Translations under genes and position numbers: made by a program
Origin: an uncultured virus (IMG/VR IMGVR_UViG_3300028048_002245)
Taxonomy: Duplodnaviria > Heunggongvirae > Uroviricota > Caudoviricetes
Strand: one strand, 5' to 3'
IMG/VR virus record: IMGVR_UViG_3300028048_002245
DNA: 64,000 nt
Shown: piece after piece, positions 1 through 64,000 of the stretch
Layout of the letters: each line of letters opens with the position of its first letter
Position numbering within the stretch: the first letter of the stretch is position 1
The notes under the pieces: generated by a model
Told to the model about the DNA's origin: nothing
The model's input: the letters and a program-made list of their open reading frames with translations, nothing else
Databases searched by the model: none

Positions 1-1036
1 TTACAGCATTCTATAATGGAACGTCCGGCTATCCGAAGTTCAAGTCAAAACGCCGTGCAAAACTGTCATACACTACCAATAACCAGGGCGGGACCATCTC
101 TGTTGCAGATAAGTCTGTCCGCCTTCCAAAAGCAGGCATGGTCAAAGCAAAAATCCATAGAAAAGCTCCTTCCTATATGAAACTGAAGTCAGCGACTGTT
201 TCATATGACAAATGTGGCAGATACTACGTTTCCATACTTTATGAGTATGAAAGGGCTGATATCTTTAGCAATACCCATACATCTGACGACACGGAGAAAC
301 TTCTGGGACTTGATTACAAGTCAGACGGTCTGTACGTTGATTCCGAGGGCAGGTGTGCCGATATGCCCCATTACTACAGGCAATCTCAAAAACGGCTAAA
401 ACACCTGCAACGCGGTCTGTCACGAAAGATCGGCTCAAAGAAGGACGAGACACCTTCCCGCAACTTTGAAAAGCAGCTTGCCAGAGTTCGTAAACAATAC
501 AGGCATGTGGCAGACCAGAGACGTGACTATCTCCAGAAGCGGTCAACTGCCCTTGCTGATGAGTACGACCTTATCGGGGTAGAAGACTTATCACTCAAAG
601 GGATGTCATCTTCCATGGGACTGGGGCTTGGAAAAGCAACAAACGATAACGGCTTTGGTATGTTTATCCAGATGCTTGCCTATAAGATGGCTGATAGGGA
701 TAAGCTCCTCATAAAAGTGAGTAAGACTTTTCCGTCAAGCCAGCTGTGCCAGTGTGGATATAAGAATCCGATAACCAAGGATCTCTCTGTCCGCACTGTT
801 GTATGTCCTGTATGTGGACGTATATATGACAGGGATGTGAATGCAGCCATAAACATAAGGAACGAAGCTTACCGCATCTTCCGATGTGGGGAATAGGCTA
901 AAATCTATGTAGGGCGGGAACCGCCCGAACTAAAGCCTGTGGAGCTGGCTCTGACGGGGTATACCTTTAGCGGGGTATGCTAGTTACCACCAGTCTTGAA
1001 GCAGGAAGCTCGGCTACTTGTAGCCGAGTAGTTCAC
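1..1036 (+). mobile_element. IS200/IS605-family (tnpB-only, IS1341-like) element, copy 1, left part outside window
   Basis: Near-identical to 39330..40365. Identity ends exactly after the right-end hairpin CTCGGCTACTTGTAGCCGAG and terminal GTTCAC (1036). Confidence 0.9.
3..896 (+). CDS. tnpB: TnpB RNA-guided nuclease (5'-truncated by window edge)
   Basis: RuvC motifs GLDYK, GVEDLS and DRDVNAAINI; CQCG/CPVCG zinc finger; near-identical to 39083..40225. Confidence 0.93.
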   Translation, partial: TAFYNGTSGYPKFKSKRRAKLSYTTNNQGGTISVADKSVRLPKAGMVKAKIHRKAPSYMKLKSATVSYDKCGRYYVSILYEYERADIFSNTHTSDDTEKLLGLDYKSDGLYVDSEGRCADMPHYYRQSQKRLKHLQRGLSRKIGSKKDETPSRNFEKQLARVRKQYRHVADQRRDYLQKRSTALADEYDLIGVEDLSLKGMSSSMGLGLGKATNDNGFGMFIQMLAYKMADRDKLLIKVSKTFPSSQLCQCGYKNPITKDLSVRTVVCPVCGRIYDRDVNAAINIRNEAYRIFRCGE

Positions 1037-1056
1037 GGTTATACAAAAGAAGACAC
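897..1056 (+). ncRNA. TnpB omegaRNA/reRNA (3' part) with flank-derived guide from 1037
   Basis: Structured region between the tnpB stop and GTTCAC, conserved between both copies. The 5' boundary is unknown and may overlap the CDS. Confidence 0.7.
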
Positions 1057-1104
1057 GACAAATCCTGTCATGTCTCCTTATCATGGTTATTTATTTACAA
1101 CTAT

Positions 1105-1878
1105 TTATGGCACTCTTTCGCTTTCAGGATTTGTTTTTGTTGGATTTTCCTTTTCCGGATTCTCAGCTCCAACAAATACATTCATGGTATCAAGCGTCTT
1201 ATCATTGTTTATGACGCATACACGCATCATATACGTTCCTGTCTCAGGAAAAAGAATATAGTCATCATTGCGTTTTGCTTTCGCAGTATTGCTTCTGTAG
1301 TGGACTACCTGGTCTGTTACATCAAACCAACTGTCGTAGTCTATATCCTCAGAATCCGCAACGGCATCATTTCTTGCTATGACATCATCCGTATCTTCAG
1401 CATCATCAGCATAACGCATGATCTTTATTATCTGTACGCTTACATCACTTTCGGCTTTTCCGTCTTTTCCTTTGGTCTTGACAGGCCCGTTGAGAGCATA
1501 TTCTGTTCCTTTTCTGTCATTACTCTTGTCAAAAAGTCCGATAAAGGTCTTTATGAGCCTGCTGTCATTTTCAATAGGATACCTGACTCCTGCTTCAAGT
1601 CTTATATTTTTTGTTCCTGCCTTTGTGACCATCTTGGTCTGTGGAATCTTGTGTTCCTTGGCATTGGTTGCAAAGGTCTTACTTCCGTTATTCGGACTCT
1701 TCTTTGCAACCTGCTTCTCAGACAGGTCTTCGCTACCACGCATGATTCCGTACAGGATGCTGTGTTTTCCTCCAACTCCAGGTATCTTAAAAAATGCCCC
1801 GAACAGTACCCCGAACAGAAGGATAGCAGCCACGACTGCAATGAGTGCCCCGCCGTAGTTCTTTATAAATTCTGTCAT
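1105..1878 (-). CDS. Pilin-like membrane-anchored protein (Tad locus)
   Basis: N-terminus MTEFIKNYGGALIAVVAAILL is paralogous to 7824..8024 and is followed by a soluble domain; RBS AAGGAG. Confidence 0.55.
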   Translation of the reverse strand: MTEFIKNYGGALIAVVAAILLFGVLFGAFFKIPGVGGKHSILYGIMRGSEDLSEKQVAKKSPNNGSKTFATNAKEHKIPQTKMVTKAGTKNIRLEAGVRYPIENDSRLIKTFIGLFDKSNDRKGTEYALNGPVKTKGKDGKAESDVSVQIIKIMRYADDAEDTDDVIARNDAVADSEDIDYDSWFDVTDQVVHYRSNTAKAKRNDDYILFPETGTYMMRVCVINNDKTLDTMNVFVGAENPEKENPTKTNPESERVP

Positions 1879-1957
1879 ATTGCTGTTCTCCTTAACTTGT
1901 CATTGACATACCCACAGGCTTTCCCATGGGAACAGTCAGTGTGTCTTGCTTCTATCC

Positions 1958-2392
1958 TCAGAGAGCACCTTTAAGCAAATAGCTCCCTAGCTTTGCGGTT
2001 AAACCTGTGTAAATAGCCTCTTGCGTTTTCTTTGAAGATACACAAAAAAGTTCCCAGTGACTTATAGTCTCTTCTGAGCAACGGTGAGCATCTACCCAAG
2101 CATCTACTTTTTCTGTAAACTGCTTAAATGAATTGTTCTTAAGAATAGAATATACTTTGCCTAACGCCTTTTCGTTGTTTGGTGTAGTTGTATCAGTTGT
2201 TACCCGGTTCAGCAAAAAATTGAGTAACGACTTTTCAGCGCTGCTCCAATAATCATCTTCTGGTGCTGTAGTATTACATACCATTGAAGAAATATCTTCT
2301 CTTGCCTTTATGTCACATAGTTTTTCACATAGCTTGTCTGTCTGCCTCTTCTCTTTCCGTGTTTCGAGTTTTTGTCCTTTCGTTTCTGTCAT
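1958..2392 (-). CDS. Hypothetical protein resembling the all-alpha domain of VirD4/TraG coupling proteins
   Basis: DDYWSSAEKSLL and KTQEAIYTGLTAKL resemble the DxFWxxAE and KTxxSIxxxxxxrL segments of VirD4; no Walker motifs; RBS present. Confidence 0.4.
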   Translation of the reverse strand: MTETKGQKLETRKEKRQTDKLCEKLCDIKAREDISSMVCNTTAPEDDYWSSAEKSLLNFLLNRVTTDTTTPNNEKALGKVYSILKNNSFKQFTEKVDAWVDAHRCSEETISHWELFCVSSKKTQEAIYTGLTAKLGSYLLKGAL

Positions 2393-2408
2393 TTTTTCTC
2401 CTTATATG

Positions 2409-2555
2409 TTACATGACATATCCCATAAATCTCTGTACAAGGGCACCCATCCCAAGATTGGGATTCATAAAGAAAAGCCCTGCAAGCGATATCATGAGTA
2501 TCCCTGCAACCGCAGCAAGTATGGCATCGCCATACTCTGAAAATACCTCAGTCAT
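2409..2555 (-). CDS. Small pilin-like peptide, 48 aa (not in ORF track)
   Basis: MTEVFSEYGDAILAAVAGILMISLAGLFFMNPNLGMGALVQRFMGYVM; RBS GGAAGGAG; same N-terminal motif as neighbours. Confidence 0.7.
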   Translation of the reverse strand: MTEVFSEYGDAILAAVAGILMISLAGLFFMNPNLGMGALVQRFMGYVM

Positions 2556-2632
2556 ATTCTATCTCCTTCCGATTTACTGTTCTGATTGCTTTCTCATTAT
2601 ATCAATCAGTCCTGATAAGTCTCTGATCCATA

Positions 2633-2740
2633 TCAGAATGAAGTCACATAATAAAGCACTAAGCCGAACAGCCCTGCAAATGCCATTCCGACAAGTGCCT
2701 GAAGTATCGCCATTCCATAGTCTTCTACAAACTTGTCCAT
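2633..2740 (-). CDS. Small pilin-like peptide, 35 aa (not in ORF track)
   Basis: MDKFVEDYGMAILQALVGMAFAGLFGLVLYYVTSF; strong RBS AAGGAGGT; same motif. Confidence 0.7.
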   Translation of the reverse strand: MDKFVEDYGMAILQALVGMAFAGLFGLVLYYVTSF

Positions 2741-2761
2741 AAATCAGACCTCCTTAGTTTA

Positions 2762-3124
2762 TTACCTCAAGGATGCTTCGACATAATTGTCTTTAAACAG
2801 ACCCATGATAGGTATAGAGAATTTATAATAAAGCTTTGCATTGCCTCCTACTACTCTTCTCTCATTATCGCCGTCCTGATGTACAAGATTGACAAGTAGC
2901 ACATCCTCTGTCTGATCTTTGCCGCCAAACTGTTCCTTTGCATCACTCTTACAGGCTTCTATTACGCTTGGGGCAAAATTTGAGTTTTCTATCTCATCTA
3001 CATACCCTGAAAGCATCCTATCTGCATTTGTAGCATTTACTGAAGTAAGGATGAAGCTTACTCCAATAAAAGCAACAAGAAGGGTAAAGAAAAGCCCCAT
3101 TATTGATTTGATGACTGTATCCAT
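2762..3124 (-). CDS. TadE/pseudopilin-like protein
   Basis: N-terminal TM helix, amphipathic helix and C-terminal V..Y.F.IP beta motif; lies downstream of the tadA/tadBC-like genes. Confidence 0.5.
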   Translation of the reverse strand: MDTVIKSIMGLFFTLLVAFIGVSFILTSVNATNADRMLSGYVDEIENSNFAPSVIEACKSDAKEQFGGKDQTEDVLLVNLVHQDGDNERRVVGGNAKLYYKFSIPIMGLFKDNYVEASLR

Positions 3125-3192
3125 AATATTCTAGTGGTGGGAACTCCGATACTTTAGTATCGGAGCGGAGCCACTTCTTCCTTTCTTAATTG

Positions 3193-4476
3193 TCAGTTGT
3201 TTATTGCAATCCTATCAATCATATATCCGCTTTGCGGTTCGATCAGCTTTAGATTTCTGTAACTGATGTCACCACACTTTGTAGCTTTATTACCATTCAT
3301 GTCTCTTACACTGAATATTCCTGTTTTTCTTCTTCCAAAGATGAAATAATGTCTGTTTCCTTTATATTCCACTTTGTCGAAAAGCCTGAAACCTTTTACC
3401 TCGTATTCAGCCTGGTTCCGTTTTCTCACACCGCCTTTGGACACCTTCATCTTGTATATCTGCCTGTTGTGACACCTTACTTTCTTTATGAAGTAATACT
3501 CGTCTGTAGGTTCTGCCTCAGGATGTCCGCTTATGCATCTTGCATCGATACGGTGATCCTTTGGTAGATCATATTGCTTTCTAGCCTCAGCAGTCCTGTA
3601 ACCGAATGTCATATGCATTGACATTCCCAGTTCTTTGAGTCTGTCCCACACTGCCCATCTCATAATACCCATAAAAGTGGCATCTCTGAGCGCTGGAACT
3701 TTTGTATCAGGATCCATTATTCTTGCTTTCTTATCTGTAAGTGTTCCTGCGTGATAAGCCTTATGACAGTCTGTACACACTGTTATGAGATTTGACGGTA
3801 TATCAGTACCGCCATTGTGACGCTGTATCTTATGATGTACTTGTAGCAGTGCGTGTTCAGCTCCGCATACCGCACATCTGTAACCGTCACGGAACTTTAC
3901 ATAGGCTTTGATGTTATCGTATCCTTCTGTCTCACTGTGCTGATAATCAGTACCTTCAGGTCTTTTCATGCCTTCAATATCTGCTTTCAATTTCTGTGTA
4001 TCAAAAGGTGCCATCTCAACATGAATCTCAGTTACAGGCAGTATCTGCATTATGTGTTTTGCTGCCATTATGTGTGCTTCGCATTTGGCTTTTACTGAAG
4101 GAGCGAGCCACCCTTTCTTCTTGCAGTGAGTCCTGTTCAGGAATCGTGGCTTTCGATACCTTGTCTTACGGCTGTGCCTTGAACGTCTTTCCTCCCTTCT
4201 TGTGACAAGGAGCTTATTTATATCCTGTCTCAGTTCTACCTGTGCTGAAAAGAGTTCCTTTCTTTCAGTCGTAGCAGAAAGGCCGATATGCTTACTCCCT
4301 GCATCTATGCCAAGTGATACTGGCTGTTTATGCCTTTCACTGTTATATGTGAGCTGTATCGTAAAGGGAGTCCTCCTTACAACAACAGCTTTTCCATCTT
4401 TTAGGAGATGACGTACCTTCCCATATCTTTTAGTTGGCATCAAGGGTTTGCCATCTCTGTCTAGTACATAGACCAT
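3193..4476 (-). CDS. iscB: IscB RNA-guided nuclease
   Basis: PLMP N-terminus, RuvC-I GIDAGS, Arg-rich bridge helix, HNH (CAVC..VHH..N..CTDCH), RuvC-III HRIDA. Confidence 0.95.
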   Translation of the reverse strand: MVYVLDRDGKPLMPTKRYGKVRHLLKDGKAVVVRRTPFTIQLTYNSERHKQPVSLGIDAGSKHIGLSATTERKELFSAQVELRQDINKLLVTRREERRSRHSRKTRYRKPRFLNRTHCKKKGWLAPSVKAKCEAHIMAAKHIMQILPVTEIHVEMAPFDTQKLKADIEGMKRPEGTDYQHSETEGYDNIKAYVKFRDGYRCAVCGAEHALLQVHHKIQRHNGGTDIPSNLITVCTDCHKAYHAGTLTDKKARIMDPDTKVPALRDATFMGIMRWAVWDRLKELGMSMHMTFGYRTAEARKQYDLPKDHRIDARCISGHPEAEPTDEYYFIKKVRCHNRQIYKMKVSKGGVRKRNQAEYEVKGFRLFDKVEYKGNRHYFIFGRRKTGIFSVRDMNGNKATKCGDISYRNLKLIEPQSGYMIDRIAINN

Positions 4477-4489
4477 AGTTTATAAGTTA

Positions 4490-4805
4490 CCTTTCTACTG
4501 TCTTAAACAGTAAATCTTATTGTAGATGCCTGCCCTAAATTTCAGGCAGGCTGTCTGCATCAGTTATCGTACCTTCGCCAATGTTAGAAAAGCTTGTCGT
4601 ACTCGATCATACCAGGTTGACTGTCCTTACCTCACGGGACTGTTTACAGAGCCTGCACAAAGCTGCAGATTAGGTACTATGTCCGCAGGTGTGATAACTT
4701 ATCTAACGTAGCCTTTATTTCAAGGCTTAGGCTATTCAACATGGGATTGTGTGGAAGTTTTACCTTTCATACAATCCCCTATGCTTTAGCATAGGGGTCA
4801 TTGAA
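4490..4805 (-). ncRNA. IscB omegaRNA scaffold
   Basis: About 300 nt structured region upstream of iscB with typical segments (TAGCCTAAG..CTACGTT..TAACATTGGCGAAGG) shared with the omegaRNA at 47383..47650. Confidence 0.8.
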
Positions 4806-4827
4806 TTACAAGCTTTCCGCTCCTTTC

Positions 4828-6417
4828 TTAATATCCTGTTGACATACTTCCCAGTGCCACAACAAAGAAGATAAGCATATCTATGAGAAGCTTTGATGAA
4901 CCTATGATCTGAGGTGCAAGGAAATAAATGAGAAGTGAAGCCATCTTGTTCGAGTTTTCCTGTGCTTCCACGACATCGAGCATTGCGATGTTACGTCTCA
5001 TGATATCCGCAATCTGCTCATCAGGACTTCCGCCTGTACCTGCACTGATCGAATAAAGCATCTTCATGGCTGAGCCGACCTGCTTGATATCAAATTCTGA
5101 CAGGAAGTTTACATAAGGATCAACACTCTTAGGATTCTCCTGCAGCTCTTTCTGGAATTTCTGCAATGCTGGCTGTAAAACGGCAGGTGCTGTCTTTGCC
5201 GACTGCATGATAGCAACCTGAGACGACTCAGACTGCAAAAGCAGTGCAAGCTCTGTCAGCCATTGAGGAAATTTCAGATTGATTTCTCTTATAACCGATT
5301 TTCTTGCGAGTGAATAATCTATCTTATCCTGAAAAAGGCAGAACACGGCAATCACTCCGGCAATAACAGTCACTGGAATGATATTCAGTGCAAAGAACAG
5401 AACTGTAAGGCCGATAGGAAGAAGTGCCAGTTTTATTGACTTCATCTTCTCTTCCTTAAAATTATAGTTGATGACCTTATAGTATTTGTTTACAATCTCT
5501 TCCTGATTTACTTCTTTTCCATCATCGAGCCAGTCGGAAGAAAGCTTCTTCATGGTCTTTGTATAAAGAAGAATATCAAGGAACCACATCGCTATCGTTC
5601 CAAGCTCTACGGCTGCGTTATGGGAAATATCGATACCGTTAAGCTTTGTCATGATAGGCGGCATACGGACGAATACAAGACACAGCAGAACTGTGATTGC
5701 GATAGATGCGATTACAAGCGTCTTCCTATGCTGCTTTTCTTTCTGGAATGTCTCGGTACGTGACTCCCATGCACTTCTGTCTTCAAGAAGGAGCTGTGTG
5801 GTATTGTCAATTCCGCCTCCAAGATGCTCTGCTTTTAGGATAAATCTATGAATCGTATTTATCTTGACGCTCTTGTAATTAGCTTCGATGATATCCGCTG
5901 CTTCCTGTTCGGGATTTGCATTATCAGAGAAAGTGTTCCTGATATGGTCGATCGCCTCAACTATTACATCATGCATCGGGCCATCCTTGAACTGAATCTT
6001 TATATCTTCAAGAGAGGCAAGGAAATTCTTCGTCTTCTTGAATGAATAGAGAAGCTGTTCCATATAAACATTTGCATCATAGAATCTTCGCTGCTCATAC
6101 ATATTCTTATATGAGATAACAAGAAGATTCGGAATAAACATAGCTCCGATAAGGATAAACAGTATAGCATAACCTATCTGGAGATTGAAGAAGTATGCCA
6201 GTGCAATCTCTAAGATAACAAATACTGCATATCTTCCCAGATCCTTTTTAAAATCGAAGGTAAAACCATATCCATTTATCGCTGCTTTCAGATGTCCGGG
6301 ATTGATATAGTAAAGAAAGTTATGATCTTTCTTTTTCTTTGGGACAAAACCTGCCGAAGAATTCCCGGATTTCTTCGTATCAAGCGTAATATCCTCTTTG
6401 TCTTTAAAAATCGCCAC
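4828..6417 (-). CDS. Tad pilus platform membrane protein (fused TadB/TadC-like)
   Basis: Two T2SSF-like helical domains separated by TM pairs (FPQWLTELALLL); directly downstream of the ATPase; GTG start. Confidence 0.65.
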   Translation of the reverse strand: MAIFKDKEDITLDTKKSGNSSAGFVPKKKKDHNFLYYINPGHLKAAINGYGFTFDFKKDLGRYAVFVILEIALAYFFNLQIGYAILFILIGAMFIPNLLVISYKNMYEQRRFYDANVYMEQLLYSFKKTKNFLASLEDIKIQFKDGPMHDVIVEAIDHIRNTFSDNANPEQEAADIIEANYKSVKINTIHRFILKAEHLGGGIDNTTQLLLEDRSAWESRTETFQKEKQHRKTLVIASIAITVLLCLVFVRMPPIMTKLNGIDISHNAAVELGTIAMWFLDILLYTKTMKKLSSDWLDDGKEVNQEEIVNKYYKVINYNFKEEKMKSIKLALLPIGLTVLFFALNIIPVTVIAGVIAVFCLFQDKIDYSLARKSVIREINLKFPQWLTELALLLQSESSQVAIMQSAKTAPAVLQPALQKFQKELQENPKSVDPYVNFLSEFDIKQVGSAMKMLYSISAGTGGSPDEQIADIMRRNIAMLDVVEAQENSNKMASLLIYFLAPQIIGSSKLLIDMLIFFVVALGSMSTGY

Positions 6418-6465
6418 CAGTTCCTCCTTTACTGCTCCTGATGCAGTCTGTTCATACAGATGTTA

Positions 6466-7614
6466 TTACTTCGGGGTCTGCTCTGACGCTTCCTCATTAT
6501 CATGCAGGAAGCCGTCTATATAGTCGTTCTGATAAGGGTTATCGATATGAGCCCTCTTGAACTTCTTATATATTGATTCAGGAAGTCTGTAGTTTTCAAC
6601 AGGCTTACCGTTATCAAATACAAGTTCGGATTTTTCCTTGCCATGATCGTTTGTAAATACTCCAATCTGGTCTATGAATCTTCGAACATGCCCATTCTTA
6701 TCCATCTTTTTATTTACAAGAACTCCTACATCAACGAATGTATAGATATCTGATTCCATTCGTGAAGCTGCCGAACGGTCAGCCACCATGTTTACTACTC
6801 GGTCTGGAATGTTTCTTACATCATCGGTATGGAGTGTGGTGATACCATTTACTCCTGTCGAAAGAGCCTGTACATATTCCTTTGCTTCTTCGCCTCGAAT
6901 CTCGGCAATCATCATCCATCTGGGATTCTGACGGAGACATGTAACGATAGCGTCTGTAAACGTAAACTTGTTTTCCTTTGTCGGATGCACCTGCATTTCT
7001 ATACAGTCAGCTCTTGGCTTGATCTTCGAGAAATGCCATTCAAGTGAATCCTCTATAGTGATAACACGCTCATTCCCTGCAATGAACTGAGAAATAAACT
7101 TACAGCATTCTGTCTTTCCGACACCAGGCTCTCCACATACGATGATATTGCAATGTGACTTTACTGCATTGATAAGGAATGAAAGTATCTCAGGCGTTGC
7201 ATATTTTGTTGCAAGAGAGTCAGGGACTGTGATACGTGCAAATGTAGGTGTCTTTCTGATACATATGCTTGTTCCTGTTGTCGCTACATAGGGATCAACG
7301 ATAGATATTCGGAGATCTTCTGTCTCAGCCTCAAGTACCGGATGAAGCTTGTTGAACTCCTTACTTTCCTTATTGGCTACCTGTTGTGCAAAGTTTCTGA
7401 CCCACTGCTGGGAGATGGGGATATCTGTAACTTTCCTTCGGAAGTTGTTGCAATCGTTAACCCATAGCTCTCTGCCATTATAGTCAACATCTGTTATCTG
7501 CTCGTCCTTGATATATTCATACAGGGGACCGAAAAAAGCAGCTTCTTTTGTCTCTTCTATCGAAGTAGTCGCTGTTTCAGGGACTTCCTGTGTTATTTCT
7601 TTTTTAAATGCCAT
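6466..7614 (-). CDS. cpaF: TadA/CpaF (VirB11-family) pilus assembly ATPase
   Basis: Walker A GEPGVGKT, Asp box ITIEDSLE, LRQNPRWMMIAEIRGEEA, His box TTLH. Confidence 0.88.
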   Translation of the reverse strand: MAFKKEITQEVPETATTSIEETKEAAFFGPLYEYIKDEQITDVDYNGRELWVNDCNNFRRKVTDIPISQQWVRNFAQQVANKESKEFNKLHPVLEAETEDLRISIVDPYVATTGTSICIRKTPTFARITVPDSLATKYATPEILSFLINAVKSHCNIIVCGEPGVGKTECCKFISQFIAGNERVITIEDSLEWHFSKIKPRADCIEMQVHPTKENKFTFTDAIVTCLRQNPRWMMIAEIRGEEAKEYVQALSTGVNGITTLHTDDVRNIPDRVVNMVADRSAASRMESDIYTFVDVGVLVNKKMDKNGHVRRFIDQIGVFTNDHGKEKSELVFDNGKPVENYRLPESIYKKFKRAHIDNPYQNDYIDGFLHDNEEASEQTPK

Positions 7615-7823
7615 TGATTAAAGACCTCTTGTTTCTGATAAATGTGTCTTAATGACACAGTTGATATCTTCTCACAACTAAAGTTGTGGGATTCCTTAAG
7701 ATAAAGCCAATATTGTACCATATCTGAATTCTTAAAAAAAATAAAGTATACAGAGGCAGTGCCTCCGTGCGCCACTTGCGTAGCACACAGGCAGAGCCAT
7801 GTATACCACCGGAATCTTCGGTA

Positions 7824-8024
7824 TTAATCTCCGATTGTGTTTTTTGGATGAACCTGTCCCGACTGATTTGCCTTCTGCATGGACTGGTCGAAGAACTGGT
7901 TGATCAGATCCTGGAACTTCTGAGCACCGATTCCGTTGATTACGAGTACGACAACTCCGATAAGAACGAGGATTGCTACCACGATAAGAAGTACTCCGCC
8001 GTACTGTTTGATAAACTCTTCCAT
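7824..8024 (-). CDS. Flp-like major pilin candidate
   Basis: 66 aa, MEEFIKQYGG followed by a long hydrophobic helix; first gene upstream of the ATPase; start moved to the ATG at 8024. Confidence 0.6.
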   Translation of the reverse strand: MEEFIKQYGGVLLIVVAILVLIGVVVLVINGIGAQKFQDLINQFFDQSMQKANQSGQVHPKNTIGD

Positions 8025-8228
8025 TTGTCTTCCTTTCCCCCGCATTAGCGGGATTAAACGTTTATTCTGTTAACCTGCCTATAATAAGCAGTTATTGAAA
8101 ACAGGGGTTGTTCGCCTGCTTAATTGCTACTTTACTCCTGTTCTTTGCTTTTTCTTTATATTTTCATTAAAAAAAATATATTTGTACTTTTTTCGCATTT
8201 TTTTTGCATATTTTTTGCAATCTGTCAT

Positions 8229-8620
8229 AAATATTTAGCGGGGAAACCCACAGGCTTGCCTGTGAGAGGAACCGCCTTTAGCCTACCTTTCTTTGTTCTA
8301 TAAGATAACTACTACGCATTTTTAACAACTTTAGGTTCTTATATCCTATAGACACCTTAAACCTTGAAAGGTTTTAATTACTCACCCCGGAGGGTGGTTA
8401 GTGTACCATCGCCAATGTTAATGAGAGGTTTTTGCCTGCAACACTGTTCCTAACCTTAAGAACTGTTTAATCACTTGCCTTAGAGCTGCGGACTTGGTAC
8501 TACATCCGCAGGTAACTATATATTCTCTCTTAACGTAGTGCTTAAAGCACTTAGGCTACTCACTCAGGGTTACAGTATTTCTATTGCAACCCCACGGGCT
8601 TGCCCGTGGGTATTAGTGAG
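8229..8620 (-). mobile_element. Non-autonomous omegaRNA-only derivative of the IscB element at 47383..48953
   Basis: Both ends, the omegaRNA and the last ~70 nt of iscB match the 47-49 kb element; the rest of iscB is deleted. Confidence 0.9.
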
Positions 8621-8665
8621 ATCTTCGGAGCAATCGACTATACAGATATGACAGATATGTACAGA

Positions 8666-10198
8666 TTACTGCAAGAACATAACATAAAGGATATATACGG
8701 CTATACATCCGATTATAAGGAGGACTACCTTCTTCATGACTGATTTGGTAAATTCCTTCTTGTATTCATCCTGTTTTGCTTCTACGTCGTCATAGTAGCC
8801 GTCCCAGTTTGCGTTATATGTGCCGTCCGGGAAGTACAGATTCTGCTTTTTATGTTCCTTCTTATCCTCATACATTCTCGAATCAGCAAGATCAAGAAGT
8901 TCCTGCATTGAGTCAGCCTCTTCGCCATAGGCGGCTCCTGCCGCGGCCGTAAACATCTCGTTCTCTTCAAGTCCTTCTTTACGTTTTACGTCTTCTCCTT
9001 TGCTCTTTAAGAGTTCCTTGAACTTCTTTATCTTCGGATCTACGAGGCCTTTGTTTTCTCCGTCGAGAAGTACCATGAACTCGTCTCCGCCTGTCCTGAA
9101 ACAGTTCTCTTCTCCGAATGCTCCCGCAAGTGAAGAAGAGACAGATGTGAGAAGCATATCGCCGTATTTATGACCATATGTATCATTCGTATGTTTCAGC
9201 CCGTTCGCATCAACAGCTACGACACAGAGTTCCTTTTTGGAAAGATCTTTCAGTGCTTTGTCATATGCTTTTCTGTTCTGGAGTCCTGTAAGTTCGTCGT
9301 GATATGCGACATATTCAAGATTCTGTTTTTCTTCCTGCAGCTCGCGCTTCTGGTCGTTTATATCCTGCTTCTGCTGCTTGATATAGTTTTCTCTCTGAAC
9401 AGCTGCCATGACCTCGGGATGACTGTTTACTGAATCAGGAACCGCAACCTTTGGCTGTTGCCTTGATCTTGATGACTTTTTTGGCTTTTCTGTAGATCTT
9501 TTCTTTGAGCCGAACAGAGAGTGCTTTTCCTTTTTCTGCTTTACAGGTTTATCTTCCTGTTCGTCAGGTTCATCCTCTTCATCGTCTGTATCTGTTACTT
9601 CACCATCTTCATCAGCTGAAGCATTTTCATCATCAGTGTCGTAATCCGCATCTGTATCTTCATCATATCCTTCAGCCTCTTCTGCCATATCATCTTCATC
9701 ATCATCATAAAAGCTGTCACTATCAGATACAGGTTTCTTTACAGCTTTTTTCTTTACAGGAGTCCTGTTTTTCTTCACAGGTACTACATCCTCTGCATCT
9801 TCTGTTTCACTGTCGTCTACATCTTCCTCATATTCATCTATTCTCGGAAGAGGCTTCGACTTTTTTGGAGCTGCCTGCTGCTTGACAGATTCAGATTCCT
9901 GTACCTGTCTTTTTGGTTTCGCCTGCTGTACGGATGATTCTTTTGACTTTACTGAAGAATCTGTTTTTTTACTAACTGCGGGTTTACGCTGTTCCTCAAC
10001 TTCAATCGTTCTTCTTTTCGGTTTCTGCTGTTGTGAAGAAGTATCACTTTTCTGGCTGTTTCCTGCTGACTGATTATCATTTCCAGACGGAGACTGCTTC
10101 TTTTTCTTCTTCTCAGGCTTCGGCTGTGTTGCTCCGCAGAACAGGCAGAACTGAGCATTGTCATCTATCAGTTCTCCACATGATACGCATTTTTTCAT
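8666..10198 (-). CDS. Diguanylate cyclase: zinc ribbon, long Lys/acidic disordered linker, GGDEF domain, C-terminal TM anchor
   Basis: CVSC..CLFC; HDELTGLQNR, DANGLKHTNDTYGH..GD, RTGGDEF; hydrophobic C-terminus. Confidence 0.88.
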   Translation of the reverse strand: MKKCVSCGELIDDNAQFCLFCGATQPKPEKKKKKQSPSGNDNQSAGNSQKSDTSSQQQKPKRRTIEVEEQRKPAVSKKTDSSVKSKESSVQQAKPKRQVQESESVKQQAAPKKSKPLPRIDEYEEDVDDSETEDAEDVVPVKKNRTPVKKKAVKKPVSDSDSFYDDDEDDMAEEAEGYDEDTDADYDTDDENASADEDGEVTDTDDEEDEPDEQEDKPVKQKKEKHSLFGSKKRSTEKPKKSSRSRQQPKVAVPDSVNSHPEVMAAVQRENYIKQQKQDINDQKRELQEEKQNLEYVAYHDELTGLQNRKAYDKALKDLSKKELCVVAVDANGLKHTNDTYGHKYGDMLLTSVSSSLAGAFGEENCFRTGGDEFMVLLDGENKGLVDPKIKKFKELLKSKGEDVKRKEGLEENEMFTAAAGAAYGEEADSMQELLDLADSRMYEDKKEHKKQNLYFPDGTYNANWDGYYDDVEAKQDEYKKEFTKSVMKKVVLLIIGCIAVYILYVMFLQ

Positions 10199-10896
10199 TG
10201 GTCTGACCTCGCTATACTTAAATTCTGTCTTAATTGCTTTATCCGGCTGTCTATGCTTTCAGTATTACTTTGTCCGACATCTGTTCCTATCGGAACGGCT
10301 TTCTGTCCCTCTATCTGATCATAGACATCTTCCTGTATGCTTTCAGTTTTCTGTTGATACTGTTTACGTCTCTGTCGCATTGCCAGTATCCTTTCCCTGA
10401 TATTTCTTGGCAGAGCATTAAAATAATCCTCTTCTTTCAAGATATTATTATAGCTTTTTATAAACAATGCTCTCGTTACAGTATCGTTCTGTTCAGATGA
10501 GAGCTGTGACCAGTTTCTTATGGATTCAGCTCCCCCGACAGCTTTCTGTACCGCAGGAGGGAGTTCTTCGAATCTTTCTTTTGAATGCCATGCACCATCC
10601 TGTATGGCTTTTTTTACAAGGATCCATGCCTCATCAGCTGTCATTCTTTCTGTTGCCATATTTTCAGTCGTGGTGATACATTCTATTATCTGTGACGGTA
10701 TCGGCGGATACCCTGTCGTGTTTGTATGCAGATATATGTTAAGTCCTATGCTTACCTGTTGATATGTAAAATCAGCAAAGCAGTCATTCCAGGTTTCTAC
10801 CATCAGGGCTTTCATCTTCGGAGATGAATCTTTATATGCCCACGGAAAGTTTATCTGGACTTTTGCACATATCTTTCCTGTTTCTTCAATAGTCAC
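10195..10896 (-). CDS. Phage-type replicative helicase loader/inhibitor (G39P-like)
   Basis: MT.EE...I...FP, W...F.D..Y..V, YPP.PSQI, A.EAW..V..AI pattern; follows the replisome organiser with an ATGA overlap. Confidence 0.7.
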   Translation of the reverse strand: MTIEETGKICAKVQINFPWAYKDSSPKMKALMVETWNDCFADFTYQQVSIGLNIYLHTNTTGYPPIPSQIIECITTTENMATERMTADEAWILVKKAIQDGAWHSKERFEELPPAVQKAVGGAESIRNWSQLSSEQNDTVTRALFIKSYNNILKEEDYFNALPRNIRERILAMRQRRKQYQQKTESIQEDVYDQIEGQKAVPIGTDVGQSNTESIDSRIKQLRQNLSIARSDQ

Positions 10897-11798
10897 TGGT
10901 TGTTCTGCTCCTTCTGTGTAATATATTCAGGTCTTAAAGGCAGATCTACGATAAAGTCATCATCCATCCTGTCCGATTCGTCTACTTCGTCTCTGAAATA
11001 ATCCTGTGGCTTGCTTTTGCCTGTTGCTACCTGCATGAAGACATCGTCCTCAAATGCAGGCTTTTCCTTAGGATTTTTTCTGTCTTTGTAATTGTCTTCA
11101 AGAACTTTTGCCATATTTGACGGCTTCATCAGCCAGTCAAAAGTAATGACAAAATCCGTCTTTTCTCCAGAAAGGAACTGAGACTCTGAAATCTTGTTTA
11201 TCGCCTCGACTACAGTATCGTATCCTTCGTTCCGGAGCCTTGTCTTCACTTTCCTGTATCTTTCGCTTGACTTGCTTATGGTTCTGATTTTCGGGATATT
11301 ATCAGGAAGGGAGTTCCATAATTCTGCTATCTTCTCTATCTTATCATCAGTATCATTTTTTTCTTTGACTGATGAGGATTTTCTGCTGATATCATCTTTT
11401 ATGACCTCTGTAGGATTCGGATTCTCTTTTCCTGCTTCTTTAAGTCTCTTGGTTCTGAGTTCTCCCGCTGCTCCTGTCTCTTTTCCTGACATTGCAGCCG
11501 CATCATAGAAAAAGATGGTATTATCCTTTGTCTCTACCAGACCCGCCTTTTCAAGAAAATCAAACAGCTCGTTTACTGTTTCAGGATTTTCTCTCATCAT
11601 GACTGCAATTTCTTCTCTTGGTTCAAGGATTCCTGAGAGTGCAATATATCCTTTGTTCCTGACTGCCTGTGAAAGGAGTCTCAGATATATGAGCAGTGCT
11701 CTGTCTCCGTTTTCAATGCTTACAATCTTCATTGCAGTAAGACTGTTAAAAAAGTCTTCTGTAAGTTTAAAATAGTGGACTATCTTATTTCTTGTCAT
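10893..11798 (-). CDS. Phage replisome-organiser N-terminal domain replication protein
   Basis: YFKLTEDFF..IYLRLL N-terminus; C-terminal FL.G...TFDWL.KP.N..KVLE.NY motif. Confidence 0.72.
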   Translation of the reverse strand: MTRNKIVHYFKLTEDFFNSLTAMKIVSIENGDRALLIYLRLLSQAVRNKGYIALSGILEPREEIAVMMRENPETVNELFDFLEKAGLVETKDNTIFFYDAAAMSGKETGAAGELRTKRLKEAGKENPNPTEVIKDDISRKSSSVKEKNDTDDKIEKIAELWNSLPDNIPKIRTISKSSERYRKVKTRLRNEGYDTVVEAINKISESQFLSGEKTDFVITFDWLMKPSNMAKVLEDNYKDRKNPKEKPAFEDDVFMQVATGKSKPQDYFRDEVDESDRMDDDFIVDLPLRPEYITQKEQNNQ

Positions 11799-11827
11799 TT
11801 GAAGCTTCCTTTCTGTCTTATATGATT

Positions 11828-12580
11828 TCAGCTTTCTGCTATATCTGACTGACCGATTTCAGGCAGTTCCAGTATTCTGAATCTTATCGCCATTACTTCC
11901 CTGCCTTTCTTTACAGGTTCATAAGCAAGCTTATACTCAGTTTTTTCATTTATCTCAGTAACTGCCCTCTTTAAAACTTTTACATTGAAAAATTTAAACT
12001 GTAAATATATCTCATCTTCATTACATCCCATAATATCCTTTAGATAATTTACATCTTCTTCCCATTCCTTTCTGAAAGCATTTTTTATCATATATGTAAA
12101 CATGACATAGCTGTATCTGCTAGTCAGGCATATGATATTCCTCAATCTGTATCTTATATATCCGATATTTTCAATGTTAAAAAAATATTTGTCCGCAACA
12201 TTGGTGCTTGCCATTTTAATTTCCCAGTAGCCGTCTTCATCAGGGATTGCTTCTGCATACTCGAAGAGATTTACCGCCACAAAGCCATCTTTGGCTCTCT
12301 TGTCAGGAATATTGACGGTACGGCTCATAAGGTTCATTACACGCTTTTCGAGTTCGGCTTTATTTATCTTTTTTACCCCGAGTGCCTGTTCTACATCACC
12401 TTTATGCATGAGGACAATCCTGTTTTCAGGATTTCGGGCATCAATCCTTGACAGATAAAGATCAAGTAGCTTTAGTTCTGCCAGACTCATCTGCGATTTC
12501 CAGAGTTCTGTCAGGGGATGACTTTTTTCAACTATCATATCCCCCTGGTTTTTTGAAATACCCTTTAACGTTCTTGCCAT
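11828..12580 (-). CDS. Rep_3 family plasmid replication initiator (replicon 1)
   Basis: Y..Y.L..I..L.SRYS, F..FN.KVLKRAV.EIN..T and K.GR.V..I.F motifs; adjacent iterons. Confidence 0.88.
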   Translation of the reverse strand: MARTLKGISKNQGDMIVEKSHPLTELWKSQMSLAELKLLDLYLSRIDARNPENRIVLMHKGDVEQALGVKKINKAELEKRVMNLMSRTVNIPDKRAKDGFVAVNLFEYAEAIPDEDGYWEIKMASTNVADKYFFNIENIGYIRYRLRNIICLTSRYSYVMFTYMIKNAFRKEWEEDVNYLKDIMGCNEDEIYLQFKFFNVKVLKRAVTEINEKTEYKLAYEPVKKGREVMAIRFRILELPEIGQSDIAES

Positions 12581-12779
12581 ATTATCTCCTTTATTGGCAT
12601 TATTTCTTGTTGCAATTATTATTATAAAATACCTTTTGTTGTTTTCTTTATTTATTTTGAAAATTTTTTTATTTTTTTATTTTCCTATATAAACCGTTCA
12701 AACAAGTCTATATCGTATATGATTTTTATTTGTTTTTATTTTTTTGTAATGCTGTTTTTTGTTGTCATTTTTTTAAGTA

Positions 12780-12902
12780 TGGAATTTTATGGTAACCTAT
12801 TGGAATTTCATGGTAACCTATTGGAATTTCATGGTAACCTATTGGAATTTCATGGTAACCTATTGGAATTTTATGGTAACCTATTGGAATTGTTAGGTAA
12901 CC
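12780..12902. repeat. Iterons of origin 1: five tandem 21-bp repeats plus one partial
   Basis: TGGAATTT(T/C)ATGGTAACCTAT at 12780, 12801, 12822, 12843 and 12864; partial at 12885; upstream of rep. Confidence 0.88.
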
Positions 12903-12950
12903 AAAACAATCATCAAAGCATTGCTACCACTGAATTTCTCCCGCTCCGTA

Positions 12951-13014
12951 AACAAGATATTAACAAGTATCTAAACAAGTATCTAAACAAGATTATTAAC
13001 AAGAGTAAAACAAG
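12951..13014. repeat. AT-rich 11-12 bp periodic AACAAG repeats (candidate DNA-unwinding element)
   Basis: AACAAG at 12951, 12962, 12974, 12986, 12998 and 13009, next to the iterons. Confidence 0.6.
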
Positions 13015-13320
13015 GGGATTTTGAAACAGACACATTAAAATACAGTTGCTATAAAGATTCTTCTCTTCAGCCAGTTCTTTTGATCAAAAATACTTTTCCT
13101 ACAAAACGATCTTTTTGATACAGGATCTTTTTTTATAAAAAACTTTTATCATACAGATCATTTTGCTTACAGATACATTTGTTTATAACAATTCTTTTGC
13201 CTTAACAATCTTCAATAACTGAAAAGGTAATATCTCTGTCCCGATCAGACTGATTATCCTGTCTGATGATTACCGCAGTATGCTGAAGGTTTTGTCTGTC
13301 TATATATCCAGCTGATAATA

Positions 13321-13545
13321 TTGACATCTATGCCAGTTTATTATATTATTAACATATCATAGAGTCTTGAGATTTAAACAGTGGTTAGAGATTCCTATCT
13401 CTGACTGCTGTTTTTTAGTTTACCGTCCTTTATCAGGGCGGTATTTTTATCTCAGACGACAATTTTAGGTTCCCACAGGTGGTGGGACAGTTGTAAACCC
13501 ATACAGAGTATGGTAACTGCTTCCCCACCTGACAACGGGGACAAT
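13321..13545 (+). promoter_or_regulatory. Repeated leader L1: sigma70 promoter, two terminators and conserved structured motif
   Basis: TTGACA-17-TATTAT; hairpin plus T-run at 13379..13416 and 13422..13449; motif 13461..13543 shared with 41940..42020 and 52131..52191. Confidence 0.7.
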
Positions 13546-13648
13546 TGTTGTATGAGTTATCTGTAAGTTTCACGGAATGTGAATTATATGCTACAGATAA
13601 CTTTTTGTGTGGGTCGGTGTCCCTTTGATCACCGAGAAAGGAGTAATC

Positions 13649-14971
13649 ATGGATAACATGAATACTCAGAATCTAGTAAATGAGAATCTTGCGACAGAGG
13701 ATGATACCTCTGTGGCATTATTCGACAAGACAAGAGAGGAGGGCTTCATGACACTGATCAGGAAGCTCTCTGATCTCAAAAACTTTATAGTGATGTCAGC
13801 CACATCACTAAAAGTTCTTTTCTGGGGAAAGCCTGACCCAGAGAATTTAAATGGGCAATCTTATATAGACAAGGATGGCAACCTTGTCTTTCCTGAGAGG
13901 GATCATATTCAGGACTATCTTGAAAAAGAGGTCCCTCTTGACGTCCTGCTACATGAGGCACAGGACGGGACCGGTTTTGCTGATCTCCCTATAGGAGAAA
14001 ACGGCATGAACGTTCCGTGCCGTATTACAGCAGGAGCGGGATGGAGCTCGCTCTGTCAGAGGGCAGGCTGGGCTAACGCCCAGAACCTTCGTCCCGGTAA
14101 AAACGGGACACATAAGGCAGTTCCTTCAAAAAGACGGGTAGAACTCGTCAATGAGGGGCTGTCTTATGACGATGAAAAAATCACCGTCTATGCCCCAGAT
14201 GGTGTCTCCCGTTACTTCGGCAGCGAGAGATATGTAATCCTCTCCTACGAGGAGGGTATCAGTATAGTTAAGGATTTTATATCAAAGAACTATACTGATG
14301 CTATCTTCTTTGGAGGGGAAGTATCCCATGAGATGGTAGTTGCCCGCTACCTACTCAATGATGATGTCGAAGAGGCATCATTCTCTCTCATTCTCTCCGA
14401 TCTCCTTGGAGAGGATGTGACAGCGAAATTTCTGTTGCTGTTTTCCTCGGGTAATACCGGAGATGACACCATGCAGGCACGTCTAGTTCTTCAGATTACC
14501 ATGTCTGATGGTACTGAAGGTATGATTCCCTTTGAGGGAGGTGCCAAGATATATCATCTGAGCACTCGTGCTCATATGATATCTGGCAAATCCGTAAAGG
14601 GTGAGCCAGAAACATTTCAGGAGCAGCTTCCTCATATAGTTGACTCAGTTAGAGATAACGAGCTGGCTATTGAAAAACTTGGGAGGACACCTCTTGTCCA
14701 TCCTGAAGGCTTCATTTACCACTGGTGGGCTAAGGTGGTAAGTGATAAGGCCTTGAAAGAGGCCCGAGAAAAGGCAAAGGATTTCTCCTCCTCTCTTGCA
14801 AAGGATAAGAAAGTGACAATGGTAGATGCGTACATCTACCTTTCCTCTCTCGCCCGCGAAAGAGGAAAAGGAAACCCGAAGAAGGTCATGGACTGGCTTG
14901 AAAAAGTCAGCTCCCTTCTTGGCGACAAAAATCCTGGGCAGTATGACAAGGAACTGCCTCCTGAAAAGTAA
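13649..14971 (+). CDS. Hypothetical protein
   Basis: Long ORF; RBS AAGGAG before the ATG at 13649; no motif recognised. Confidence 0.75.
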   Translation: MDNMNTQNLVNENLATEDDTSVALFDKTREEGFMTLIRKLSDLKNFIVMSATSLKVLFWGKPDPENLNGQSYIDKDGNLVFPERDHIQDYLEKEVPLDVLLHEAQDGTGFADLPIGENGMNVPCRITAGAGWSSLCQRAGWANAQNLRPGKNGTHKAVPSKRRVELVNEGLSYDDEKITVYAPDGVSRYFGSERYVILSYEEGISIVKDFISKNYTDAIFFGGEVSHEMVVARYLLNDDVEEASFSLILSDLLGEDVTAKFLLLFSSGNTGDDTMQARLVLQITMSDGTEGMIPFEGGAKIYHLSTRAHMISGKSVKGEPETFQEQLPHIVDSVRDNELAIEKLGRTPLVHPEGFIYHWWAKVVSDKALKEAREKAKDFSSSLAKDKKVTMVDAYIYLSSLARERGKGNPKKVMDWLEKVSSLLGDKNPGQYDKELPPEK

Positions 14972-15024
14972 AAGTAAATCCTTGTTAATCATAAACTCCC
15001 GCATACAGGGAGACATCCAGGTCT

Positions 15025-16353
15025 TTGACCGCCTGTCTGCCCCGTATGCGGGAGCAGACGCCTTCGGAAAGGAAGGTGAAGGCTTTGAAAGAAGCCAGAT
15101 TACAGCTTACGACAGCTGATGACCGTAACTCGGCCATCCATATGCTTCAGACCCGTCCAGACAGGTTTGAAGTACGACAGAACGCTGTCGGAGCCTCATC
15201 TTTTGGTAAACCCTATCCCATCGCTTTATGGGACAGGGTTTATAAAAAATATATAGCAGAAGGGTATGTCGATGTTACGGAAGTACATCTTACAGAGACC
15301 TTTGCTAATAAAAAATCTTCTTCAAACGACGACCCGCTTGAAGGAGAGCAGGAGTCGGTAAAGTGGTTATGGAAAGCCCTTGCCAGATTCGCTCGGAAGG
15401 CTTTTAAGCCAAAGAGCGACTGGCAGGGCAACACTGCCGATATGACAATAACAATGGTCAAGGAAGGTCGCAAAATCCTTGACCGGCTGATAGCCGTGCC
15501 GACAGCAGATGAGAATGTTTCGGTTTTCAATGAACTTCTCATCAAACTCTTTAATGTGTGTCCTTTCCAGATGGAGCATGTTAAGGACTATCTGGCTGAG
15601 AGTTCGGATGATTTTGAAGGCATTGAAGCCTATCAGATCAACCGTCTCAACCAGATGGAGGCTCAGCTAAAAATCCAGGAGGCTCAAAAAAGTTGTAATG
15701 ACAACTCCAAGGATTCTGCTCCGAGGAAGTCATTATTTGAGACTCTTGAAATCTCAATCCGAGAAGCTACATCCGGTGAATTAAAACAGCTTCTGAGTCA
15801 CGTAGATTCTCTTACCAGAAAGAGGACTACAGGTAACGCATGGATCTGCGATAATTTCAAGACTCATGCAAGATTTAACCAGTATATGCAGGAACATACT
15901 GGTGCCAAAAAGCATTTCCTGTACCACGGCTCAGGAAATGAGAATATGCAGTCCATCATCATAAATGGACTGCTCCCGCGTTCCCGTGTAAGGGGTGTGC
16001 GAACAGTCGGAAAGATGTTCGGTCTGGGGGTTGCATACCTTGCACCTCTTGCCTTTAAGGCAGCCGGATATACTTCTTGTACATGGAAGCATGCTCCCGG
16101 CGTCGGGAGCGGAAGGGACATGAAGGATAATAAGTCATATCTGCTTGTTTTCAGAGCTGCATATGATGACAGCCATTGTCTTCATGTCCAGCAATGGAAG
16201 CCATGGATGTCTCAGCTTGATCGAGAGTCTATGGCAAAAAAGGGATACGACACCCTCTTCGCTCATAAAGGAGTTTCACTCCAGAATGACGAAGTAGTCG
16301 TATTCGACGAGGCTCAGGTGACTATATATGCCATCATTGAGCTGAATTCTTAA
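15025..16353 (+). CDS. PARP-like (H-Y-E clan) ADP-ribosyltransferase with N-terminal WGR-like and helical regions
   Basis: FLYHGS, GKMFGLGVAYLA, KAAGY and QNDEVVVFD match the PARP catalytic signature. Start codon uncertain (15025 or 15046). Confidence 0.8.
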   Translation: MTACLPRMREQTPSERKVKALKEARLQLTTADDRNSAIHMLQTRPDRFEVRQNAVGASSFGKPYPIALWDRVYKKYIAEGYVDVTEVHLTETFANKKSSSNDDPLEGEQESVKWLWKALARFARKAFKPKSDWQGNTADMTITMVKEGRKILDRLIAVPTADENVSVFNELLIKLFNVCPFQMEHVKDYLAESSDDFEGIEAYQINRLNQMEAQLKIQEAQKSCNDNSKDSAPRKSLFETLEISIREATSGELKQLLSHVDSLTRKRTTGNAWICDNFKTHARFNQYMQEHTGAKKHFLYHGSGNENMQSIIINGLLPRSRVRGVRTVGKMFGLGVAYLAPLAFKAAGYTSCTWKHAPGVGSGRDMKDNKSYLLVFRAAYDDSHCLHVQQWKPWMSQLDRESMAKKGYDTLFAHKGVSLQNDEVVVFDEAQVTIYAIIELNS

Positions 16354-16460
16354 CCTTCCTCCGTATGGGAAGGGTTTTGCTGCAAAGCATAAATCCTTCC
16401 CAACGATACGGCGTTGGAAAGGTTTTGTTTCCGCTTAACTGCGGAGGAAGGGATGATCGC

Positions 16461-17855
16461 ATGAATCATGTGATTACTATTACTGAGGTTGCTGACATTG
16501 ATAATATTGATGTCTATGCTTCAGCAGGCAACGAGCATTATTTTATTTGTCCCATGTGTCAAGGAAAGCACAAAAGGGCGAACAAAAAATGTTCATTTAA
16601 CCCTACGAAGGGCAATACCAGAGATGGTGTTGTCCAAGGTGCATGGAAATGCTTTTATGGTCATGGCGGAGGTCCGGTTGATCTTCACATGGCTGTAACG
16701 GGGATAAGTGACTACAAGGAAGCTGTAAAAGATCTCCTTGGAGATAACCATACATCTCCGCTAAATGGGGCAACTTCTGCTAATCATTATGAAGCAGTTC
16801 CAGAGCAGCCTTCTGTCCCTATTGAGCGGAGGGACAGAGTATATAAAGCTCTTCTCAAAATTCTTACCCTCTCGCAACAGGATTTTGAGAATTTTCTGGA
16901 GCCGCGGGGCTACAGCTATGAGCGGGCTGTACGATACGGCTACAGGAGCCTTCCCCTGAGTTGGAAGGCCAGAACCCGAGTGATAGACGAGTTAAAGAAA
17001 GCAGATATCGATACTGATGGAATCCCTGGGTTCTGTCAGTACGAAGGCAAGGATGCTACTATCACAACATCCAACTTCAGATATCGTCTGAAAGAAACCT
17101 TCGTAGATATCGACGAGGATGGGCACGTCATTAAAAAAAGATGCTATGATGACGTGGCAAATCCAGAGAGCAGATTCACGGTACTGCTCATCCCAGTCTA
17201 CGACATTCACTGTCGTCTGGCTTTTTTTCAGCTGGGCTGGGACAAAAGAATAAGTGGAAAATATCTGGTCAGCGTTGATGCTGATGGTATAGCCGAAACT
17301 GATGAGTTCGGAAAATATACAGCATTTTCCACTAAAAATGCTCCACATGGAGGTACAATCTATATGGAGCCTGGTATCGTAAGCCCCCACTGGGGCAGAG
17401 ATCAGAATGGTGATCTGATTCCTCTCCTCGGAGATCAGAATTGGGTCACAGTGGTTGAAGGAACACTTAAAACTCCTTTATACTTTGAAATGTCAGGTCA
17501 TCGTGAAACCTGTATTTCAAGGCCTGGTGTCGGTTCTGCTCTGCCAGGAACTCTCAAAATGCTCAGGGAGTTAAAAAGAGCAAACCAACAGCTTACGACT
17601 GTTATTGAAGCATATGATATGGATAAGTTTTCGAACGTGTATGTCTGCAAAGCATCAATTGCTTTACAGCGGGCTGTTGAACAAATGGGTTTCAAGTTTA
17701 TTATCAGGGCCTGGAATCCAAAGTATAAGGGCATAGATGACTTTGAATATGCCCGTTTAAAAGGGGAGGATGTAGGGACGTTCAGATATTTCACCCGTGT
17801 CTATATGGACACTAATGGGAAGTATCTTGATAATCCCTTATACTATCCTCTTTAA
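16461..17855 (+). CDS. Primase-like protein (zinc finger plus TOPRIM, DUF3854-like)
   Basis: CPMC..WKCF.GHGG zinc finger; VVEG.LK, AYDMD and KGIDDF TOPRIM motifs; GGAGG upstream. Confidence 0.72.
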   Translation: MNHVITITEVADIDNIDVYASAGNEHYFICPMCQGKHKRANKKCSFNPTKGNTRDGVVQGAWKCFYGHGGGPVDLHMAVTGISDYKEAVKDLLGDNHTSPLNGATSANHYEAVPEQPSVPIERRDRVYKALLKILTLSQQDFENFLEPRGYSYERAVRYGYRSLPLSWKARTRVIDELKKADIDTDGIPGFCQYEGKDATITTSNFRYRLKETFVDIDEDGHVIKKRCYDDVANPESRFTVLLIPVYDIHCRLAFFQLGWDKRISGKYLVSVDADGIAETDEFGKYTAFSTKNAPHGGTIYMEPGIVSPHWGRDQNGDLIPLLGDQNWVTVVEGTLKTPLYFEMSGHRETCISRPGVGSALPGTLKMLRELKRANQQLTTVIEAYDMDKFSNVYVCKASIALQRAVEQMGFKFIIRAWNPKYKGIDDFEYARLKGEDVGTFRYFTRVYMDTNGKYLDNPLYYPL

Positions 17856-17898
17856 AAAAAGACCTGTTTCCCGTTTGGGATTCAGGTCTTCTTTTTTA
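17855..17898. terminator. Bidirectional intrinsic terminator
   Basis: A-run, AAGACCTG..CAGGTCTT stem and T-run between convergent genes. Confidence 0.7.
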
Positions 17899-17954
17899 TC
17901 TATTTCAGTCTTATCTATTTCAGATATTATATCAGATATCATATCATATATCAT

Positions 17955-18350
17955 TTACAATTGTTCAAGCAACTGGTTTATCAGTTCGTTGGCACTGATA
18001 TTATACTCTTTTGCTACTCTGTTCATATTTTCAGCTGCCTTTTCAGTAAGTCTTATGCTTTTTGCAAAGTTCCTTACTGAACGGTTTCCTTTTTTCAGGT
18101 GTATTGACATATTGCTGTCTTCAAGAGGATTAACGGATGGTGTTCCCTGTATATCTTCTTTTTTAGCCGAATCTTTTCTGACTGTATCTGTCGAAGTCAC
18201 AGGCTTAGTCTCACCCTTCTCCTCCTGCTCTATGTCATGAAGGGCACGATCTACTGCACTTTCTGATGACGTTGTTTCTTTCATGCTTTCCTGTGCTTTT
18301 TTTCTGTTGATCTCACGCATTTTATTGCGCGCTTCGCTGCTGATTGCCAT
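17955..18350 (-). CDS. Small centromere-binding partition protein (type Ib ParB/RHH-like)
   Basis: Coupled to parA; disordered N-terminus and C-terminal KSIRLT..AAE.M..VA...NIS.NELI ribbon-helix-helix pattern. Confidence 0.65.
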   Translation of the reverse strand: MAISSEARNKMREINRKKAQESMKETTSSESAVDRALHDIEQEEKGETKPVTSTDTVRKDSAKKEDIQGTPSVNPLEDSNMSIHLKKGNRSVRNFAKSIRLTEKAAENMNRVAKEYNISANELINQLLEQL

Positions 18351-19114
18351 TATGCTGTCCTCCTGATTACTTCTTCTGCTATCTTTCTGTAATCGATAGC
18401 TGGTTTTGAATATTTATCTGCTTCCTGTAATGATTTCTGGATTACTTTTGTCTCCGATGCCACAATTGACTTTCTTACAGTCATGATAAAAGCATCTGGT
18501 TCGATGACATCTCTCATGTCTTCAAGTTCTTTGTAACTGTCTGAATGCATTGTAGTCCGCTCATACTTTGTCAGTATAAATCCCATTATACGAGCCTTTG
18601 AAAATGCGTGTCTGCCTTCCCTGAATTTCCTGAGATCCGTATTTACCGCGAGTATTCCGTCAAGGCTTCCTGCATCGCATTCCGTAGGAATCAGTACGTA
18701 ATCAGATGCTATATAAGCCATGTTCAGGAGAATATTCCTTGCCGGCGAATTATCGATGATAACGTAATCATAATCGTAATTATCTCTGATTATCTCAAGA
18801 GCATCCTGAAGCAGAAAAATATCTGCTGCATCAGTGAATGATCTGTCTGCTGCTGAAAGTGCTGTTGAGGCTGGGATCACATCGTACAGGTCGAGTTTTC
18901 TTATCGCATCTGCTATCGGGCTGTCGCCATGAAGTACTTCATTGATTGTAGGTGGTTCGCTATCAATCCCTACGTACTTTGTCATATTACACTGCTGATC
19001 GAAGTCAATGAGCAGAACCTTTTTACCTTCTGTAGAGAGGGATGCTGCAAGTTCGATTGAAGTTGTTGTCTTGCCTACGCCACCCTTCTGATTTGCTATT
19101 GCTATAGTTGTCAT
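18350..19114 (-). CDS. parA: ParA/Soj partition ATPase
   Basis: NQKGGVGKTT deviant Walker A, LLIDFDQQ, YVIIDNSP; likely start MTTIAI (19114). Confidence 0.93.
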   Translation of the reverse strand: MTTIAIANQKGGVGKTTTSIELAASLSTEGKKVLLIDFDQQCNMTKYVGIDSEPPTINEVLHGDSPIADAIRKLDLYDVIPASTALSAADRSFTDAADIFLLQDALEIIRDNYDYDYVIIDNSPARNILLNMAYIASDYVLIPTECDAGSLDGILAVNTDLRKFREGRHAFSKARIMGFILTKYERTTMHSDSYKELEDMRDVIEPDAFIMTVRKSIVASETKVIQKSLQEADKYSKPAIDYRKIAEEVIRRTA

Positions 19115-19169
19115 ATTTTCCTTTCTTTTAACATTTGTTTTTATTTTACGTTCGTAATTATATGCCAAT

Positions 19170-19810
19170 ATTATATTTTTGTCAATATCTTATATGATAT
19201 TTTATATTATATGGTATATATAATTTGATATGTATTATGATATCATATAACATATCAATTTATATATTATTTTTATGTATTTTTTATTTCAGTAAATTAT
19301 ATATGATATTATATCTGATATCATTTATAATATTGATATGTATATATATTCTTATATTTATTTATCTATTCATCTGTATATTGAATTATACTTATAGATA
19401 AGCAATATAACGCATTCAATATCTATTTCAATATCAATATATATACTTATATGCATATATGAAACAATATGATATTATATATCATATCAGGAGATAATAA
19501 ATATTATTATTTGGTTTATGATATCAACGACGGTATGACTTACAATATCATATTGTGTATTATATTCTATATGGATTATAATATTGTCTGTAATATAGTA
19601 TACGGTATAATAGTCACTATCACAGATTGTATTACAGGACAGTAATACAATATCCGATATTATATACAATATTATATCTGATATTATTATTTATATAAAA
19701 TATGAAATAAAATATATACATAAATATGCTTTATGGTATCATATTTAATATGATATATAATATCAGTCTATGTATCATATATAAGTAGCTTTTTATATAT
19801 TATTCATGAT
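19170..19810. repeat. Extremely AT-rich region with many TGATAT/ATATCA motifs (candidate parS centromere)
   Basis: Numerous TGATAT/ATATCA hexamers upstream of parA; similar clusters at 17920..17955 and 38812..38890. Confidence 0.55.
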
Positions 19811-19899
19811 AAACGAACAAATGTAAAGAAAAAAGCTAAAAACAGTTTATAATAGCTGATAACTAATGACAAGCTTAAAGCAGATTATGGAGGTAAATA

Positions 19900-20916
19900 A
19901 TGGCTAATCCATTTGAAAACATTAAGGATAAGATAGGAGATATAGGTGACGCTGTACGAGACAGGGTTTCTTTTGGTAATCGAGATGACGACAATTATGA
20001 CGAGGAGGATGAATATGAGGCAGGCGAAGATGAGGGCGATGATGATGAAGAAGATTCAGTAGACGAAGACAGTGAAGATACCGATGATTCCGATGATTCT
20101 TATGAAACCGATGACGATGAAGAAGAAGATACAGACGATGAGGACTCTGGACAACAGGAGACGAGACGATCTCGTAGAAAAAATAAGGATGATGATATCC
20201 CAGATTTAACGGAGTCATATATAAGAGATGAGGCCGACAAGAAGAAAGGCATTTCCCACAAGACATATCATATCGTCTCAACAATAATCATCCTAAGTGT
20301 AGTGATTGGATGCTTCTCCTATCTTGCACGACTTTACAGCAAAAGAGATGATCCTGTTACAACTGATGATCTTGAAATAACCTATACTGATTATGGCAAA
20401 CAGACATATGCGGTAAGTTACGAGGTCTCTGATAAGATAAATGGTACGCAGTATGTAGACATGAAAGCGGGTGCCGCATCAATCCATATCCCACAGAATA
20501 TATTCTACAATGTTGTAAGTGACAATGACAAGAGAACAACAGCAATATATCTTCTGACTATAAGAAATAAGTCAAATTATCTTGGAAAATTTATGAATCC
20601 GGATATAATAAATGTGACCAGGTTCTCTTGCATGGGAGATAAGCCGTTTACAGCCAAAGAGATCAAGAAGTATGAAAAAATAGCACTTGTGCTTCTTGAT
20701 GAAAACAAGAGAAAATCTACATCAATGACAAAGCTCACAGAGGAAGAGCTTGGAACCATGAATAATGATGCAAATATTTCCTTACAGAAGAGTTCGATGT
20801 TTGCTTTCTTGCAGTCTGGTAAGAATAAAGATGATGGAGGAGACAAAAAGTACATTGATCCAGATACATGTAAAGAAATAAAAAGTGATAGTAACAATGA
20901 GAAGTCCGGTAGATAA
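19900..20916 (+). CDS. Single-pass membrane protein with acidic disordered N-terminus
   Basis: D/E-rich tract, one TM helix, RBS GGAGG. Confidence 0.75.
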   Translation: MANPFENIKDKIGDIGDAVRDRVSFGNRDDDNYDEEDEYEAGEDEGDDDEEDSVDEDSEDTDDSDDSYETDDDEEEDTDDEDSGQQETRRSRRKNKDDDIPDLTESYIRDEADKKKGISHKTYHIVSTIIILSVVIGCFSYLARLYSKRDDPVTTDDLEITYTDYGKQTYAVSYEVSDKINGTQYVDMKAGAASIHIPQNIFYNVVSDNDKRTTAIYLLTIRNKSNYLGKFMNPDIINVTRFSCMGDKPFTAKEIKKYEKIALVLLDENKRKSTSMTKLTEEELGTMNNDANISLQKSSMFAFLQSGKNKDDGGDKKYIDPDTCKEIKSDSNNEKSGR

Positions 20917-20943
20917 TATTTTGCAAACAAAGGAGGCAATATA

Positions 20944-22227
20944 ATGAAAAACAGGATAGCAGTAATAGTTATTCTGGCTCTGATAGTTGGCACAATAGCT
21001 TTTTCAGTACATAGCTGCAGTGCTTCAAAACCATCAGAGAAGAAAGAGACGACAAAAGATTTAAAGAAAACCTCAAAGAAGGAACCTGAGGTTGTAACAA
21101 CGGTAAATATTCCTAATGCATCCAATCCGAATGATGCGGATAATAAAGTTGTGGATGGAGATGGGTTTTACCATGACAGAGTTTCATCGCTTAAATTTCT
21201 AATACCTGGCGGATATAAAGCAAAATCATCGAATGACGTGATTTATTTTGTAAATAAATCTACAAAATCTCAGATAGCCATGATAAGAATGACTGAATTC
21301 TATCAGACAAGTGATATTCTTGACAGTGCTCCTACTTATATGCCAAAGATAGCTATTCTCAAAGAAGTGAAGCAGTTTGATACGCAGCCGGTATTCGGAA
21401 GCGTTGTAACAGGCGATATAAAAGATCCTGTGAAAGCGGATCAGCTTACAACGCAGGCAGCTCAGATAAATGTAACATATACGGAGCGGGGTACTCAGGA
21501 TGTTGTAGCAAAATTTAAAGCCGCAGGTCAGGCTGTTGTATATTCTGATACCGACAATATAGATTATCTTGTGGTTGGCTATACAGCTGATGACAACAAT
21601 TACGATTCACTGGCAGACGATATAAACGGTCTGACGGCTTCTATCGTAAAAGACGAAACAAGCAGTTCTGGGACAGATAAATCTGATACAGTTACTGGTG
21701 TCAAAATGTCTGATTATCTTTCAGATGATGATGACGGAATCGGTTTTAAATATCCAACAGGATGGAAATCAACCACAAATGATGACGATATGCTTATCAT
21801 TAAAGCCCCTGATGACAGTGAGAATCCTTACTATGGCATGGTTATAGAGACTTTATGGGATAAAAAGGAAAAGATTGCAAAAAACGGTTACAGCGATTTT
21901 GTAAGAGGATATGAGAAGAAGATTCTTAAGCCTGTATTCACGCAGGCAGTGAAGGATAGCAGTTTTACATACAACTATGAAAATCAGGACATTGATACAG
22001 ATGCAAAGATAGGTAGCAAGGCTGCAATCAGATCTGTCGGGCTTGATTATATCTATCCTTCAACAGATGCAGTTCAGTTGTCTCTCAGGATGGATAAGAA
22101 TGAGGTTACAAGTGAAAGACTTCTTTTCGATGCAGCCGGAAAACCTGCATTTGTAAATGTAATCTATTATAATGCGACACAGGAAAAACTTGCTGACGAG
22201 ATACTTAATTCAGTTGTAGCAAACTGA
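20944..22227 (+). CDS. Secreted or membrane-anchored protein with two PsbP-like domains
   Basis: Signal/anchor peptide; F.IPGGY and GIGFKYPTGW motifs; C-terminal ILNSV. Confidence 0.6.
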   Translation: MKNRIAVIVILALIVGTIAFSVHSCSASKPSEKKETTKDLKKTSKKEPEVVTTVNIPNASNPNDADNKVVDGDGFYHDRVSSLKFLIPGGYKAKSSNDVIYFVNKSTKSQIAMIRMTEFYQTSDILDSAPTYMPKIAILKEVKQFDTQPVFGSVVTGDIKDPVKADQLTTQAAQINVTYTERGTQDVVAKFKAAGQAVVYSDTDNIDYLVVGYTADDNNYDSLADDINGLTASIVKDETSSSGTDKSDTVTGVKMSDYLSDDDDGIGFKYPTGWKSTTNDDDMLIIKAPDDSENPYYGMVIETLWDKKEKIAKNGYSDFVRGYEKKILKPVFTQAVKDSSFTYNYENQDIDTDAKIGSKAAIRSVGLDYIYPSTDAVQLSLRMDKNEVTSERLLFDAAGKPAFVNVIYYNATQEKLADEILNSVVAN

Positions 22228-22523
22228 TATGTTAATTACACCGTAAAAAAAAGGCTAACCGCAATTAGTGGTTGAAAAAGATATTTGAATATACTTGAAA
22301 CGACATGCCTTTCTGGTTGAAAGATTGTCTTTCAGAAAAACGTCTCTGGTTGAAAACCGGATGGATGTCCTCATCTGTCCAGTTCTTTTTATACCTGCAA
22401 AGAAAATCATATTTCCTCAATAAATGGTTGAAATGTATTTTTATATGTGGTATAAATATGAGTGGGTAATTCCGCAAAAAGTGGTTGAAACTTATAAATA
22501 TGGATAAGGAGTTATAAAAAGGA

Positions 22524-24581
22524 ATGGCTGAGGAAGCAAAGAAGACAACGCTCAATTATGTAGATGAGATATGGAATATCGCTGATTATGTCCGTGATGT
22601 AATCAGCCGTGCAGACTATAACAAGCTGGTACTGCCGTTTTCCCTTCTCCGCAGACTTGAATGCGCTCTGGAAAGCACCAGGGAAGATGTCGTTAAGGCT
22701 GTAAAGGAACACGAAGCAGAATGGGGACGGGAATCCGACAACTACTGCCAGTATTCCAAGAAAGCGTTTTACAATGTCACTTCTTTCCGGCTGAACAATC
22801 TCGGAGCCTCCGATACATACGACGCCCTGGATCAATACATCAATGGCTTTTCTCCGAACGCTCGGGAAATCATGCTGAAATTTGAAATGGAGAATACCTG
22901 TAAACGGCTACAGGATAAGGGGATGCTCTATTCTGTCTGCCAAAAGTTTGCAGCCCTGCCGTTCGATTCTGAGACTGTATCTGACCGGGAAATGTCCGAC
23001 ATCTACGAGCATCTTATCCAGCGTTACGGCGACGAGATCGCGGAAGACGCCGAGGATTTCATGACACCGAAGGACATCGTCCGTCTTGCGACTGGAATGA
23101 TCTTCGCCAACGATGATGAACTGATGTCTTCTGACACGGGCATTGTCCGTACATTGTACGATCAGACAATCGGGACAGGCGGATTCGTCTGCGATGCGCT
23201 GGAGCTTCTGGACAAATGGCACGAAGATAAGAAGATGAAGGCTCCGGCAATTATCGTTCCGTATGGAGAAGAACTGTCCGGTGTTACATGGGCTATGGCA
23301 AAGGCCAACCTCCTTATCCGTAATGTTTCTGATGAGACCAGGGACGCTTATGACAGTACAAAAGACCTGTCTGCTCATATCCTTGAAGGCGATACGCTTT
23401 CAGACGACAAATTTCCCGATACCCGCTTTGATTACTGTATAAGTAACCCGCCCTACGGTAAAAAATGGGAAAAAGAGAAGTCTGATGTCGAGACAGAAGC
23501 CGCTCACGGCTTTGCTGGCAGATTCGGAGCGGGCACGCCGTCTATTTCCGATGGTTCCATGCTTTTCATACAGAATATGGTCGCTCATATGAAGACCGCT
23601 GAGGAAGGCGGCAGCAAGGCAGGCATTGTCCTTTCCGCTTCCCCTCTCTTTAACGGTGACGCAGGCTCCGGCCCTTCCAATATCAGACGGTGGCTTTTCG
23701 AGCGGGATCTTGTTGACTGCATCGTAAAGATCGGTCAGGGCGAGTTCTTCCGTACAGGCATCAATACTTATCTCTGGATTCTATCCACGAAGAAACCGGA
23801 TAGCCGGAAGGGAATGATACAGCTTATTGATGCCTCTGACCGTGGCGATACCTTGCGGAAATCGCAGGGAAATAAACGAATCGCTCTCACAGAAGATGAT
23901 ATGAACTGGATCATTAAGACCTATATTGATGGGCATGACGGCGGCAAGTCGGAACTTCTGCCCGTAACCGACTTCATGTTCCGTGCCGTTACTGTACAGA
24001 GACCGCTGAAGATGGTCGTTACATTCGACCTTTCCAAGTGGGACAGCCTTTTTGAGAACAAGTCCATGCAGAAGTTGTCTGGGGACAATCAGTACAGGCT
24101 CAAGCAGGCTATTGCTGCACATGAAGGCGAGACGGTCTCTTACGATTGGTGGGTTTCCCATGCGGATGACTTTCGTCATAAGATGGATAACCCGGAAGTC
24201 GCAAAGAAAGCCTTTACGGACGCCTTTATTAAAGCGTTTGGCGTAAAAACTGAGAATGATGAAGACATCGTAAGAGATAAGAAAGGGAACCCGGTCCCTG
24301 ATCCTGACCTCAAGGACACGGAGAAAGTCCCGTATCTCGAAGATATCGACGATTATATGGAACGGGAAGTGCTTCCGTATGTTCCCGATGCCTGGGTAGA
24401 CGAGACTGTAGTAGATAACGGGCCTCTTGCAGATGGCAAGGTTGGTGTTGTCGGAACGCAGATCTCGTTCGACAAATACTTCTACCACTACGAGGCTCCG
24501 CGTGATCCGGAGGATATCATGTCTGAAATCAAAGCTCTGGAACCGGAAATTGAAGAGGCTCTGAAGGGAGTGTTCGCATGA
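22524..24581 (+). CDS. hsdM: Type I R-M methyltransferase subunit
   Basis: FMTP, GTGGF and NPPY (N6-adenine MTase) motifs. Confidence 0.95.
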   Translation: MAEEAKKTTLNYVDEIWNIADYVRDVISRADYNKLVLPFSLLRRLECALESTREDVVKAVKEHEAEWGRESDNYCQYSKKAFYNVTSFRLNNLGASDTYDALDQYINGFSPNAREIMLKFEMENTCKRLQDKGMLYSVCQKFAALPFDSETVSDREMSDIYEHLIQRYGDEIAEDAEDFMTPKDIVRLATGMIFANDDELMSSDTGIVRTLYDQTIGTGGFVCDALELLDKWHEDKKMKAPAIIVPYGEELSGVTWAMAKANLLIRNVSDETRDAYDSTKDLSAHILEGDTLSDDKFPDTRFDYCISNPPYGKKWEKEKSDVETEAAHGFAGRFGAGTPSISDGSMLFIQNMVAHMKTAEEGGSKAGIVLSASPLFNGDAGSGPSNIRRWLFERDLVDCIVKIGQGEFFRTGINTYLWILSTKKPDSRKGMIQLIDASDRGDTLRKSQGNKRIALTEDDMNWIIKTYIDGHDGGKSELLPVTDFMFRAVTVQRPLKMVVTFDLSKWDSLFENKSMQKLSGDNQYRLKQAIAAHEGETVSYDWWVSHADDFRHKMDNPEVAKKAFTDAFIKAFGVKTENDEDIVRDKKGNPVPDPDLKDTEKVPYLEDIDDYMEREVLPYVPDAWVDETVVDNGPLADGKVGVVGTQISFDKYFYHYEAPRDPEDIMSEIKALEPEIEEALKGVFA

Positions 24582-25918
24582 GTAGAGAGATGAAAAACAG
24601 TGGTATCGAGTGGATTGGACAGATACCGCAAGATTGGGATATACGCAATATCAAGCACATGGCAGATACGGCTGTCATTAACTCATATATAGATGGTGAC
24701 TGGATTGAAAGTCCCTATGTAACTGATGAAGGTATCCGTTACCTCACTTCGGGAAATATTGGGGATGGCTTTTACAAAGAACAGGGAAATTCTTATATTT
24801 CCGAAGAGTCATTTGCTAAATTAAATTGTAAATTTGCATATCCAGGAGACCTTGTATTTTCACGGCTTAATGAACCATATGGTAGGAGCTGTATTCTGCC
24901 AGACACAGAAGATTGCTATGTTTTGGCTGTAGATGATGTAATACTGCGTCCTTTCAGTTACATCGATAAAAAATATGTCTGTTATCTAACGATGTGTGAC
25001 GGATATCATAGAGCAGTTGGTGAAGAAGCTCGTGGAACGGCAATGAAAAGGATTAGCAGAACTAATCTTGGATTGATAAAATTATCTCTGCCATCTCTCT
25101 CTGAGCAGCATGCTATAGTCCATTTTCTCGACCGCAAGTGCTCCGCTATCGACACGGCAATCGAAAAGACAAAGAAATCCATTGAGAAGCTGGAAGAATA
25201 CAAGAAGGCTGTCATTACAAAGGCTGTGACAAAGGGGCTTGATCCGGATGCGAAGATGAAGGATAGTGGAATTGAATGGATCGGAGAAGTGCCGGAGACG
25301 TGGGATGTGAAAAGAGTAAAACACGTTTCTACTAGCATTTCCAAGGGTAATGGTATTACAAAGGATGATGTTGTAGAAGACGGTGATATTTCCTGTGTTC
25401 GTTACGGTGAAATATATTCACAATATTCTCTTGGTTTTGATAAGTGTGTTACAAAAACAAACCTAAGTAAAGTATCATCTCCTCAGTATTTTTCTTATGG
25501 AGATATTATATGTGCAGGTACAGGCGAACTTATTGAAGAAATTGGGAAGCCAATAGTTTATCTGGGAAGTGAACTTTGCCTTGCAGGCGGGGATATAGTG
25601 GTCATTAAGCATAAACAGAACCCTTTGTATTTAGAATATGCTTTAGAGAGTGCCTGTTCTCAAGGGCAACGAAGCATCGGTAAATATAAATTGAAAGTCG
25701 TGCACATCTCAGCAAGCGATATTGGTAATATACGGATTGCGCTTCCTAATATTGAAGAACAAAACCGTATTGTTGAGTATCTGGACAATAAGATACAAAG
25801 CATATCAAATGTCATTGAGTCTAAGTTGTCCACCATAGAGAAATTGGAAGAATACAAGAAATCCCTTATTTACTACGCTGTTACAGGCAAGATTGATTGC
25901 AGAGGTGAAATGGTATGA
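24578..25918 (+). CDS. hsdS: Type I R-M specificity subunit
   Basis: Two TRDs separated by repeated MK.SGIEWIG.IP..W and LP...EQ..IV.LD/LEEYKK conserved regions. Confidence 0.95.
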   Translation: MSREMKNSGIEWIGQIPQDWDIRNIKHMADTAVINSYIDGDWIESPYVTDEGIRYLTSGNIGDGFYKEQGNSYISEESFAKLNCKFAYPGDLVFSRLNEPYGRSCILPDTEDCYVLAVDDVILRPFSYIDKKYVCYLTMCDGYHRAVGEEARGTAMKRISRTNLGLIKLSLPSLSEQHAIVHFLDRKCSAIDTAIEKTKKSIEKLEEYKKAVITKAVTKGLDPDAKMKDSGIEWIGEVPETWDVKRVKHVSTSISKGNGITKDDVVEDGDISCVRYGEIYSQYSLGFDKCVTKTNLSKVSSPQYFSYGDIICAGTGELIEEIGKPIVYLGSELCLAGGDIVVIKHKQNPLYLEYALESACSQGQRSIGKYKLKVVHISASDIGNIRIALPNIEEQNRIVEYLDNKIQSISNVIESKLSTIEKLEEYKKSLIYYAVTGKIDCRGEMV

Positions 25919-26481
25919 CAGAAGTGGATTATCGAATGCTTATAAGCATAATACATGAACGTCAGGGACTTCCCTGGGGATATGCAAAACTTATTGAATG
26001 GAAGGATGACTTCTTGAAGAAGGTCTTTTCCGATATGAATAACGGCGTCATTTCTTTGCAACCTTGGTTTTATCGTGGCGATTTATACCGAATTCATACT
26101 CCGCATAGTGGTTTGGCTGAAAATATTGATGAAAATATAGAACGTATAGTTAGCGAAATCTGTGATGACGGAAGCTGTAGCATACTTCCGTATACGCAGT
26201 ATACAACCAGTCTTGTAGCATTTACTAAACTCCATGATTTTACTGATAATGCATTCAATAAAGTATATGACCAGATGTCTACTTGCATTCAAGTAAATAC
26301 TGGCGAATTATACGGAATAGATGTAAATGCGCTGTATGACTTTTTAGGAATTGAAAAATTCCCTCCATATGAACAGGAACAGGAAGTTATGTTTCCTTTA
26401 TTAAAGGAATATGTAATTCAGGAGCATGTATGCACTCCTTTAGAATTTAAAGCATATATAGAAAGTAATAACAATGAATAA
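25915..26481 (+). CDS. Hypothetical protein, possible R-S-E clan ADP-ribosyltransferase fold
   Basis: LYRIH, SLVAFT, YGIDV and EQEVMFP in the expected order; ATGA overlap with hsdS. Confidence 0.45.
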   Translation: MTEVDYRMLISIIHERQGLPWGYAKLIEWKDDFLKKVFSDMNNGVISLQPWFYRGDLYRIHTPHSGLAENIDENIERIVSEICDDGSCSILPYTQYTTSLVAFTKLHDFTDNAFNKVYDQMSTCIQVNTGELYGIDVNALYDFLGIEKFPPYEQEQEVMFPLLKEYVIQEHVCTPLEFKAYIESNNNE

Positions 26482-26583
26482 TAGACATGGATAGTCATAC
26501 AAGAGCATGTTTACTCCAAAGAAGTAACAACACGACACATACAACTGTTGACAGTGGCAAATGAACAATTAAAGGTATATTGA

Positions 26584-27966
26584 ATGTCGGAAGTAAAAGA
26601 ATTTGACCTCAACATAGAAAAGATACTGGAAAACTGGGAAGTTTACCATGCCGTCCGTGAAATCATTGCAAATGCTCTGGATGAACAGAAACTAACGGGA
26701 ACCAAAGACATCAGTATCCGTAAAGAAAACGGCATCTGGCATATCACGGACTACGGAAGGGGCCTCAACTATCACCATCTCACGCAGAATGAGAACGATG
26801 AAAAGCTGAATGCGGACGGACTGATCGGCAAGTTCGGTGTCGGCCTAAAGGATGCTCTTGCCACCTTCTACCGTAACGGCATCAAGGTAACGATCCGGTC
26901 CAAATACGGCGTTATCACGCTAAAACAGACCAATAAGGAAGGCTTTGACGATGTTATAACGCTCCATGCGGAGATTGCGGAACCGGATAACCCGGATATG
27001 GTCGGCACGGACTTCTCTCTCGACGGCTGCACGGACTCCGACATTGAAAAGGCAAAGGCTCTGTTTCTCTGCTTTACAGATACAGTCGTATTGGAAGATA
27101 CCTCTTTCGGCTCTGTACTGGAACGGGTAAAGGGACAGCCTGCAAGCATCTATATACACGGCATAAAGGTCGCGGAAGAACCGAATTTCCTGTTCTCCTA
27201 CAATATCACCGACCTTCCGAACAAACTCCGCAAGGCTCTGAACCGGGAACGGGATAATGTTGGCCGGGCAGCCTATACGGATACTGTAAAGAACATCCTT
27301 GAATCAGTCGAAACGCCGGATGTGCTTGAAACCCTCATGCACGACTTCGAAGAAGTCGTAAAGGGCGGCGGACACGACGAAATGAACTGGATTGATGTCC
27401 AGCTTTATGTCATTAAGCAGTTGTCCAGGCTTGAAGACAAGCTCCTGTTCATTACGGCAGACGAGGCCGTAAACCGTCGTATGGAGGTTTCCGATGCACA
27501 GGACGACGGGTATGAGGTCTTCGTTATTCCCGACAAGCTGAAGGAAAAAGCAAAGTCTCTGCGGACAGTTACAACAATCGAGCGGTATAATCAGAAAAAG
27601 AACAACTCTTTTTCTGGTGAAGAGATCGACATTTCAGAGCTTACAGCTCCCGAACGGGATGTTTACAATATGCTGCCGGAGATCGTAGCGTTTATGGGCG
27701 GACTTCCAGGCGTAATATCCAATGTCCGCATCACAGAAGAGATATACGAAGATGAAGAAGACAAAGGCCAGACTGTCGGCCTATGGGATTCCAAGAGCCG
27801 CATCATATGGATCAAGCGGTCGCAGCTCCGGTCGTTATCTGCATTTGCAGGGACGCTTATCCACGAATGCACTCATGCTGCCACACGATATGGTGATGTA
27901 TCAAGGAACTTTGAAACAGCCCTGACCGATAACCTCGGCAAGATGGCTGCTTATTATTTACGATAA
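26584..27966 (+). CDS. GHKL (HATPase) ATPase with C-terminal HExxH metallopeptidase-like domain
   Basis: REIIANALD, DYGRG, GKFGVGLK and GT Bergerat-fold motifs; LIHECTH near the C-terminus. Confidence 0.78.
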   Translation: MSEVKEFDLNIEKILENWEVYHAVREIIANALDEQKLTGTKDISIRKENGIWHITDYGRGLNYHHLTQNENDEKLNADGLIGKFGVGLKDALATFYRNGIKVTIRSKYGVITLKQTNKEGFDDVITLHAEIAEPDNPDMVGTDFSLDGCTDSDIEKAKALFLCFTDTVVLEDTSFGSVLERVKGQPASIYIHGIKVAEEPNFLFSYNITDLPNKLRKALNRERDNVGRAAYTDTVKNILESVETPDVLETLMHDFEEVVKGGGHDEMNWIDVQLYVIKQLSRLEDKLLFITADEAVNRRMEVSDAQDDGYEVFVIPDKLKEKAKSLRTVTTIERYNQKKNNSFSGEEIDISELTAPERDVYNMLPEIVAFMGGLPGVISNVRITEEIYEDEEDKGQTVGLWDSKSRIIWIKRSQLRSLSAFAGTLIHECTHAATRYGDVSRNFETALTDNLGKMAAYYLR

Positions 27967-27972
27967 GGAGAA

Positions 27973-28269
27973 ATGAATATGTTTGGTTTTGAAAAGCCCG
28001 GGGTAACTTACACCCGTACAGGAAACACGATTTTCGGTTCAGATGGAAGCAGTCATACGATAACTGGAAACACGATCTTCAATTCGGATGGCTCAACTAT
28101 CATGAATTCCGGGAATACATCATTCCGTTCCGATGGCTCGTCACTTATGCGGACAGGAAACACTACATTTGACAGCAACGGAACAAGTTACATTCAGTCC
28201 GGCAACACTACATTCGGAAGTGATGGAACTACGAGGATTCAATCAGGCAATACTGATTTTGGAAATTAG
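27973..28269 (+). CDS. Small protein of six 15-aa beta-hairpin-like repeats
   Basis: Repeat xx(T/S)GNTxFxS(D/N)Gxxx six times; RBS AAGGAG. Confidence 0.75.
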   Translation: MNMFGFEKPGVTYTRTGNTIFGSDGSSHTITGNTIFNSDGSTIMNSGNTSFRSDGSSLMRTGNTTFDSNGTSYIQSGNTTFGSDGTTRIQSGNTDFGN

Positions 28270-28287
28270 AGAAAGAGGAAAAGAAAG

Positions 28288-31200
28288 ATGTCAGAAGATA
28301 TCCGGCTCGAAACGAATTTCGAGCATTATATTTCACGAAAGCTACAGGAACTTTCCGATACAAGCGACTGGCAAGTAAGCCAGAACGATGACGGCTTCGA
28401 CCCTAATACCGGACTCGTAATGGACGACTTTGTGGCTTATGTCAACGCCGTATCCCCGCAGAAGATTGAAAAAATGCAGAAGGATTTCGGCGCAAACTGG
28501 AAGAGCAATCTTGAAAAGGCTCTCGTCCATTCGCTTGAAGTGGACGGGACCGTGCAGACGCTCCGTAATGGCTTTGTCATGGCTGGATACCAGACCATCG
28601 ACTGCTCCGGCCATTATCCTGATGATGTCCGCATCCCGAATATCAAGGAGAAGTATGATGCTAATATTCTCCGTGTGATGCATCAGGTGCATTATCAGAC
28701 TGCCGGGAACAAGTCTCTTGACCTTGTGTTCTTCATCAACGGCATTCCTGTCGCTACCTCGGAGATCAAGACAGAGCTGACGCAGACAGTGCAGGATGCC
28801 ATAAAGGAATACCAGACAGAACGGCGACCTGTTGAGCCTTCAACCCGCAGAAAGAACCCCCTGCTCATGTATAAACGGGGAGCCGTCGTGCATTTCGCTA
28901 TCTCCGAATCGGAGATCTGGATGTGTACGAACCTTGAGCCGGATGAACCCCATTTCCTGCCGTTCAATAAGGGCACTTCTGACGGACACGCAGGCAACGA
29001 CCCGATGAAGAAGGATGATACGGAATATCCGACCGGATATTTCTGGAACGATATCTGCAAGAAAGAGAACTGGCTCCGTATCTTCCACGACTTCATTTTT
29101 GAAAGTGTAGAGAAGAAGGAAGACGCGACCGGGCGGCTGAAAGAGGTAAAGAAGCAGCTGTTCCCCCGTTTCCATCAGTGGAACTGCGTTACCAAATGCC
29201 TGAACGATGTAAAGGAAAACGGTGTCGGTCAGCGGTATCTGATCGAACATTCTGCCGGATCTGGCAAGACAGAAACGATAAGCTGGACAGCACACGAACT
29301 TATCAATATCCGTAAGCCGGACGGTGAGAAACTGTTTTCGTCCGTTATTGTAGTTACGGACCGTGTTGGCCTCGATTCCAACATCAAGGGGACGATAAAG
29401 CAGCTTAAAAAGACACCCGGCCTTATTGAGATGATCGGCGGAGATGCGGATACCCGTCCGCAGGGAGCGAAAAATAAACAGCTTGCGCAGGCCCTTCACG
29501 ACCGCCGTGAGATCATCGTCGTTACTTTGCAGACATTCCCGTTCGCTCTGGACGAGATAGCCACGGATGATGACCTTGCAGGTGCAAACTTTGCCGTCCT
29601 TATTGATGAGGCACACTCTTCACAGACGGGTCAGTTTGCAGGCAAGATGAAGGCCGCTCTGAAACTCGCTGCGAAGGATAAATCCAAGGAAACAGGCGAT
29701 AGCGATTCCGCTGTCACCGACGAGGAAATGATCCTTGCCTACTTCAAACAGCAGCAGGAAGACCGTACATGGCCTGAAAATGTATCTTTCTTCGCTTATA
29801 CTGCAACTCCGAAGGCCGAGACAAAGACACTCTTTGGCCGCCCCGGAAGCAGGATTGATGAAAAGACCGGGCAGCCGATTCCCGAATCCTTTGACCTCTA
29901 TCCCATGCGGCAGGCCATTGAGGAGGGCTATATCATCGATGTTCTGAAAGGCTATATGCCGTATAAGACCGCATATAAGCTGAAAGAGGATGTAGCTTCA
30001 GAAAAGCTGGTAGACGAGAAATCTGCCATGCGGACTATCGCGCTCTGGGAGTCCCTGCATCCTACGAATGTCATGCAGAAGACACAGTTCATCATCGAAC
30101 ATTTCATGAAGAATGTGTCAAAGATGCTGAACGGACAGGCAAAAGCAATGATCGTCGCGGCTTCCCGTCCGGCTGTCATCCGTTACAAGTATGCCATCGA
30201 AGCTTATCTGCACGCGCACCCGGAATATGACCGTGACAAGGTAGAGGCTTCTATCCGGTTCCAGGTCCCCGGCGAGCCTCTTGTAGCGTTCTCGGGCAAG
30301 GTTACAGGCGAAATGGCTATCATGCCTGAAGACGAGAATATCGTAAATGAGGTTGACTACCTCAAGGACAACCCGTTTGCAGCCATCCGCCGCGATTATG
30401 ATTATACAGAGCAGAATGCCAACGACATCGGTTATCAGAAGGTGGAGAACGCTTTTGACAAACCCGACCACCGCATCATGGTCGTCTGCGACAAGTTCCA
30501 GACCGGATTTAACCAGCCAAAGCTCTGCGCAATGTATATCGACAAGAAGCTCTGCAATGATATTGAGATCGTACAGACCTATTCAAGAACGAACCGGAAT
30601 GCTCCTGGCAAGGACCATGTTTTCATTATCGACTTTGTAAATGACCCCGATACGGTTTATCGTGCCTTTGGCAAGTATGACCACGGGGCGGTAATGGAAC
30701 ACGCTCAAAAGCTCGAAGTTGTCTACGATACCAAAAAACGGTTGGACGAGAGCGATTTCTATACGGAAGACGAAGTAGATACCTACAAGACGGTCCGTTA
30801 TAAGGCCATAGACGCCCTTTCTGCGTCCGTAAAGGACACTTACAGGAAAAAGCTTTACCAGACTGTTTCTGCCCCCGCAGACCGCTGGAACAACGCTTAT
30901 TCGGCCAATCAGAACGCCTTCGCGACCTGGAGCCAGACAAAGGACGAAGCAGAGCGTACAGGCAACGTAGACCTGCTGAAACAGGCAGATGACAGGCTTG
31001 AAATCATCACCGCAGAACAGGAACGGCTGCTGAACTTCAAGAAAGACCTGAAGAAATACTGTTCTTCCTATACTTACATCTCGCAGGTCATTGACCTTGG
31101 AGAACCGTCTCTCGAAATCTTCTACGGCTTTGCAAAGCTCCTTCTGAAACGGCTTGATTCTACTCCGCTTGACGAGATTGATATTTCAAGCCTTGTACTG

Positions 31201-31674
31201 GCAGATTACAAGATCAATAAACTGGATGTAGAAGAGCCTTCGGACGATGATACGGCAACGTTGAAGCCTATGGGCTCCGGTTCCGGCACATCCAAGAAGA
31301 AGCAGACCTCGTTAAAGGAGATCGTTGAGAAGATCAACGAAGCGTTTGGCGCGGATGTCCCGGCTACGGAAGGTGCAAGGACCGTCAATGCCATCGTAGA
31401 CTCCGTTGCAGCCGATGATGTGAGCCGTATCCAGATCAGGAACTCGACCAACAGTAAAGAAGCTATCATCGCAGATGGACGGCTTGAAAACATTATCAAA
31501 GTGGCTGCTCTGTCGCTGAAGAACAACGAACTTGGCAAGCTCGCTGAACAGATACTAAACGATCCTCAGTCCATCCGCCCTATTGCGGAAATGATCTATG
31601 ACCTCGTAAACCAGAAAAAGCACCTTGATGTAGAAGAAATCTCCAAATATGTAAAAGAAGAAGTAAAGGAATGA
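28288..31674 (+). CDS. hsdR: Type I R-M restriction subunit
   Basis: DLVFFINGIP..E.K nuclease motif, HSAGSGKT, DEAH, TATP and QTGFNQP helicase motifs. Confidence 0.95.
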   Translation: MSEDIRLETNFEHYISRKLQELSDTSDWQVSQNDDGFDPNTGLVMDDFVAYVNAVSPQKIEKMQKDFGANWKSNLEKALVHSLEVDGTVQTLRNGFVMAGYQTIDCSGHYPDDVRIPNIKEKYDANILRVMHQVHYQTAGNKSLDLVFFINGIPVATSEIKTELTQTVQDAIKEYQTERRPVEPSTRRKNPLLMYKRGAVVHFAISESEIWMCTNLEPDEPHFLPFNKGTSDGHAGNDPMKKDDTEYPTGYFWNDICKKENWLRIFHDFIFESVEKKEDATGRLKEVKKQLFPRFHQWNCVTKCLNDVKENGVGQRYLIEHSAGSGKTETISWTAHELINIRKPDGEKLFSSVIVVTDRVGLDSNIKGTIKQLKKTPGLIEMIGGDADTRPQGAKNKQLAQALHDRREIIVVTLQTFPFALDEIATDDDLAGANFAVLIDEAHSSQTGQFAGKMKAALKLAAKDKSKETGDSDSAVTDEEMILAYFKQQQEDRTWPENVSFFAYTATPKAETKTLFGRPGSRIDEKTGQPIPESFDLYPMRQAIEEGYIIDVLKGYMPYKTAYKLKEDVASEKLVDEKSAMRTIALWESLHPTNVMQKTQFIIEHFMKNVSKMLNGQAKAMIVAASRPAVIRYKYAIEAYLHAHPEYDRDKVEASIRFQVPGEPLVAFSGKVTGEMAIMPEDENIVNEVDYLKDNPFAAIRRDYDYTEQNANDIGYQKVENAFDKPDHRIMVVCDKFQTGFNQPKLCAMYIDKKLCNDIEIVQTYSRTNRNAPGKDHVFIIDFVNDPDTVYRAFGKYDHGAVMEHAQKLEVVYDTKKRLDESDFYTEDEVDTYKTVRYKAIDALSASVKDTYRKKLYQTVSAPADRWNNAYSANQNAFATWSQTKDEAERTGNVDLLKQADDRLEIITAEQERLLNFKKDLKKYCSSYTYISQVIDLGEPSLEIFYGFAKLLLKRLDSTPLDEIDISSLVLADYKINKLDVEEPSDDDTATLKPMGSGSGTSKKKQTSLKEIVEKINEAFGADVPATEGARTVNAIVDSVAADDVSRIQIRNSTNSKEAIIADGRLENIIKVAALSLKNNELGKLAEQILNDPQSIRPIAEMIYDLVNQKKHLDVEEISKYVKEEVKE

Positions 31675-31678
31675 ACGC

Positions 31679-33049
31679 ATGGAGAATAACATTGCCCTGG
31701 CGCTTCTTGGCATAAAGGACTATGACATAAATAAGGTCGAGGATTCATACGAGAAAGGAAAACACTATAAGTTAATATCTTTATCGTACAGCGGGGCCGT
31801 TCCCGATGTATGCCCCACTTGTGGAAGTCCTCTTTATAGTCACGGAACACGGCATTTGAAAGTAAATGACACACCGCTGCAAGGCTGCCCGGTAGTCCTT
31901 GATATTGAAATACCGCGTTTCAGATGCCGAAATGATGGCGAGAAGCATGTATGGAAGCCAGATCTTTACAATATAGACGAGAATCACAAGATGACCAGGC
32001 GGGCTTTGCTGAACATTACAGAGAAGTCCATGCGGACGACATTTGAGGATACTTCTCTCGATTATGTGATGTCGCCGAACACGGTCAAAAATGTCTTTGT
32101 AGACTTTCTGGAAGACAACAAGAAGAATCTGCGGTTCAAGACTCCGCTGTTTATGGGAATTGACGAGATAAAGGTCAAAAAACTCGGGGAACTGACGGTC
32201 ATCACGGATATAGAGCATCGGACAATGTACGACATCCTGCAAGGCCGAAATCAGCGTTCTCTGACTGAATACTTTATGAATCTGCCGGACAGGGAAAAGG
32301 TACAGTGGGTCTGCTCTGATATGTACCGTCCTTTCGAGAAGTCTATTGCAACGGCAATGCCGAACGCAAGATGGGCCATTGATCATTTCCATGTCGTTAT
32401 GAAGGCCAATGAAGCCGTAGATTATGTACGCCGGGAACTTCAAAAAGTTATGACGAACAAGGACCGTATCAAGACAAAACGCGGTCTTGCCTATACATTG
32501 AAGACCAGGTTAAAGGATCTGACGCCGGAAGAAGCTGAAAAGATAAAGATTCTCAGGGATGACGGAAAGTTTTATCAACTAGCTGAAGCCTACGACTTGA
32601 AGGAGGACTTTTTCAATATCTATGACGAAAACCCTTCGTCGAAGGATAACGCACATAAGGCTTTTGAGGCGTGGGAAGCATCTATCCCGGAAGACGAGAT
32701 ATTTGATAAATTCCGTGAACTTGCTGCAACCGTGCATCACTTTGAAACACAGATATTCCAATACTGGGACTGCCCAATAGCGATCAGCAACGGTTACACG
32801 GAATGTACGAACCGCCTGATTCGTGAGAATAACCTGCGCGGCAGAGGATATTCCTTTGATGTCCTGCGGGCAAGGACGCTGTACCGGACTACTAATCTAC
32901 GGGCTATGCTTGAAAGCGGGCTTGTTGAAGTCGGCCCTGTCATTCCCGAGGACAAACCTGTTTTCCACTTTGACAGCACAAAGGAATTGGAAGATCTGGA
33001 CGACGAGGAAGATGACGACTACGAGCCGTTCCCAGACACAGAAGATTGA
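31679..33049 (+). CDS. ISL3-family transposase
   Basis: zf-ISL3 CPTCG..RFRC, GIDE, SDMY, IDHFHV and SNGYTE..N motifs. Confidence 0.92.
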   Translation: MENNIALALLGIKDYDINKVEDSYEKGKHYKLISLSYSGAVPDVCPTCGSPLYSHGTRHLKVNDTPLQGCPVVLDIEIPRFRCRNDGEKHVWKPDLYNIDENHKMTRRALLNITEKSMRTTFEDTSLDYVMSPNTVKNVFVDFLEDNKKNLRFKTPLFMGIDEIKVKKLGELTVITDIEHRTMYDILQGRNQRSLTEYFMNLPDREKVQWVCSDMYRPFEKSIATAMPNARWAIDHFHVVMKANEAVDYVRRELQKVMTNKDRIKTKRGLAYTLKTRLKDLTPEEAEKIKILRDDGKFYQLAEAYDLKEDFFNIYDENPSSKDNAHKAFEAWEASIPEDEIFDKFRELAATVHHFETQIFQYWDCPIAISNGYTECTNRLIRENNLRGRGYSFDVLRARTLYRTTNLRAMLESGLVEVGPVIPEDKPVFHFDSTKELEDLDDEEDDDYEPFPDTED

Positions 33050-33253
33050 TTTTCAACCAGAGCAACAAAAAAGCAGATGTAGGTAATCAGCCCTGCGTCT
33101 GCTTTTCATTACAATCGTTTTCAACCACTTATTGAGAAAACACGCCTTTCAAGCATTATATCTTTCAACCACTTATTGCGACCAAACGGTACAGTGATCA
33201 TCTTCAAAAAGTCGTGTTTTCAACCACTTATTTCGGATAGCCAAAAAAAATAC

Positions 33254-33300
33254 AAAAAAACAGCAGTAGATACAAGAGTATCAACTGCTGTTGTTTTTTT
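33254..33300. terminator. Bidirectional intrinsic terminator next to the insertion site
   Basis: A-run, CAGCAGT..ACTGCTG stem, T-run. Confidence 0.65.
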
Positions 33301-33356
33301 AACGATACATGATAGTTTTGCCGTTACCATCATGTACCACTGGTATCGGGACTAGC

Positions 33357-33917
33357 CTATTTGAAACAACAGGTCTTTTTGCGTATCAGTTCAATGATAG
33401 CAACAAGATCTTCCGCTATCTGTTCTGGAGTACGATATTCGTACAGTGAGAACATATAGCTATTTTTGTTCGTTCCATCCCATCTTTTGCCATTTTTTTT
33501 ATCATTTACCTTGTTGTAGAATTTAACAGGATACCCCTGCCATTCTTCGAGGTTTTTATGATAATCGTCAACGAGGATTGCATTTTTTTCGTTGACGTAT
33601 TTTGATTTGTCTTCCCCATCTGGCAAAATAATAGGGTAGACTTCCTGTAAACCTGCCTTACCGATAACTGACATTTTATCAGCTGTAGCTTCGGCAGATG
33701 GGCTGCAGGAAAGGAGGCAGTTCTTTATGTTTAATTCTGTCTCCTTGGAACGTAGCAGCTTAATAGCTTTTACTACGTTCCATTTTATTGGCAGATTAAG
33801 CCAATAATGAGGTTGTTTCCAGTCAGCTCCCTTTAGAAAGTCCAAAACAACCCCGTCAATATCCCAGTAAATGAAGAATGTCGCCTCATTTACGAGACTG
33901 TAATTCAAAGTAGCCAT
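33357..33917 (-). CDS. HAD-family 5'(3')-deoxyribonucleotidase (NT5C-like)
   Basis: WDIDGVVLDF motif I, a conserved K, ILVDDY..NL..W. Confidence 0.78.
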   Translation of the reverse strand: MATLNYSLVNEATFFIYWDIDGVVLDFLKGADWKQPHYWLNLPIKWNVVKAIKLLRSKETELNIKNCLLSCSPSAEATADKMSVIGKAGLQEVYPIILPDGEDKSKYVNEKNAILVDDYHKNLEEWQGYPVKFYNKVNDKKNGKRWDGTNKNSYMFSLYEYRTPEQIAEDLVAIIELIRKKTCCFK

Positions 33918-34008
33918 AGACCACCTTGTTCATCCCTCTCCGCATCAGAGGGATAGGACGCCTTTCTCCGTCCTTATCCCTCAGAAGAGGGGGAGTACGA
34001 CTTAGTTA

Positions 34009-36126
34009 TTACTTTACGTCAACTCCGTGAGTAAAGTAATAACTGAGCTTATCTTTTAATGTTGTCTGTCTGCTGTATGTTTCCTCATGTCCGATAGCAT
34101 AGGAAACAGCAGACTGGTCACCGACCAGGATGCACTCTTTCTTTGCACGGGTGATACCCGTGTAGATAAGATTCCTATTTAGCATCCTCATCTGGGACGG
34201 CAGTATACACATAATGACACATGCATATTCCGAACCCTGTGATTTATGGATACTCATGGAATATCCCAGTTCAAGCATATTCAGGTCTTCTTTTTCATAG
34301 GTCTGAACATTGTCTCCAAACTGGATATCAAGAGTGCAATTCTGCTCATCCACCCCTACAACTGTTCCGACATCACCATTGGCTAAGCCGTTCCAGTTCC
34401 TTGTCTGTAGCACAAGATCTCCTTCACGGAATATCCTGTTTCCACATGCTACAGATTTGCCAACAGGGTTAACGTAATACTGTGCGTAGCCATTGAGGCT
34501 GTCTACGCAGCATTTTGTCATACCTCTATGGAGGGGAGAGAGCAGTATCACCTGTTCTTTTCCATACTGTGCCACCTTTTTGCGATAGATGGTCAGTATG
34601 TCTTTGCAGGCTTCTCTGTCTTCGTCTGCCTGGTAAGCCATGAAGGTCTTACCATCAAAGATGAGGCTGTCATCTCCGACACGGATCTTTTCAGCATTAG
34701 GAATGATATTGCTGTCACCCTTTTGTCTGAACACGTCCGTAAGGCGGACAACAGGAATAAGCCCGCTTTCAATCAAATCACGCAGAACAGCACCTGCACC
34801 TACACTTGGAAGCTGATCGATATCGCCTACAAATGTAAGCTGAGAGTCATCTGATACTGACTTCATCAGGTCTCTTGCGAGCCAGATGTCGAGCATTGAT
34901 GACTCATCTACAATAACGGTAGCTTCTGTTATCGTATCAGGCTGCGGTCTGAAACTTTCTGCATCATCGATGCACAGAGCACGATGGATTGTCGTGGAAG
35001 GCAGTCCTGTTGACTCTGCAAGTTTCTTCGCCGCACGTCCGGTCGGAGCCATCAGACGCGAATCTTTACGCTTTCCGTATTTTCTACGGATATCTGTAAT
35101 GACCTGCATGATAGTGGTCTTGCCTCGACCGGGGCCTCCTGTAATAACGCTAAATCCGTTGCTTAAAGCTGCTTCAACAGCCTGTTTCTGCTGTACGGCA
35201 AGCGTCATCCCATGACACTTTTCCCATTCGATGATTTTTTCAGGTATCCCTGTTATAACATCTCCTGGGTTCTGACACAGTTCATATGCTCTTTGAGCGA
35301 TAGCATATTCTGCACCAGATGCACTCTTTCGAAGGAACAGCTTTTCCTTCTTAGAGTAAGAAAGGCGTTTGTCGATAAACTTTCTGTCTATCACGCCTCT
35401 TATCTGCTCCCGTGTATATCCGTAACGGGAGACTTTTTTAATCAGTCCTTCCAGACTGATGCCTGTGTTCCCACAGGCTTCATTTCTCTTCATCTCGAAG
35501 AGAATCTTACCCCAGATCACTTGGGGTGATTGGGCATCATAGCCGTCCTTTGCAGCGAGTTCGTCTGCAAGATGGAATGTACCACCTGGCATATCAGCGA
35601 ACTCATAAGGATCATTTACAGCCCAATCAATGGCTTTGTTTCCAGCCAGACGGTAAATCTGGCATATCTGGGTAGTGGAAAAACCCAGAGGAAACAGTTT
35701 GCAGAGAAGTCCTCGGGCACTTCTCTGTAACAGGACTTCATCAGATATGGCAAGTGCCGTTTTCTGAGTCAGTCCCCTAATTCCGACGATCTTTTCGGGT
35801 AATCTTTCAACCGTTTTAAGAGTGGCTTCTCCGAATACCCCAAAAATCGAGTCAGCTGTAATGAAGTCGCATCCGCTCTGCTGTAACAGAGTGATTACAT
35901 TCCTATGATCCGACTTTATCAGCCGTTTCATGTAGGAAACGGAGAATATTTCTCCGTACTTCGATTTTTTGACGTCACCCTCGAAGGAAGTGACGAACTT
36001 GTCCTGAGGCAGGAACTGCCCCTCGCACTTTACGGACTTCTTTGCATCAATGTCCATATACAGTGCGATTACAAAGTTGTCTTTTTTATAGATAGCTTTG
36101 TAAAAGACTCCTGTAAATTCCGCCAT
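34009..36126 (-). CDS. recD2: RecD2-like SF1B DNA helicase
   Basis: GGPGRGKTT, APTGRAA, TIHR, VDESSM, GDIDQLPSVG, SIHKSQGSEY, YTGITRA; N-terminal HhH region. Confidence 0.92.
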   Translation of the reverse strand: MAEFTGVFYKAIYKKDNFVIALYMDIDAKKSVKCEGQFLPQDKFVTSFEGDVKKSKYGEIFSVSYMKRLIKSDHRNVITLLQQSGCDFITADSIFGVFGEATLKTVERLPEKIVGIRGLTQKTALAISDEVLLQRSARGLLCKLFPLGFSTTQICQIYRLAGNKAIDWAVNDPYEFADMPGGTFHLADELAAKDGYDAQSPQVIWGKILFEMKRNEACGNTGISLEGLIKKVSRYGYTREQIRGVIDRKFIDKRLSYSKKEKLFLRKSASGAEYAIAQRAYELCQNPGDVITGIPEKIIEWEKCHGMTLAVQQKQAVEAALSNGFSVITGGPGRGKTTIMQVITDIRRKYGKRKDSRLMAPTGRAAKKLAESTGLPSTTIHRALCIDDAESFRPQPDTITEATVIVDESSMLDIWLARDLMKSVSDDSQLTFVGDIDQLPSVGAGAVLRDLIESGLIPVVRLTDVFRQKGDSNIIPNAEKIRVGDDSLIFDGKTFMAYQADEDREACKDILTIYRKKVAQYGKEQVILLSPLHRGMTKCCVDSLNGYAQYYVNPVGKSVACGNRIFREGDLVLQTRNWNGLANGDVGTVVGVDEQNCTLDIQFGDNVQTYEKEDLNMLELGYSMSIHKSQGSEYACVIMCILPSQMRMLNRNLIYTGITRAKKECILVGDQSAVSYAIGHEETYSRQTTLKDKLSYYFTHGVDVK

Positions 36127-36129
36127 AAT

Positions 36130-36407
36130 CCCTCCTTTCTAGGATGAGTTGTAGATTTGCACATTATCTACACCTCCTGACGTACAGAAAAGACGGCTCT
36201 CTTGAGCCGTCCTTTCAACAATAGACCGTTCCATTAAGGCGGGAAAGCAGAACTGATAAACAGGTCCACTCCCGTCACTTACGGGAACCATATGATGATG
36301 TCAGGAGATTAAAAACAAAAAAGCAGCCAGAAAGAAAACCTTTCTAACTGCTAAAATCTTATGACAACTATATGTAATATAATACTACATACGACGTGCA
36401 ATGTCAA
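36130..36407 (-). promoter_or_regulatory. Repeated leader L2 upstream of recD2
   Basis: TTGACA-17-TATTAT; terminator GCAGTTAGA..TCTGGCTGC-T6; divergent GGTTCCC..GGGAG..TTCCCGCC motif; second terminator near 36188..36215. Confidence 0.65.
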
Positions 36408-36804
36408 AGACAGTTATAATAAAGCACGAACCTCTGTTCATGTATCATTAATATATAAAGATAATATATAAAGAATATCAGCATCATGTTTACTTGTTTT
36501 ATTTAGCGACTGAGAAATGCTATAAAATAAAGGGTTTTCAAAGGGTTTGACGGAAGAAGAGTCATCAGGTCGTGGAAACAGGACATCTGCCTGAAAGTAA
36601 ATGGGGTAGTGCTTAACGGAAAAACAGACAGTTATGATAAAGGTCATTGCGGAACTATATGACTTTTTAACGGAAAACGGGGCAGTAGAACAAAGCTGTC
36701 ATTTCTGCTTACTGTCCTTTTTTCCGTTATAACCATATCATAACGGGTTGTGATTCTTTAACTAAATATAGCAGTCTGTGTGAATATTTTATAAAAAATA
36801 TCAG

Positions 36805-36860
36805 TTGTCAACAGTTTATCCACATAAAAATCCGTTTTATCCACATATCTCTGTGGACAA
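36805..36860. promoter_or_regulatory. DnaA-box cluster
   Basis: TTATCCACA at 36816 and 36837, TGTGGACAA at 36852 and near-match TTGTCAACA at 36805, next to an AT-rich stretch. Confidence 0.8.
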
Positions 36861-37135
36861 CTGATGTATTTTCATCATTGCGGGTGTTATATACACTATC
36901 CAGAGTCAGTAATAAGCATCGTGGAAGATATGACAGATTTAACGGAAAAACGGACACTGTAACTGATATCGCGGTATCCACGACTGTCCATTCTTCCGTT
37001 TCTGTTGTCCTGTCATGGCACAAGAATTTAAACCTCTGTCCATGATATGATTTTCTTTGCAGATTATGATTCAGAAAAAAGGATATATATCTAAAAGCAC
37101 GTTTTACAGCGTATCTGCCTGCCATATGCCTGTTT

Positions 37136-37180
37136 GTTAACAGCCCACGACACTAAAGGGTCGCCGTTTCCTCTATAAAT
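37136..37180 (-). mobile_element. Collapsed single-hairpin scar related to the IS605 element at 59514..61422
   Basis: GTTAACAGCCCACGACACTAAAGGGTCG matches that element's right end; the tail GTTTC..TAAAT resembles its left end. Confidence 0.55.
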
Positions 37181-37458
37181 TGATGAAAGTATTCCGTGTC
37201 TGTGCTGCCATTCCGAATATTTTATCACGGAAAGCAGGACATCTATTACGGAAGAACGGACAGTGACAAACGGAAAACAGGGCAGTCAGATGGAATTTTG
37301 TGTCCTTTTTTCCGCTTTATCTATTGCTTTTTGAAAACCATTAGTATAAAATCGGTTCAGGACATAAAATTTATGACCGGTTTTCCGTCAAAGACAGGCT
37401 GTATCTGATAATCAACTGCCTCCTTTTCCGCTGAACCGGATGAAAGGAGACTGTATCT

Positions 37459-38814
37459 ATGCCTGAGATTATGACCGAAGCACAGAAGAGAGCGGTAGAG
37501 GTTGAAGAAGGTCGCAATGCGATGGTCCGTAAGGATAATACTCTCATTACAGCCAAATATAAATCGCCTCTTCTTGAAAATCAGCTTACCAGCATCTGCA
37601 TATCAAGAGCAAAAGAACAGAATGGGGAATACATAGCAACTGTCACATCTTCAGAATTGAGGCATCTTTTTTCTCTTAATGATAGCAATTCCAAAATCTA
37701 TAAACGCCTGTATTCTGTTGCAAAAAACATGGCAGGCCGTACCATATCCGCAGAAGATGGGCACGGCAACTTCTCTGTAATTAGCGTAATACAGGAGGCT
37801 AGATACAAGGACGGCGTATTCTCAGTTCTCTTTTCAAAGAAGATGAAACCTCTCCTCTTTGACTTACAGGGAAAATATACATCATACGCTCTTGCAAATA
37901 TCCTTAATTTTAAAAGCGACTATTCTTTCAGAATATACGAGATAATCAGAAAAGAAGCTTTTCGCATTACAAAGACCGTACCGATCGTTACCGTAGGGTA
38001 CGGGTTGTCTGAATTTAAATGTATGATAGGCATGGTAAACATGGAATCAGACCGTATCAAAAAGGCATTACAGGAGAATCCTATTGACTGGGACAGGATA
38101 GTGGAGATGGCTCCGGAAAAATCTTATGAAAACTGGACTGATTTCAGAAGGTATGTCATAAACAAGGCTAGAGATGAGATACGCTCACAATGTGACGTAT
38201 GTTTTGATTATTCACCTGTCAAGGAAGGCCAGGGATCAAGAGTTGTCGGGATAAAGCTGTTTATCATGAAAAACGACGTGATAAACCATGATGTAAATAT
38301 CAAGGAAGAGGGTATCAAGAAGCTGAATGAAGAATATGCTGACTCACCTTATAAACCGTCTCCTGAACTGGTAGAGATGATAGGTCATAATGAACTTAAA
38401 AAGAGCGACCTTATGATGTTCCTTAAAGATGCGGGCGGGGACAATGAGTTGGTACTTGAAGCTATAAAAAAGGCAGACGGGCAGGAGAGGGTAAATAACT
38501 ACATAGGCTGGATAAGGTCATGTATACGGAGTGGAGGATATAAGGATACAGATATTCCAGTGGAATCAGGATCGTCGGAAGCTGCAAGACAGAGCGATGC
38601 TCTTAATGCAGAGATAGAGAAAGATGCAGACAAGTTTGCAGCAAGTTACTGGAAGAGGGTAAAAGATGGGGGACAGGAAAAATTTAAAGAGTTTTCGGAC
38701 TTTCTTGTGTTGAACAACTTTACCGTGGATATGTTTGAAGCCATGTATTCACCTGCTGAGTGTGGGGAGATATTCATTAAATGGGTCAAAGGAGAAAAGA
38801 TAACCCTGATGTGA
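37459..38814 (+). CDS. Rep_3 family plasmid replication initiator (replicon 2)
   Basis: K.N.LI.A.Y, YT.Y.L..I....S.YS.RIYE, Y....DF.R.VI.KA..EI and G.RV..I motifs; adjacent iterons. Confidence 0.88.
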   Translation: MPEIMTEAQKRAVEVEEGRNAMVRKDNTLITAKYKSPLLENQLTSICISRAKEQNGEYIATVTSSELRHLFSLNDSNSKIYKRLYSVAKNMAGRTISAEDGHGNFSVISVIQEARYKDGVFSVLFSKKMKPLLFDLQGKYTSYALANILNFKSDYSFRIYEIIRKEAFRITKTVPIVTVGYGLSEFKCMIGMVNMESDRIKKALQENPIDWDRIVEMAPEKSYENWTDFRRYVINKARDEIRSQCDVCFDYSPVKEGQGSRVVGIKLFIMKNDVINHDVNIKEEGIKKLNEEYADSPYKPSPELVEMIGHNELKKSDLMMFLKDAGGDNELVLEAIKKADGQERVNNYIGWIRSCIRSGGYKDTDIPVESGSSEAARQSDALNAEIEKDADKFAASYWKRVKDGGQEKFKEFSDFLVLNNFTVDMFEAMYSPAECGEIFIKWVKGEKITLM

Positions 38815-38958
38815 TATTGTTTGCTATATCAGATATGATATCTATATAAATATCATTACTGATATAGTTTTACATTTTTTATATCATCTAGGCAGAAAAA
38901 AAGACATCACACTGTATGGAACAGCATGATGTCTTTGTCTGTTATCGGTATATTTTAA

Positions 38959-40365
38959 GAAATCGGGCGGGAATTCTCGGGAACTTGTTCCCGAGATGAA
39001 AGCCCGTAAATAGTGCTTATCTGAAGCAAATAAGAACAGAATATATGTTTTCTTATTGCCTCAGATATGTTATAATATCATTATGAACAAAGCATACGTT
39101 TACAGACTGTATCCTACAGCCGACCAGAAAATCTTATTTGCAAAAACGTTCGGCTGCTGCCGCAAGATCTGGAACCTTATGCTCGGCGACCGTATCGACG
39201 CCTACAACGATTATGGGATAACCCTGCTACCGACACCTGCATGGTATAAATCAGATGACAGGTATTCTTACCTCAAAGAAGTAGACTCCCTCGCACTCGC
39301 AAACGTACAGCTTGATCAGCAGAGGTCTTTTACAGCCTTCTATAATGGAACGTCTGGCTATCCGAAGTTCAAGTCAAAACGCCGTTCAAAGCTGTCATAC
39401 ACTACCAATAACCAGGGCGGGACCATCTCTGTTGCGGATAAGTCTGTCCGCCTTCCAAAAGCAGGTATGGTAAAAGCCAGGATCCATAGAAAAGCTCCTT
39501 CCTATATGAAACTGAAGTCAGCGACTGTTTCATGCGACAAATGTGGCAGATATTATGTTTCCATACTTTATGAGTATGACAGGGCTGATATCTTTAGCAA
39601 TACCCATACATCTGACGACCCGAAAAAACTTCTGGGACTTGATTACAAGTCAGATGGCCTGTACGTTGACTCTGAAGGCAGGTGTGCTGATAAGCCGCAT
39701 TACTACAGGCAGTCTCAAAAACGGCTAAAACACCTGCAACGCGGTCTGTCACGAAAGGTCGGCTCAAAGAAGGGCGAGACACCTTCCCACAACTTTGAAA
39801 AACAGCTTGCCAGAGTCCGTAAACAATACAGGCATGTGGCAGACCAGAGACGTGACTATCTCCAGAAGCGGTCAACCGCCCTTGCTGATGAGTACGGCCT
39901 TATCGGTGTAGAAGACCTATCCCTTAAAGGAATGTCGTCTTCCAAAGGACTGGGGCTTGGAAAAGCAACAAACGATAACGGCTTTGGTATGTTTATCCAG
40001 ATGCTTGCCTATAAGATGGCTGATAGGGATAAGCTCCTCATAAAAGTGAGTAAGACTTTTCCGTCAAGCCAGCTGTGCCAGTGTGGATATAAGAATCCGA
40101 TAACCAAGGATCTCTCTGTCCGCACTGTTGTATGTCCTGTATGTGGACGTATATATGACAGGGATGTGAATGCAGCCATAAACATAAGGAACGAAGCTTA
40201 CCGCATCTTCCGATGTGGGGAATAGGCTAAAATCTATGTAGGGCGGGGACCGCCCGAACTAAAGCCTGTGGAGCTGGCTCTGACGGGGTATACCTTTAGC
40301 GGGGTATGCTAGTTACCACCAGTCTTGAAGCAGGAAGCTCGGCTACTTGTAGCCGAGTAGTTCAC
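38959..40365 (+). mobile_element. IS200/IS605-family (tnpB-only) element, copy 2, complete
   Basis: Left hairpin CTCGGGAACTTGTTCCCGAG after TTTAA (putative TAM); right hairpin and terminal TTCAC. Confidence 0.9.
39083..40225 (+). CDS. tnpB: TnpB RNA-guided nuclease
   Basis: MNKAYVYRLYPT HTH N-terminus; intact RuvC D-E-D; zinc finger. ATG lies just after TGnTATAAT (possibly leaderless). Confidence 0.95.
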   Translation: MNKAYVYRLYPTADQKILFAKTFGCCRKIWNLMLGDRIDAYNDYGITLLPTPAWYKSDDRYSYLKEVDSLALANVQLDQQRSFTAFYNGTSGYPKFKSKRRSKLSYTTNNQGGTISVADKSVRLPKAGMVKARIHRKAPSYMKLKSATVSCDKCGRYYVSILYEYDRADIFSNTHTSDDPKKLLGLDYKSDGLYVDSEGRCADKPHYYRQSQKRLKHLQRGLSRKVGSKKGETPSHNFEKQLARVRKQYRHVADQRRDYLQKRSTALADEYGLIGVEDLSLKGMSSSKGLGLGKATNDNGFGMFIQMLAYKMADRDKLLIKVSKTFPSSQLCQCGYKNPITKDLSVRTVVCPVCGRIYDRDVNAAINIRNEAYRIFRCGE

Positions 40366-40385
40366 ATTCCCCGACGTACATGGAA
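40226..40385 (+). ncRNA. TnpB omegaRNA (3' part) with flank-derived guide from 40366
   Basis: Scaffold essentially identical to 897..1036 but with a different downstream flank. Confidence 0.7.
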
Positions 40386-40393
40386 TTATTCAG

Positions 40394-41854
40394 TTACTTT
40401 TTTGCATTTGAAGGTGCGGAGGTTGTAACTGAAACCTCAAGTTCTCCTGTTGGCTTTCTCTTGGCAAACTGCTCAAGATCAGTCTTATCCGCCAGGTCAG
40501 CTTTAGCAGCTTTAAGCGGTTTTGCGGAGAACTTCTCCTTAACCAGCTTATTATAGAGGGTTGGAGCCTCTTTCTTAAGGGTCTTGAACCCTGTCGCCAT
40601 CATAGACGGCTGGAGACCTTTGTCCCAAAGATCTGGGCGCTCGGTCTTGATACGGGCTTCATCATACCCGTCTGCCTTGGTCTTCTCGTTGATACTGAGA
40701 AAGACCTTTTTCCCATCAGCTGTTGTATAAACAGCCTTGGCATTGTTTTCCTTATCAAAGGTAGGAAGCAGCTTGGAGAGAGCTTCCTCTTTATCCGCCT
40801 TGATCTTTGCAAGAGCATCGAGATGCCTCTTGCTTTCCTGCTTTTCTTCCCAGTCAAGTCTGGAAAGTTCTTCAGCATATGAGCCGAGTGCAGGCTCAAG
40901 ATTAAACGGCTTTTCCGACTCCTTATAGCCGATTCCATATTTTGCATAGGCATCGACTGTATGATGAGCTGTGTCATCATTTGGAATCTTCACTTCAGAG
41001 CAGTCTACGGCAAACTGCTCTACTTTTTTAAGGATGCGAATTTCCACATTTTTATCCCTTTCGACCTTTCGGACGAGAAGGTTTTGTGGATACAGCCCGT
41101 CATCCCTGGGAGCGACGGCGATGAACCAAAGAGGAAGGTTCATTACCGCCATGTAGTATCTTGTCTGAACCTCGTAGGGTTCAGGGCAACCTACTACATT
41201 GAGGCTGTCAACTCTCCACTTGGCTGTGGAGAGCTCAATCTTACGGGTGGTCTTTATCTCCAACCCGTAATAACCCAATGTCACGTCGTTATCGACACCG
41301 AGTTCAGGATCGAACTTATGAAGTTCAATTAGTCTGTCGATATCGGCAACTACGTGTGGGAACGCCAGGTTCCCTTCGCTGTCCAGTATACCACACTGAA
41401 ACAGCGATTTGTCCTCAACGAGGAATCCATATAAGCCTGCTGGCTTCAGGTATTCCTCGTTTATCTTGTCGAGAGCCATTGCAGCTACGGCTCCTTCAAG
41501 ATTGTTACCGGCTTCCATAGCTGAGGTATCACGCTCAGCTTCCTGTCTGCCTGTAAGCTGGTAATACAGGGCAAGCTTGCCGTTAAAGGCTTCCGGGACA
41601 CCGTTTTCATGTCCCGGATAAATGCCTGCAACAGCCGCTGCAGAGCTGGCTCCGATGCAGCAACCGTCTGAGACTCTGCCGCCCGCTGTCTTACGATCAG
41701 CGAGCCATTTGGCATCATCTCGGACAGTCTGCCTGTCTGCTCCCAGGACTGGCTGCCCTGAGAGATATTTTTTAACCCAATCGTTGCTGTCAGCAACTTT
41801 TATTGGGTTTCCATTTTTATGCCCTTCTGGGGCTTTTATCTTAACAAGAGACAT
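40394..41854 (-). CDS. YqaJ/lambda-exonuclease-like recombinase
   Basis: W...R...IGAS.AA, G..LE, ADID, LEIKT and Q...YM motifs. Confidence 0.8.
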   Translation of the reverse strand: MSLVKIKAPEGHKNGNPIKVADSNDWVKKYLSGQPVLGADRQTVRDDAKWLADRKTAGGRVSDGCCIGASSAAAVAGIYPGHENGVPEAFNGKLALYYQLTGRQEAERDTSAMEAGNNLEGAVAAMALDKINEEYLKPAGLYGFLVEDKSLFQCGILDSEGNLAFPHVVADIDRLIELHKFDPELGVDNDVTLGYYGLEIKTTRKIELSTAKWRVDSLNVVGCPEPYEVQTRYYMAVMNLPLWFIAVAPRDDGLYPQNLLVRKVERDKNVEIRILKKVEQFAVDCSEVKIPNDDTAHHTVDAYAKYGIGYKESEKPFNLEPALGSYAEELSRLDWEEKQESKRHLDALAKIKADKEEALSKLLPTFDKENNAKAVYTTADGKKVFLSINEKTKADGYDEARIKTERPDLWDKGLQPSMMATGFKTLKKEAPTLYNKLVKEKFSAKPLKAAKADLADKTDLEQFAKRKPTGELEVSVTTSAPSNAKK

Positions 41855-41939
41855 TTTTGTCTCTCCTTTCTCCCATCAATACGTGACGGGTCGTTTAAAT
41901 AAACAGAACCAGATATAATCTGGTTCAGATACATAAGAA

Positions 41940-42020
41940 GTCCCCGTTATCCGGTGGGGCGGTAATCCTTTTTAAGCCTGTATGGTCGATTACTCCCACC
42001 TGATGCGGGAACCTAAAATT
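41940..42020 (-). promoter_or_regulatory. Conserved structured leader motif upstream of the yqaJ-like gene
   Basis: AATTTTAGGTTCCC..AGGTGG..GTAATC/GATTAC..CCCCACC..AACGGGGAC, matching 13461..13543. Confidence 0.7.
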
Positions 42021-42031
42021 TTAAGGAAATG

Positions 42032-42391
42032 TCAGGCACGACTGGCATTGTATGCCCGAACCATATCCTTTATCTCTCTAGGGAGAGAATATGGCTCGCC
42101 GTCGAAGACGGCTCTGCGGCATACGCTCATCGCATATGCCAGTGCGTCCTGGTAGTTATGTCCCAATTTAACGGCAAACGCCGTATAGTTAAGGACATCT
42201 TTCTCCCAATCAGGATATTCATCCTGATAATATAATTCTCTGCCTGCTGTTATAGCAGCCACTATAGTATCAGTAGCTGCCACCTTTTCACTTTCAGACA
42301 GAGAGTTGAACCCAGCCATCTTCTCAAATCGCTTGATGGCTGCATACTCCGCTTTTACAGGGCGAAGATTCTCTACATATTTTCTACCCAT
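42032..42391 (-). CDS. Hypothetical protein
   Basis: RBS AGGAGG; downstream of leader L3. Confidence 0.7.
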   Translation of the reverse strand: MGRKYVENLRPVKAEYAAIKRFEKMAGFNSLSESEKVAATDTIVAAITAGRELYYQDEYPDWEKDVLNYTAFAVKLGHNYQDALAYAMSVCRRAVFDGEPYSLPREIKDMVRAYNASRA

Positions 42392-42399
42392 TGATTTAT

Positions 42400-42619
42400 C
42401 CTCCTATAGGTCAGAAAATATATGCCGCCCTGAGGATACAGAAACTCTCTGCAACCTGATTCCACAAGGGGCGACATAAGATGTTGTACCCCGTGGAAAC
42501 GGGTATTAAAAACAAAAAATGCAGGAGCTGAATCTTTTCAAAATAGAAAAAATCAGTTCCTGCATATTTCTTATTACTGTAATTAGTTTTATTATAAACT
42601 AACTACGTCAATAATGCAA
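42400..42619 (-). promoter_or_regulatory. Repeated leader L3
   Basis: TTGCAT-17-TATAAT, long hairpin plus T6 terminator, then a hairpin containing ACGGGGTACAAC. Confidence 0.55.
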
Positions 42620-42877
42620 GTTTATTATCACAAGTCTGACAACTTGTATTACTTTATTTACAAAAAAACTCCCTGCTTCGGCAGAAAAAAAGTAACGGTA
42701 TTCCTTTGAGAATATTTTATTCGTATTGGGAATACTGATATTCCTATTGGAATATGTTTATTCTGGAAAATGGAGTGTATATGCGTATAGATATGGATAT
42801 AATTACATATTTACAGCTGATTTCAGAAAAGATTTTTTCCCTTTAGACTGTATAATACAAGGGCAGGAGGATATATA

Positions 42878-45514
42878 ATGCAGATAAAGAAATTTACGCA
42901 GGCTTCCATGGAAGTCTCACAGATGGCAGAAAGAGAAGCTATCGATCATGGAAATCAGGAAATAAAGCAGGAACACCTTGTTCTTGCAATGCTAGATCAG
43001 AAAGACGGCCTCATTCCGAAGATATTCGAGAGAATGGAAATCGATACGGATATGTTCAGAAAGCGTCTTCTAGGCATCATAGATACTTTTCCGAGAGTTG
43101 ATGGCAATACAGCGAAGACCTTCATAGGAAAACAGTTAAACGATGTCCTGACACATGGAGATGATGAAGCAGAAGCGATGAAAGATGATTACGTTTCCGT
43201 CGAGCATCTTTTTCTTTCTCTGATCAAGTATCAGTCAGACACCATAAAGACTCTTTTTGATGAGTTTGGTATTACCCGTTCAAACTTCATGCAGGCTCTT
43301 AAGGGCATACGCGGAAATGTACACGTTACAACGACGAACCCGGAGGCTACCTATGATGTACTGGAAAAGTACGGATATGACATGGTAGAGCAGGCAAAAA
43401 AACAGCAGACAGATCCTGTCATAGGCCGTGATACCGAGATAAGGAATGTTATAAGGATCCTTTCCAGAAAGACAAAAAACAACCCTATACTCATCGGTGA
43501 ACCCGGAGTAGGAAAAACAGCAGCTGTCGAAGGACTTGCCCAAAGAATCGCATCGGGAGATGTACCAGACAATCTTGAAAACAAGAAGATATTTTCACTT
43601 GATGTATCATCCCTTGTCGCAGGAGCTTCCCTCCAAGGGGAGTTCGAAGAAAGGCTGAAGGCTGTCCTGCAGCAGGTTTCTGAATCCAACGGCGACATAC
43701 TGCTTTTCATAGATGAGATACATATGATAGTAGGAGCAGGCAAGTCGGGCGGTGCTATGGATGCAGGAAATATCCTTAAACCAATGCTTGCAAGGGGACA
43801 GCTTCACTGTATCGGCGCTACTACTATAGATGAGTACCGTGAGTACATTGAAAAAGACCCCGCTCTTGCAAGAAGGTTTCAGCCTGTTATCGTAAATGAA
43901 CCATCCGTCGAAGATACGATAAGTATTTTAAGAGGAATAAAGGACAGGTATGAAAACTATCACGGTGTAAAAATACAGGATGCAGCCCTTGTTGCAGCTG
44001 CCACACTTTCTTCCCGCTATATCACAGACAGGCATCTTCCAGATAAGGCGATAGACCTTGTAGATGAAGCCTGTGCTTCTGTAAAGACAGCTATAGGTTC
44101 GATGCCTCCTGAACTGGATGAACTTGATCGTAAGGTGATGCAGTTGGAGATTGAGGAAGCTGCTCTTAAGAAAGAGACCGACTTCGCTTCTCAGGAACGT
44201 CTTGATGAACTCAAGTCAGAACTGTCAGAATTAAAAGATGATCTGTCCGTACAGAAAGCCCAGTGGGAGAATGAAAAGAGTGCTTTATCCAAAGTAACAT
44301 CATTAAGAAAGAAGATAGAAGCAGTAAACAAGGATATAAAGGTCGCTCAGCAGAACTATGACCTTGACCGTGCTGCTGAATTACAGTATGGAAAGCTTCC
44401 GAAGTTAAAAGATCAGCTTGCTGCTGAGGAACAGAAAGTCAAAGACAAGAAGCTTACCATGATCCACGAGAGTGTGGATGAAGATGAGATAGCTTCAGTC
44501 GTATCAAGATGGACTGGAATACCGATACAGAAGCTAAACGAGACAGAAAGAGCAAAGATAGTCCATCTTGAAGACACTCTCCATAAACGTATCATAGGTC
44601 AGAACGAGGCTGTAAGAAAGCTCTCCAAGGCAATCCTCAGATCAAGGGCAGGTATCAATGACCCGACAAGACCAATCGGCTCATTCCTTCTGCTTGGTCC
44701 TACAGGAGTAGGTAAAACAGAACTTGCCAAGGCACTTGCTGAAGCCCTGTTTGATGATGAAAACAGTATGATACGTCTCGATATGTCTGAATATATGGAC
44801 AAAGCATCAACTGAAAAACTTATCGGTGCTCCTCCAGGATATATCGGTTATGAGCAGGGAGGACAGCTGACAGAGGCGGTCAGGATGAAACCTTATTCAG
44901 TCGTCCTGTTTGATGAGATGGAGAAAGCCAATCTGGATGTATACAATCTCCTGTTACAGATACTTGATGATGGAAGGCTTACGGATTCCCATGGAAGGAC
45001 TGTTGATTTCAAGAATACTGTCATCATCATGACCTCAAACCTTGGAGCAGAAGAGATACTTAACGGTACAAAAGACGGCAACATAACGAAGCAGGCACGG
45101 GATGCCGTGAATCAGGTGCTGTACAAATATCTGAAACCTGAGTTTCTGAATCGTCTTGATGAGATACTTCTGTTCCAGCCTCTTACTGTTGATGACGTCT
45201 GCAATATTGCAGGGCTGTTTGCTGATAATGTTGCAAAACGTATGAAGGAAAGAGGATACGAAATAGAGTTTACTGATGAGGCGATACAGTATATAGGACA
45301 GAGCAGCTATGATCCTGAACATGGAGCAAGACCAGTCCGCAGATTTATGCAGAAATACATAGACACAGCTATAGCAGAAAGCATCATGAACAATGAGGTT
45401 GGCGAAGATGAAAAGGTTGTGATTGATGCAGTTGATGAAGATGGTGAACTTAATCTTGTGATTGAAAACCGTCCTAAAGACAAGCACAAAAAAACAACAG
45501 ATGAAGAATCCTGA
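42878..45514 (+). CDS. clpB: ClpB AAA+ disaggregase
   Basis: Clp-N repeats, GEPGVGKT, long M-domain (AAELQYG), GPTGVGKT, LIGAPPGY.GY, GARP. Confidence 0.95.
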   Translation: MQIKKFTQASMEVSQMAEREAIDHGNQEIKQEHLVLAMLDQKDGLIPKIFERMEIDTDMFRKRLLGIIDTFPRVDGNTAKTFIGKQLNDVLTHGDDEAEAMKDDYVSVEHLFLSLIKYQSDTIKTLFDEFGITRSNFMQALKGIRGNVHVTTTNPEATYDVLEKYGYDMVEQAKKQQTDPVIGRDTEIRNVIRILSRKTKNNPILIGEPGVGKTAAVEGLAQRIASGDVPDNLENKKIFSLDVSSLVAGASLQGEFEERLKAVLQQVSESNGDILLFIDEIHMIVGAGKSGGAMDAGNILKPMLARGQLHCIGATTIDEYREYIEKDPALARRFQPVIVNEPSVEDTISILRGIKDRYENYHGVKIQDAALVAAATLSSRYITDRHLPDKAIDLVDEACASVKTAIGSMPPELDELDRKVMQLEIEEAALKKETDFASQERLDELKSELSELKDDLSVQKAQWENEKSALSKVTSLRKKIEAVNKDIKVAQQNYDLDRAAELQYGKLPKLKDQLAAEEQKVKDKKLTMIHESVDEDEIASVVSRWTGIPIQKLNETERAKIVHLEDTLHKRIIGQNEAVRKLSKAILRSRAGINDPTRPIGSFLLLGPTGVGKTELAKALAEALFDDENSMIRLDMSEYMDKASTEKLIGAPPGYIGYEQGGQLTEAVRMKPYSVVLFDEMEKANLDVYNLLLQILDDGRLTDSHGRTVDFKNTVIIMTSNLGAEEILNGTKDGNITKQARDAVNQVLYKYLKPEFLNRLDEILLFQPLTVDDVCNIAGLFADNVAKRMKERGYEIEFTDEAIQYIGQSSYDPEHGARPVRRFMQKYIDTAIAESIMNNEVGEDEKVVIDAVDEDGELNLVIENRPKDKHKKTTDEES

Positions 45515-45543
45515 TTTATGGAAAGAAAGACTGCTTCTTGTCT

Positions 45544-45641
45544 TTGACATATATGCCAATATACTTTATAATATAACATATATCTAGTCAAAAGGTATTT
45601 TTAAAGTCGTTAGAATCTGATGATTCTGGCGGCTTTTTTGT
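45544..45641 (+). promoter_or_regulatory. Repeated leader L4
   Basis: Perfect TTGACA-17-TATAAT followed by an AGTCGTTAGA..TCTGGCGGC-T6 terminator. Confidence 0.7.
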
Positions 45642-45676
45642 TACAAGTCCCGATTTGCTAAAGAAAAGAAAGGAGC

Positions 45677-46111
45677 ATGATTATGGGATGGACAGGTATC
45701 CCGAAGCACTTTGACAGTGCTTCAGAAAAAAAACAGTACCTTGATGGTCTCTTCAGAGACGGAATAAAGGTGCTACTTTCGAGGATGGTCAGCAATGAGT
45801 ATTATGCTGCCATTCAACAGGAAGACGGTACTGTGACTGCTTATGTCGTAAAGACGGCAAGCAGGAGTGCAGAATTCCTTTATAAAGGAGTATCTGAGGA
45901 CTGTGGTCCGATATGGACTAAATGCCCTCAGATGATTCTTAAAATCCTTTCTCCGACTGAGAACCAGTGGGCTCTCAAGTGGAGACAGGAGTGTGTCGAG
46001 TATAACGAGGCACAAAGAATCAAAAGGCGGAAATACGAGAAAACCGCCAGAGAAAAAAATAAAAATGAAAGGGCACAGCTTAAAGCTGCTATAGCAGCCG
46101 CTCTTGACTAA
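45677..46111 (+). CDS. Mobile-element hypothetical protein (DUF6927-like)
   Basis: MGW start; YK..SE.CGP...CP..IL..LSPT....A..WR..C motif. Confidence 0.6.
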   Translation: MIMGWTGIPKHFDSASEKKQYLDGLFRDGIKVLLSRMVSNEYYAAIQQEDGTVTAYVVKTASRSAEFLYKGVSEDCGPIWTKCPQMILKILSPTENQWALKWRQECVEYNEAQRIKRRKYEKTAREKNKNERAQLKAAIAAALD

Positions 46112-46283
46112 TCATTTTTTTAACACCCGCTACAACGAGACAATATATATTGTTCTTGTGCAGTGGGTGTTTTTTTGACCAAAAATCAAGAACAGTTCCT
46201 TGTAGTGTGTTATAATTATAAAAGACGGTACATCAAATATTGAGATATACAGATATTATAGCAAAGGAAGATATATAAAATTT

Positions 46284-47390
46284 ATGGATAGATATAATGC
46301 TATTGACTTGTTCTGTGGAGCAGGAGGCTTATCCTATGGCTTTATGGAAGCGGGGTATGATATAATCGTCGGGGTTGATAATGATAAGGATGCCCTTAAT
46401 ACGTTTTCAAAGAATCATGAGGGAGCAATGGCTCTGAATGCCGACTTGTCGAAGCAGGCAACAATAGATGAAATAAGGCATATAGCGGGCGACAGAGAGA
46501 TAGATGTAGTCATTGCAGGTCCCCCATGTCAAGGATTCTCAGTCACAGGTCCGAGGCATTTTGATGATCCAAGGAATAGACTGTATCTTGCAGTTATTGA
46601 ATTAGTAAAACAGTATCGCCCGAAGGGGTTCATAATAGAAAATGTCCCTGGGATGGCTGCGATGTATGATGGACAGGTAAAAGATGAGATTCTAAGACGT
46701 TTCCGTGATATGGATTATAATATTGAATGCCGGATTCTGAAGGCATGTGACTATGGCGTTCCTCAGATGAGAAGAAGGCTTATTTTCATGGGAGTACGTG
46801 GTGATATAGGTAAACCAGAATTTCCTGTTCCTATGTATGGACCTGATGGAAGCAGACCTTATGTAACCTGCCGTGATGCAATATCAGATCTTCCAGAGAG
46901 GCTTGATAAAGATGGTCTTGGTACAGAGGAAGATTTATATAGTCAGCCTGCACAGACAGAATATCAGAAAGAAATGCGTGGCAGCTGTAATATCCTTTAT
47001 AATCATGTAGCTACAAAGCATAAGGAGTTTGTAAAAGAGGTCATAGCACAGGTTCCAGAGGGCGGTAATTATAAAGATCTGCCGGCAGGTGTGGGAGAAA
47101 GCAGAAATTTTCATATGGCGTGGACAAGGCTTGATGGCAATGCTCCTGCCCGGACTGTGGATACTGGTCATAGGAACATATTTCATTATAGCCTGAACAG
47201 AGTACCTACTGTCAGGGAGAACGCAAGACTTCAGTCGTTTCCTGATGATTTTGTATTCACAGGAAGTCGCACAAAGCAGAGCAGACAGGTAGGCAATGCT
47301 GTACCACCGCTGCTTGGCAAGGCTCTTGGGTTACAGCTGAAAAAGATTATTGGTGGCAGTGACAGTTGTGCAGCAGAGGACGCTCACTAA
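46284..47390 (+). CDS. dcm: C5-cytosine DNA methyltransferase M1 (last codons supplied by IS end)
   Basis: DLFCGAGG, GPPCQGFS, ENV, PQ.R.R, RE.ARLQSFPD, QVGNAVPP. Confidence 0.93.
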   Translation: MDRYNAIDLFCGAGGLSYGFMEAGYDIIVGVDNDKDALNTFSKNHEGAMALNADLSKQATIDEIRHIAGDREIDVVIAGPPCQGFSVTGPRHFDDPRNRLYLAVIELVKQYRPKGFIIENVPGMAAMYDGQVKDEILRRFRDMDYNIECRILKACDYGVPQMRRRLIFMGVRGDIGKPEFPVPMYGPDGSRPYVTCRDAISDLPERLDKDGLGTEEDLYSQPAQTEYQKEMRGSCNILYNHVATKHKEFVKEVIAQVPEGGNYKDLPAGVGESRNFHMAWTRLDGNAPARTVDTGHRNIFHYSLNRVPTVRENARLQSFPDDFVFTGSRTKQSRQVGNAVPPLLGKALGLQLKKIIGGSDSCAAEDAH

Positions 47391-47650
47391 TACCCACGGG
47401 CAAGCCCGTGGGGTTGCAATAGAAATACTGTAACCCTGAGTGAGTAGCCTAAGTGCTTTAAGCACTACGTTAAGAGAGAATATATAGGTACTTTGGAATG
47501 TAGTACCAAGTTCCAAACACTACGGTCTGTGATTAAACAGCTCTGAGGTATAGGAGCAGTGTTGCAGACACATAAACCTCTCATTAACATTGGCGATGGT
47601 ACACTAACCACCCTTCGGGGTGAGTAACTAAAACCTTTTAAGGTTTTAAG
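47383..47650 (+). ncRNA. IscB omegaRNA scaffold
   Basis: Structured region upstream of iscB, homologous to 8350..8620 and 4490..4805. Confidence 0.8.
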
Positions 47651-47665
47651 AAAGGAGTACGACTT

Positions 47666-48904
47666 ATGGTCTATGTATTATCAAAAACCGGACAGCCTTT
47701 AATGCCTACAGAAAACCATGCTAAAGTACGTATTCTTTTAAAGCAAGGTAAGGCAAAGGTAGTACACCGCTGTCCGTTTACAATACAACTGTTGTATAGT
47801 AGCACGAACTATACACAAAAGGTAACTTTAGGCATAGATAGTGGAAGTAAGCATATTGGTCTTTCAGCAACTACAAAGGATAAAGTATTATTTGAGTCTG
47901 ATGTAGAGCTTAGAAACGATATTGTAGACTTACTTTCTACTCGTAGAGAATTAAGACGTTCCCGTAGGAGTCGTAAAACCAGATACCGTAAAACACGATT
48001 TAACAATCGCAGGCGCAGTGACAGATGGTTAGCACCCTCTGTAAAACAAAAAGTAGACTCTCACATTACGATGATAGCAAAGATACACAAAATACTGCCT
48101 ATCTCAAATATCATAGTAGAAGTAGCCTCTTTTGATATCCAGAAGATTAAGGATCCTGCAATAAGTGGTACAGATTATCAAAAAGGTGAACAGTTAGACT
48201 TTTGGAATGTGCGTGAGTACGTCCTCTTTCGTGATGACCACACTTGTCAGTGCTGCCACGGAAAATCAGGAGATAAAATTTTAAACGTACATCACATAGA
48301 AAGCCGTAAGACAGGTGGTAATGCACCCAATAATCTCATTACACTATGTGAAACCTGTCATACTGGATATCATAAGGGAACCGTAAAACTACCTAAGACA
48401 ATACATAGAGGAATGTCTTTTAAGGATGCTACGTTTATGGGCATCATGCGTTGGGCTTTGTATGGGAAACTTAAGTCTATATATCCAGACGTAAAACTTA
48501 CTTACGGATATATTACTAAAAACGTTCGTATAAAAAACGGTTTGCCAAAGGATCATTATATAGATGCTCGTTGTATTAGTGGCAATCCTAACGCTGCTAG
48601 TAACGGAGATGTCTATTATTATAAAAAAGTCCGTTGCCACAATAGGCAGATACACAAGAATACCATCCTTAAAGGTGGTTATCGTAAATGTAATCAGGCT
48701 CCATATGAAGTTAAAGGTTTTAGACTTTTTGATAAGGTACAGTGGAAAGGATGTAAGTGTTTTATTTTTGGCAGACGCTCTACAGGACGTATGGATTTAA
48801 GGCTTTTAGACGGAACACATATTAACGCTTCTGTAGGATACAAGAACCTAAAGTTGTTAAAAATGCGTAGTAGTTATCTTATAGAACAAAGAAAGGTAGG
48901 TTAA
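47666..48904 (+). CDS. iscB: IscB RNA-guided nuclease
   Basis: PLMP, GIDSGS, bridge helix, HNH (VHHI..GG..P.NLITLC..CH), HYIDA. Confidence 0.95.
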   Translation: MVYVLSKTGQPLMPTENHAKVRILLKQGKAKVVHRCPFTIQLLYSSTNYTQKVTLGIDSGSKHIGLSATTKDKVLFESDVELRNDIVDLLSTRRELRRSRRSRKTRYRKTRFNNRRRSDRWLAPSVKQKVDSHITMIAKIHKILPISNIIVEVASFDIQKIKDPAISGTDYQKGEQLDFWNVREYVLFRDDHTCQCCHGKSGDKILNVHHIESRKTGGNAPNNLITLCETCHTGYHKGTVKLPKTIHRGMSFKDATFMGIMRWALYGKLKSIYPDVKLTYGYITKNVRIKNGLPKDHYIDARCISGNPNAASNGDVYYYKKVRCHNRQIHKNTILKGGYRKCNQAPYEVKGFRLFDKVQWKGCKCFIFGRRSTGRMDLRLLDGTHINASVGYKNLKLLKMRSSYLIEQRKVG

Positions 48905-48953
48905 ATGCGGTTCCTCCCACAGGCAAGCCTGTGGGTTTCCCCGCTAAATATTT

Positions 48954-50192
48954 ATGACAATGCTTAGATCGATAGACATATTTGCCGGGTGTGGAGGTCT
49001 GTGTGATGGATTTGTACAGTCAGGTCGCTATCAGACCCTTGCTGCGGTTGAATGGAACGAAGCACCTGTAAATGTACTCAGAAAGCGTCTTTCTGATAAA
49101 TGGGGAATGGATGACGCTGAAAAAAGAGTTATCAGGTTTGATGTCCAGAGAACCGATGAGCTTATCCGTGGGTGGACTGGTGATGAGGAATATGGTTCAT
49201 GCGACGGTCTTGAAAAGTATATAGATGGCTCTCTTGATGTAGTGATAGGCGGTCCTCCATGTCAGGCATATTCAATAGCCGGCAGGGTGAGGGATAAAAA
49301 TGGGATGCGGCTTGATTACAGGAATTATCTGTTTGAAAGTTATATCAGAGTGATACGGCATTTTGAACCGAAAATCTTTGTTTTTGAAAATGTGCCAGGT
49401 ATATTGTCGGCGAGACCTGGAGATGGTTCATTTAAGATAATTGACAGAATACGGGATGAATTTGACAAGGCAGGTTATGCAGTGCTGAGTGATCTGTCAA
49501 AAGCCGTGGTTGATATGACTGAATATGGTGTTCCGCAGAATCGTAAAAGGATTATCATTCTTGGACTGAATAAGAAGTATTATGGAGGTTCCAAAAAGTG
49601 TGGGAAGATTCTCTATGATTTCTATACAAGGATACTGCCGTTTTACAAGTCAGATCATGTCATGACTGTAAGAGATGCCATATCAGATCTTCCGAAACTC
49701 TTTCCTCTTGAAAAAGACATCAGGATAGACGGTCATCATCTGTCACACAGCCTTCCAGAACTACCTGTAGATGGACATATACCAAGATATCACAGCCAGA
49801 GAGATATAAAGATATTTCGTATGCTTGCAGAAGACATTTTATCAGGGGAGAGAAAATATGAATCCACGGAAGCCTTGAAGGAGCTTTATACGAAAGTCAC
49901 AGGCAAAGTATCGAATGTACATAAGTATCATGTATGCGAATGGGACAAACCGAGCAATCTTATACCTGCACATCTTTATAAGGACGGACTCAGGCATATA
50001 CATCCTGATCCTGAGCAGGCCAGAACTATAACGGTAAGGGAAGCTGCACGGCTTCAGACTTTTGATGATGACTTTTGCTTTGGCAAAAGTATGACAGAGG
50101 CATACAAGATGATAGGCAATGCCGTGCCACCACTTTTTGCAAAAAAACTTGCACTTGCAGTAAGCGATATGATGGAAAAATACTCGAAATAG
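48954..50192 (+). CDS. dcm: C5-cytosine DNA methyltransferase M2
   Basis: DIFAGCGG, GGPPCQ, ENV, PQ.RKR, REAARLQ, IGNAVPP. The true start may be 48960. Confidence 0.93.
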   Translation: MTMLRSIDIFAGCGGLCDGFVQSGRYQTLAAVEWNEAPVNVLRKRLSDKWGMDDAEKRVIRFDVQRTDELIRGWTGDEEYGSCDGLEKYIDGSLDVVIGGPPCQAYSIAGRVRDKNGMRLDYRNYLFESYIRVIRHFEPKIFVFENVPGILSARPGDGSFKIIDRIRDEFDKAGYAVLSDLSKAVVDMTEYGVPQNRKRIIILGLNKKYYGGSKKCGKILYDFYTRILPFYKSDHVMTVRDAISDLPKLFPLEKDIRIDGHHLSHSLPELPVDGHIPRYHSQRDIKIFRMLAEDILSGERKYESTEALKELYTKVTGKVSNVHKYHVCEWDKPSNLIPAHLYKDGLRHIHPDPEQARTITVREAARLQTFDDDFCFGKSMTEAYKMIGNAVPPLFAKKLALAVSDMMEKYSK

Positions 50193-50315
50193 ATATGTTT
50201 CAGTTGAATATTCCAGTTAATTGAAAAAATGATGAAATCCGTCTCTTCTTTATGTATAATAGATATGGTTGTCGGCAACCATTAACTTTCGTTGTGCAGA
50301 AGTGAGGCGGATTTT

Positions 50316-51356
50316 ATGCTGTTTTACAGAAATCTTGACCAGATAGTTTATGAACGGTATAAACTATTCAAATGCGATGACATTGTTATAATCTCAGGAT
50401 ATGTAGGACCTGCTCCTATAGAGCGTATAAGCCATATTCCGATGCATACTACAGTAATCTATGGTATGTATGGCAGTGATGGTATTGGTTCTGCCCTTCA
50501 TTCATCCCTTATAGCTGAAGACAGGGCACACAGTAACGTAGACATATTGTATTCGACCGTTCCTGTTCATTCAAAGATATATATGTGGCGGTACAAAGAT
50601 GAGGTAGCCCAGGCTCTGATAGGAAGTGCTAATTTTTCTACTAATGGGCTTACCACGCCATATAAGGAGACTCTGGCAGAAACCACGGCAGATACCTTTG
50701 AGGCACTGGACAGATATTATAAACATATTCTGTCTAACTGTCTTGGATGTAGGGATGGGAAAATTGAACTTAAACGTAAGAGCGGGTTTACCAGTAGCAA
50801 GGTAGCCGAGAGAAGATATAGTCGAATAGCAGAAGAATATGATCCAAAAGTATGTCACATGCCATTATATATAATCAATAAAGAAACAGGAGAACCGGAA
50901 GTTCCTCCAAAAAGTGGTCTTAACTGGGGGATGGCATACTATTCGGGAAGCCATGTAAACAAAGATGATGCATATATACCCATAAATGCATTTCAGGTAG
51001 AGCAACATCCCGAGATGTTTCCCGTAAAGCGTACAGAACCAGTGAGGAAAGACATGATATATAGGGCAGATCACAGGGATAACGATCCTATTGATATTAT
51101 CTGGGATGACGGGACTACGATGACCGGACTTCTGGAAGGTTCAAGAGTTGTAAAGACAGATGGAATCAGAAAAGAATATCCCAAGCAGATAGCTACCACT
51201 CCGAATAAATCTGAACTGGGGAGATATATAAGGCAGAGAATGGGCATTCCCGAAGGGAAAGCCATTGCATTATCAGATCTTGACAGATATGGCAGAAGAA
51301 CTATAGACATAAGCCTTCAGGGTGAAGGCATATACTATCTGGATTTTTCAGTATAA
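50316..51356 (+). CDS. PLD-family (NgoFVII/BfiI-like) restriction endonuclease
   Basis: HSKIY..IGSANFS..G...E HKD nuclease motif; C-terminal DNA-binding domain; follows two methylases. Confidence 0.85.
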   Translation: MLFYRNLDQIVYERYKLFKCDDIVIISGYVGPAPIERISHIPMHTTVIYGMYGSDGIGSALHSSLIAEDRAHSNVDILYSTVPVHSKIYMWRYKDEVAQALIGSANFSTNGLTTPYKETLAETTADTFEALDRYYKHILSNCLGCRDGKIELKRKSGFTSSKVAERRYSRIAEEYDPKVCHMPLYIINKETGEPEVPPKSGLNWGMAYYSGSHVNKDDAYIPINAFQVEQHPEMFPVKRTEPVRKDMIYRADHRDNDPIDIIWDDGTTMTGLLEGSRVVKTDGIRKEYPKQIATTPNKSELGRYIRQRMGIPEGKAIALSDLDRYGRRTIDISLQGEGIYYLDFSV

Positions 51357-51386
51357 AGACAGACTGATTTGTTTTTTTTAGGAACA

Positions 51387-51415
51387 CAAAAAGACCGCCC
51401 TGATAAAGGACGGTC
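51387..51415 (-). terminator. Intrinsic terminator identical in stem to 13422..13442
   Basis: ACCGTCCTTTATCAGGGCGGT plus T-run on the minus strand. Confidence 0.7.
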
Positions 51416-51429
51416 GAAAAGATAGAGGG

Positions 51430-52092
51430 TTATTCAGGTATTGGCTCTGCCTCGATGTGATCGGTGATCATACCGCAGATGTCAAATACCCAACTCCACT
51501 GTTCATCAGTGGGGTCATAAGTTCCCTCCTCAGACCTGTTTTCAAGGTCATGGAGAGCATCCAGTACAGCCCTTATCTTCTTCTTTTTGCTGTTTTCTTT
51601 CTGTGCTACAGCAATAAAGCTCTGAAACTTTTTTAGTCCTTCCTGATAATCTGTGTTGTCGGCACAGTAATCAGTTAGGATTTTTATTTCCGTCATGAAA
51701 TGAATATAAAATTCATCTGACGGAATTGTTATTAGTTCCATCGTCAGCACTGTATATGCTGATGAAACCATTTTGTCAAGGGAGGTTACCCCATTTCCCT
51801 CCTTCTTGACAATGGAATGATGAGTGGCATTCCGAGGGGATATGAATGCCTCATTCCATACCCTGTCAAACTGATTGAGGATGTCATACCTCAAATTTGA
51901 CAGGGCTTTTTTATACTTCCCTCTCTTATCCTTTTCAGGAATAAGAGAGTCATTTTTACGATAACGGTCAATCATCGCAAGCAGATTTCTCTGCATATCG
52001 GTGAGACCGTCATCTTCTTTTATGTATGGTGCTGTAAAGGGAGCAAACTCCTTTACAACCCCTATATTTTTTACACGAATGCACATAGGCAC
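51430..52092 (-). CDS. Hypothetical protein
   Basis: Long ORF downstream of leader L5; start uncertain. Confidence 0.65.
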   Translation of the reverse strand: MPMCIRVKNIGVVKEFAPFTAPYIKEDDGLTDMQRNLLAMIDRYRKNDSLIPEKDKRGKYKKALSNLRYDILNQFDRVWNEAFISPRNATHHSIVKKEGNGVTSLDKMVSSAYTVLTMELITIPSDEFYIHFMTEIKILTDYCADNTDYQEGLKKFQSFIAVAQKENSKKKKIRAVLDALHDLENRSEEGTYDPTDEQWSWVFDICGMITDHIEAEPIPE

Positions 52093-52130
52093 TCCTTTCT
52101 CTCCTTGTCAGGAGAAAACTTGTTTTTTAG

Positions 52131-52300
52131 TTGTCCCCGTAAGGTGGGGAAGTGTGATACTAATGTAAGACACCCTGCCACCCGCAGGACCGTTCAGAGA
52201 ACAAAAAAACAGCCAGACAAGATATGAAATCTTATCTGACTGTTATGTGTCTTTGAACTTTTATATTTTCTATTATATATCAAAGGTCCACATTATTCAA
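52131..52300 (-). promoter_or_regulatory. Repeated leader L5 with structured motif
   Basis: TTGAAT-17-TATAAT; ACAGTCAGA..TCTGGCTG-T7; CCTGC GGGTG GCAGG..CTTCCCCACCTTACGGGGACAA. Confidence 0.7.
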
Positions 52301-52342
52301 GTGATACCTAGTCAGTAAGATTTCTGAGAGAGTAATATACTG

Positions 52343-52699
52343 TTACATCGGAATATATATCATCATAGCTGCTAACAGAATAAGCGTAACTGTAAGGCTG
52401 ATTACAGAACGAACCATTTTTTTTGCTTCCTGCTTTCTCGCCTGACGTTCCATATATCCGATAGGATCCTTTTTGAATTCATCATCTTCTTCAGACGGAA
52501 TATATCCGCCTTTTAAAATATCATTACCTCTCCCGCTTTCATCTGCAAGCCAGAACAGATATTTCCCGTCTTTATATATCTCAAGCCTGTATCTTGCTCT
52601 TCCTACATAGAAGATGTGACAGTGTATCATCTTCTCATTTTCCATGAACTTTATCTGGCTTTTTGTAAGTTCTATTGTCTGATCCATCGTTGTCTCCAT
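52343..52699 (-). CDS. Hypothetical protein with C-terminal TM helix
   Basis: ORF downstream of leader L6. Confidence 0.6.
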   Translation of the reverse strand: METTMDQTIELTKSQIKFMENEKMIHCHIFYVGRARYRLEIYKDGKYLFWLADESGRGNDILKGGYIPSEEDDEFKKDPIGYMERQARKQEAKKMVRSVISLTVTLILLAAMMIYIPM

Positions 52700-52747
52700 T
52701 CTATATCTGTCTGTTCTGATGTTGTTATGATGACAGATATCCTTATA

Positions 52748-52879
52748 ATAAAAAAATCGCCAGATAGTACTCTTTTCTAAGCATTATCTGACGACTTGTT
52801 GTTTCTGTTACTTTAACTGACTGGTGTTTTATATAACCTATCTTGTCTGTATTGTACAGGATATGAAACGAAATGTCAA
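52748..52879 (-). promoter_or_regulatory. Repeated leader L6
   Basis: TTGACA-17-TACAAT; AGTCGTCAGA..TCTGGCGA-T7 terminator. Confidence 0.65.
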
Positions 52880-53006
52880 GAAATCTATAGAATATTGTCA
52901 AAAACCATTTACAGAATCTTGAAACGTGAGATAATATGATTAGAAAATAAATGACATATAATTATCCGGTCTTGCCGGAAAGATACAGAAAGGAAGGTAA
53001 TTTATC

Positions 53007-53576
53007 ATGTGTAAAGTGTTATATGCAGATGACCAACAGAAGAAGTATAAGATCCTGCTTAAAAATGGACAGACTTATTTTTCAAGATGTTTTGTAAGAA
53101 AGAACAACAGCCGGGGAGGAGGGCTGTCCAGCGATGAGATGGAAGAGGCCCTTGCTTTTGCCAGAGAGAAAGGTATAGACAGAAAAGACATAAAGGACAT
53201 ATCAGTTGTCTTTGACAATATACAAGAGAATTATGTAAGCATCTCCCAGCATGCCCTTGACAGATTAAAAGAACGTCTGGGATGGAATAAGAAGACATCT
53301 ATCAGAATGGTTGAAAAGGTGATTGCTGAAGGAACGAAAGACCGGAATGTTAAAGGGTATCTGTCTTCATGGGTACGTTCAAAAATGGAAAGTGATGGGT
53401 TTGAAGACGGACATTTTATGATATATGGAAAAAATGCCTTCATCTTTCATGGAAACGTACTTGTAACTGCTTATAACGTACCAAAGAGTGAGACATACAG
53501 AAAACAGGATAAGAGATTCAGACGTTCGGATGACAGAAGGAGCTTCAGAAAGCAGCTTGAAGCATATGGCTATTGA
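53007..53576 (+). CDS. Hypothetical protein (C-terminal S.HA..R..ER..F......LVT.Y, RelE/BECR-like fold possible)
   Basis: RBS present; motif resemblance only. Confidence 0.6.
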   Translation: MCKVLYADDQQKKYKILLKNGQTYFSRCFVRKNNSRGGGLSSDEMEEALAFAREKGIDRKDIKDISVVFDNIQENYVSISQHALDRLKERLGWNKKTSIRMVEKVIAEGTKDRNVKGYLSSWVRSKMESDGFEDGHFMIYGKNAFIFHGNVLVTAYNVPKSETYRKQDKRFRRSDDRRSFRKQLEAYGY

Positions 53577-53655
53577 TCTCAGTAAGTTTTTAAAAACCAT
53601 TTACAAAAATGAGCGTAGTGATAAACTAAAAGCATAAAAGATATGTACTTTTGAT

Positions 53656-54237
53656 GATTAACCGCCGCACACTCGTGACTTTAGTCATGAGTCAGGCAGT
53701 CTTTACAGACGGTAAGCGACCGTACAAAAGACCAGATCGAACAGTACATTCATAACCAGCGGACATCCCGTGGTAAGGGCGGCCGCCCGCCAAAGCATAC
53801 ATCTTAGGAAAGGAGGCATCACGATGGATATCAATACACTCTACAGCGTAAAGATAGCAGGCTACAATAACATTTTCAAAGAGTCTGTACGCATTTACCG
53901 TGATACTGTAGACTCCCTTATACCTGTTTGTAGTGAGTTTAAGAGCGGTAAGGTCTACAACTGTGACCTGAACGCAAGCTATAATATCGGTTCACGTTAC
54001 TTTGTGCGTGAGATCTTAAAGTCCCTCCCGGTGACGGAAGGGCAGCGCATCCAGGCAAAAGTTCCAGGCTGTGCAAAGAGAAGCACCTGCACACTGTCTA
54101 CACTGATTAACTTAAACTCCGCTCTGTATGCGTAAGCATATGGAAGCACGGTTTTAGCTGTATCTGTAGTCAGCAAGTCTTATAAGGTATGACACTCCTT
54201 ATAGGAAGCACGCGACTTTAGTCGTGTGAGGCTTCAC
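53656..54237 (+). mobile_element. Internally deleted IS200/IS605 element related to 61743..63266
   Basis: Left hairpin CTCGTGACTTTAGTCATGAG after TTGAT; right end GGAAGCACGCGACTTTAGTCGTG.GAGGCTTCAC. Confidence 0.85.
53824..54135 (+). pseudogene. tnpB: In-frame deleted TnpB (N-terminal ~36 aa fused to C-terminal ~67 aa)
   Basis: YSVKI..YN.IF.E.V.IYRD and GK.YNCDLNASYNI..RY..KRSTCTL align with the two ends of 61832..63154. Confidence 0.85.
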
Positions 54238-54278
54238 GCGAGGAATTATATTGGTGTAAGACCAGAGGAGATGAATTT

Positions 54279-54572
54279 ATGATATCTGAGAAAATAGGAC
54301 AGATGGGACAGGTAGTGATGACAAGAGGCTTATATGCAGCCTCTTCTAAAAGCAAAGAGGTAGACAGTCAGATTAGGGAAGCGTTCAGAAGATATCTCCA
54401 GTGTGACTGGGGAGAGTTGGATGCTGAGGATAAGCTGATGAACAATCATGCAGTAGAATCCCCAGGTTCTGATCGTATACTTGCGAAATATACTACTTCT
54501 GCAGGTCCGATATATATCATAACTGAATATGACCGTTCGGCGACGACGTTGTTATTTACAGATGAATACTGA
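54279..54572 (+). CDS. Conserved plasmid/phage hypothetical protein
   Basis: R...CDWG.L..ED...N..RI...Y..IYIITE.DRS.TT.LF..EY pattern typical of mobile elements. Confidence 0.7.
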   Translation: MISEKIGQMGQVVMTRGLYAASSKSKEVDSQIREAFRRYLQCDWGELDAEDKLMNNHAVESPGSDRILAKYTTSAGPIYIITEYDRSATTLLFTDEY

Positions 54573-54693
54573 TATCGGGGCTAATAGATGATATTTAGGA
54601 GTGATGATATGTTAACGCCCCATGACCAAAGCCGCGAGTGTTGGCTCGCAAAATCATAAAACATACAGATTATAAGAAAAAGGAGAAAATACA

Positions 54694-54963
54694 ATGTACG
54701 TAACAAAAGAAGATTATAAAGCAATTTCAAAGGCACTTGAACTCGTAAAGAAAGAGACACTGACAGATAAAGAACAGGCAGTATACCTTAAGGCTGTATC
54801 TGCCATGAGCGGGCTTGATGAAAAGCGTAAAAGAGATAATGCGAGGACGTGGGAAAATATCAGACATAAGCGTGATACCAACGTCAATTATTCACGCCCC
54901 AAGAAAGAATGGGTGCAGGGAAAGAGACGTAGCAGAAGCGTGATGGAAACGGCAACAGTATAA
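54694..54963 (+). CDS. Hypothetical basic protein
   Basis: RBS AAGGAG; coupled to the next gene. Confidence 0.65.
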   Translation: MYVTKEDYKAISKALELVKKETLTDKEQAVYLKAVSAMSGLDEKRKRDNARTWENIRHKRDTNVNYSRPKKEWVQGKRRSRSVMETATV

Positions 54964-55541
54964 TGAGAGGTATGAATGCACTATCCAGAGAATTCATAGT
55001 GTATGGACAGGTGATGCTGATAATATGCTGTCTTCTGTATTGTATATGGTGGCTGATCCTGTATCACCCATACAGGAAGCCGGTGAAATCCGTACTGATA
55101 AACGGAATCCTTTTCACGGACATATCTGCTTCAGGCATACTCGGAATCCTTGTTTCATTATATGGGATTAATACTGTACAGATAATAAGACATTCGGTAA
55201 GCGAACCGGTGATAGTCATTGCAGGAGGAATACTGTATGTGATTACCCTTATCACTTCGAAGACTATATCAAAACGTATCACAACCGCAGAGTCGTTCCT
55301 GCTTAACGGATGGCTTATACTTGAACTTACTGTATGTAAATGTCTGTACGAAACAGGGGTGGCAGGGACAGGTGCTGCTGTTGCCTGTGCTACAGCTATA
55401 TGTATTGCATACGCCGTGAGCATAGCCCTGTATCAGCTGTATTTCAGGATGAAGCCTATGGCAGGATATATTGCAGGAGCAGTACCGCTTATCACAGAAA
55501 GCCTGTGTTCAATAATACTGATAATTGCGCTAAATATATAA
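54963..55541 (+). CDS. Multi-pass membrane protein
   Basis: About six hydrophobic segments. Confidence 0.7.
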   Translation: MRGMNALSREFIVYGQVMLIICCLLYCIWWLILYHPYRKPVKSVLINGILFTDISASGILGILVSLYGINTVQIIRHSVSEPVIVIAGGILYVITLITSKTISKRITTAESFLLNGWLILELTVCKCLYETGVAGTGAAVACATAICIAYAVSIALYQLYFRMKPMAGYIAGAVPLITESLCSIILIIALNI

Positions 55542-55722
55542 TCAAAGATTTTCAGGATCATCAGGCTATAATTGTCTGGTGATTTTTTTGTGTAAAACAC
55601 CAAAGTTAAGTAACTGTAAACGTGTTACAGCAAGATTAACTGTAATGACGCAAATGGTAGTAGTCTAATGTCAGTCATCCCATCACCTAAAGGTAATGGG
55701 TTCTCTGGATTGTTATTTTTAA

Positions 55723-55767
55723 GAAATCGGGCGGGAATTCTCGGGAACTTGTAGCCGAGTAGTTCAC
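55723..55767 (+). mobile_element. 45-bp collapsed scar of the 38959..40365 tnpB element
   Basis: TTTAA, then GAAATCGGGCGGGAATTCTCGGGAACTTGT (left end) joined to AGCCGAGTAGTTCAC (right end) through the shared ACTTGT. Confidence 0.9.
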
Positions 55768-55896
55768 AAACACAAAATGTTGTATAAAACTATTTACAGA
55801 ATATATGTGTGTGATATACTTTAATCATAGAAAAGAACGATATTGTAGTGATGAATATAAAACATTGCATCATATAGTTGAAAGGAGCAAAAGATT

Positions 55897-56268
55897 ATGA
55901 TATATAGATATTATCTCACATACAGACCTGTTGATATAGGAACCTGTCCGAGGGATTTTGTCAATATGCACAATTATGATGATAAAACAGATATCCCTGA
56001 ACTTGGCATTCAGGCTTGGGGTTATGCTGAATACGACAGAGAACTGACTGATTCCGAGATCAGCGGATATCAGCTGACTGATGCCAGAGGAGAAAAATCC
56101 AGATGGCCTCTGATTACGAAGGATGAGGAAGAAAGTGTACGTGAGATGGACAAGGAAGAACTTGTATTGCTCTGGAAAGAGTATAAAGATGACAAAGATG
56201 AATATGCTAACCAGCTCAGAGAGCTTATGAGAGATGCTATGAAGAAGCTCAGAAAGAAGGCTTCCTGA
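55897..56268 (+). CDS. DarA C-terminal-like (defence against restriction) domain protein
   Basis: YRYY...RP..IGT.P..WG..EY.R.L...E...Y.L motif. Confidence 0.6.
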   Translation: MIYRYYLTYRPVDIGTCPRDFVNMHNYDDKTDIPELGIQAWGYAEYDRELTDSEISGYQLTDARGEKSRWPLITKDEEESVREMDKEELVLLWKEYKDDKDEYANQLRELMRDAMKKLRKKAS

Positions 56269-56303
56269 GCTATCCGGTTCTGGATATAAAGAAAGGCAAG
56301 ACT

Positions 56304-56975
56304 ATGAAATTAAAGAAAAAGGAAGAGATTGATACAAAGACTGTAGATACTGCACGGTCTGAAAATATGGCGGTTAACGATACAAAGGCAAATATAAAAG
56401 AGCTGTTCTCTTGGATCGCTATGATAGCGGTCTGTTTTGCGTTGATATGGGGACTTTTCAATGTCATAATAATCAATGCGAGTATCCCGTCGGGGTCTAT
56501 GGAAAACACTCTGAAAGTTGGTGACAGGCTTATAGGTACAAGATTTGCATACTGGACAAAGAATCCTAAGAGAGGAGATATTGTTATGTTCAAATGGCCT
56601 GTGGATAACAAGACCATTTTTATCAAGCGTGTCATAGGCCTTCCGGGAGAGACAGTCAGGATATCTGATGGCGGGGTATATATAAATAACAGCCAGATCC
56701 CTCTCAAGGAAGATTATCTGAAAGAAGAGTGGATCGATGCAAATGACGGTATGGTATTTCATATACCTAAGGGATGTTATTTTGTGATGGGTGATAACAG
56801 AAACAATTCAGATGACGGTCGTTACTGGGCTGAAGATGCTGTTGAAGAAGGCGTGGCAGACAACGAGAAGGATGCCGAGAAGTTCCAGTATGTAGAGAAA
56901 AAGGAAATCATCGGCAAAGCCGTATTTCGTTACTGGGGAGGTTTTAAAAATCTTACGGACACCGCTCATTATTAA
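56304..56975 (+). CDS. lepB: Signal peptidase I
   Basis: IPSGSMENTL..GD, FIKRVIGLPG, GDNRNNS.DGR. Confidence 0.93.
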   Translation: MKLKKKEEIDTKTVDTARSENMAVNDTKANIKELFSWIAMIAVCFALIWGLFNVIIINASIPSGSMENTLKVGDRLIGTRFAYWTKNPKRGDIVMFKWPVDNKTIFIKRVIGLPGETVRISDGGVYINNSQIPLKEDYLKEEWIDANDGMVFHIPKGCYFVMGDNRNNSDDGRYWAEDAVEEGVADNEKDAEKFQYVEKKEIIGKAVFRYWGGFKNLTDTAHY

Positions 56976-57055
56976 AATAAAAAGGGTATTTAAGAATAAT
57001 GCGCTGAAACTATATTCCAGCCTTACTGGTATTGAGATGATAAAGGAGAAAACTT

Positions 57056-57538
57056 ATGAATGCAATGGAACAGACACACGCTATAATGATGCAGTCAAAA
57101 CAGGCTGCAAAAGACGAAACAACGCAGGAGAAGATACGATATAAAAAGTTGGTTAAGGAATACAAAGCATATCGGGCCGACGCTCCGGTCATTACAGACA
57201 AAGCATTGCAGGAAATCGCAAAACCGGTCATTGAAGAAATCGATAAGGGAATCAGAAAAGCAGCTGAAGACGGAGAGGGCAGAATTGATACCTGGTGCAT
57301 CAGATCTTGTTGTATGGATGCAATGGAGGCTGTTTATAAATACTTCAGAGATAATTCGGATGTTACAAAGAATGAAAGATACGGAAATTACCTGTATAAA
57401 GGAATGCTTATAGACGGAAAGGTTTCTCTTACTGACACAATTTGCAAGCATTATAAGGAGCAGGGCTATAAAGTGCGTGTAAAGAAAGACCGGTTATTCA
57501 AAATAAGCCCGGACTCGCTGATTATCAGCTGGAAATGA
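57056..57538 (+). CDS. Hypothetical protein
   Basis: RBS AAGGAG; no motif recognised. Confidence 0.65.
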   Translation: MNAMEQTHAIMMQSKQAAKDETTQEKIRYKKLVKEYKAYRADAPVITDKALQEIAKPVIEEIDKGIRKAAEDGEGRIDTWCIRSCCMDAMEAVYKYFRDNSDVTKNERYGNYLYKGMLIDGKVSLTDTICKHYKEQGYKVRVKKDRLFKISPDSLIISWK

Positions 57539-57642
57539 TTCGGGTGGAGCAGCAAGCCGGTATCTGAAACAGAATATACACACAGAAACAAACAGAGACA
57601 TCTGACCGGGATATATCCCGGCAGTGCTACAATAGAAGAGCT

Positions 57643-58602
57643 ATGAGTAAAGCAGACGTTATTTTTAAAAAGATGTGCCGGGATATAATCGACAACGGCA
57701 CGGATACGAGAGGACAGGCGGTGCGTCCGCACTGGGCGGACGGTGAGGCTGCGTACACGATAAAGCAGTTCGGGGTCGTGAACAGGTACGACCTGCGGGA
57801 GGAGTTCCCGGCGGTTACGCTTCGAAGGACAGCGATAAAGAGCGCAACCGACGAGATTCTTTGGATCTGGCAGAAGAAGTCGAACAATATCCACGAGCTG
57901 CACTCACACATCTGGGATGAGTGGGCGGATGCTGACGGAAGCATAGGAAAAGCCTATGGATTCCAGCTGGCGAGAAAGTACTGTTGGAACGACATCACAG
58001 AAGCCGGGATCAGACAGGTCTATGGAGACGATTTTGTCGTGCAGAAAGTTCATGAAGGCGAGGAGAGCCTGTATTCGGGACACGTTTTGTACAATGCAGA
58101 TCGCCAGATGTACATGATGGACCAGGTCGACAAGATCCTTTACGATCTGAAGGTGCACCCGTTTTCACGCAGGATCATGACGAATCTCTATGACTTCGCG
58201 GATCTGCCGGAGATGAACCTATACCCGTGTGCTTACAGCTGCACTTTTAATGTCACAGAGGAAAACGGGCAGAAAGTGCTGAACATGCTCTTAAACCAGC
58301 GTTCACAGGACACTCTGACGGCAAATAACTGGAACGTCTGCCAGTACGCCGTTCTTCTTTCGATGATCGCGAGAGACGTGGACATGATACCAGGAGTGCT
58401 TCTGCATGTGATAGCGGATGCGCATATCTATGACAGGCACGTGCCGTTAGTTGAGGAGCTGATCTCGAGGCCTGAGCATCCGGCACCGAAGTTCTGGCTG
58501 AACCCGGAAAAGCACGATTTTTATGATTTTACAAGGGAAGATGTGAGACTTGACGATTACGAGACCGGTGAGCAGATAAAGGACATCCCGGTCGCTATCT
58601 GA
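57643..58602 (+). CDS. thyA: Thymidylate synthase
   Basis: IWDEWAD, SRR, LYPC, QRSQD, N..QY, AHIY; GC-richer than its flanks. Confidence 0.95.
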   Translation: MSKADVIFKKMCRDIIDNGTDTRGQAVRPHWADGEAAYTIKQFGVVNRYDLREEFPAVTLRRTAIKSATDEILWIWQKKSNNIHELHSHIWDEWADADGSIGKAYGFQLARKYCWNDITEAGIRQVYGDDFVVQKVHEGEESLYSGHVLYNADRQMYMMDQVDKILYDLKVHPFSRRIMTNLYDFADLPEMNLYPCAYSCTFNVTEENGQKVLNMLLNQRSQDTLTANNWNVCQYAVLLSMIARDVDMIPGVLLHVIADAHIYDRHVPLVEELISRPEHPAPKFWLNPEKHDFYDFTREDVRLDDYETGEQIKDIPVAI

Positions 58603-58611
58603 GGTGAAAAA

Positions 58612-58719
58612 ATGCAGGCAATAGCAGCAGTAGACAATAACTGGGCGATAGGCTACAAGGGAAGGCTTCTGACGAGCATCCCTGAGGACATGAAGCTATT
58701 TAAAAACGAGACGATGTGA
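58612..58719 (+). pseudogene. folA: Truncated dihydrofolate reductase (first 35 aa only)
   Basis: MQAIAAVDNNWAIGYKGRLLTSIPEDMKLFKNETM-stop; RBS GAGGTG; directly after thyA. Confidence 0.88.
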
Positions 58720-58735
58720 CTACAAGCTCCAGCAG

Positions 58736-59476
58736 GTTCCCGCTCGTAAGAGCGGGTGGATAGAAACAATGATGTCTTGAACAAGCTGGAACTGCAGCGT
58801 GTTCCCGTTCGTAAGAACGGGTGGATAGAAATGTTGGATAGAAACTACACAGGAACTAAGATGGATAGACCGAAATATTCCCGCTCATAAGAGCGGGTGG
58901 ATAGAAACCAGTTCGAGCGCGACCTTATCGTGGAGCGTACAGTTCCCGCTCGCAAGAGCGGGTGGATAGAAACCTTTCTCTTGTGATAACAATGATTTTC
59001 TTTGATTCCCGCTCGCAAGAGCGGGTGGATAGAAACATAAGTCCAAGAGTAACGACTTCCTTTTCATCATGCTCCCGCTCACAGGAGCGGGTGGATAGAA
59101 ACACGGGTGCAGCCGGAAAAGGAATCGCACTCCAGATTCCCGCTCGCAAGAGCGGGTGGATAGAAACAAGCAGGACCGGAAGGCCCGCAGGGTATTCAGG
59201 ATTCCCGCTCGCAAGAGCGGGTGGATAGAAACTACTGTACAGATCCATTATCTTCTGTGCCGCTATTCCCGCTCGCAAGAGCGGGTGGATAGAAACGGCG
59301 GATAGAAAAAGTGGATGGAAACATTGAAAGGTCTTTGGAAAAGCTAAAGAGTAATTCCCGTTCGTAAGAACGGGTGGATAGAAATGGTGGATAGAAATAG
59401 GAAGTGCCAAGGAGGTGCCAAAGAGGTGCCATTGGTGGCACCTCCTTATGCTTTTTAGTTCCCGCTCGCAAGAGCG
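58736..59476 (+). CRISPR. CRISPR array: 10 full 32-bp repeats plus one partial, type I-C-like repeat, no cas genes in window
   Basis: (G/A)TTCCCGCTCGCAAGAGCGGGTGGATAGAAAC at 58736, 58801, 58877, 58942, 59005, 59071, 59136, 59201, 59265 and 59354, partial at 59458; unique spacers mostly 31-34 bp. Confidence 0.93.
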
Positions 59477-59670
59477 ATAATGGTGGTTAGATAATGCCGA
59501 GAGGCGAGCAGGAGTCAACAGCCCACGACCCTAAAGGGTCGGGGCTTGCAGCTGGTCCCGGAAGTACTAACGTGACGCTGTAAGCGTCCTCCTTCCTTTA
59601 ATAGATGGGAATACACCCTTATACCGCCGCATCATCGGGTGGCTGACAGCACCCGCGAATAAGCCTCCTG

Positions 59671-60888
59671 TCATGCAGGAGCTTCGCTCTTAAAAGATGG
59701 CCTTTCTTCGCCTGACACCCACAGCGTGCCCAGAAGCCAGATATTCATGGCTCCCACACGGTCATCGTTTGTCTTGAAGCCACATTTGTCGCAGACGTAA
59801 TAGTGTGTGTCGTGATGCCTGTTCTCCTTGTGGATGCGTCCACAGTGAGGGCATCTCTGCGATGTGTATGCCGCATCGACTTTAAGGGCTTCCGAGCCTG
59901 TTTCATGGGCTTTGTATGTAAGCTTGTTTTCAAGATCATAGAAAGCCCAGTTTCTCAGGTCGTGGGTCTGCTTTTTCGAGTGGAAGTTTCTCTCATCAGT
60001 GGAGACATCCTCAAGGTCTTCAAGCACATACAGTGTACCGGAGCCATATCTGTTTACGAGTGCCTTACTGAGACGATGGTTGACATCGCTCATCCAACGG
60101 TTCTCTCGTCCAGAGATACGTTTGAGTGCTCTTTTTGCTGACTTTGTACCTTTAGCCTGGAGTTCTGCCCTTACATGGTCAAAGCTGTCACGTTTACATA
60201 AGATCTGTTTCCCGCTCTCGAAAGAAGTCTTCTGGCTGCTGTCGTAGACAGTTTCCAGAAAACGCAACCCCCTGTCGATACCAACGACCTGCTTTACATC
60301 GGAACGCCCGAAGTCAGAAACTTCCTTTGTTGCCGATATATGCAGATACCAGACACCTTTAAGCTCCACGAGCTTTGCTGTGCCGAACTTCCATGTGCCG
60401 TCAAGAAACTTCTTCATGGCATCGGGTGCGGTAAACGGGCACCTTACCCGTTTGCCGAGCGTGTTGATGGAGATCGTGCTCCCGTTATCAACAAAGCTGT
60501 AGTCGCGGTTGCGGACCAGATCCGCCTGCGGGCGATGGAAGTCCAATGGTTTCTGAAGCCAGTTCATGTCTCTGGAGATGCTGTAATAACGACCGTCCGC
60601 CTTGAACTTATAAGGCTTCTTTTTCATCTGGGTGTCGACTGTCTGATATCTTGCGGTGACGGTGCGTATGGCAGACTGCGCCATCTGTGACTTCAGGCCG
60701 TACTCGCTGCGGAGGTGGTCGTACAGGAGCTTTGACAGTACGACGGAATTGATCATAAAGCCGTGGCTGAATATATACTTTGAGACATAATCACAGGCAA
60801 GCATGTACCTGTATGTGACTTCCTCAAAGGCGGCATTGATGCTGTCATCCGTATCCAGTTTTAACTTTAAGACTTCCGCAAGCTGCAT
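59671..60888 (-). CDS. tnpB: TnpB RNA-guided nuclease
   Basis: GIDRG, VLEDL, YTSQRCPHCG..CDKCG, DDRVGAMNI. Confidence 0.93.
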   Translation of the reverse strand: MQLAEVLKLKLDTDDSINAAFEEVTYRYMLACDYVSKYIFSHGFMINSVVLSKLLYDHLRSEYGLKSQMAQSAIRTVTARYQTVDTQMKKKPYKFKADGRYYSISRDMNWLQKPLDFHRPQADLVRNRDYSFVDNGSTISINTLGKRVRCPFTAPDAMKKFLDGTWKFGTAKLVELKGVWYLHISATKEVSDFGRSDVKQVVGIDRGLRFLETVYDSSQKTSFESGKQILCKRDSFDHVRAELQAKGTKSAKRALKRISGRENRWMSDVNHRLSKALVNRYGSGTLYVLEDLEDVSTDERNFHSKKQTHDLRNWAFYDLENKLTYKAHETGSEALKVDAAYTSQRCPHCGRIHKENRHHDTHYYVCDKCGFKTNDDRVGAMNIWLLGTLWVSGEERPSFKSEAPA

Positions 60889-60957
60889 AAAAACATCCTT
60901 TCTTTCAATGCATATATATGATATGATATTTCTATTGAAAAGTCAAGGAGGGCGCTC

Positions 60958-61389
60958 ATGCTTAGGGATTTTGTCATGCTGTATGACAGGGACGGATACC
61001 ACCACAGTGGTCACAACAAGACGAAGCTGCTTGTGCATCTGATCTTCGTCACCAAATACAGGAAAGCGATACTTGCCGGGGATCTCAGGAATGCTGTAAA
61101 GCAGCAGGTGTTCGAATCTGCAAAACGTCATCTCTGGTACATAGATACCATGGAAACGGACAAAGATCACATACACATCCTACTTCAGTATCCGCCCGAT
61201 GACAGCGTAAGGCGTATAGCGTCTACACTCAAACAGGAAAGCACATACTATATCTGGAAACAATATCCAGAGTTCCTGAAACAGAACTATTGGAAAGAAC
61301 ACACTTTGTGGTCAGACGGATATTTTGCAGCAAGCATAGGTGATGTGTCTACTGCTACCATCCGAAAATACATCGAGAACCAAGGTTAG
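60958..61389 (+). CDS. tnpA: IS200-type HUH (Y1) transposase
   Basis: HLIFVTKYR, DHIH, LWSDGYF..S.G, YIENQ. Confidence 0.95.
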   Translation: MLRDFVMLYDRDGYHHSGHNKTKLLVHLIFVTKYRKAILAGDLRNAVKQQVFESAKRHLWYIDTMETDKDHIHILLQYPPDDSVRRIASTLKQESTYYIWKQYPEFLKQNYWKEHTLWSDGYFAASIGDVSTATIRKYIENQG

Positions 61390-61459
61390 TAAAAACGACC
61401 CTAAAGGGTCGTGGTTTCTTTATTAAATTTATGAAACATTGCCAGAAAGGAATAAAGAG

Positions 61460-61696
61460 ATGAAAGAGACAACGCTTTATATTTGCGAGATCTGCGGGGA
61501 AAGATACGCAGACAGAAAAGAGGCTGAGAACTGCGAAGCGGCACACGTCAGGCCAAAGAAGCTGACAAAAGCCATGAAATTCCACCCGTACAAGAGTGGT
61601 AAGGACCCGGTTCTTACACACTACGAAGTATCCCAGTACCCAGACTGGATAGACATCGAGATGCAGGACGGTAGCATCGTCAGATATAAACGATAA
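61460..61696 (+). CDS. Small C2H2-like zinc-finger protein
   Basis: Y.CEICG..Y.....A..CE..H. Confidence 0.6.
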   Translation: MKETTLYICEICGERYADRKEAENCEAAHVRPKKLTKAMKFHPYKSGKDPVLTHYEVSQYPDWIDIEMQDGSIVRYKR

Positions 61697-61742
61697 GCGG
61701 ATGTGGAGCAGCCGAGAGGCAGAACTGTCTTATCGACTTGAC

Positions 61743-63266
61743 GAGATTGGCGGCACACGCTCGTGACTTTAGTCATGAATTAGCCGCTTAAGATCTCAAT
61801 GCAGGGTTTCAGTCAGAAAGGAAAATAGCACATGAAGATATACTCTACATATTCTGTTAAAATAAAACAATACAATCATATATTTTCTGAGACAGTAGCT
61901 ATATATAGGGATGCTGTCAATTTCCTTATGGATGTATGTCTGACTGAATGGAACTTGATCTCTGCTATACAAGGTAATCAGGCTCAAATGACGTATATAG
62001 AGTCGCTCTGTCATAAAACCAAAGAACACCCTTCTCCTAAGTATGATTTTGATTCCAGATTCTATAAGATGCCGTCATATATACGCAGAGCGGCAATATA
62101 TGAAGCTATAGGTAAAGTGTCATCTTATAAATCTAACCTTGCTAACTGGGAGTCAAATCCTACTGGTAAGAAACCCACTCTTAAAACTTGTGGGTACGTA
62201 TATCCATCCCTATATCGCACCGGGATGTATAAATTTACAGATAATTATTCTGCACAGATTAAGATATACCGTAACAATACATGGGATTGGCTGCCAATTA
62301 GTCTTCGTAAATCAGACATGGACTATATCTATCGCAGATGCAATGGACGCAAGATGTGCGCTCCTACGCTTCAGAGGCGAGGCAAAGAATGGTTTTTAGA
62401 TTTCCCGTTTGAAGAAGAGGTTACTCTTACAGATACAAATAACCTTGTAGTTGGCGTTGACCTTGGCTTAAATTCGGCATGTACGTGTTGCATCATGGAT
62501 TTAAAAGGCACTATCTACGGCAGACGTTTTCTTAGACTGCCAAGTGAAACAGACCGTTTGAACCATGCTATAAACCGTATAAAGAAAGCCCAACAGTATG
62601 GTAATCGCAAGATGCCTAGGCTGTGGGCTAAAGCTAAAGGTTTAAACGATGATATAGCTGTTAAAACAGCTAACTTTATCATAGACACAGCTAAAATGCA
62701 CCATACTGACACCATAGTTTTTGAACACTTAGACCTTGCAGGCAAAAAACATGGTTCTAAGAAACAGAAACTTTATATGTGGAAGGCAAAGTATGTGCAA
62801 TCTATGGTAACAGACAAGGCTCACAGACTCAGTATGAGGATATCCCATATTTGTGCATGGGGAACATCGCGACTAGCGTTTGATGGCAGTGGCAGGGTTC
62901 TTCGTGGTAAAGAGGCAGATATGCCTACATACAGTTTGTGTAAATTTCAAAATGGCAAAACATACAACTGCGATCTTAACGCTTCGTATAATATAGCAGC
63001 CCGCTATTATATACGAGAAATCTTAAAATCCTGTTCGGTGACGGACAGGTTGGACATTGAGGCTAAAGTTCCTCATTGTTCTAAGAGAAGCACCTGCACG
63101 TTAGCTGACCTTATTAGCTTAAATGCGGTCTTAGACAACAAATCAGTTGCCTAAGTGCTGAGTTTATGCTGTATGGACAGAAACGCAGTCCGATGCCCCT
63201 AAAAGGCAACTACAATGTAGATTGTAGCAATAGGAAGCACGCGACTTTAGTCGTGCGAGGCTTCAC
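61743..63266 (+). mobile_element. IS200/IS605-family tnpB-only element (third family)
   Basis: Left hairpin CTCGTGACTTTAGTCATGA after TTGAC; right hairpin GCACGCGACTTTAGTCGTGC and terminal CTTCAC. Confidence 0.88.
61832..63154 (+). CDS. tnpB: TnpB-family nuclease (variant lacking the canonical CxxC zinc finger)
   Basis: GVDLG, VFEHL and NCDLNASYNI RuvC motifs; enclosed by IS ends. Confidence 0.88.
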   Translation: MKIYSTYSVKIKQYNHIFSETVAIYRDAVNFLMDVCLTEWNLISAIQGNQAQMTYIESLCHKTKEHPSPKYDFDSRFYKMPSYIRRAAIYEAIGKVSSYKSNLANWESNPTGKKPTLKTCGYVYPSLYRTGMYKFTDNYSAQIKIYRNNTWDWLPISLRKSDMDYIYRRCNGRKMCAPTLQRRGKEWFLDFPFEEEVTLTDTNNLVVGVDLGLNSACTCCIMDLKGTIYGRRFLRLPSETDRLNHAINRIKKAQQYGNRKMPRLWAKAKGLNDDIAVKTANFIIDTAKMHHTDTIVFEHLDLAGKKHGSKKQKLYMWKAKYVQSMVTDKAHRLSMRISHICAWGTSRLAFDGSGRVLRGKEADMPTYSLCKFQNGKTYNCDLNASYNIAARYYIREILKSCSVTDRLDIEAKVPHCSKRSTCTLADLISLNAVLDNKSVA

Positions 63267-64000
63267 TTAGTCTGTTGCAGGTATGTTTTCCATAACAACT
63301 TTGTTACGCCCTGTAGTTTTCGCCTTATACATCAGTTCATCTGCTTTTTTTAGGCTCAGATCAAAACTTTCGCCATCGTATTCAGCAACGCCTATAGATA
63401 CCGTTATAGGAATATCATGGTTTACTGAATTTTTGTTTTCAGTTGCTATAGCACGTCTGATGCGTTCAGCAACTTTTCCTGCTCCCTTCAGTTCGGTATT
63501 TATAAGGACGATGACAAATTCCTCGCCACCCCATCTGAAGAGATAATCTTCATTGCGTATACAGTCTCTTGTAGTCGTTGCTATAAATTTCAGTACTTCA
63601 TCTCCCATTTCATGCCCATAGGTATCATTTACATTCTTAAAATGGTCTATATCGAGCATGAGCATTGACATCGGAAGTCTGCCCTTTATCCTGTTTGTAC
63701 CACTTATAAGAAGATCTGTTGCTTTTTTCCGATTGTAACATCCTGTAAGAGCATCTGTCACAGACAGATCCCTTAACTGTTTTTCTGCTTCATACTGCAT
63801 CTGATAATTTTTATCTACAGAAAAAGAGAGAATTGCTGTTATAATCAGACTTGTATAGAGAAATATTACTGACTCAAGAAGATGGTCAGGAGTTAGAAAT
63901 ACCAGAGCCAGTGTTATTTCTGCACCAAAGGTTATCGTGGATGTTGTCATATCACGCAGACGCAGAGGAAAATTTGAAGCAAACAGACCGAAAAGAAGCA
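63267..64000 (-). CDS. Membrane-bound diguanylate cyclase (5' part probably outside window)
   Basis: TDALTG.YNR, DID.FK.VND.YGH..GD, RWGGEEF, K..GRN. Confidence 0.9.
   Translation of the reverse strand, partial: LLFGLFASNFPLRLRDMTTSTITFGAEITLALVFLTPDHLLESVIFLYTSLIITAILSFSVDKNYQMQYEAEKQLRDLSVTDALTGCYNRKKATDLLISGTNRIKGRLPMSMLMLDIDHFKNVNDTYGHEMGDEVLKFIATTTRDCIRNEDYLFRWGGEEFVIVLINTELKGAGKVAERIRRAIATENKNSVNHDIPITVSIGVAEYDGESFDLSLKKADELMYKAKTTGRNKVVMENIPATD

Follow-up and report, generated by a model that had tools for sequence, protein, structure and literature searches.

A structured element repeated in four leaders of a bovine gut plasmid and its possible action as a two-state RNA

The plasmid and the four copies of the motif

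The stretch of DNA analysed in this study, referred to as the window, is 64 kb long and represents a plasmid-like replicon with a GC content of 42%. The public runs that contain this plasmid are bovine gut metagenomes and metatranscriptomes, and DNA runs were found that contain 73-77% of the words. The ORFs were annotated by domain scans, in which 59 ORFs were compared with Pfam and 33 with PHROGs. Two Rep3 initiators are present in the window, one of which adjoins 21-bp iterons at 12759-12923, and the scans also showed that the plasmid encodes ParA and a type I restriction-modification system. The plasmid further carries C5 methylases with an NgoFVII-type endonuclease, IscB and TnpB genes with three HEARO RNAs, ClpB, one DarA_C protein, and two GGDEF proteins, whose ORFs (8666-10198 and 63267-63950) were assigned by the Pfam/PHROGs scans. 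A CRISPR array with a hairpin repeat is located at 58730-59480, and no cas genes were seen in the window. The sole transfer-type match in the window was one T2SSE ATPase, which is away from the motif copies described below. These scans turned up neither a relaxase nor an integrase nor a recognised primase in the window, and none of the scanned ORFs was recognised as an antiterminator or RNA-binding regulator. An earlier reading made from the sequence only had named a hypothetical/PARP/primase operon, but the domain scans found no primase domain in the 496-aa ORF, which leaves primase a putative name.

The replicon carries four copies of a motif of 63-78 nt, ahead of four gene sets. Copy A (13467..13544, +) is followed, 105 nt further on, by the ATG at 13649 of a 440-aa protein of no assigned function, and then by a PARP-like ORF. 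Copy B (42014..41938, -) lies between a 119-aa ORF (42391-42032) and a RecE/YqaJ-like exonuclease ORF (41854-40394), within one transcript. Copy C (52193..52131, -) is upstream of a 218-aa ORF of no assigned function with its ATG at 52086. The diverged copy D (36290..36226, -), with the anchors TCCCGCC and GGAAC, is upstream of a RecD2-like helicase ORF with its ATG at 36126. All four copies are on the same strand as the downstream ORF, approximately 45-105 nt before the start codon.

Copies A, B, and C have a common order of GGT(T/C)CC, GGTGG, a variable stem, CCCCACC, and ACGGGGAC, and copies A and B also have AATTTTAGGTTCCC in common. The anchor pattern CCCCACC-N(1-12)-ACGGGGAC occurred three times in the window (13523-13542, +; 41940-41959, -; 52133-52149, -) and in none of 100 dinucleotide-preserving shuffles. 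The three anchored places first pointed out at 13461..13543, 41940..42020, and 52131..52191 indeed have the order that was described for them. A covariance model of copies A-D was run without filters over the 64 kb, both strands included. Only A, B, C, and D matched at E < 1e-10, with 63.1, 54.9, 63.3, and 69.3 bits, respectively (range 54.9-69.3 bits), and the rest of the matches reached 18.5 bits or less; the next two were the reverse strands of B and A (15.7-18.5 bits). When copy D was left out and the model was built from A, B, and C, D was the best non-training match, at full length, with 16.2 bits and E ~0.006, and the looser copy that had been suspected at 36232..36290 (-) was thereby recovered. 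A further looser copy had been suggested near 42480..42505 (-). It gave no match at E <= 10 with either covariance model with filters off and was rejected. A weak model match at 63716-63773, within a GGDEF ORF, was taken as chance. The element is real, has four copies, and is specific to one plasmid lineage.

Searches for known families were performed with Rfam 15. At gathering scores over the whole window, only the three HEARO RNAs were found, away from the motif, and at E <= 10 over all four leaders nothing fell on the motif coordinates, the sub-threshold matches being mostly on the T1 hairpins (see below) or the flanking leader. The view that the motif is not a known riboswitch or ribozyme was thus borne out, since no Rfam family matches any copy. 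A MITE or other IS-derived repeat was rejected as well: the four copies are all in leader or intergenic mRNA and all co-oriented, none was found in the other replicons searched, and the repeat search lists no such family. An integron attC site was dropped, as core sites and an integrase are absent, and the k-turn, boxB/nut, ANTAR, and T-box were also considered and dropped.

The element was located in no replicon but this plasmid by pattern, BLAST, and protein scans. The pattern CCCCACC-N-ACGGGGAC gave at least 117 loci in IMG/VR viral contigs, and those listed were chance or coding by inspection. The pattern GGTTCCC-N-CCCCACC-N-ACGGGGAC gave 34 loci in 185,579 species genomes, with a GC content of 0.50-0.75, none of them motif-like by inspection, and GGTTCCC-N9-GGGA-N-CCCCACC gave 26 loci in IMG/VR viral contigs, none of them real. 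The letters AGGTTCCC... gave 14 loci in JGI metagenome contigs, and the motif was present in two only (L157 and L158), which are on the same contig; this contig is the same plasmid with an identity of 99.96-100%, joined differently at an IS-associated repeat. The covariance model was also run over 74 of the 191 pattern-selected loci and gave only 17.9-22.2 bits in the high-GC contigs L156 and L136, which were judged chance. The blastn search of the motif and leaders against PLSDB plasmids and a phage collection gave nothing meaningful, the tblastn search of two downstream proteins against PLSDB plasmids gave no match, and protein-based locus searches with three downstream proteins gave no relatives in IMG/VR. 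The 440-aa protein encoded after copy A had only two relatives among 5.8 billion clusters, with 92% (P0006) and 83% (P0007) identity.

Leaders, terminators, and RNA-library contigs

Leaders A, C, and D are built alike, with a strong promoter-like site, a long terminator-like hairpin (T1) approximately 30 nt later, the motif, a small hairpin, and the ribosome site GAGAAAGGAG; in leaders A and D, a second terminator-like hairpin (T2) lies between the motif and the small hairpin. The promoter-like sites of leaders A (13321..13349, +) and D (36379..36407, -) both read TTGACA-17-TATTAT (11/12), and that of leader C (52272..52300, -) reads TTGAAT-17-TATAAT (10/12). Unlike A, C, and D, copy B has no promoter-like site ahead of it. 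Leader A has two terminator-like hairpins with T runs before the motif, T1 at 13376-13413 and T1' at 13421-13443 (+). T1 is a 16-pair hairpin with a T run in leader C (52208..52244, -) and a 14-pair hairpin with a T run in leader D (36322..36352, -).

In A, B, and D, T2 begins 11-14 nt past the motif, and there is no T2 in leader C. T2 of leader A (13556..13606, +), with the stem GTTATCTGTA/TACAGATAAC followed by TTTTT, was recognised by eye and by folding; the terminator scan missed it because its loop is longer than 8 nt. T2 of leader D (36186..36211, -) was read by eye as GACGGCTC-AAGA-GAGCCGTC followed by TTTTC, with an A tract before it, and is absent from the terminator scan list. T2 after motif B (41906..41926, -) is a 9-pair hairpin with a T-rich tail. 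When the whole leaders were folded, they gave stable hairpins in series, each independent of the others.

A homologous promoter and T1 module without the motif was found at 45540..45642 (+), upstream of a 144-aa ORF (nhmmer, E 3.7e-5). T1 is therefore part of the promoter cassette, from which the motif can be separated as a module of its own.

The motif is strand-specific: the reverse strands of A and B scored 15.7-18.5 bits, compared with 54.9-63.1 bits for the sense strands. Its pairs include G-U wobbles, which are workable on the sense strand only, and its position between the promoter and the ribosome site or start codon is fixed. Contigs assembled from four metatranscriptome runs bridged copy B in all four runs and copies C and D in three of four each. 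Because DNA can occur in RNA libraries, these bridging contigs do not prove transcription, and in general such contigs prove neither transcription nor its ends or levels. In run X9, a contig ended at 36288, which is the first base of P1 of copy D, and the letters after this end are presumably Illumina adapter; in the other three runs, the contigs of leader D ended at 36338, 36349, and 36358.

Two side observations on the same contigs were given no weight as evidence, and the same holds for differences in depth between genes. The bin 36454-37007 had zero cover in all four RNA-library runs, and the contigs of three runs stopped at 42562-42566 and at 45599-45605, approximately 14-25 nt downstream of predicted starts.

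Alternative folds and pairing evidence

All four copies fold better than their shuffles (z = -2.7 to -4.2). The minimum free energy (MFE) fold of each copy is one long imperfect hairpin, P1-P2-P3, of 20-29 bp and -25.4 to -36.1 kcal/mol, which consists of the outer stem P1 (GGTTCC(C)/GGGGAC), an asymmetric internal loop, the stem P2 (GGTGG(G)/CCCACC), and the variable tip P3. The same letters have an alternative fold of three consecutive hairpins, hpA, P3, and hpB, which in copy A are at 13471-13476/13482-13487, 13488-13519, and 13522-13526/13537-13541, respectively. The first hairpin, hpA (T-CCCRY/RYGGG-A), has 6 bp and a 5-nt loop and is worth -9.1 to -9.3 kcal/mol alone, and hpB (TCCCC/GGGGA, or TTCC/GGAA in copy D) is weak. 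When hpA was enforced, the best fold was -18.4 to -26.2 kcal/mol, and the long hairpin was more stable by 6.4-11 kcal/mol. This fold held hpA and P3 in all four copies; hpB was the chosen local fold in A and C only, and in B and D it was variable or not the preferred local fold. A cloverleaf with a closing stem was present in copy A only and was rejected.

The scans listed hpB as terminator-like in none of the four leaders. Its tails are U-poor (CAAUUGUUG, CUUCUUAUG, CAACUAAAA, and CGGUCUAUU; copy C reads CAACUAAAAAAC), and the SD lies approximately 30-95 nt beyond hpB. We also compared the arms of the motif with T2. In five of six arm tests, the complementarity did not go beyond that of shuffled arms, and in the sixth, the 3' arm of D (0.02), the pairing was with another hairpin and not with T2. 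A classical exchange of antiterminator and terminator with T2 is thus unsupported.

The pairs were counted on a model-guided alignment of the four copies. The sequences of hpA are CCCAC/GTGGG, CCCGC/GTGGG, and CCTGC/GCAGG, with CCCGT/ACGGG in copy D. In hpA alone, 24 of 24 cells were paired and three of six pairs were changed on both sides, namely C-G to U-A twice and A-U, G-U, and G-C at the third pair. For hpA and hpB together, 95.5% of the cells were paired and four pairs were changed on both sides, which was reached by 6 of 500 shuffles, and slid controls were 42-66% paired. For P1 and the outer part of P2, 84.1% of the cells were paired with no two-sided change, equal to the shuffles, a deficit that is partly due to register shifts invisible to fixed columns (C is without one T, and in B GGTGGG lies 3 letters later). 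P3 differs wholly in sequence and length among the copies, yet it pairs in all four. The conserved letters of the motif are almost all at G-C helix positions. In one run, the variant 36233 A>C puts a C-G pair at the one C/T position of copy D that is otherwise unpaired, which is compatible with both hpB and P1.

These counts bear on several statements of the sequence-only reading. The 5' hairpin keeps its pairing through two-sided changes as stated, the inner stems were correctly described as different in sequence but paired in every copy, and the mutually exclusive folds appear in all four copies as the long MFE hairpin against the fold with hpA enforced. Covariation, which had been claimed for the motif as a whole, stood for the short 5' hairpin among the four paralogues but not for the long GGTGG/CCACC stem, in which no two-sided change was seen. 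The weight of this evidence is limited because it comes from only four paralogues of one replicon, and, as the tool itself cautions, related sequences can beat shuffles without structure. In our reading of these sequences, hpA would be under selection despite competing with the thermodynamically best fold, which would be the signature of two states. We believe that the element is most likely a two-state RNA, because the comparison of the copies supports hpA while the MFE fold is the long hairpin.

Candidate functions and comparison with known leader RNAs

The reading that we place first, with a probability of about 0.4, is a cis-acting two-state leader RNA that would act on transcription elongation, or on what becomes of the nascent mRNA, in the four operons. 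In the nascent RNA, hpA (6 bp, 5-nt loop, approximately -9 kcal/mol) would form first, and the variable hairpin P3 would form after it. The emerging C-rich 3' strand (CCCCACC...ACGGGGAC) would then have two options: it may fold into the weak local hairpin hpB, or it may pair with the two arms of hpA like a zipper and lengthen P3 into P1+P2+P3, a form that is predicted to be 6-11 kcal/mol more stable. The balance of the two states may determine how much polymerase or intact mRNA passes the terminator-studded leaders to the gene, and it may be set by folding kinetics or by a putative plasmid or host factor that binds hpA. The four operons would then be under one common RNA control point, and we infer that they may be co-regulated.

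The main rival to the two-state switch is an RNA stability or processing hairpin, whose long form would block 5'-to-3' exonucleolytic decay, as a 5' stabiliser, or would be a double-strand-specific processing site of the RNase III type. Similar repeated hairpins are found in the early mRNAs of phages such as T7 and SP82. The long hairpin of 20-29 bp is the MFE fold in all four copies, copy B sits between two ORFs of one transcript, and the leaders are chains of independent stable hairpins, all of which would suit such a role. The contig end of run X9 at 36288, with its adapter-like tail exactly at the hairpin base of D, fits molecules that have their 5' end there and gives weak support; it was seen in one contig from one of four runs, and the other runs ended elsewhere in the leader. 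A stability hairpin leaves two features unexplained, namely the three compensatory changes in hpA, which competes with the long hairpin, and the constant sequence of P1 and P2 beside a free P3. We regard this explanation as unlikely, and if the motif were only a stabilising hairpin, the element would be ordinary.

It is also conceivable, with rather poor odds, that the copies have no present function and are remnants of a duplicated promoter-leader cassette, in which the pairing would have been kept only because the copies are young or were homogenised. The whole leader is paralogous between the operons, including the promoter, T1, the motif flanks, and the ribosome site, and the element is in no other replicon searched. 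However, the anchors and the pairing of hpA were kept although neither P3 nor the flanks can be aligned any longer, two-sided changes in four pairs would be unexpected under neutral decay, and the promoter and T1 cassette that exists without the motif marks the motif as separable.

A small-molecule riboswitch aptamer of an undescribed class would agree with the leader position, the alternative folds, and the lack of an Rfam match, and a second messenger would be one candidate ligand, as two GGDEF cyclases are encoded on the plasmid. We consider it very improbable: nearly all conserved letters are in G-C helices, with no conserved single-stranded core or junction, no expression platform is coupled to T2, and the downstream genes are mixed, mostly of no assigned function, with no common metabolic theme.

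The motif might instead act as single-stranded DNA, as a primosome or single-strand initiation signal, a promoter of the transferred strand, or a recombination site made of a hairpin. Single-stranded DNA could adopt the same hairpins, and replication genes are on the plasmid. Folded attC sites have an outer stem, an internal loop, a bulged inner stem, and a variable tip, and the layout of the motif recalls them. This reading is unfavoured because the G-U wobbles work on the sense strand only and the reverse strand scores far lower. Moreover, ordinary double-strand promoters lie ahead of A, C, and D (none for B), and no -35/-10 of the Frpo type lies in the stems except one chance-level 9/12 site on the minus strand of A. 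The domain scans of the window gave no integrase, relaxase, or recognised primase, the motif keeps a fixed position ahead of the ribosome site and start codon, it tolerates G-T wobbles, and it is present in RNA-library contigs. We consider action as single-stranded DNA highly unlikely. Of the earlier proposal of a cis-regulatory RNA or single-stranded DNA switch, what stands is a structured element without annotation that is strand-specific and repeated in 5' leaders or between the genes of an mRNA, and nothing favours the single-stranded DNA half.

Mimicry of a CRISPR repeat, as a solitary repeat unit or an RNA anti-CRISPR whose hpA imitates the repeat hairpin of the plasmid's own array, is scarcely credible and was dropped: hpA and the repeat have GGTTCCCGC in common and B and D match 7-9 letters of the repeat start, but the local alignments of the copies with the plasmid's own repeat scored 10-16, no more than the background set by 3,144 plasmid windows (median 11, 90th percentile 14, 99th percentile 17), the stem lengths differ, and the 3' handle is absent.

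Returning to the two-state leader RNA, the nearest known layout is that of the zipper-type attenuator cATTpLS20, which is located in the leader of the conjugation operon of pLS20 and of many Gram-positive plasmids (Gonzalez-Alvarez et al., NAR 2026, PMC13401043). As outlined in that report, cATTpLS20 comprises a weak stem-loop upstream, a long imperfect one in the centre, and an intrinsic terminator at the downstream end, close before the SD; the upstream hairpin can pair through its 3' strand with the 5' strand and loop of the terminator, which extends the central stem and dissolves the small hairpins. A stronger upstream hairpin leads to termination, and this early-made hairpin is described as the pivot and the most conserved part of the family (PMC13401043).

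By this outline, the likeness is one of topology. In this motif the early-made hpA would likewise be the pivot. The three-hairpin layout is seen here as hpA, P3, and hpB in copies A and C, with hpB variable in B and D, and in the four MFE folds the extension through GGTGG(G)/CCCACC and GGTTCC/GGGGAC excludes the small hairpins. The differences from the published outline are several. The downstream hairpin here is weak, has no U tract, and is not an intrinsic terminator, and the zipper of the motif, through P1, takes up two further arms, the 5' one of hpA and the 3' one of hpB. The upstream hairpin hpA is worth -9.1 to -9.3 kcal/mol, compared with a weak -6.4 in pLS20, and the extended form is favoured by 6.4-11 kcal/mol, compared with approximately equal conformations in pLS20. 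There are four copies per replicon with the separate terminators T1 and T2 on either side, and they precede PARP-like, RecE-like, RecD2-like, and unassigned ORFs, with neither conAn1 nor a conjugation operon seen. Because hpB is without a U tract, hpA is strong, the extended form is favoured, and no conjugation operon follows the motif, we did not file the motif as a member of the zipper-type attenuators.

A narrower version of the two-state reading would be a self-contained zipper RNA switch without its own terminator, either lost or never had, that serves as the common operator of a plasmid regulon, through an hpA-binding factor in the four operons or as a put/conAn2-like cis antiterminator acting through T2; we consider this version doubtful. 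The conAn2 RNA is the cis part of the conAn processive antitermination system of Gram-positive plasmids and is named alongside the RNA antiterminators put (HK022) and EAR (Miguel-Arribas et al., NAR 2021, PMC8191782). It antiterminates a closely following terminator and needs a short GC-rich tract and a hairpin of approximately -10 kcal/mol (PMC8191782). Judged against what that paper describes, the motif is likewise a putative cis-acting RNA on a Gram-positive-type plasmid that has a short GC-rich tract and a hairpin, with T2 starting 11-14 nt later in A, B, and D. It differs in that the conAn2 regions span 260-600 bp after the conAn1 gene, whereas the motif has 63-78 nt and no such partner was recognised, and leader C is without a terminator after the motif; antitermination by the motif is a candidate role by position.

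If the zipper RNA switch were true, it would be a compact antitermination or attenuation RNA class of an uncultured rumen plasmid lineage. If the broader two-state reading holds, zipper-like leader switches would not be limited to the first gene of conjugation operons and could be copied before several operons of a plasmid that have nothing else in common, which would make up a small regulon at the RNA level. The motif is short (63-78 nt) and modular, with clean flanking promoters and terminators, and would thus be easily studied in vitro and a useful model for co-transcriptional folding choices.

In classical four-segment attenuators, such as the trp and pyr leaders, the segments pair as 1:2, 2:3, and 3:4. 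The G-rich segment 2 of the motif similarly pairs with segment 1 or segment 3. In contrast to these attenuators, the 3:4 hairpin of the motif is not a terminator, 1:4 also pairs, and the motif is without a leader peptide or a known binding-protein site. Another leader of the plasmid, which is not a member of the motif family (leader E, 42440..42505, -), can form three alternative structures of its own: the hairpin CCCGT/ACGGG at 42503-42490, the pairing CCACGGGG/CCCCTTGTGG, or one long hairpin with a T-rich tail. With its terminator-like 3:4 hairpin, leader E resembles a four-segment attenuator.

Leader E and other upstream regions

The leader of the 119-aa ORF (leader E, 42389-42584, -) contains competing hairpins. 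Pairing 1:2 (CCCGT/ACGGG) is in competition with pairing 2:3 (CCACGGGG/CCCCTTGTGG), which also competes with pairing 3:4. In the last of these, ATGTCGCCCC...GGGCGGCAT forms a long hairpin, and the T-rich tail after it is able to pair with the ribosome site. Leader E looks like a classical attenuator in its own right.

A promoter (TTGACA-17-TATAAT) with a T1-like, that is terminator-like, hairpin was found at 45540-45685 (+), and this cassette shares homology with its counterparts in leaders A, C, and D. It does not carry the repeated leader motif, and a 144-aa ORF lies directly downstream. Upstream of the RecD2-like helicase ORF, a ribosome site and ATGTGCAAA... at 36126-36166 (-) open a short out-of-frame ORF. 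The opening codons of this short ORF are similar to those with which the ORF downstream of motif copy C begins (ATGTGCATT...), suggesting that the helicase gene came to sit behind a truncated version of that gene's leader and start.

An unrelated high-GC metagenome contig (L156) was retrieved solely through its match to the motif search pattern. The contig carries an inverted hairpin pair, at 2126-2191 (+) and 3404-3470 (-), 1.2 kb apart, and each copy consists of a GGTTCCCG...CGGGAAC hairpin and then CCCCACC..ACGGGGAC. The two inverted copies possibly mark the termini of a small mobile element.

Replication, partition, and arrangement of the replicon

About seven 21-bp iterons (12759-12923, +) were located beside a Rep3 gene (11828-12580, -), and a second Rep3 gene occupies 37459-38814. 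On either side of the ParA gene (18350-19168, -) are dense AT-rich repeats with a 12-nt period (17914-19775), which are probable centromere-like sites.

A metagenome contig derived from the same plasmid (L158) links window position 40338 straight to 1009, with the junction at the repeat CTCGGCTACTTGTAGCCGAGTAGTTCACA, which lies downstream of TnpB copies. The replicon therefore exists in at least two arrangements. In RNA-library contigs of three runs, 46070 was joined to 36073 with 23 other letters in between.

HEARO elements and the CRISPR array

HEARO (IscB omega-RNA) was matched three times, with 117-124 bits, at 8397-8620 (-), 4563-4805 (-), and 47383-47608 (+). IscB-type ORFs (RRXRR + HNH) at 3193-4476 and 47666-48904 adjoin two of these matches; no IscB-type ORF lies alongside 8397-8620, which is thus an orphan copy.

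The CRISPR array at 58730-59480 (+) comprises approximately 10 repeats (ATTCCCGCTCGCAAGAGCGGGTGGATAGAAAC) with a period of about 65, and the repeat looks type I-C-like. No cas genes were recognised within the window. Three units (~58828-58845, 59290-59321, and 59380-59400) contain extra tandem copies of the repeat 3' end (GGATAGAAA...), and a truncated repeat lies at ~59458.

Follow-up and report, generated by a model that had tools for sequence, protein, structure and literature searches.

In the lambda Q system, a promoter is followed by a terminator before the first gene. The six leaders described here resemble lambda Q and AlpA targets: in those systems, too, several loci have one or more intrinsic terminators placed after the promoter and ahead of the first gene (PMC7969949, PMC9371919). 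AlpA of Pseudomonas, however, binds between −35 and −10 (PMC7969949). In the present leaders, the conserved element is part of the transcript (about +8 to +16), and the terminator stem keeps its sequence; terminators of any sequence are bypassed by processive systems (PMC10325885). As for Gram-positive conjugative elements, the timing of establishment and recombination genes is partly known: p576 has a repressor, and the mechanism of EGeRS1 is given as unknown (PMC8708921). EGeRS1 of pLS20 (420–750 bp, copies 62–95% identical, no sigma-A promoter; PMC8708921) is similar in being a repeated GC-rich, hairpin-rich sequence ahead of operons that blocks read-through, and the E hairpins reported below are like it in kind only. 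In contrast, the leaders here are short, diverged, and headed by a strong promoter. EGeRS2 (Reg576 of p576) depends on an RHH protein that represses by way of dual heptamers (PMC6294495, PMC8708921). As in the present case, several strong promoters with a common motif stand ahead of scattered genes on a conjugative plasmid of Gram-positive bacteria, but the p576 descriptions consulted (PMC6294495, PMC8708921) contain no leader terminator. The leader alignment has no shared repeat just upstream of −35, and the gated genes, three of them orphans, include no RHH match. Membership in EGeRS, to which the earlier note had pointed, is thus not supported, since the leaders differ from EGeRS1 in promoter, size, and identity and lack the EGeRS2 dual heptamer.

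The leaders of ANTAR proteins (EutV, NasR, AmiR) are alike in having a promoter, a short leader, and a terminator whose 5' arm a protein would hold open; their targets consist of a pair of 3-bp hairpins, each with a hexaloop (A1, G4), of which the second overlaps the terminator (PMC3369931). None of the six leaders has a paired A1/G4 hexaloop ahead of its first terminator (T1), and two matches lie inside the L3 terminator. The conAn system and zipper attenuator cATT of pLS20 also combine plasmid-leader terminators and long imperfect stems with read-through control, acting in cis on one conjugation operon as an RNA switch with near-equal energies (PMC8191782, PMC13401043); in the zipper attenuator, a weak stem-loop lies farther upstream and can pair with the terminator, which provides an alternative fold of similar energy (PMC13401043). 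Here, by contrast, six short leaders are dispersed, and folding of L1 and L2 gives no alternative fold: T1, T2, and T3 pair with P 0.95–1.00 whether the box is blocked or free.

The source DNA is a large plasmid of rumen Lachnospiraceae-type bacteria from the cattle gut. The window, i.e., the whole stretch of 64,000 nt analysed, leaves out about half of the longest contig on record for this plasmid (118,767 nt). A PLSDB search gave no close plasmid relatives, and viral protein scans were empty. Relatives at 83–93% identity are represented by contigs P0002, P0003, and P0134. Two leaders lie on the plus and four on the minus strand (Table 1). The gated DNA-handling genes include those for RecD2, a YqaJ nuclease, and a PARP-domain protein, and the third L1-operon protein has a homolog with a CHC2 zinc finger in an integrative element. 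The first L1 protein, for which the Pfam search does not return the label "DUF932-like", has a good predicted fold (pLDDT 85.6); compared with the PDB, this fold gave nothing at E ≤ 0.001. A regulator search on the L6 gene, the L5 gene, and the first L3 gene gave 2 relatives or no family.

Table 1. Coordinates of the leaders, gated units, and associated hairpins in the window
Feature	Position	Strand	Remarks
L1 promoter	13321..13349	+	1 mismatch; −35 13321-13326, −10 13344-13349
L1 box	13364..13372	+	14 nt after −10
L1 T1	13379..13416	+	−18.4 kcal/mol, T6
L1 second terminator	13421..13448	+	T5; same hairpin as operon-end terminator at 51415 (−)
L1 leader E hairpin	13469..13542	+	GC-rich, long, imperfect
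L1 third terminator-like hairpin	13556..13606	+	T5; absent from earlier note
L1 operon	13649..17855	+	440-aa protein (no Pfam family), PARP-domain protein, third protein
E hairpins within L1 operon	14994-15056, 16353-16450	+	
L2 promoter	36379..36407	−	1 mismatch
L2 box	36357..36365	−	13 nt after −10
L2 T1	36317..36351	−	−15.8 kcal/mol, T6
L2 leader E hairpin	36230-36292	−	
L2 second terminator-like hairpin	36188..36217	−	strong stem, T4
L2 operon	33357..36126	−	RecD2 helicase, nucleotidase-like ORF (weak PHROG match)
E hairpin within L2 operon	33935-33996	−	
L3 promoter	42591..42619	−	3 mismatches, all in −35; −10 perfect
L3 box	42569..42577	−	13 nt after −10
L3 T1	42514..42564	−	−21.3 kcal/mol, T6; without shared stem
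L3 operon	40394..42476	−	119-aa orphan ORF, then YqaJ/RecE-like exonuclease
L3 operon E hairpins	42422-42476, 41938-42014	−	ahead of 119-aa ORF; ahead of exonuclease
L4 promoter	45544..45572	+	0 mismatches; directly 3' of clpB end
L4 box	45587..45595	+	14 nt after −10
L4 T1	45606..45639	+	−15.8 kcal/mol, T6
L4 gene and end terminator	45683..46176	+	142-aa product; DUF6927 matched only weakly, under the cut-off
L4 end terminator	46124-46176	+	long stem
L5 promoter	52272..52300	−	2 mismatches; directly 3' of L6 gene
L5 box	52250..52258	−	13 nt after −10
L5 T1	52203..52242	−	−18.9 kcal/mol, T7
L5 E hairpin	52134-52191	−	
L5 unit	51386..52191	−	218-aa ORF, no family; end terminator 51415-51386
L6 promoter	52851..52879	−	1 mismatch; no box at fixed position
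L6 T1	52750..52794	−	−17.4 kcal/mol, T7
L6 gene	52343..52687	−	114-aa orphan
Degenerate related copy	55540..55589	+	box-like stretch, hairpin −11.2, T7; operon-end terminator position

Six sigma-A-type promoters with a −35/−10 spacing of 17 bp were found, each at the first −35 base given in the earlier note, with 0–3 mismatches to TTGACA/TATAAT; its label "near-consensus" is generous for L3, where three mismatches all fall in −35. Its hairpin followed by T6–7 is indeed present in 6/6 leaders, as an intrinsic terminator whose 3' end lies at about +55 to +95 (hairpins −15.8 to −21.3 kcal/mol). A terminator that reaches −14 kcal/mol and lies no farther than 125 nt away follows 5 of the 18 promoter-like sites in the window that have 2 mismatches or fewer, and 4 of the 5 that have no more than one, compared with 6 of 119 background promoters of Clostridia (534 kb, 50 partly redundant loci). 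Separate promoters 3' of the terminators, which would have spoken against gating, did not emerge from a scan: there is no good site before the start codons, the best having 3 mismatches in L1 and 4–5 in the others.

The untranslated leaders measure 104–293 nt (L4 is the shortest), have a mean column identity of 48%, and are absent from the largest repeat families of the window. A motif search across the window finds box and stem confined to them. The G.U-rich stem GTYAGA..TCTGRC occurs five times, solely in L1, L2, L4, L5, and L6, and is thus present in 5/6 first terminators versus 0/14 other terminators tested. Stem plus T-tract is observed 5 times versus a mean of 0.005 in dinucleotide shuffles (0/200 reach 5), and the stem alone 5 times versus 0.92 (1/200 reach 5), both statistics being post hoc because the patterns derive from the same copies. 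In these five leaders and the 55558 hairpin, the transcribed strand outfolds its complement by 5–10 kcal/mol; L3 lacks this advantage. The related hairpin that had been noticed near 55556 is confirmed at 55558-55589; it stands at the end of ORF 54963-55541, with no promoter of at most 2 mismatches upstream.

The 9-nt box GTNNWRAGR, with two freely varying positions, is found in 5/6 leaders 13–14 nt past −10 and nowhere else in the window. Among background promoters of Clostridia loci, 1 of 119 has it, and its information content is reached by 1 of 400 random five-member sets. Readings of the box as an antisense −35 and of the leader as encoding a peptide were dropped on inspection.

Folding finds no RNA-only antiterminator in the leaders: structures preceding T1 closure reach −0.5 to −7 kcal/mol with no competing fold, and T1 of L1 and L2 pairs with P = 1.00 unless its 5' arm is blocked. 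Eight GC-rich, long, imperfect E hairpins (z −2.6 to −6.3) precede most gated genes; kissing loops among them were dropped on inspection. As neither a good downstream promoter nor an RNA-only antiterminator is found, a trans factor or leakiness is needed. The earlier idea of joint release by a trans factor agrees with this, although no such factor was found in the window: its 55 proteins include no ANTAR, CAT/PRD, NusG, or Q-like family and no AlpA homolog.

Judging from the sequence, the best explanation, with a probability of roughly 0.45, is a dispersed regulon under sequence-specific antitermination, in which a trans-acting protein would bind the box and the 5' arm and block T1. A transcript started at the strong promoter would meet T1 within ~20–50 nt, T1 being predicted as its sole stable fold unless the 5' arm is kept open. 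The RNA-binding protein, whose gene would most likely lie on the part of the plasmid beyond the window, would bind the box (~+8 to +16) plus the conserved arm emerging from RNA polymerase and prevent T1, so that recombination, helicase, and accessory genes would come on together; otherwise, RNAs of 55–95 nt would be produced. The shared stem would be confined to T1s because the factor reads it. Against a local factor, L6 has no box and L3 no stem, and a T1-specific factor leaves the extra terminators of L1 and L2 unexplained, which in folding still form when the box is blocked. Sequence likeness of the leaders could also partly reflect copying of one cassette.

Contigs assembled from bovine-gut RNA runs cross the terminators of L3, L4, L5, and L6 (L1 and L2 are outside coverage). 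Of 21 runs, 4 supplied them; they carry no information on strand or level, and some of their sequence may be DNA. Runs X11–X15, X20, and X21, which have small word shares, were left out as evidence, as were contig gaps; X13 covers little. In two studies, contigs end next to the L3 start, at 42562 and 42566. The contigs bridging T1 suggest that the gate is open in at least part of the natural rumen populations and not simply "off until transfer"; as a weak hint, they make it doubtful that the genes are off by default, as previously proposed. These contigs fit plain leakiness equally well.

It is unlikely, but worth considering, that the terminators are constitutively leaky and that very strong promoters make abundant 55–95-nt RNAs which, with the box exposed, do the work themselves as protein decoys or small regulators, read-through giving the mRNAs. 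Conservation of box and stem would then need no factor, and the contigs crossing T1 fit. In transcripts that have passed T1, the box can base-pair downstream of the T-tract and would so be hidden in long RNAs, but this pairing is weak (p 0.026–0.27, L1–L5); tried as a switch, it has no effect on T2/T3 or ribosome sites. Moreover, there is no Rfam match and no complementary target within the window, and every copy precedes a gene, the sole stand-alone one being the promoterless 55558 copy.

Processive antitermination loaded near the promoter, following lambda Q/N, AlpA, or conAn logic, is also unlikely. The box, at a fixed position relative to −10, would be the loading site, and all leader terminators would be passed; tandem terminators (three in L1, two in L2) agree with this, and the layout fits AlpA targets, among which one with two terminators is described (PMC7969949). 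The second terminator reported for both leaders stands for L1, whereas that of L2 has a strong stem but T4 only. However, no −35/−10 spacer element is common to all six promoters (likeness is only pairwise, L1/L4 and L2/L3), processive systems do not need sequence-conserved stems, and the L1 second-terminator hairpin also ends the L6/L5 unit, where the RNA contig of run X6 stops (51434; weak).

Quite unlikely is a box that serves as the DNA operator of a plasmid repressor, in the manner of p576 Reg, with T1 merely a throttle or insulator. Two EGeRS2 promoters do have an operator just past the start site (PMC8708921), T1 of L4 and of L5 also terminates the upstream gene, and the L4 spacer has a 13-mer in common with the parA promoter. 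On the other hand, a dimer operator would look different: the box occurs singly, lacks symmetry, and is tied to one strand, with no repeat or dual heptamer; 4/6 leaders are divergent heads without an upstream gene to terminate; and the RNA contigs are hard to square with repression in established cells.

Control of T1 by antisense RNA, raised in the earlier note and known from other Gram-positive elements (pCF10, cited in PMC13401043), is very improbable even with about half of the plasmid contig lying outside the window, since the longest complementary runs elsewhere in the window (15–18 nt, G.U allowed) are at shuffle level (p 0.05–0.82), CRISPR spacers do not match the leaders, and two box positions are free to vary. 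Release by the single-stranded state after transfer, also suggested there, is hardly credible despite long hairpins ahead of genes and such promoters in F and ColIb-P9 (PMC8708921), as leaders occupy both strands, the promoters are intact double-stranded consensus sites, T1 as DNA folds with only −6 to −12 kcal/mol while the RNA strand is favored, and the RNA contigs already hint at expression without transfer.

The shared leader seems to be undescribed, though a gate of such kind is known. It was not found in the open literature searched, and Rfam gives no match on any leader, whether by gathering score or with E values as high as 5. Viral contigs have 0 matches to the strict pattern and 11 looser ones, all without a following terminator. 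The 401 genomes in the family of G001 have 1 chance-like match, and only 4 of 109 metagenome matches represent the same plasmid (near 100% identical). None of 62 matches in genome contigs has a box-type leader on inspection; the stem pattern does occur in chromosomal leaders, and 21 of these 62, which were selected by the pattern itself, have an ANTAR-type hexaloop before the stem, and all 8 checked precede nitrogen-related genes. The covariance model R1 finds 0/151 genomes and a best E of 0.025 in 57 loci with sites preselected by pattern, being a weak probe because it is built from four sequences with imperfect alignment and 7 pairs. With no diverged orthologous leader found, there is no covariation support.

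Homologs of the gated genes occur in Lachnospiraceae integrative elements. Elements of gut Clostridia (G073, G208, G199, G159, G020) show the same layout before homologous RecD2/YqaJ operons, with 7 leader copies in 40 kb in G073; a promoter-then-terminator leader heads homologous operons in 4/5 integrative elements checked, in a different sequence family. Their 5' motif, in distinction, begins 6–9 nt past −10, and a profile from nine such leaders has no match on the six plasmid leaders. A scan of G338, G147, and G158, the elements in which the first L1 gene has its closest homologs, finds no repeated leader.

A bolder version, conceivable but rather doubtful, is that the conjugative plasmid encodes an antiterminator of a new family that reads the 9-nt box and the G.U-rich arm, dispersed DNA-handling genes being switched jointly and the short RNAs acting as a threshold-setting sink. 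Its reach is limited in that the factor was not found among the window proteins, plasmids of this family are rare, and similar layouts are already known. If true, the recognition code would change between elements and, together with the unrelated leader family of the integrative elements, this would point to a general undescribed control layer in mobile DNA of Clostridia. The short six-copy leader could lead to a new antiterminator and provide gut Clostridia with an orthogonal switch for genes.

The leaders (L1-L6) form a real set whose plan is a promoter, a box (GTNNWRAGR) and a conserved terminator, with neither an internal promoter nor an RNA switch. The six promoters each followed by a terminator (L1 13321+, L2 36407-, L3 42619-, L4 45544+, L5 52300-, L6 52879-), as described in the earlier note, are borne out in layout, the -35 of L3 being weak. 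Terminated RNAs of ~56-95 nt are predicted, start sites being assumed 7 nt after the -10. The layout (promoter with at most 2 mismatches, terminator of -14 or better within 125 nt) is enriched, with 5 of 18 promoter-like sites in the window vs 6 of 119 in background loci (534 kb, 50 partly redundant Clostridia loci), several of these 6 being attenuator-type leaders themselves. The stem GTYAGA..TCTGRC is indeed common to five first terminators (T1) and absent from all 14 other terminators tested; with a T-tract it occurs 5 times vs 0.005 in shuffles. The G.U pairs said to favour the transcribed strand do so in five leaders, but not in L3. A model built from L1, L2, L4, and L5 has L3, a hairpin at 55558, and L6 as the top three of its 18 other matches (E 0.04-0.22), and no further leader copy is among them. 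L1 contains a third terminator, overlooked earlier. T1 of L4 and T1 of L5 also end the upstream gene; the other four leaders head divergent units.

The box has 5 copies in the window, one in each of L1-L5, all 13-14 nt downstream of the -10 (vs 0.3 copies in shuffles, the motif being defined on these same copies). One of 119 background promoters carries it, and among random sets of five, 1 of 400 attains its information content. Between T1 and the start codon (43 nt in L4), the best promoter-like site has 3 mismatches in L1 and 4-5 in the others, with no extended -10, and folding analysis found no competing RNA fold in the leaders. We put at roughly 0.45 the probability that a factor recognizes box and arm; it would read the box plus the 5' arm of the terminator. 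The main weakness of this reading is that no factor was found among the 55 window proteins or the gated genes, and that it does not account for the extra terminators of L1 and L2. In addition, eight GC-rich long imperfect hairpins lie upstream of gated genes, some of them between genes; four align and have a common small inner hairpin, 3 of whose 6 pairs differ on both sides. Our guess is that they are putative RNase III processing sites.

Of 21 bovine-gut RNA runs, 4 were mapped on 40400-53100, which covers L3-L6; the data are contigs throughout. Among the pieces listed (32 of 282), contigs bridge the T-tracts of L3 (X6, X9, X1), L4 (X1), L5 (X6, X1), and L6 (X6, X9); X6 and X9, from two studies, end at 42562 and 42566, with ~20 nt left to the predicted start of L3. 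One contig of X6 (51434-52830) approximates the predicted unit from L6 to the end terminator. Mean depth of gated units is 142, 156, and 192 in X6 and 45, 38, and 7.7 in X9, vs 11-16 and 3-4, respectively, for clpB/methylase genes, although contig depths cannot rank genes. X1 merges gated and other regions, and RNA-run contigs may include DNA. The contigs thus point, though weakly, to read-through of the gates in rumen populations, and to that degree speak against the proposal that the genes are off by default. Leaky terminators releasing functional short RNAs are unlikely, if the first of the alternatives.

The leaders have no Rfam match, no description of them was found in the literature searched, and they are apparently uncatalogued. 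Conceptually they are familiar, working like ANTAR or AlpA targets. As far as the available parts of the sources describe these systems, the hexaloop test of ANTAR targets (PMC3369931) is negative for the window leaders, and their spacers, unlike those of AlpA targets (PMC7969949), have no element in common. On the same basis, membership in the EGeRS family failed for both types, EGeRS1 being promoterless and long (PMC8708921) and EGeRS2 having a dual operator and a repressor (PMC8708921, PMC6294495), and the leaders are not zipper attenuators (PMC13401043, PMC8191782). Processive loading, for which PMC10325885 gives the processive antitermination background, ranks second among the alternatives and is doubtful; a repressor combined with a throttle is slightly less probable. 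Antisense control is very improbable, as the partner proposed earlier gave no complementary match above shuffle level within the window, and control by single-stranded DNA is the least credible of all. Separately, there are leaders on gut Clostridia chromosomes in which a single ANTAR-type hexaloop overlaps a terminator (loci L001, L015, L022, L023, L031, L045, L051, L053, and others); the genes behind them encode an ammonium transporter, P-II, glutamine synthetase III, an aminotransferase, and an amidohydrolase.

The window belongs to a large element of plasmid type. It encodes ParA, two Rep3 initiators, RecD2, a YqaJ-type nuclease, ClpB, ThyA, and a type II/IV secretion ATPase, and it also has a DarA C-terminal domain, restriction-modification genes of types I and II, and IscB/HEARO and TnpB elements. 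The ThyA cluster's named members are Lachnospiraceae; bovine-gut runs contain near-identical sequence. The longest contig containing the window's proteins has 118,767 bases; about half of the element is placed outside the window. Other features are collected in the table.

Features of the window and of related contigs (window positions unless stated)
Feature	Position	Remark
21-bp iterons	12759-12923	Adjoin first rep gene
Other repeats	17912-17958; 19173-19787; 36560-37400	Include AT-rich repeat tract around parA (likely centromere) and second repeat-rich origin region, preceding second rep gene
Terminator hairpin, two same copies	13422-13448; 51388-51414	Inside L1 leader; end of L5 gene
PARP-catalytic-domain protein	15025-16353	L1 operon; homologs adjoin first-L1-gene homologs in genomes G147, G338
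13-mer	45550-45562; 19159-19171 (opposite strand)	L4 promoter spacer; parA promoter; part also in L1; possible binding site
Contig of same plasmid (L121, L143, L188; 33,959 bp)	21389 to 36043	~11 kb shorter; likely lacks type I restriction cassette + ISL3; short flanking repeats at 22.3 and 33.1-33.2 kb
Junction in that contig	40338 to 1009	At palindromic IS end
LexA-like palindrome	36427-36440	Presumed; ~20-33 bp upstream of recD2 (L2) -35; sole match, near chance level
IS605/TnpB right end (X9 contig)	45604/45605	Joined after TTTAA to L4 leader, between its box and its terminator; insertion in that strain
2.2-kb insertion (locus L128, another assembly)	52341-52347	Just upstream of L5 promoter; two ORFs resembling IS200/605 genes
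Short element	55700-55768	Both ends of IS605/TnpB element fused
CRISPR array	58730-59480	~10 repeats; no cas gene among 55 window proteins scanned; no spacer target in window or comparison loci searched
Cas12a (Cpf1) gene	L215 7623-11150 (G073:C2)	Directly behind one of several promoter-terminator leaders of that element

No diverged copy of this plasmid's leader was found in the viral contigs, genome contigs, metagenomes, and genome sets searched. Among 10 genomes compared, one operon unites homologs of RecD2, YqaJ, and the first and third L1 genes in integrative elements of five (G020, G208, G159, G199, G073), the other five being without RecD2 in the DNA examined. According to the scan, a terminator stands between promoter and first gene in four of these five elements; G020 has none at the scan threshold, though T-tracts are present. 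Their leaders have a 5' motif near the start site (G073 has 7 copies of its own motif in 40 kb) and no detectable homology to the window leaders. Thus the gate is kept with its cargo, whereas its sequence is private.
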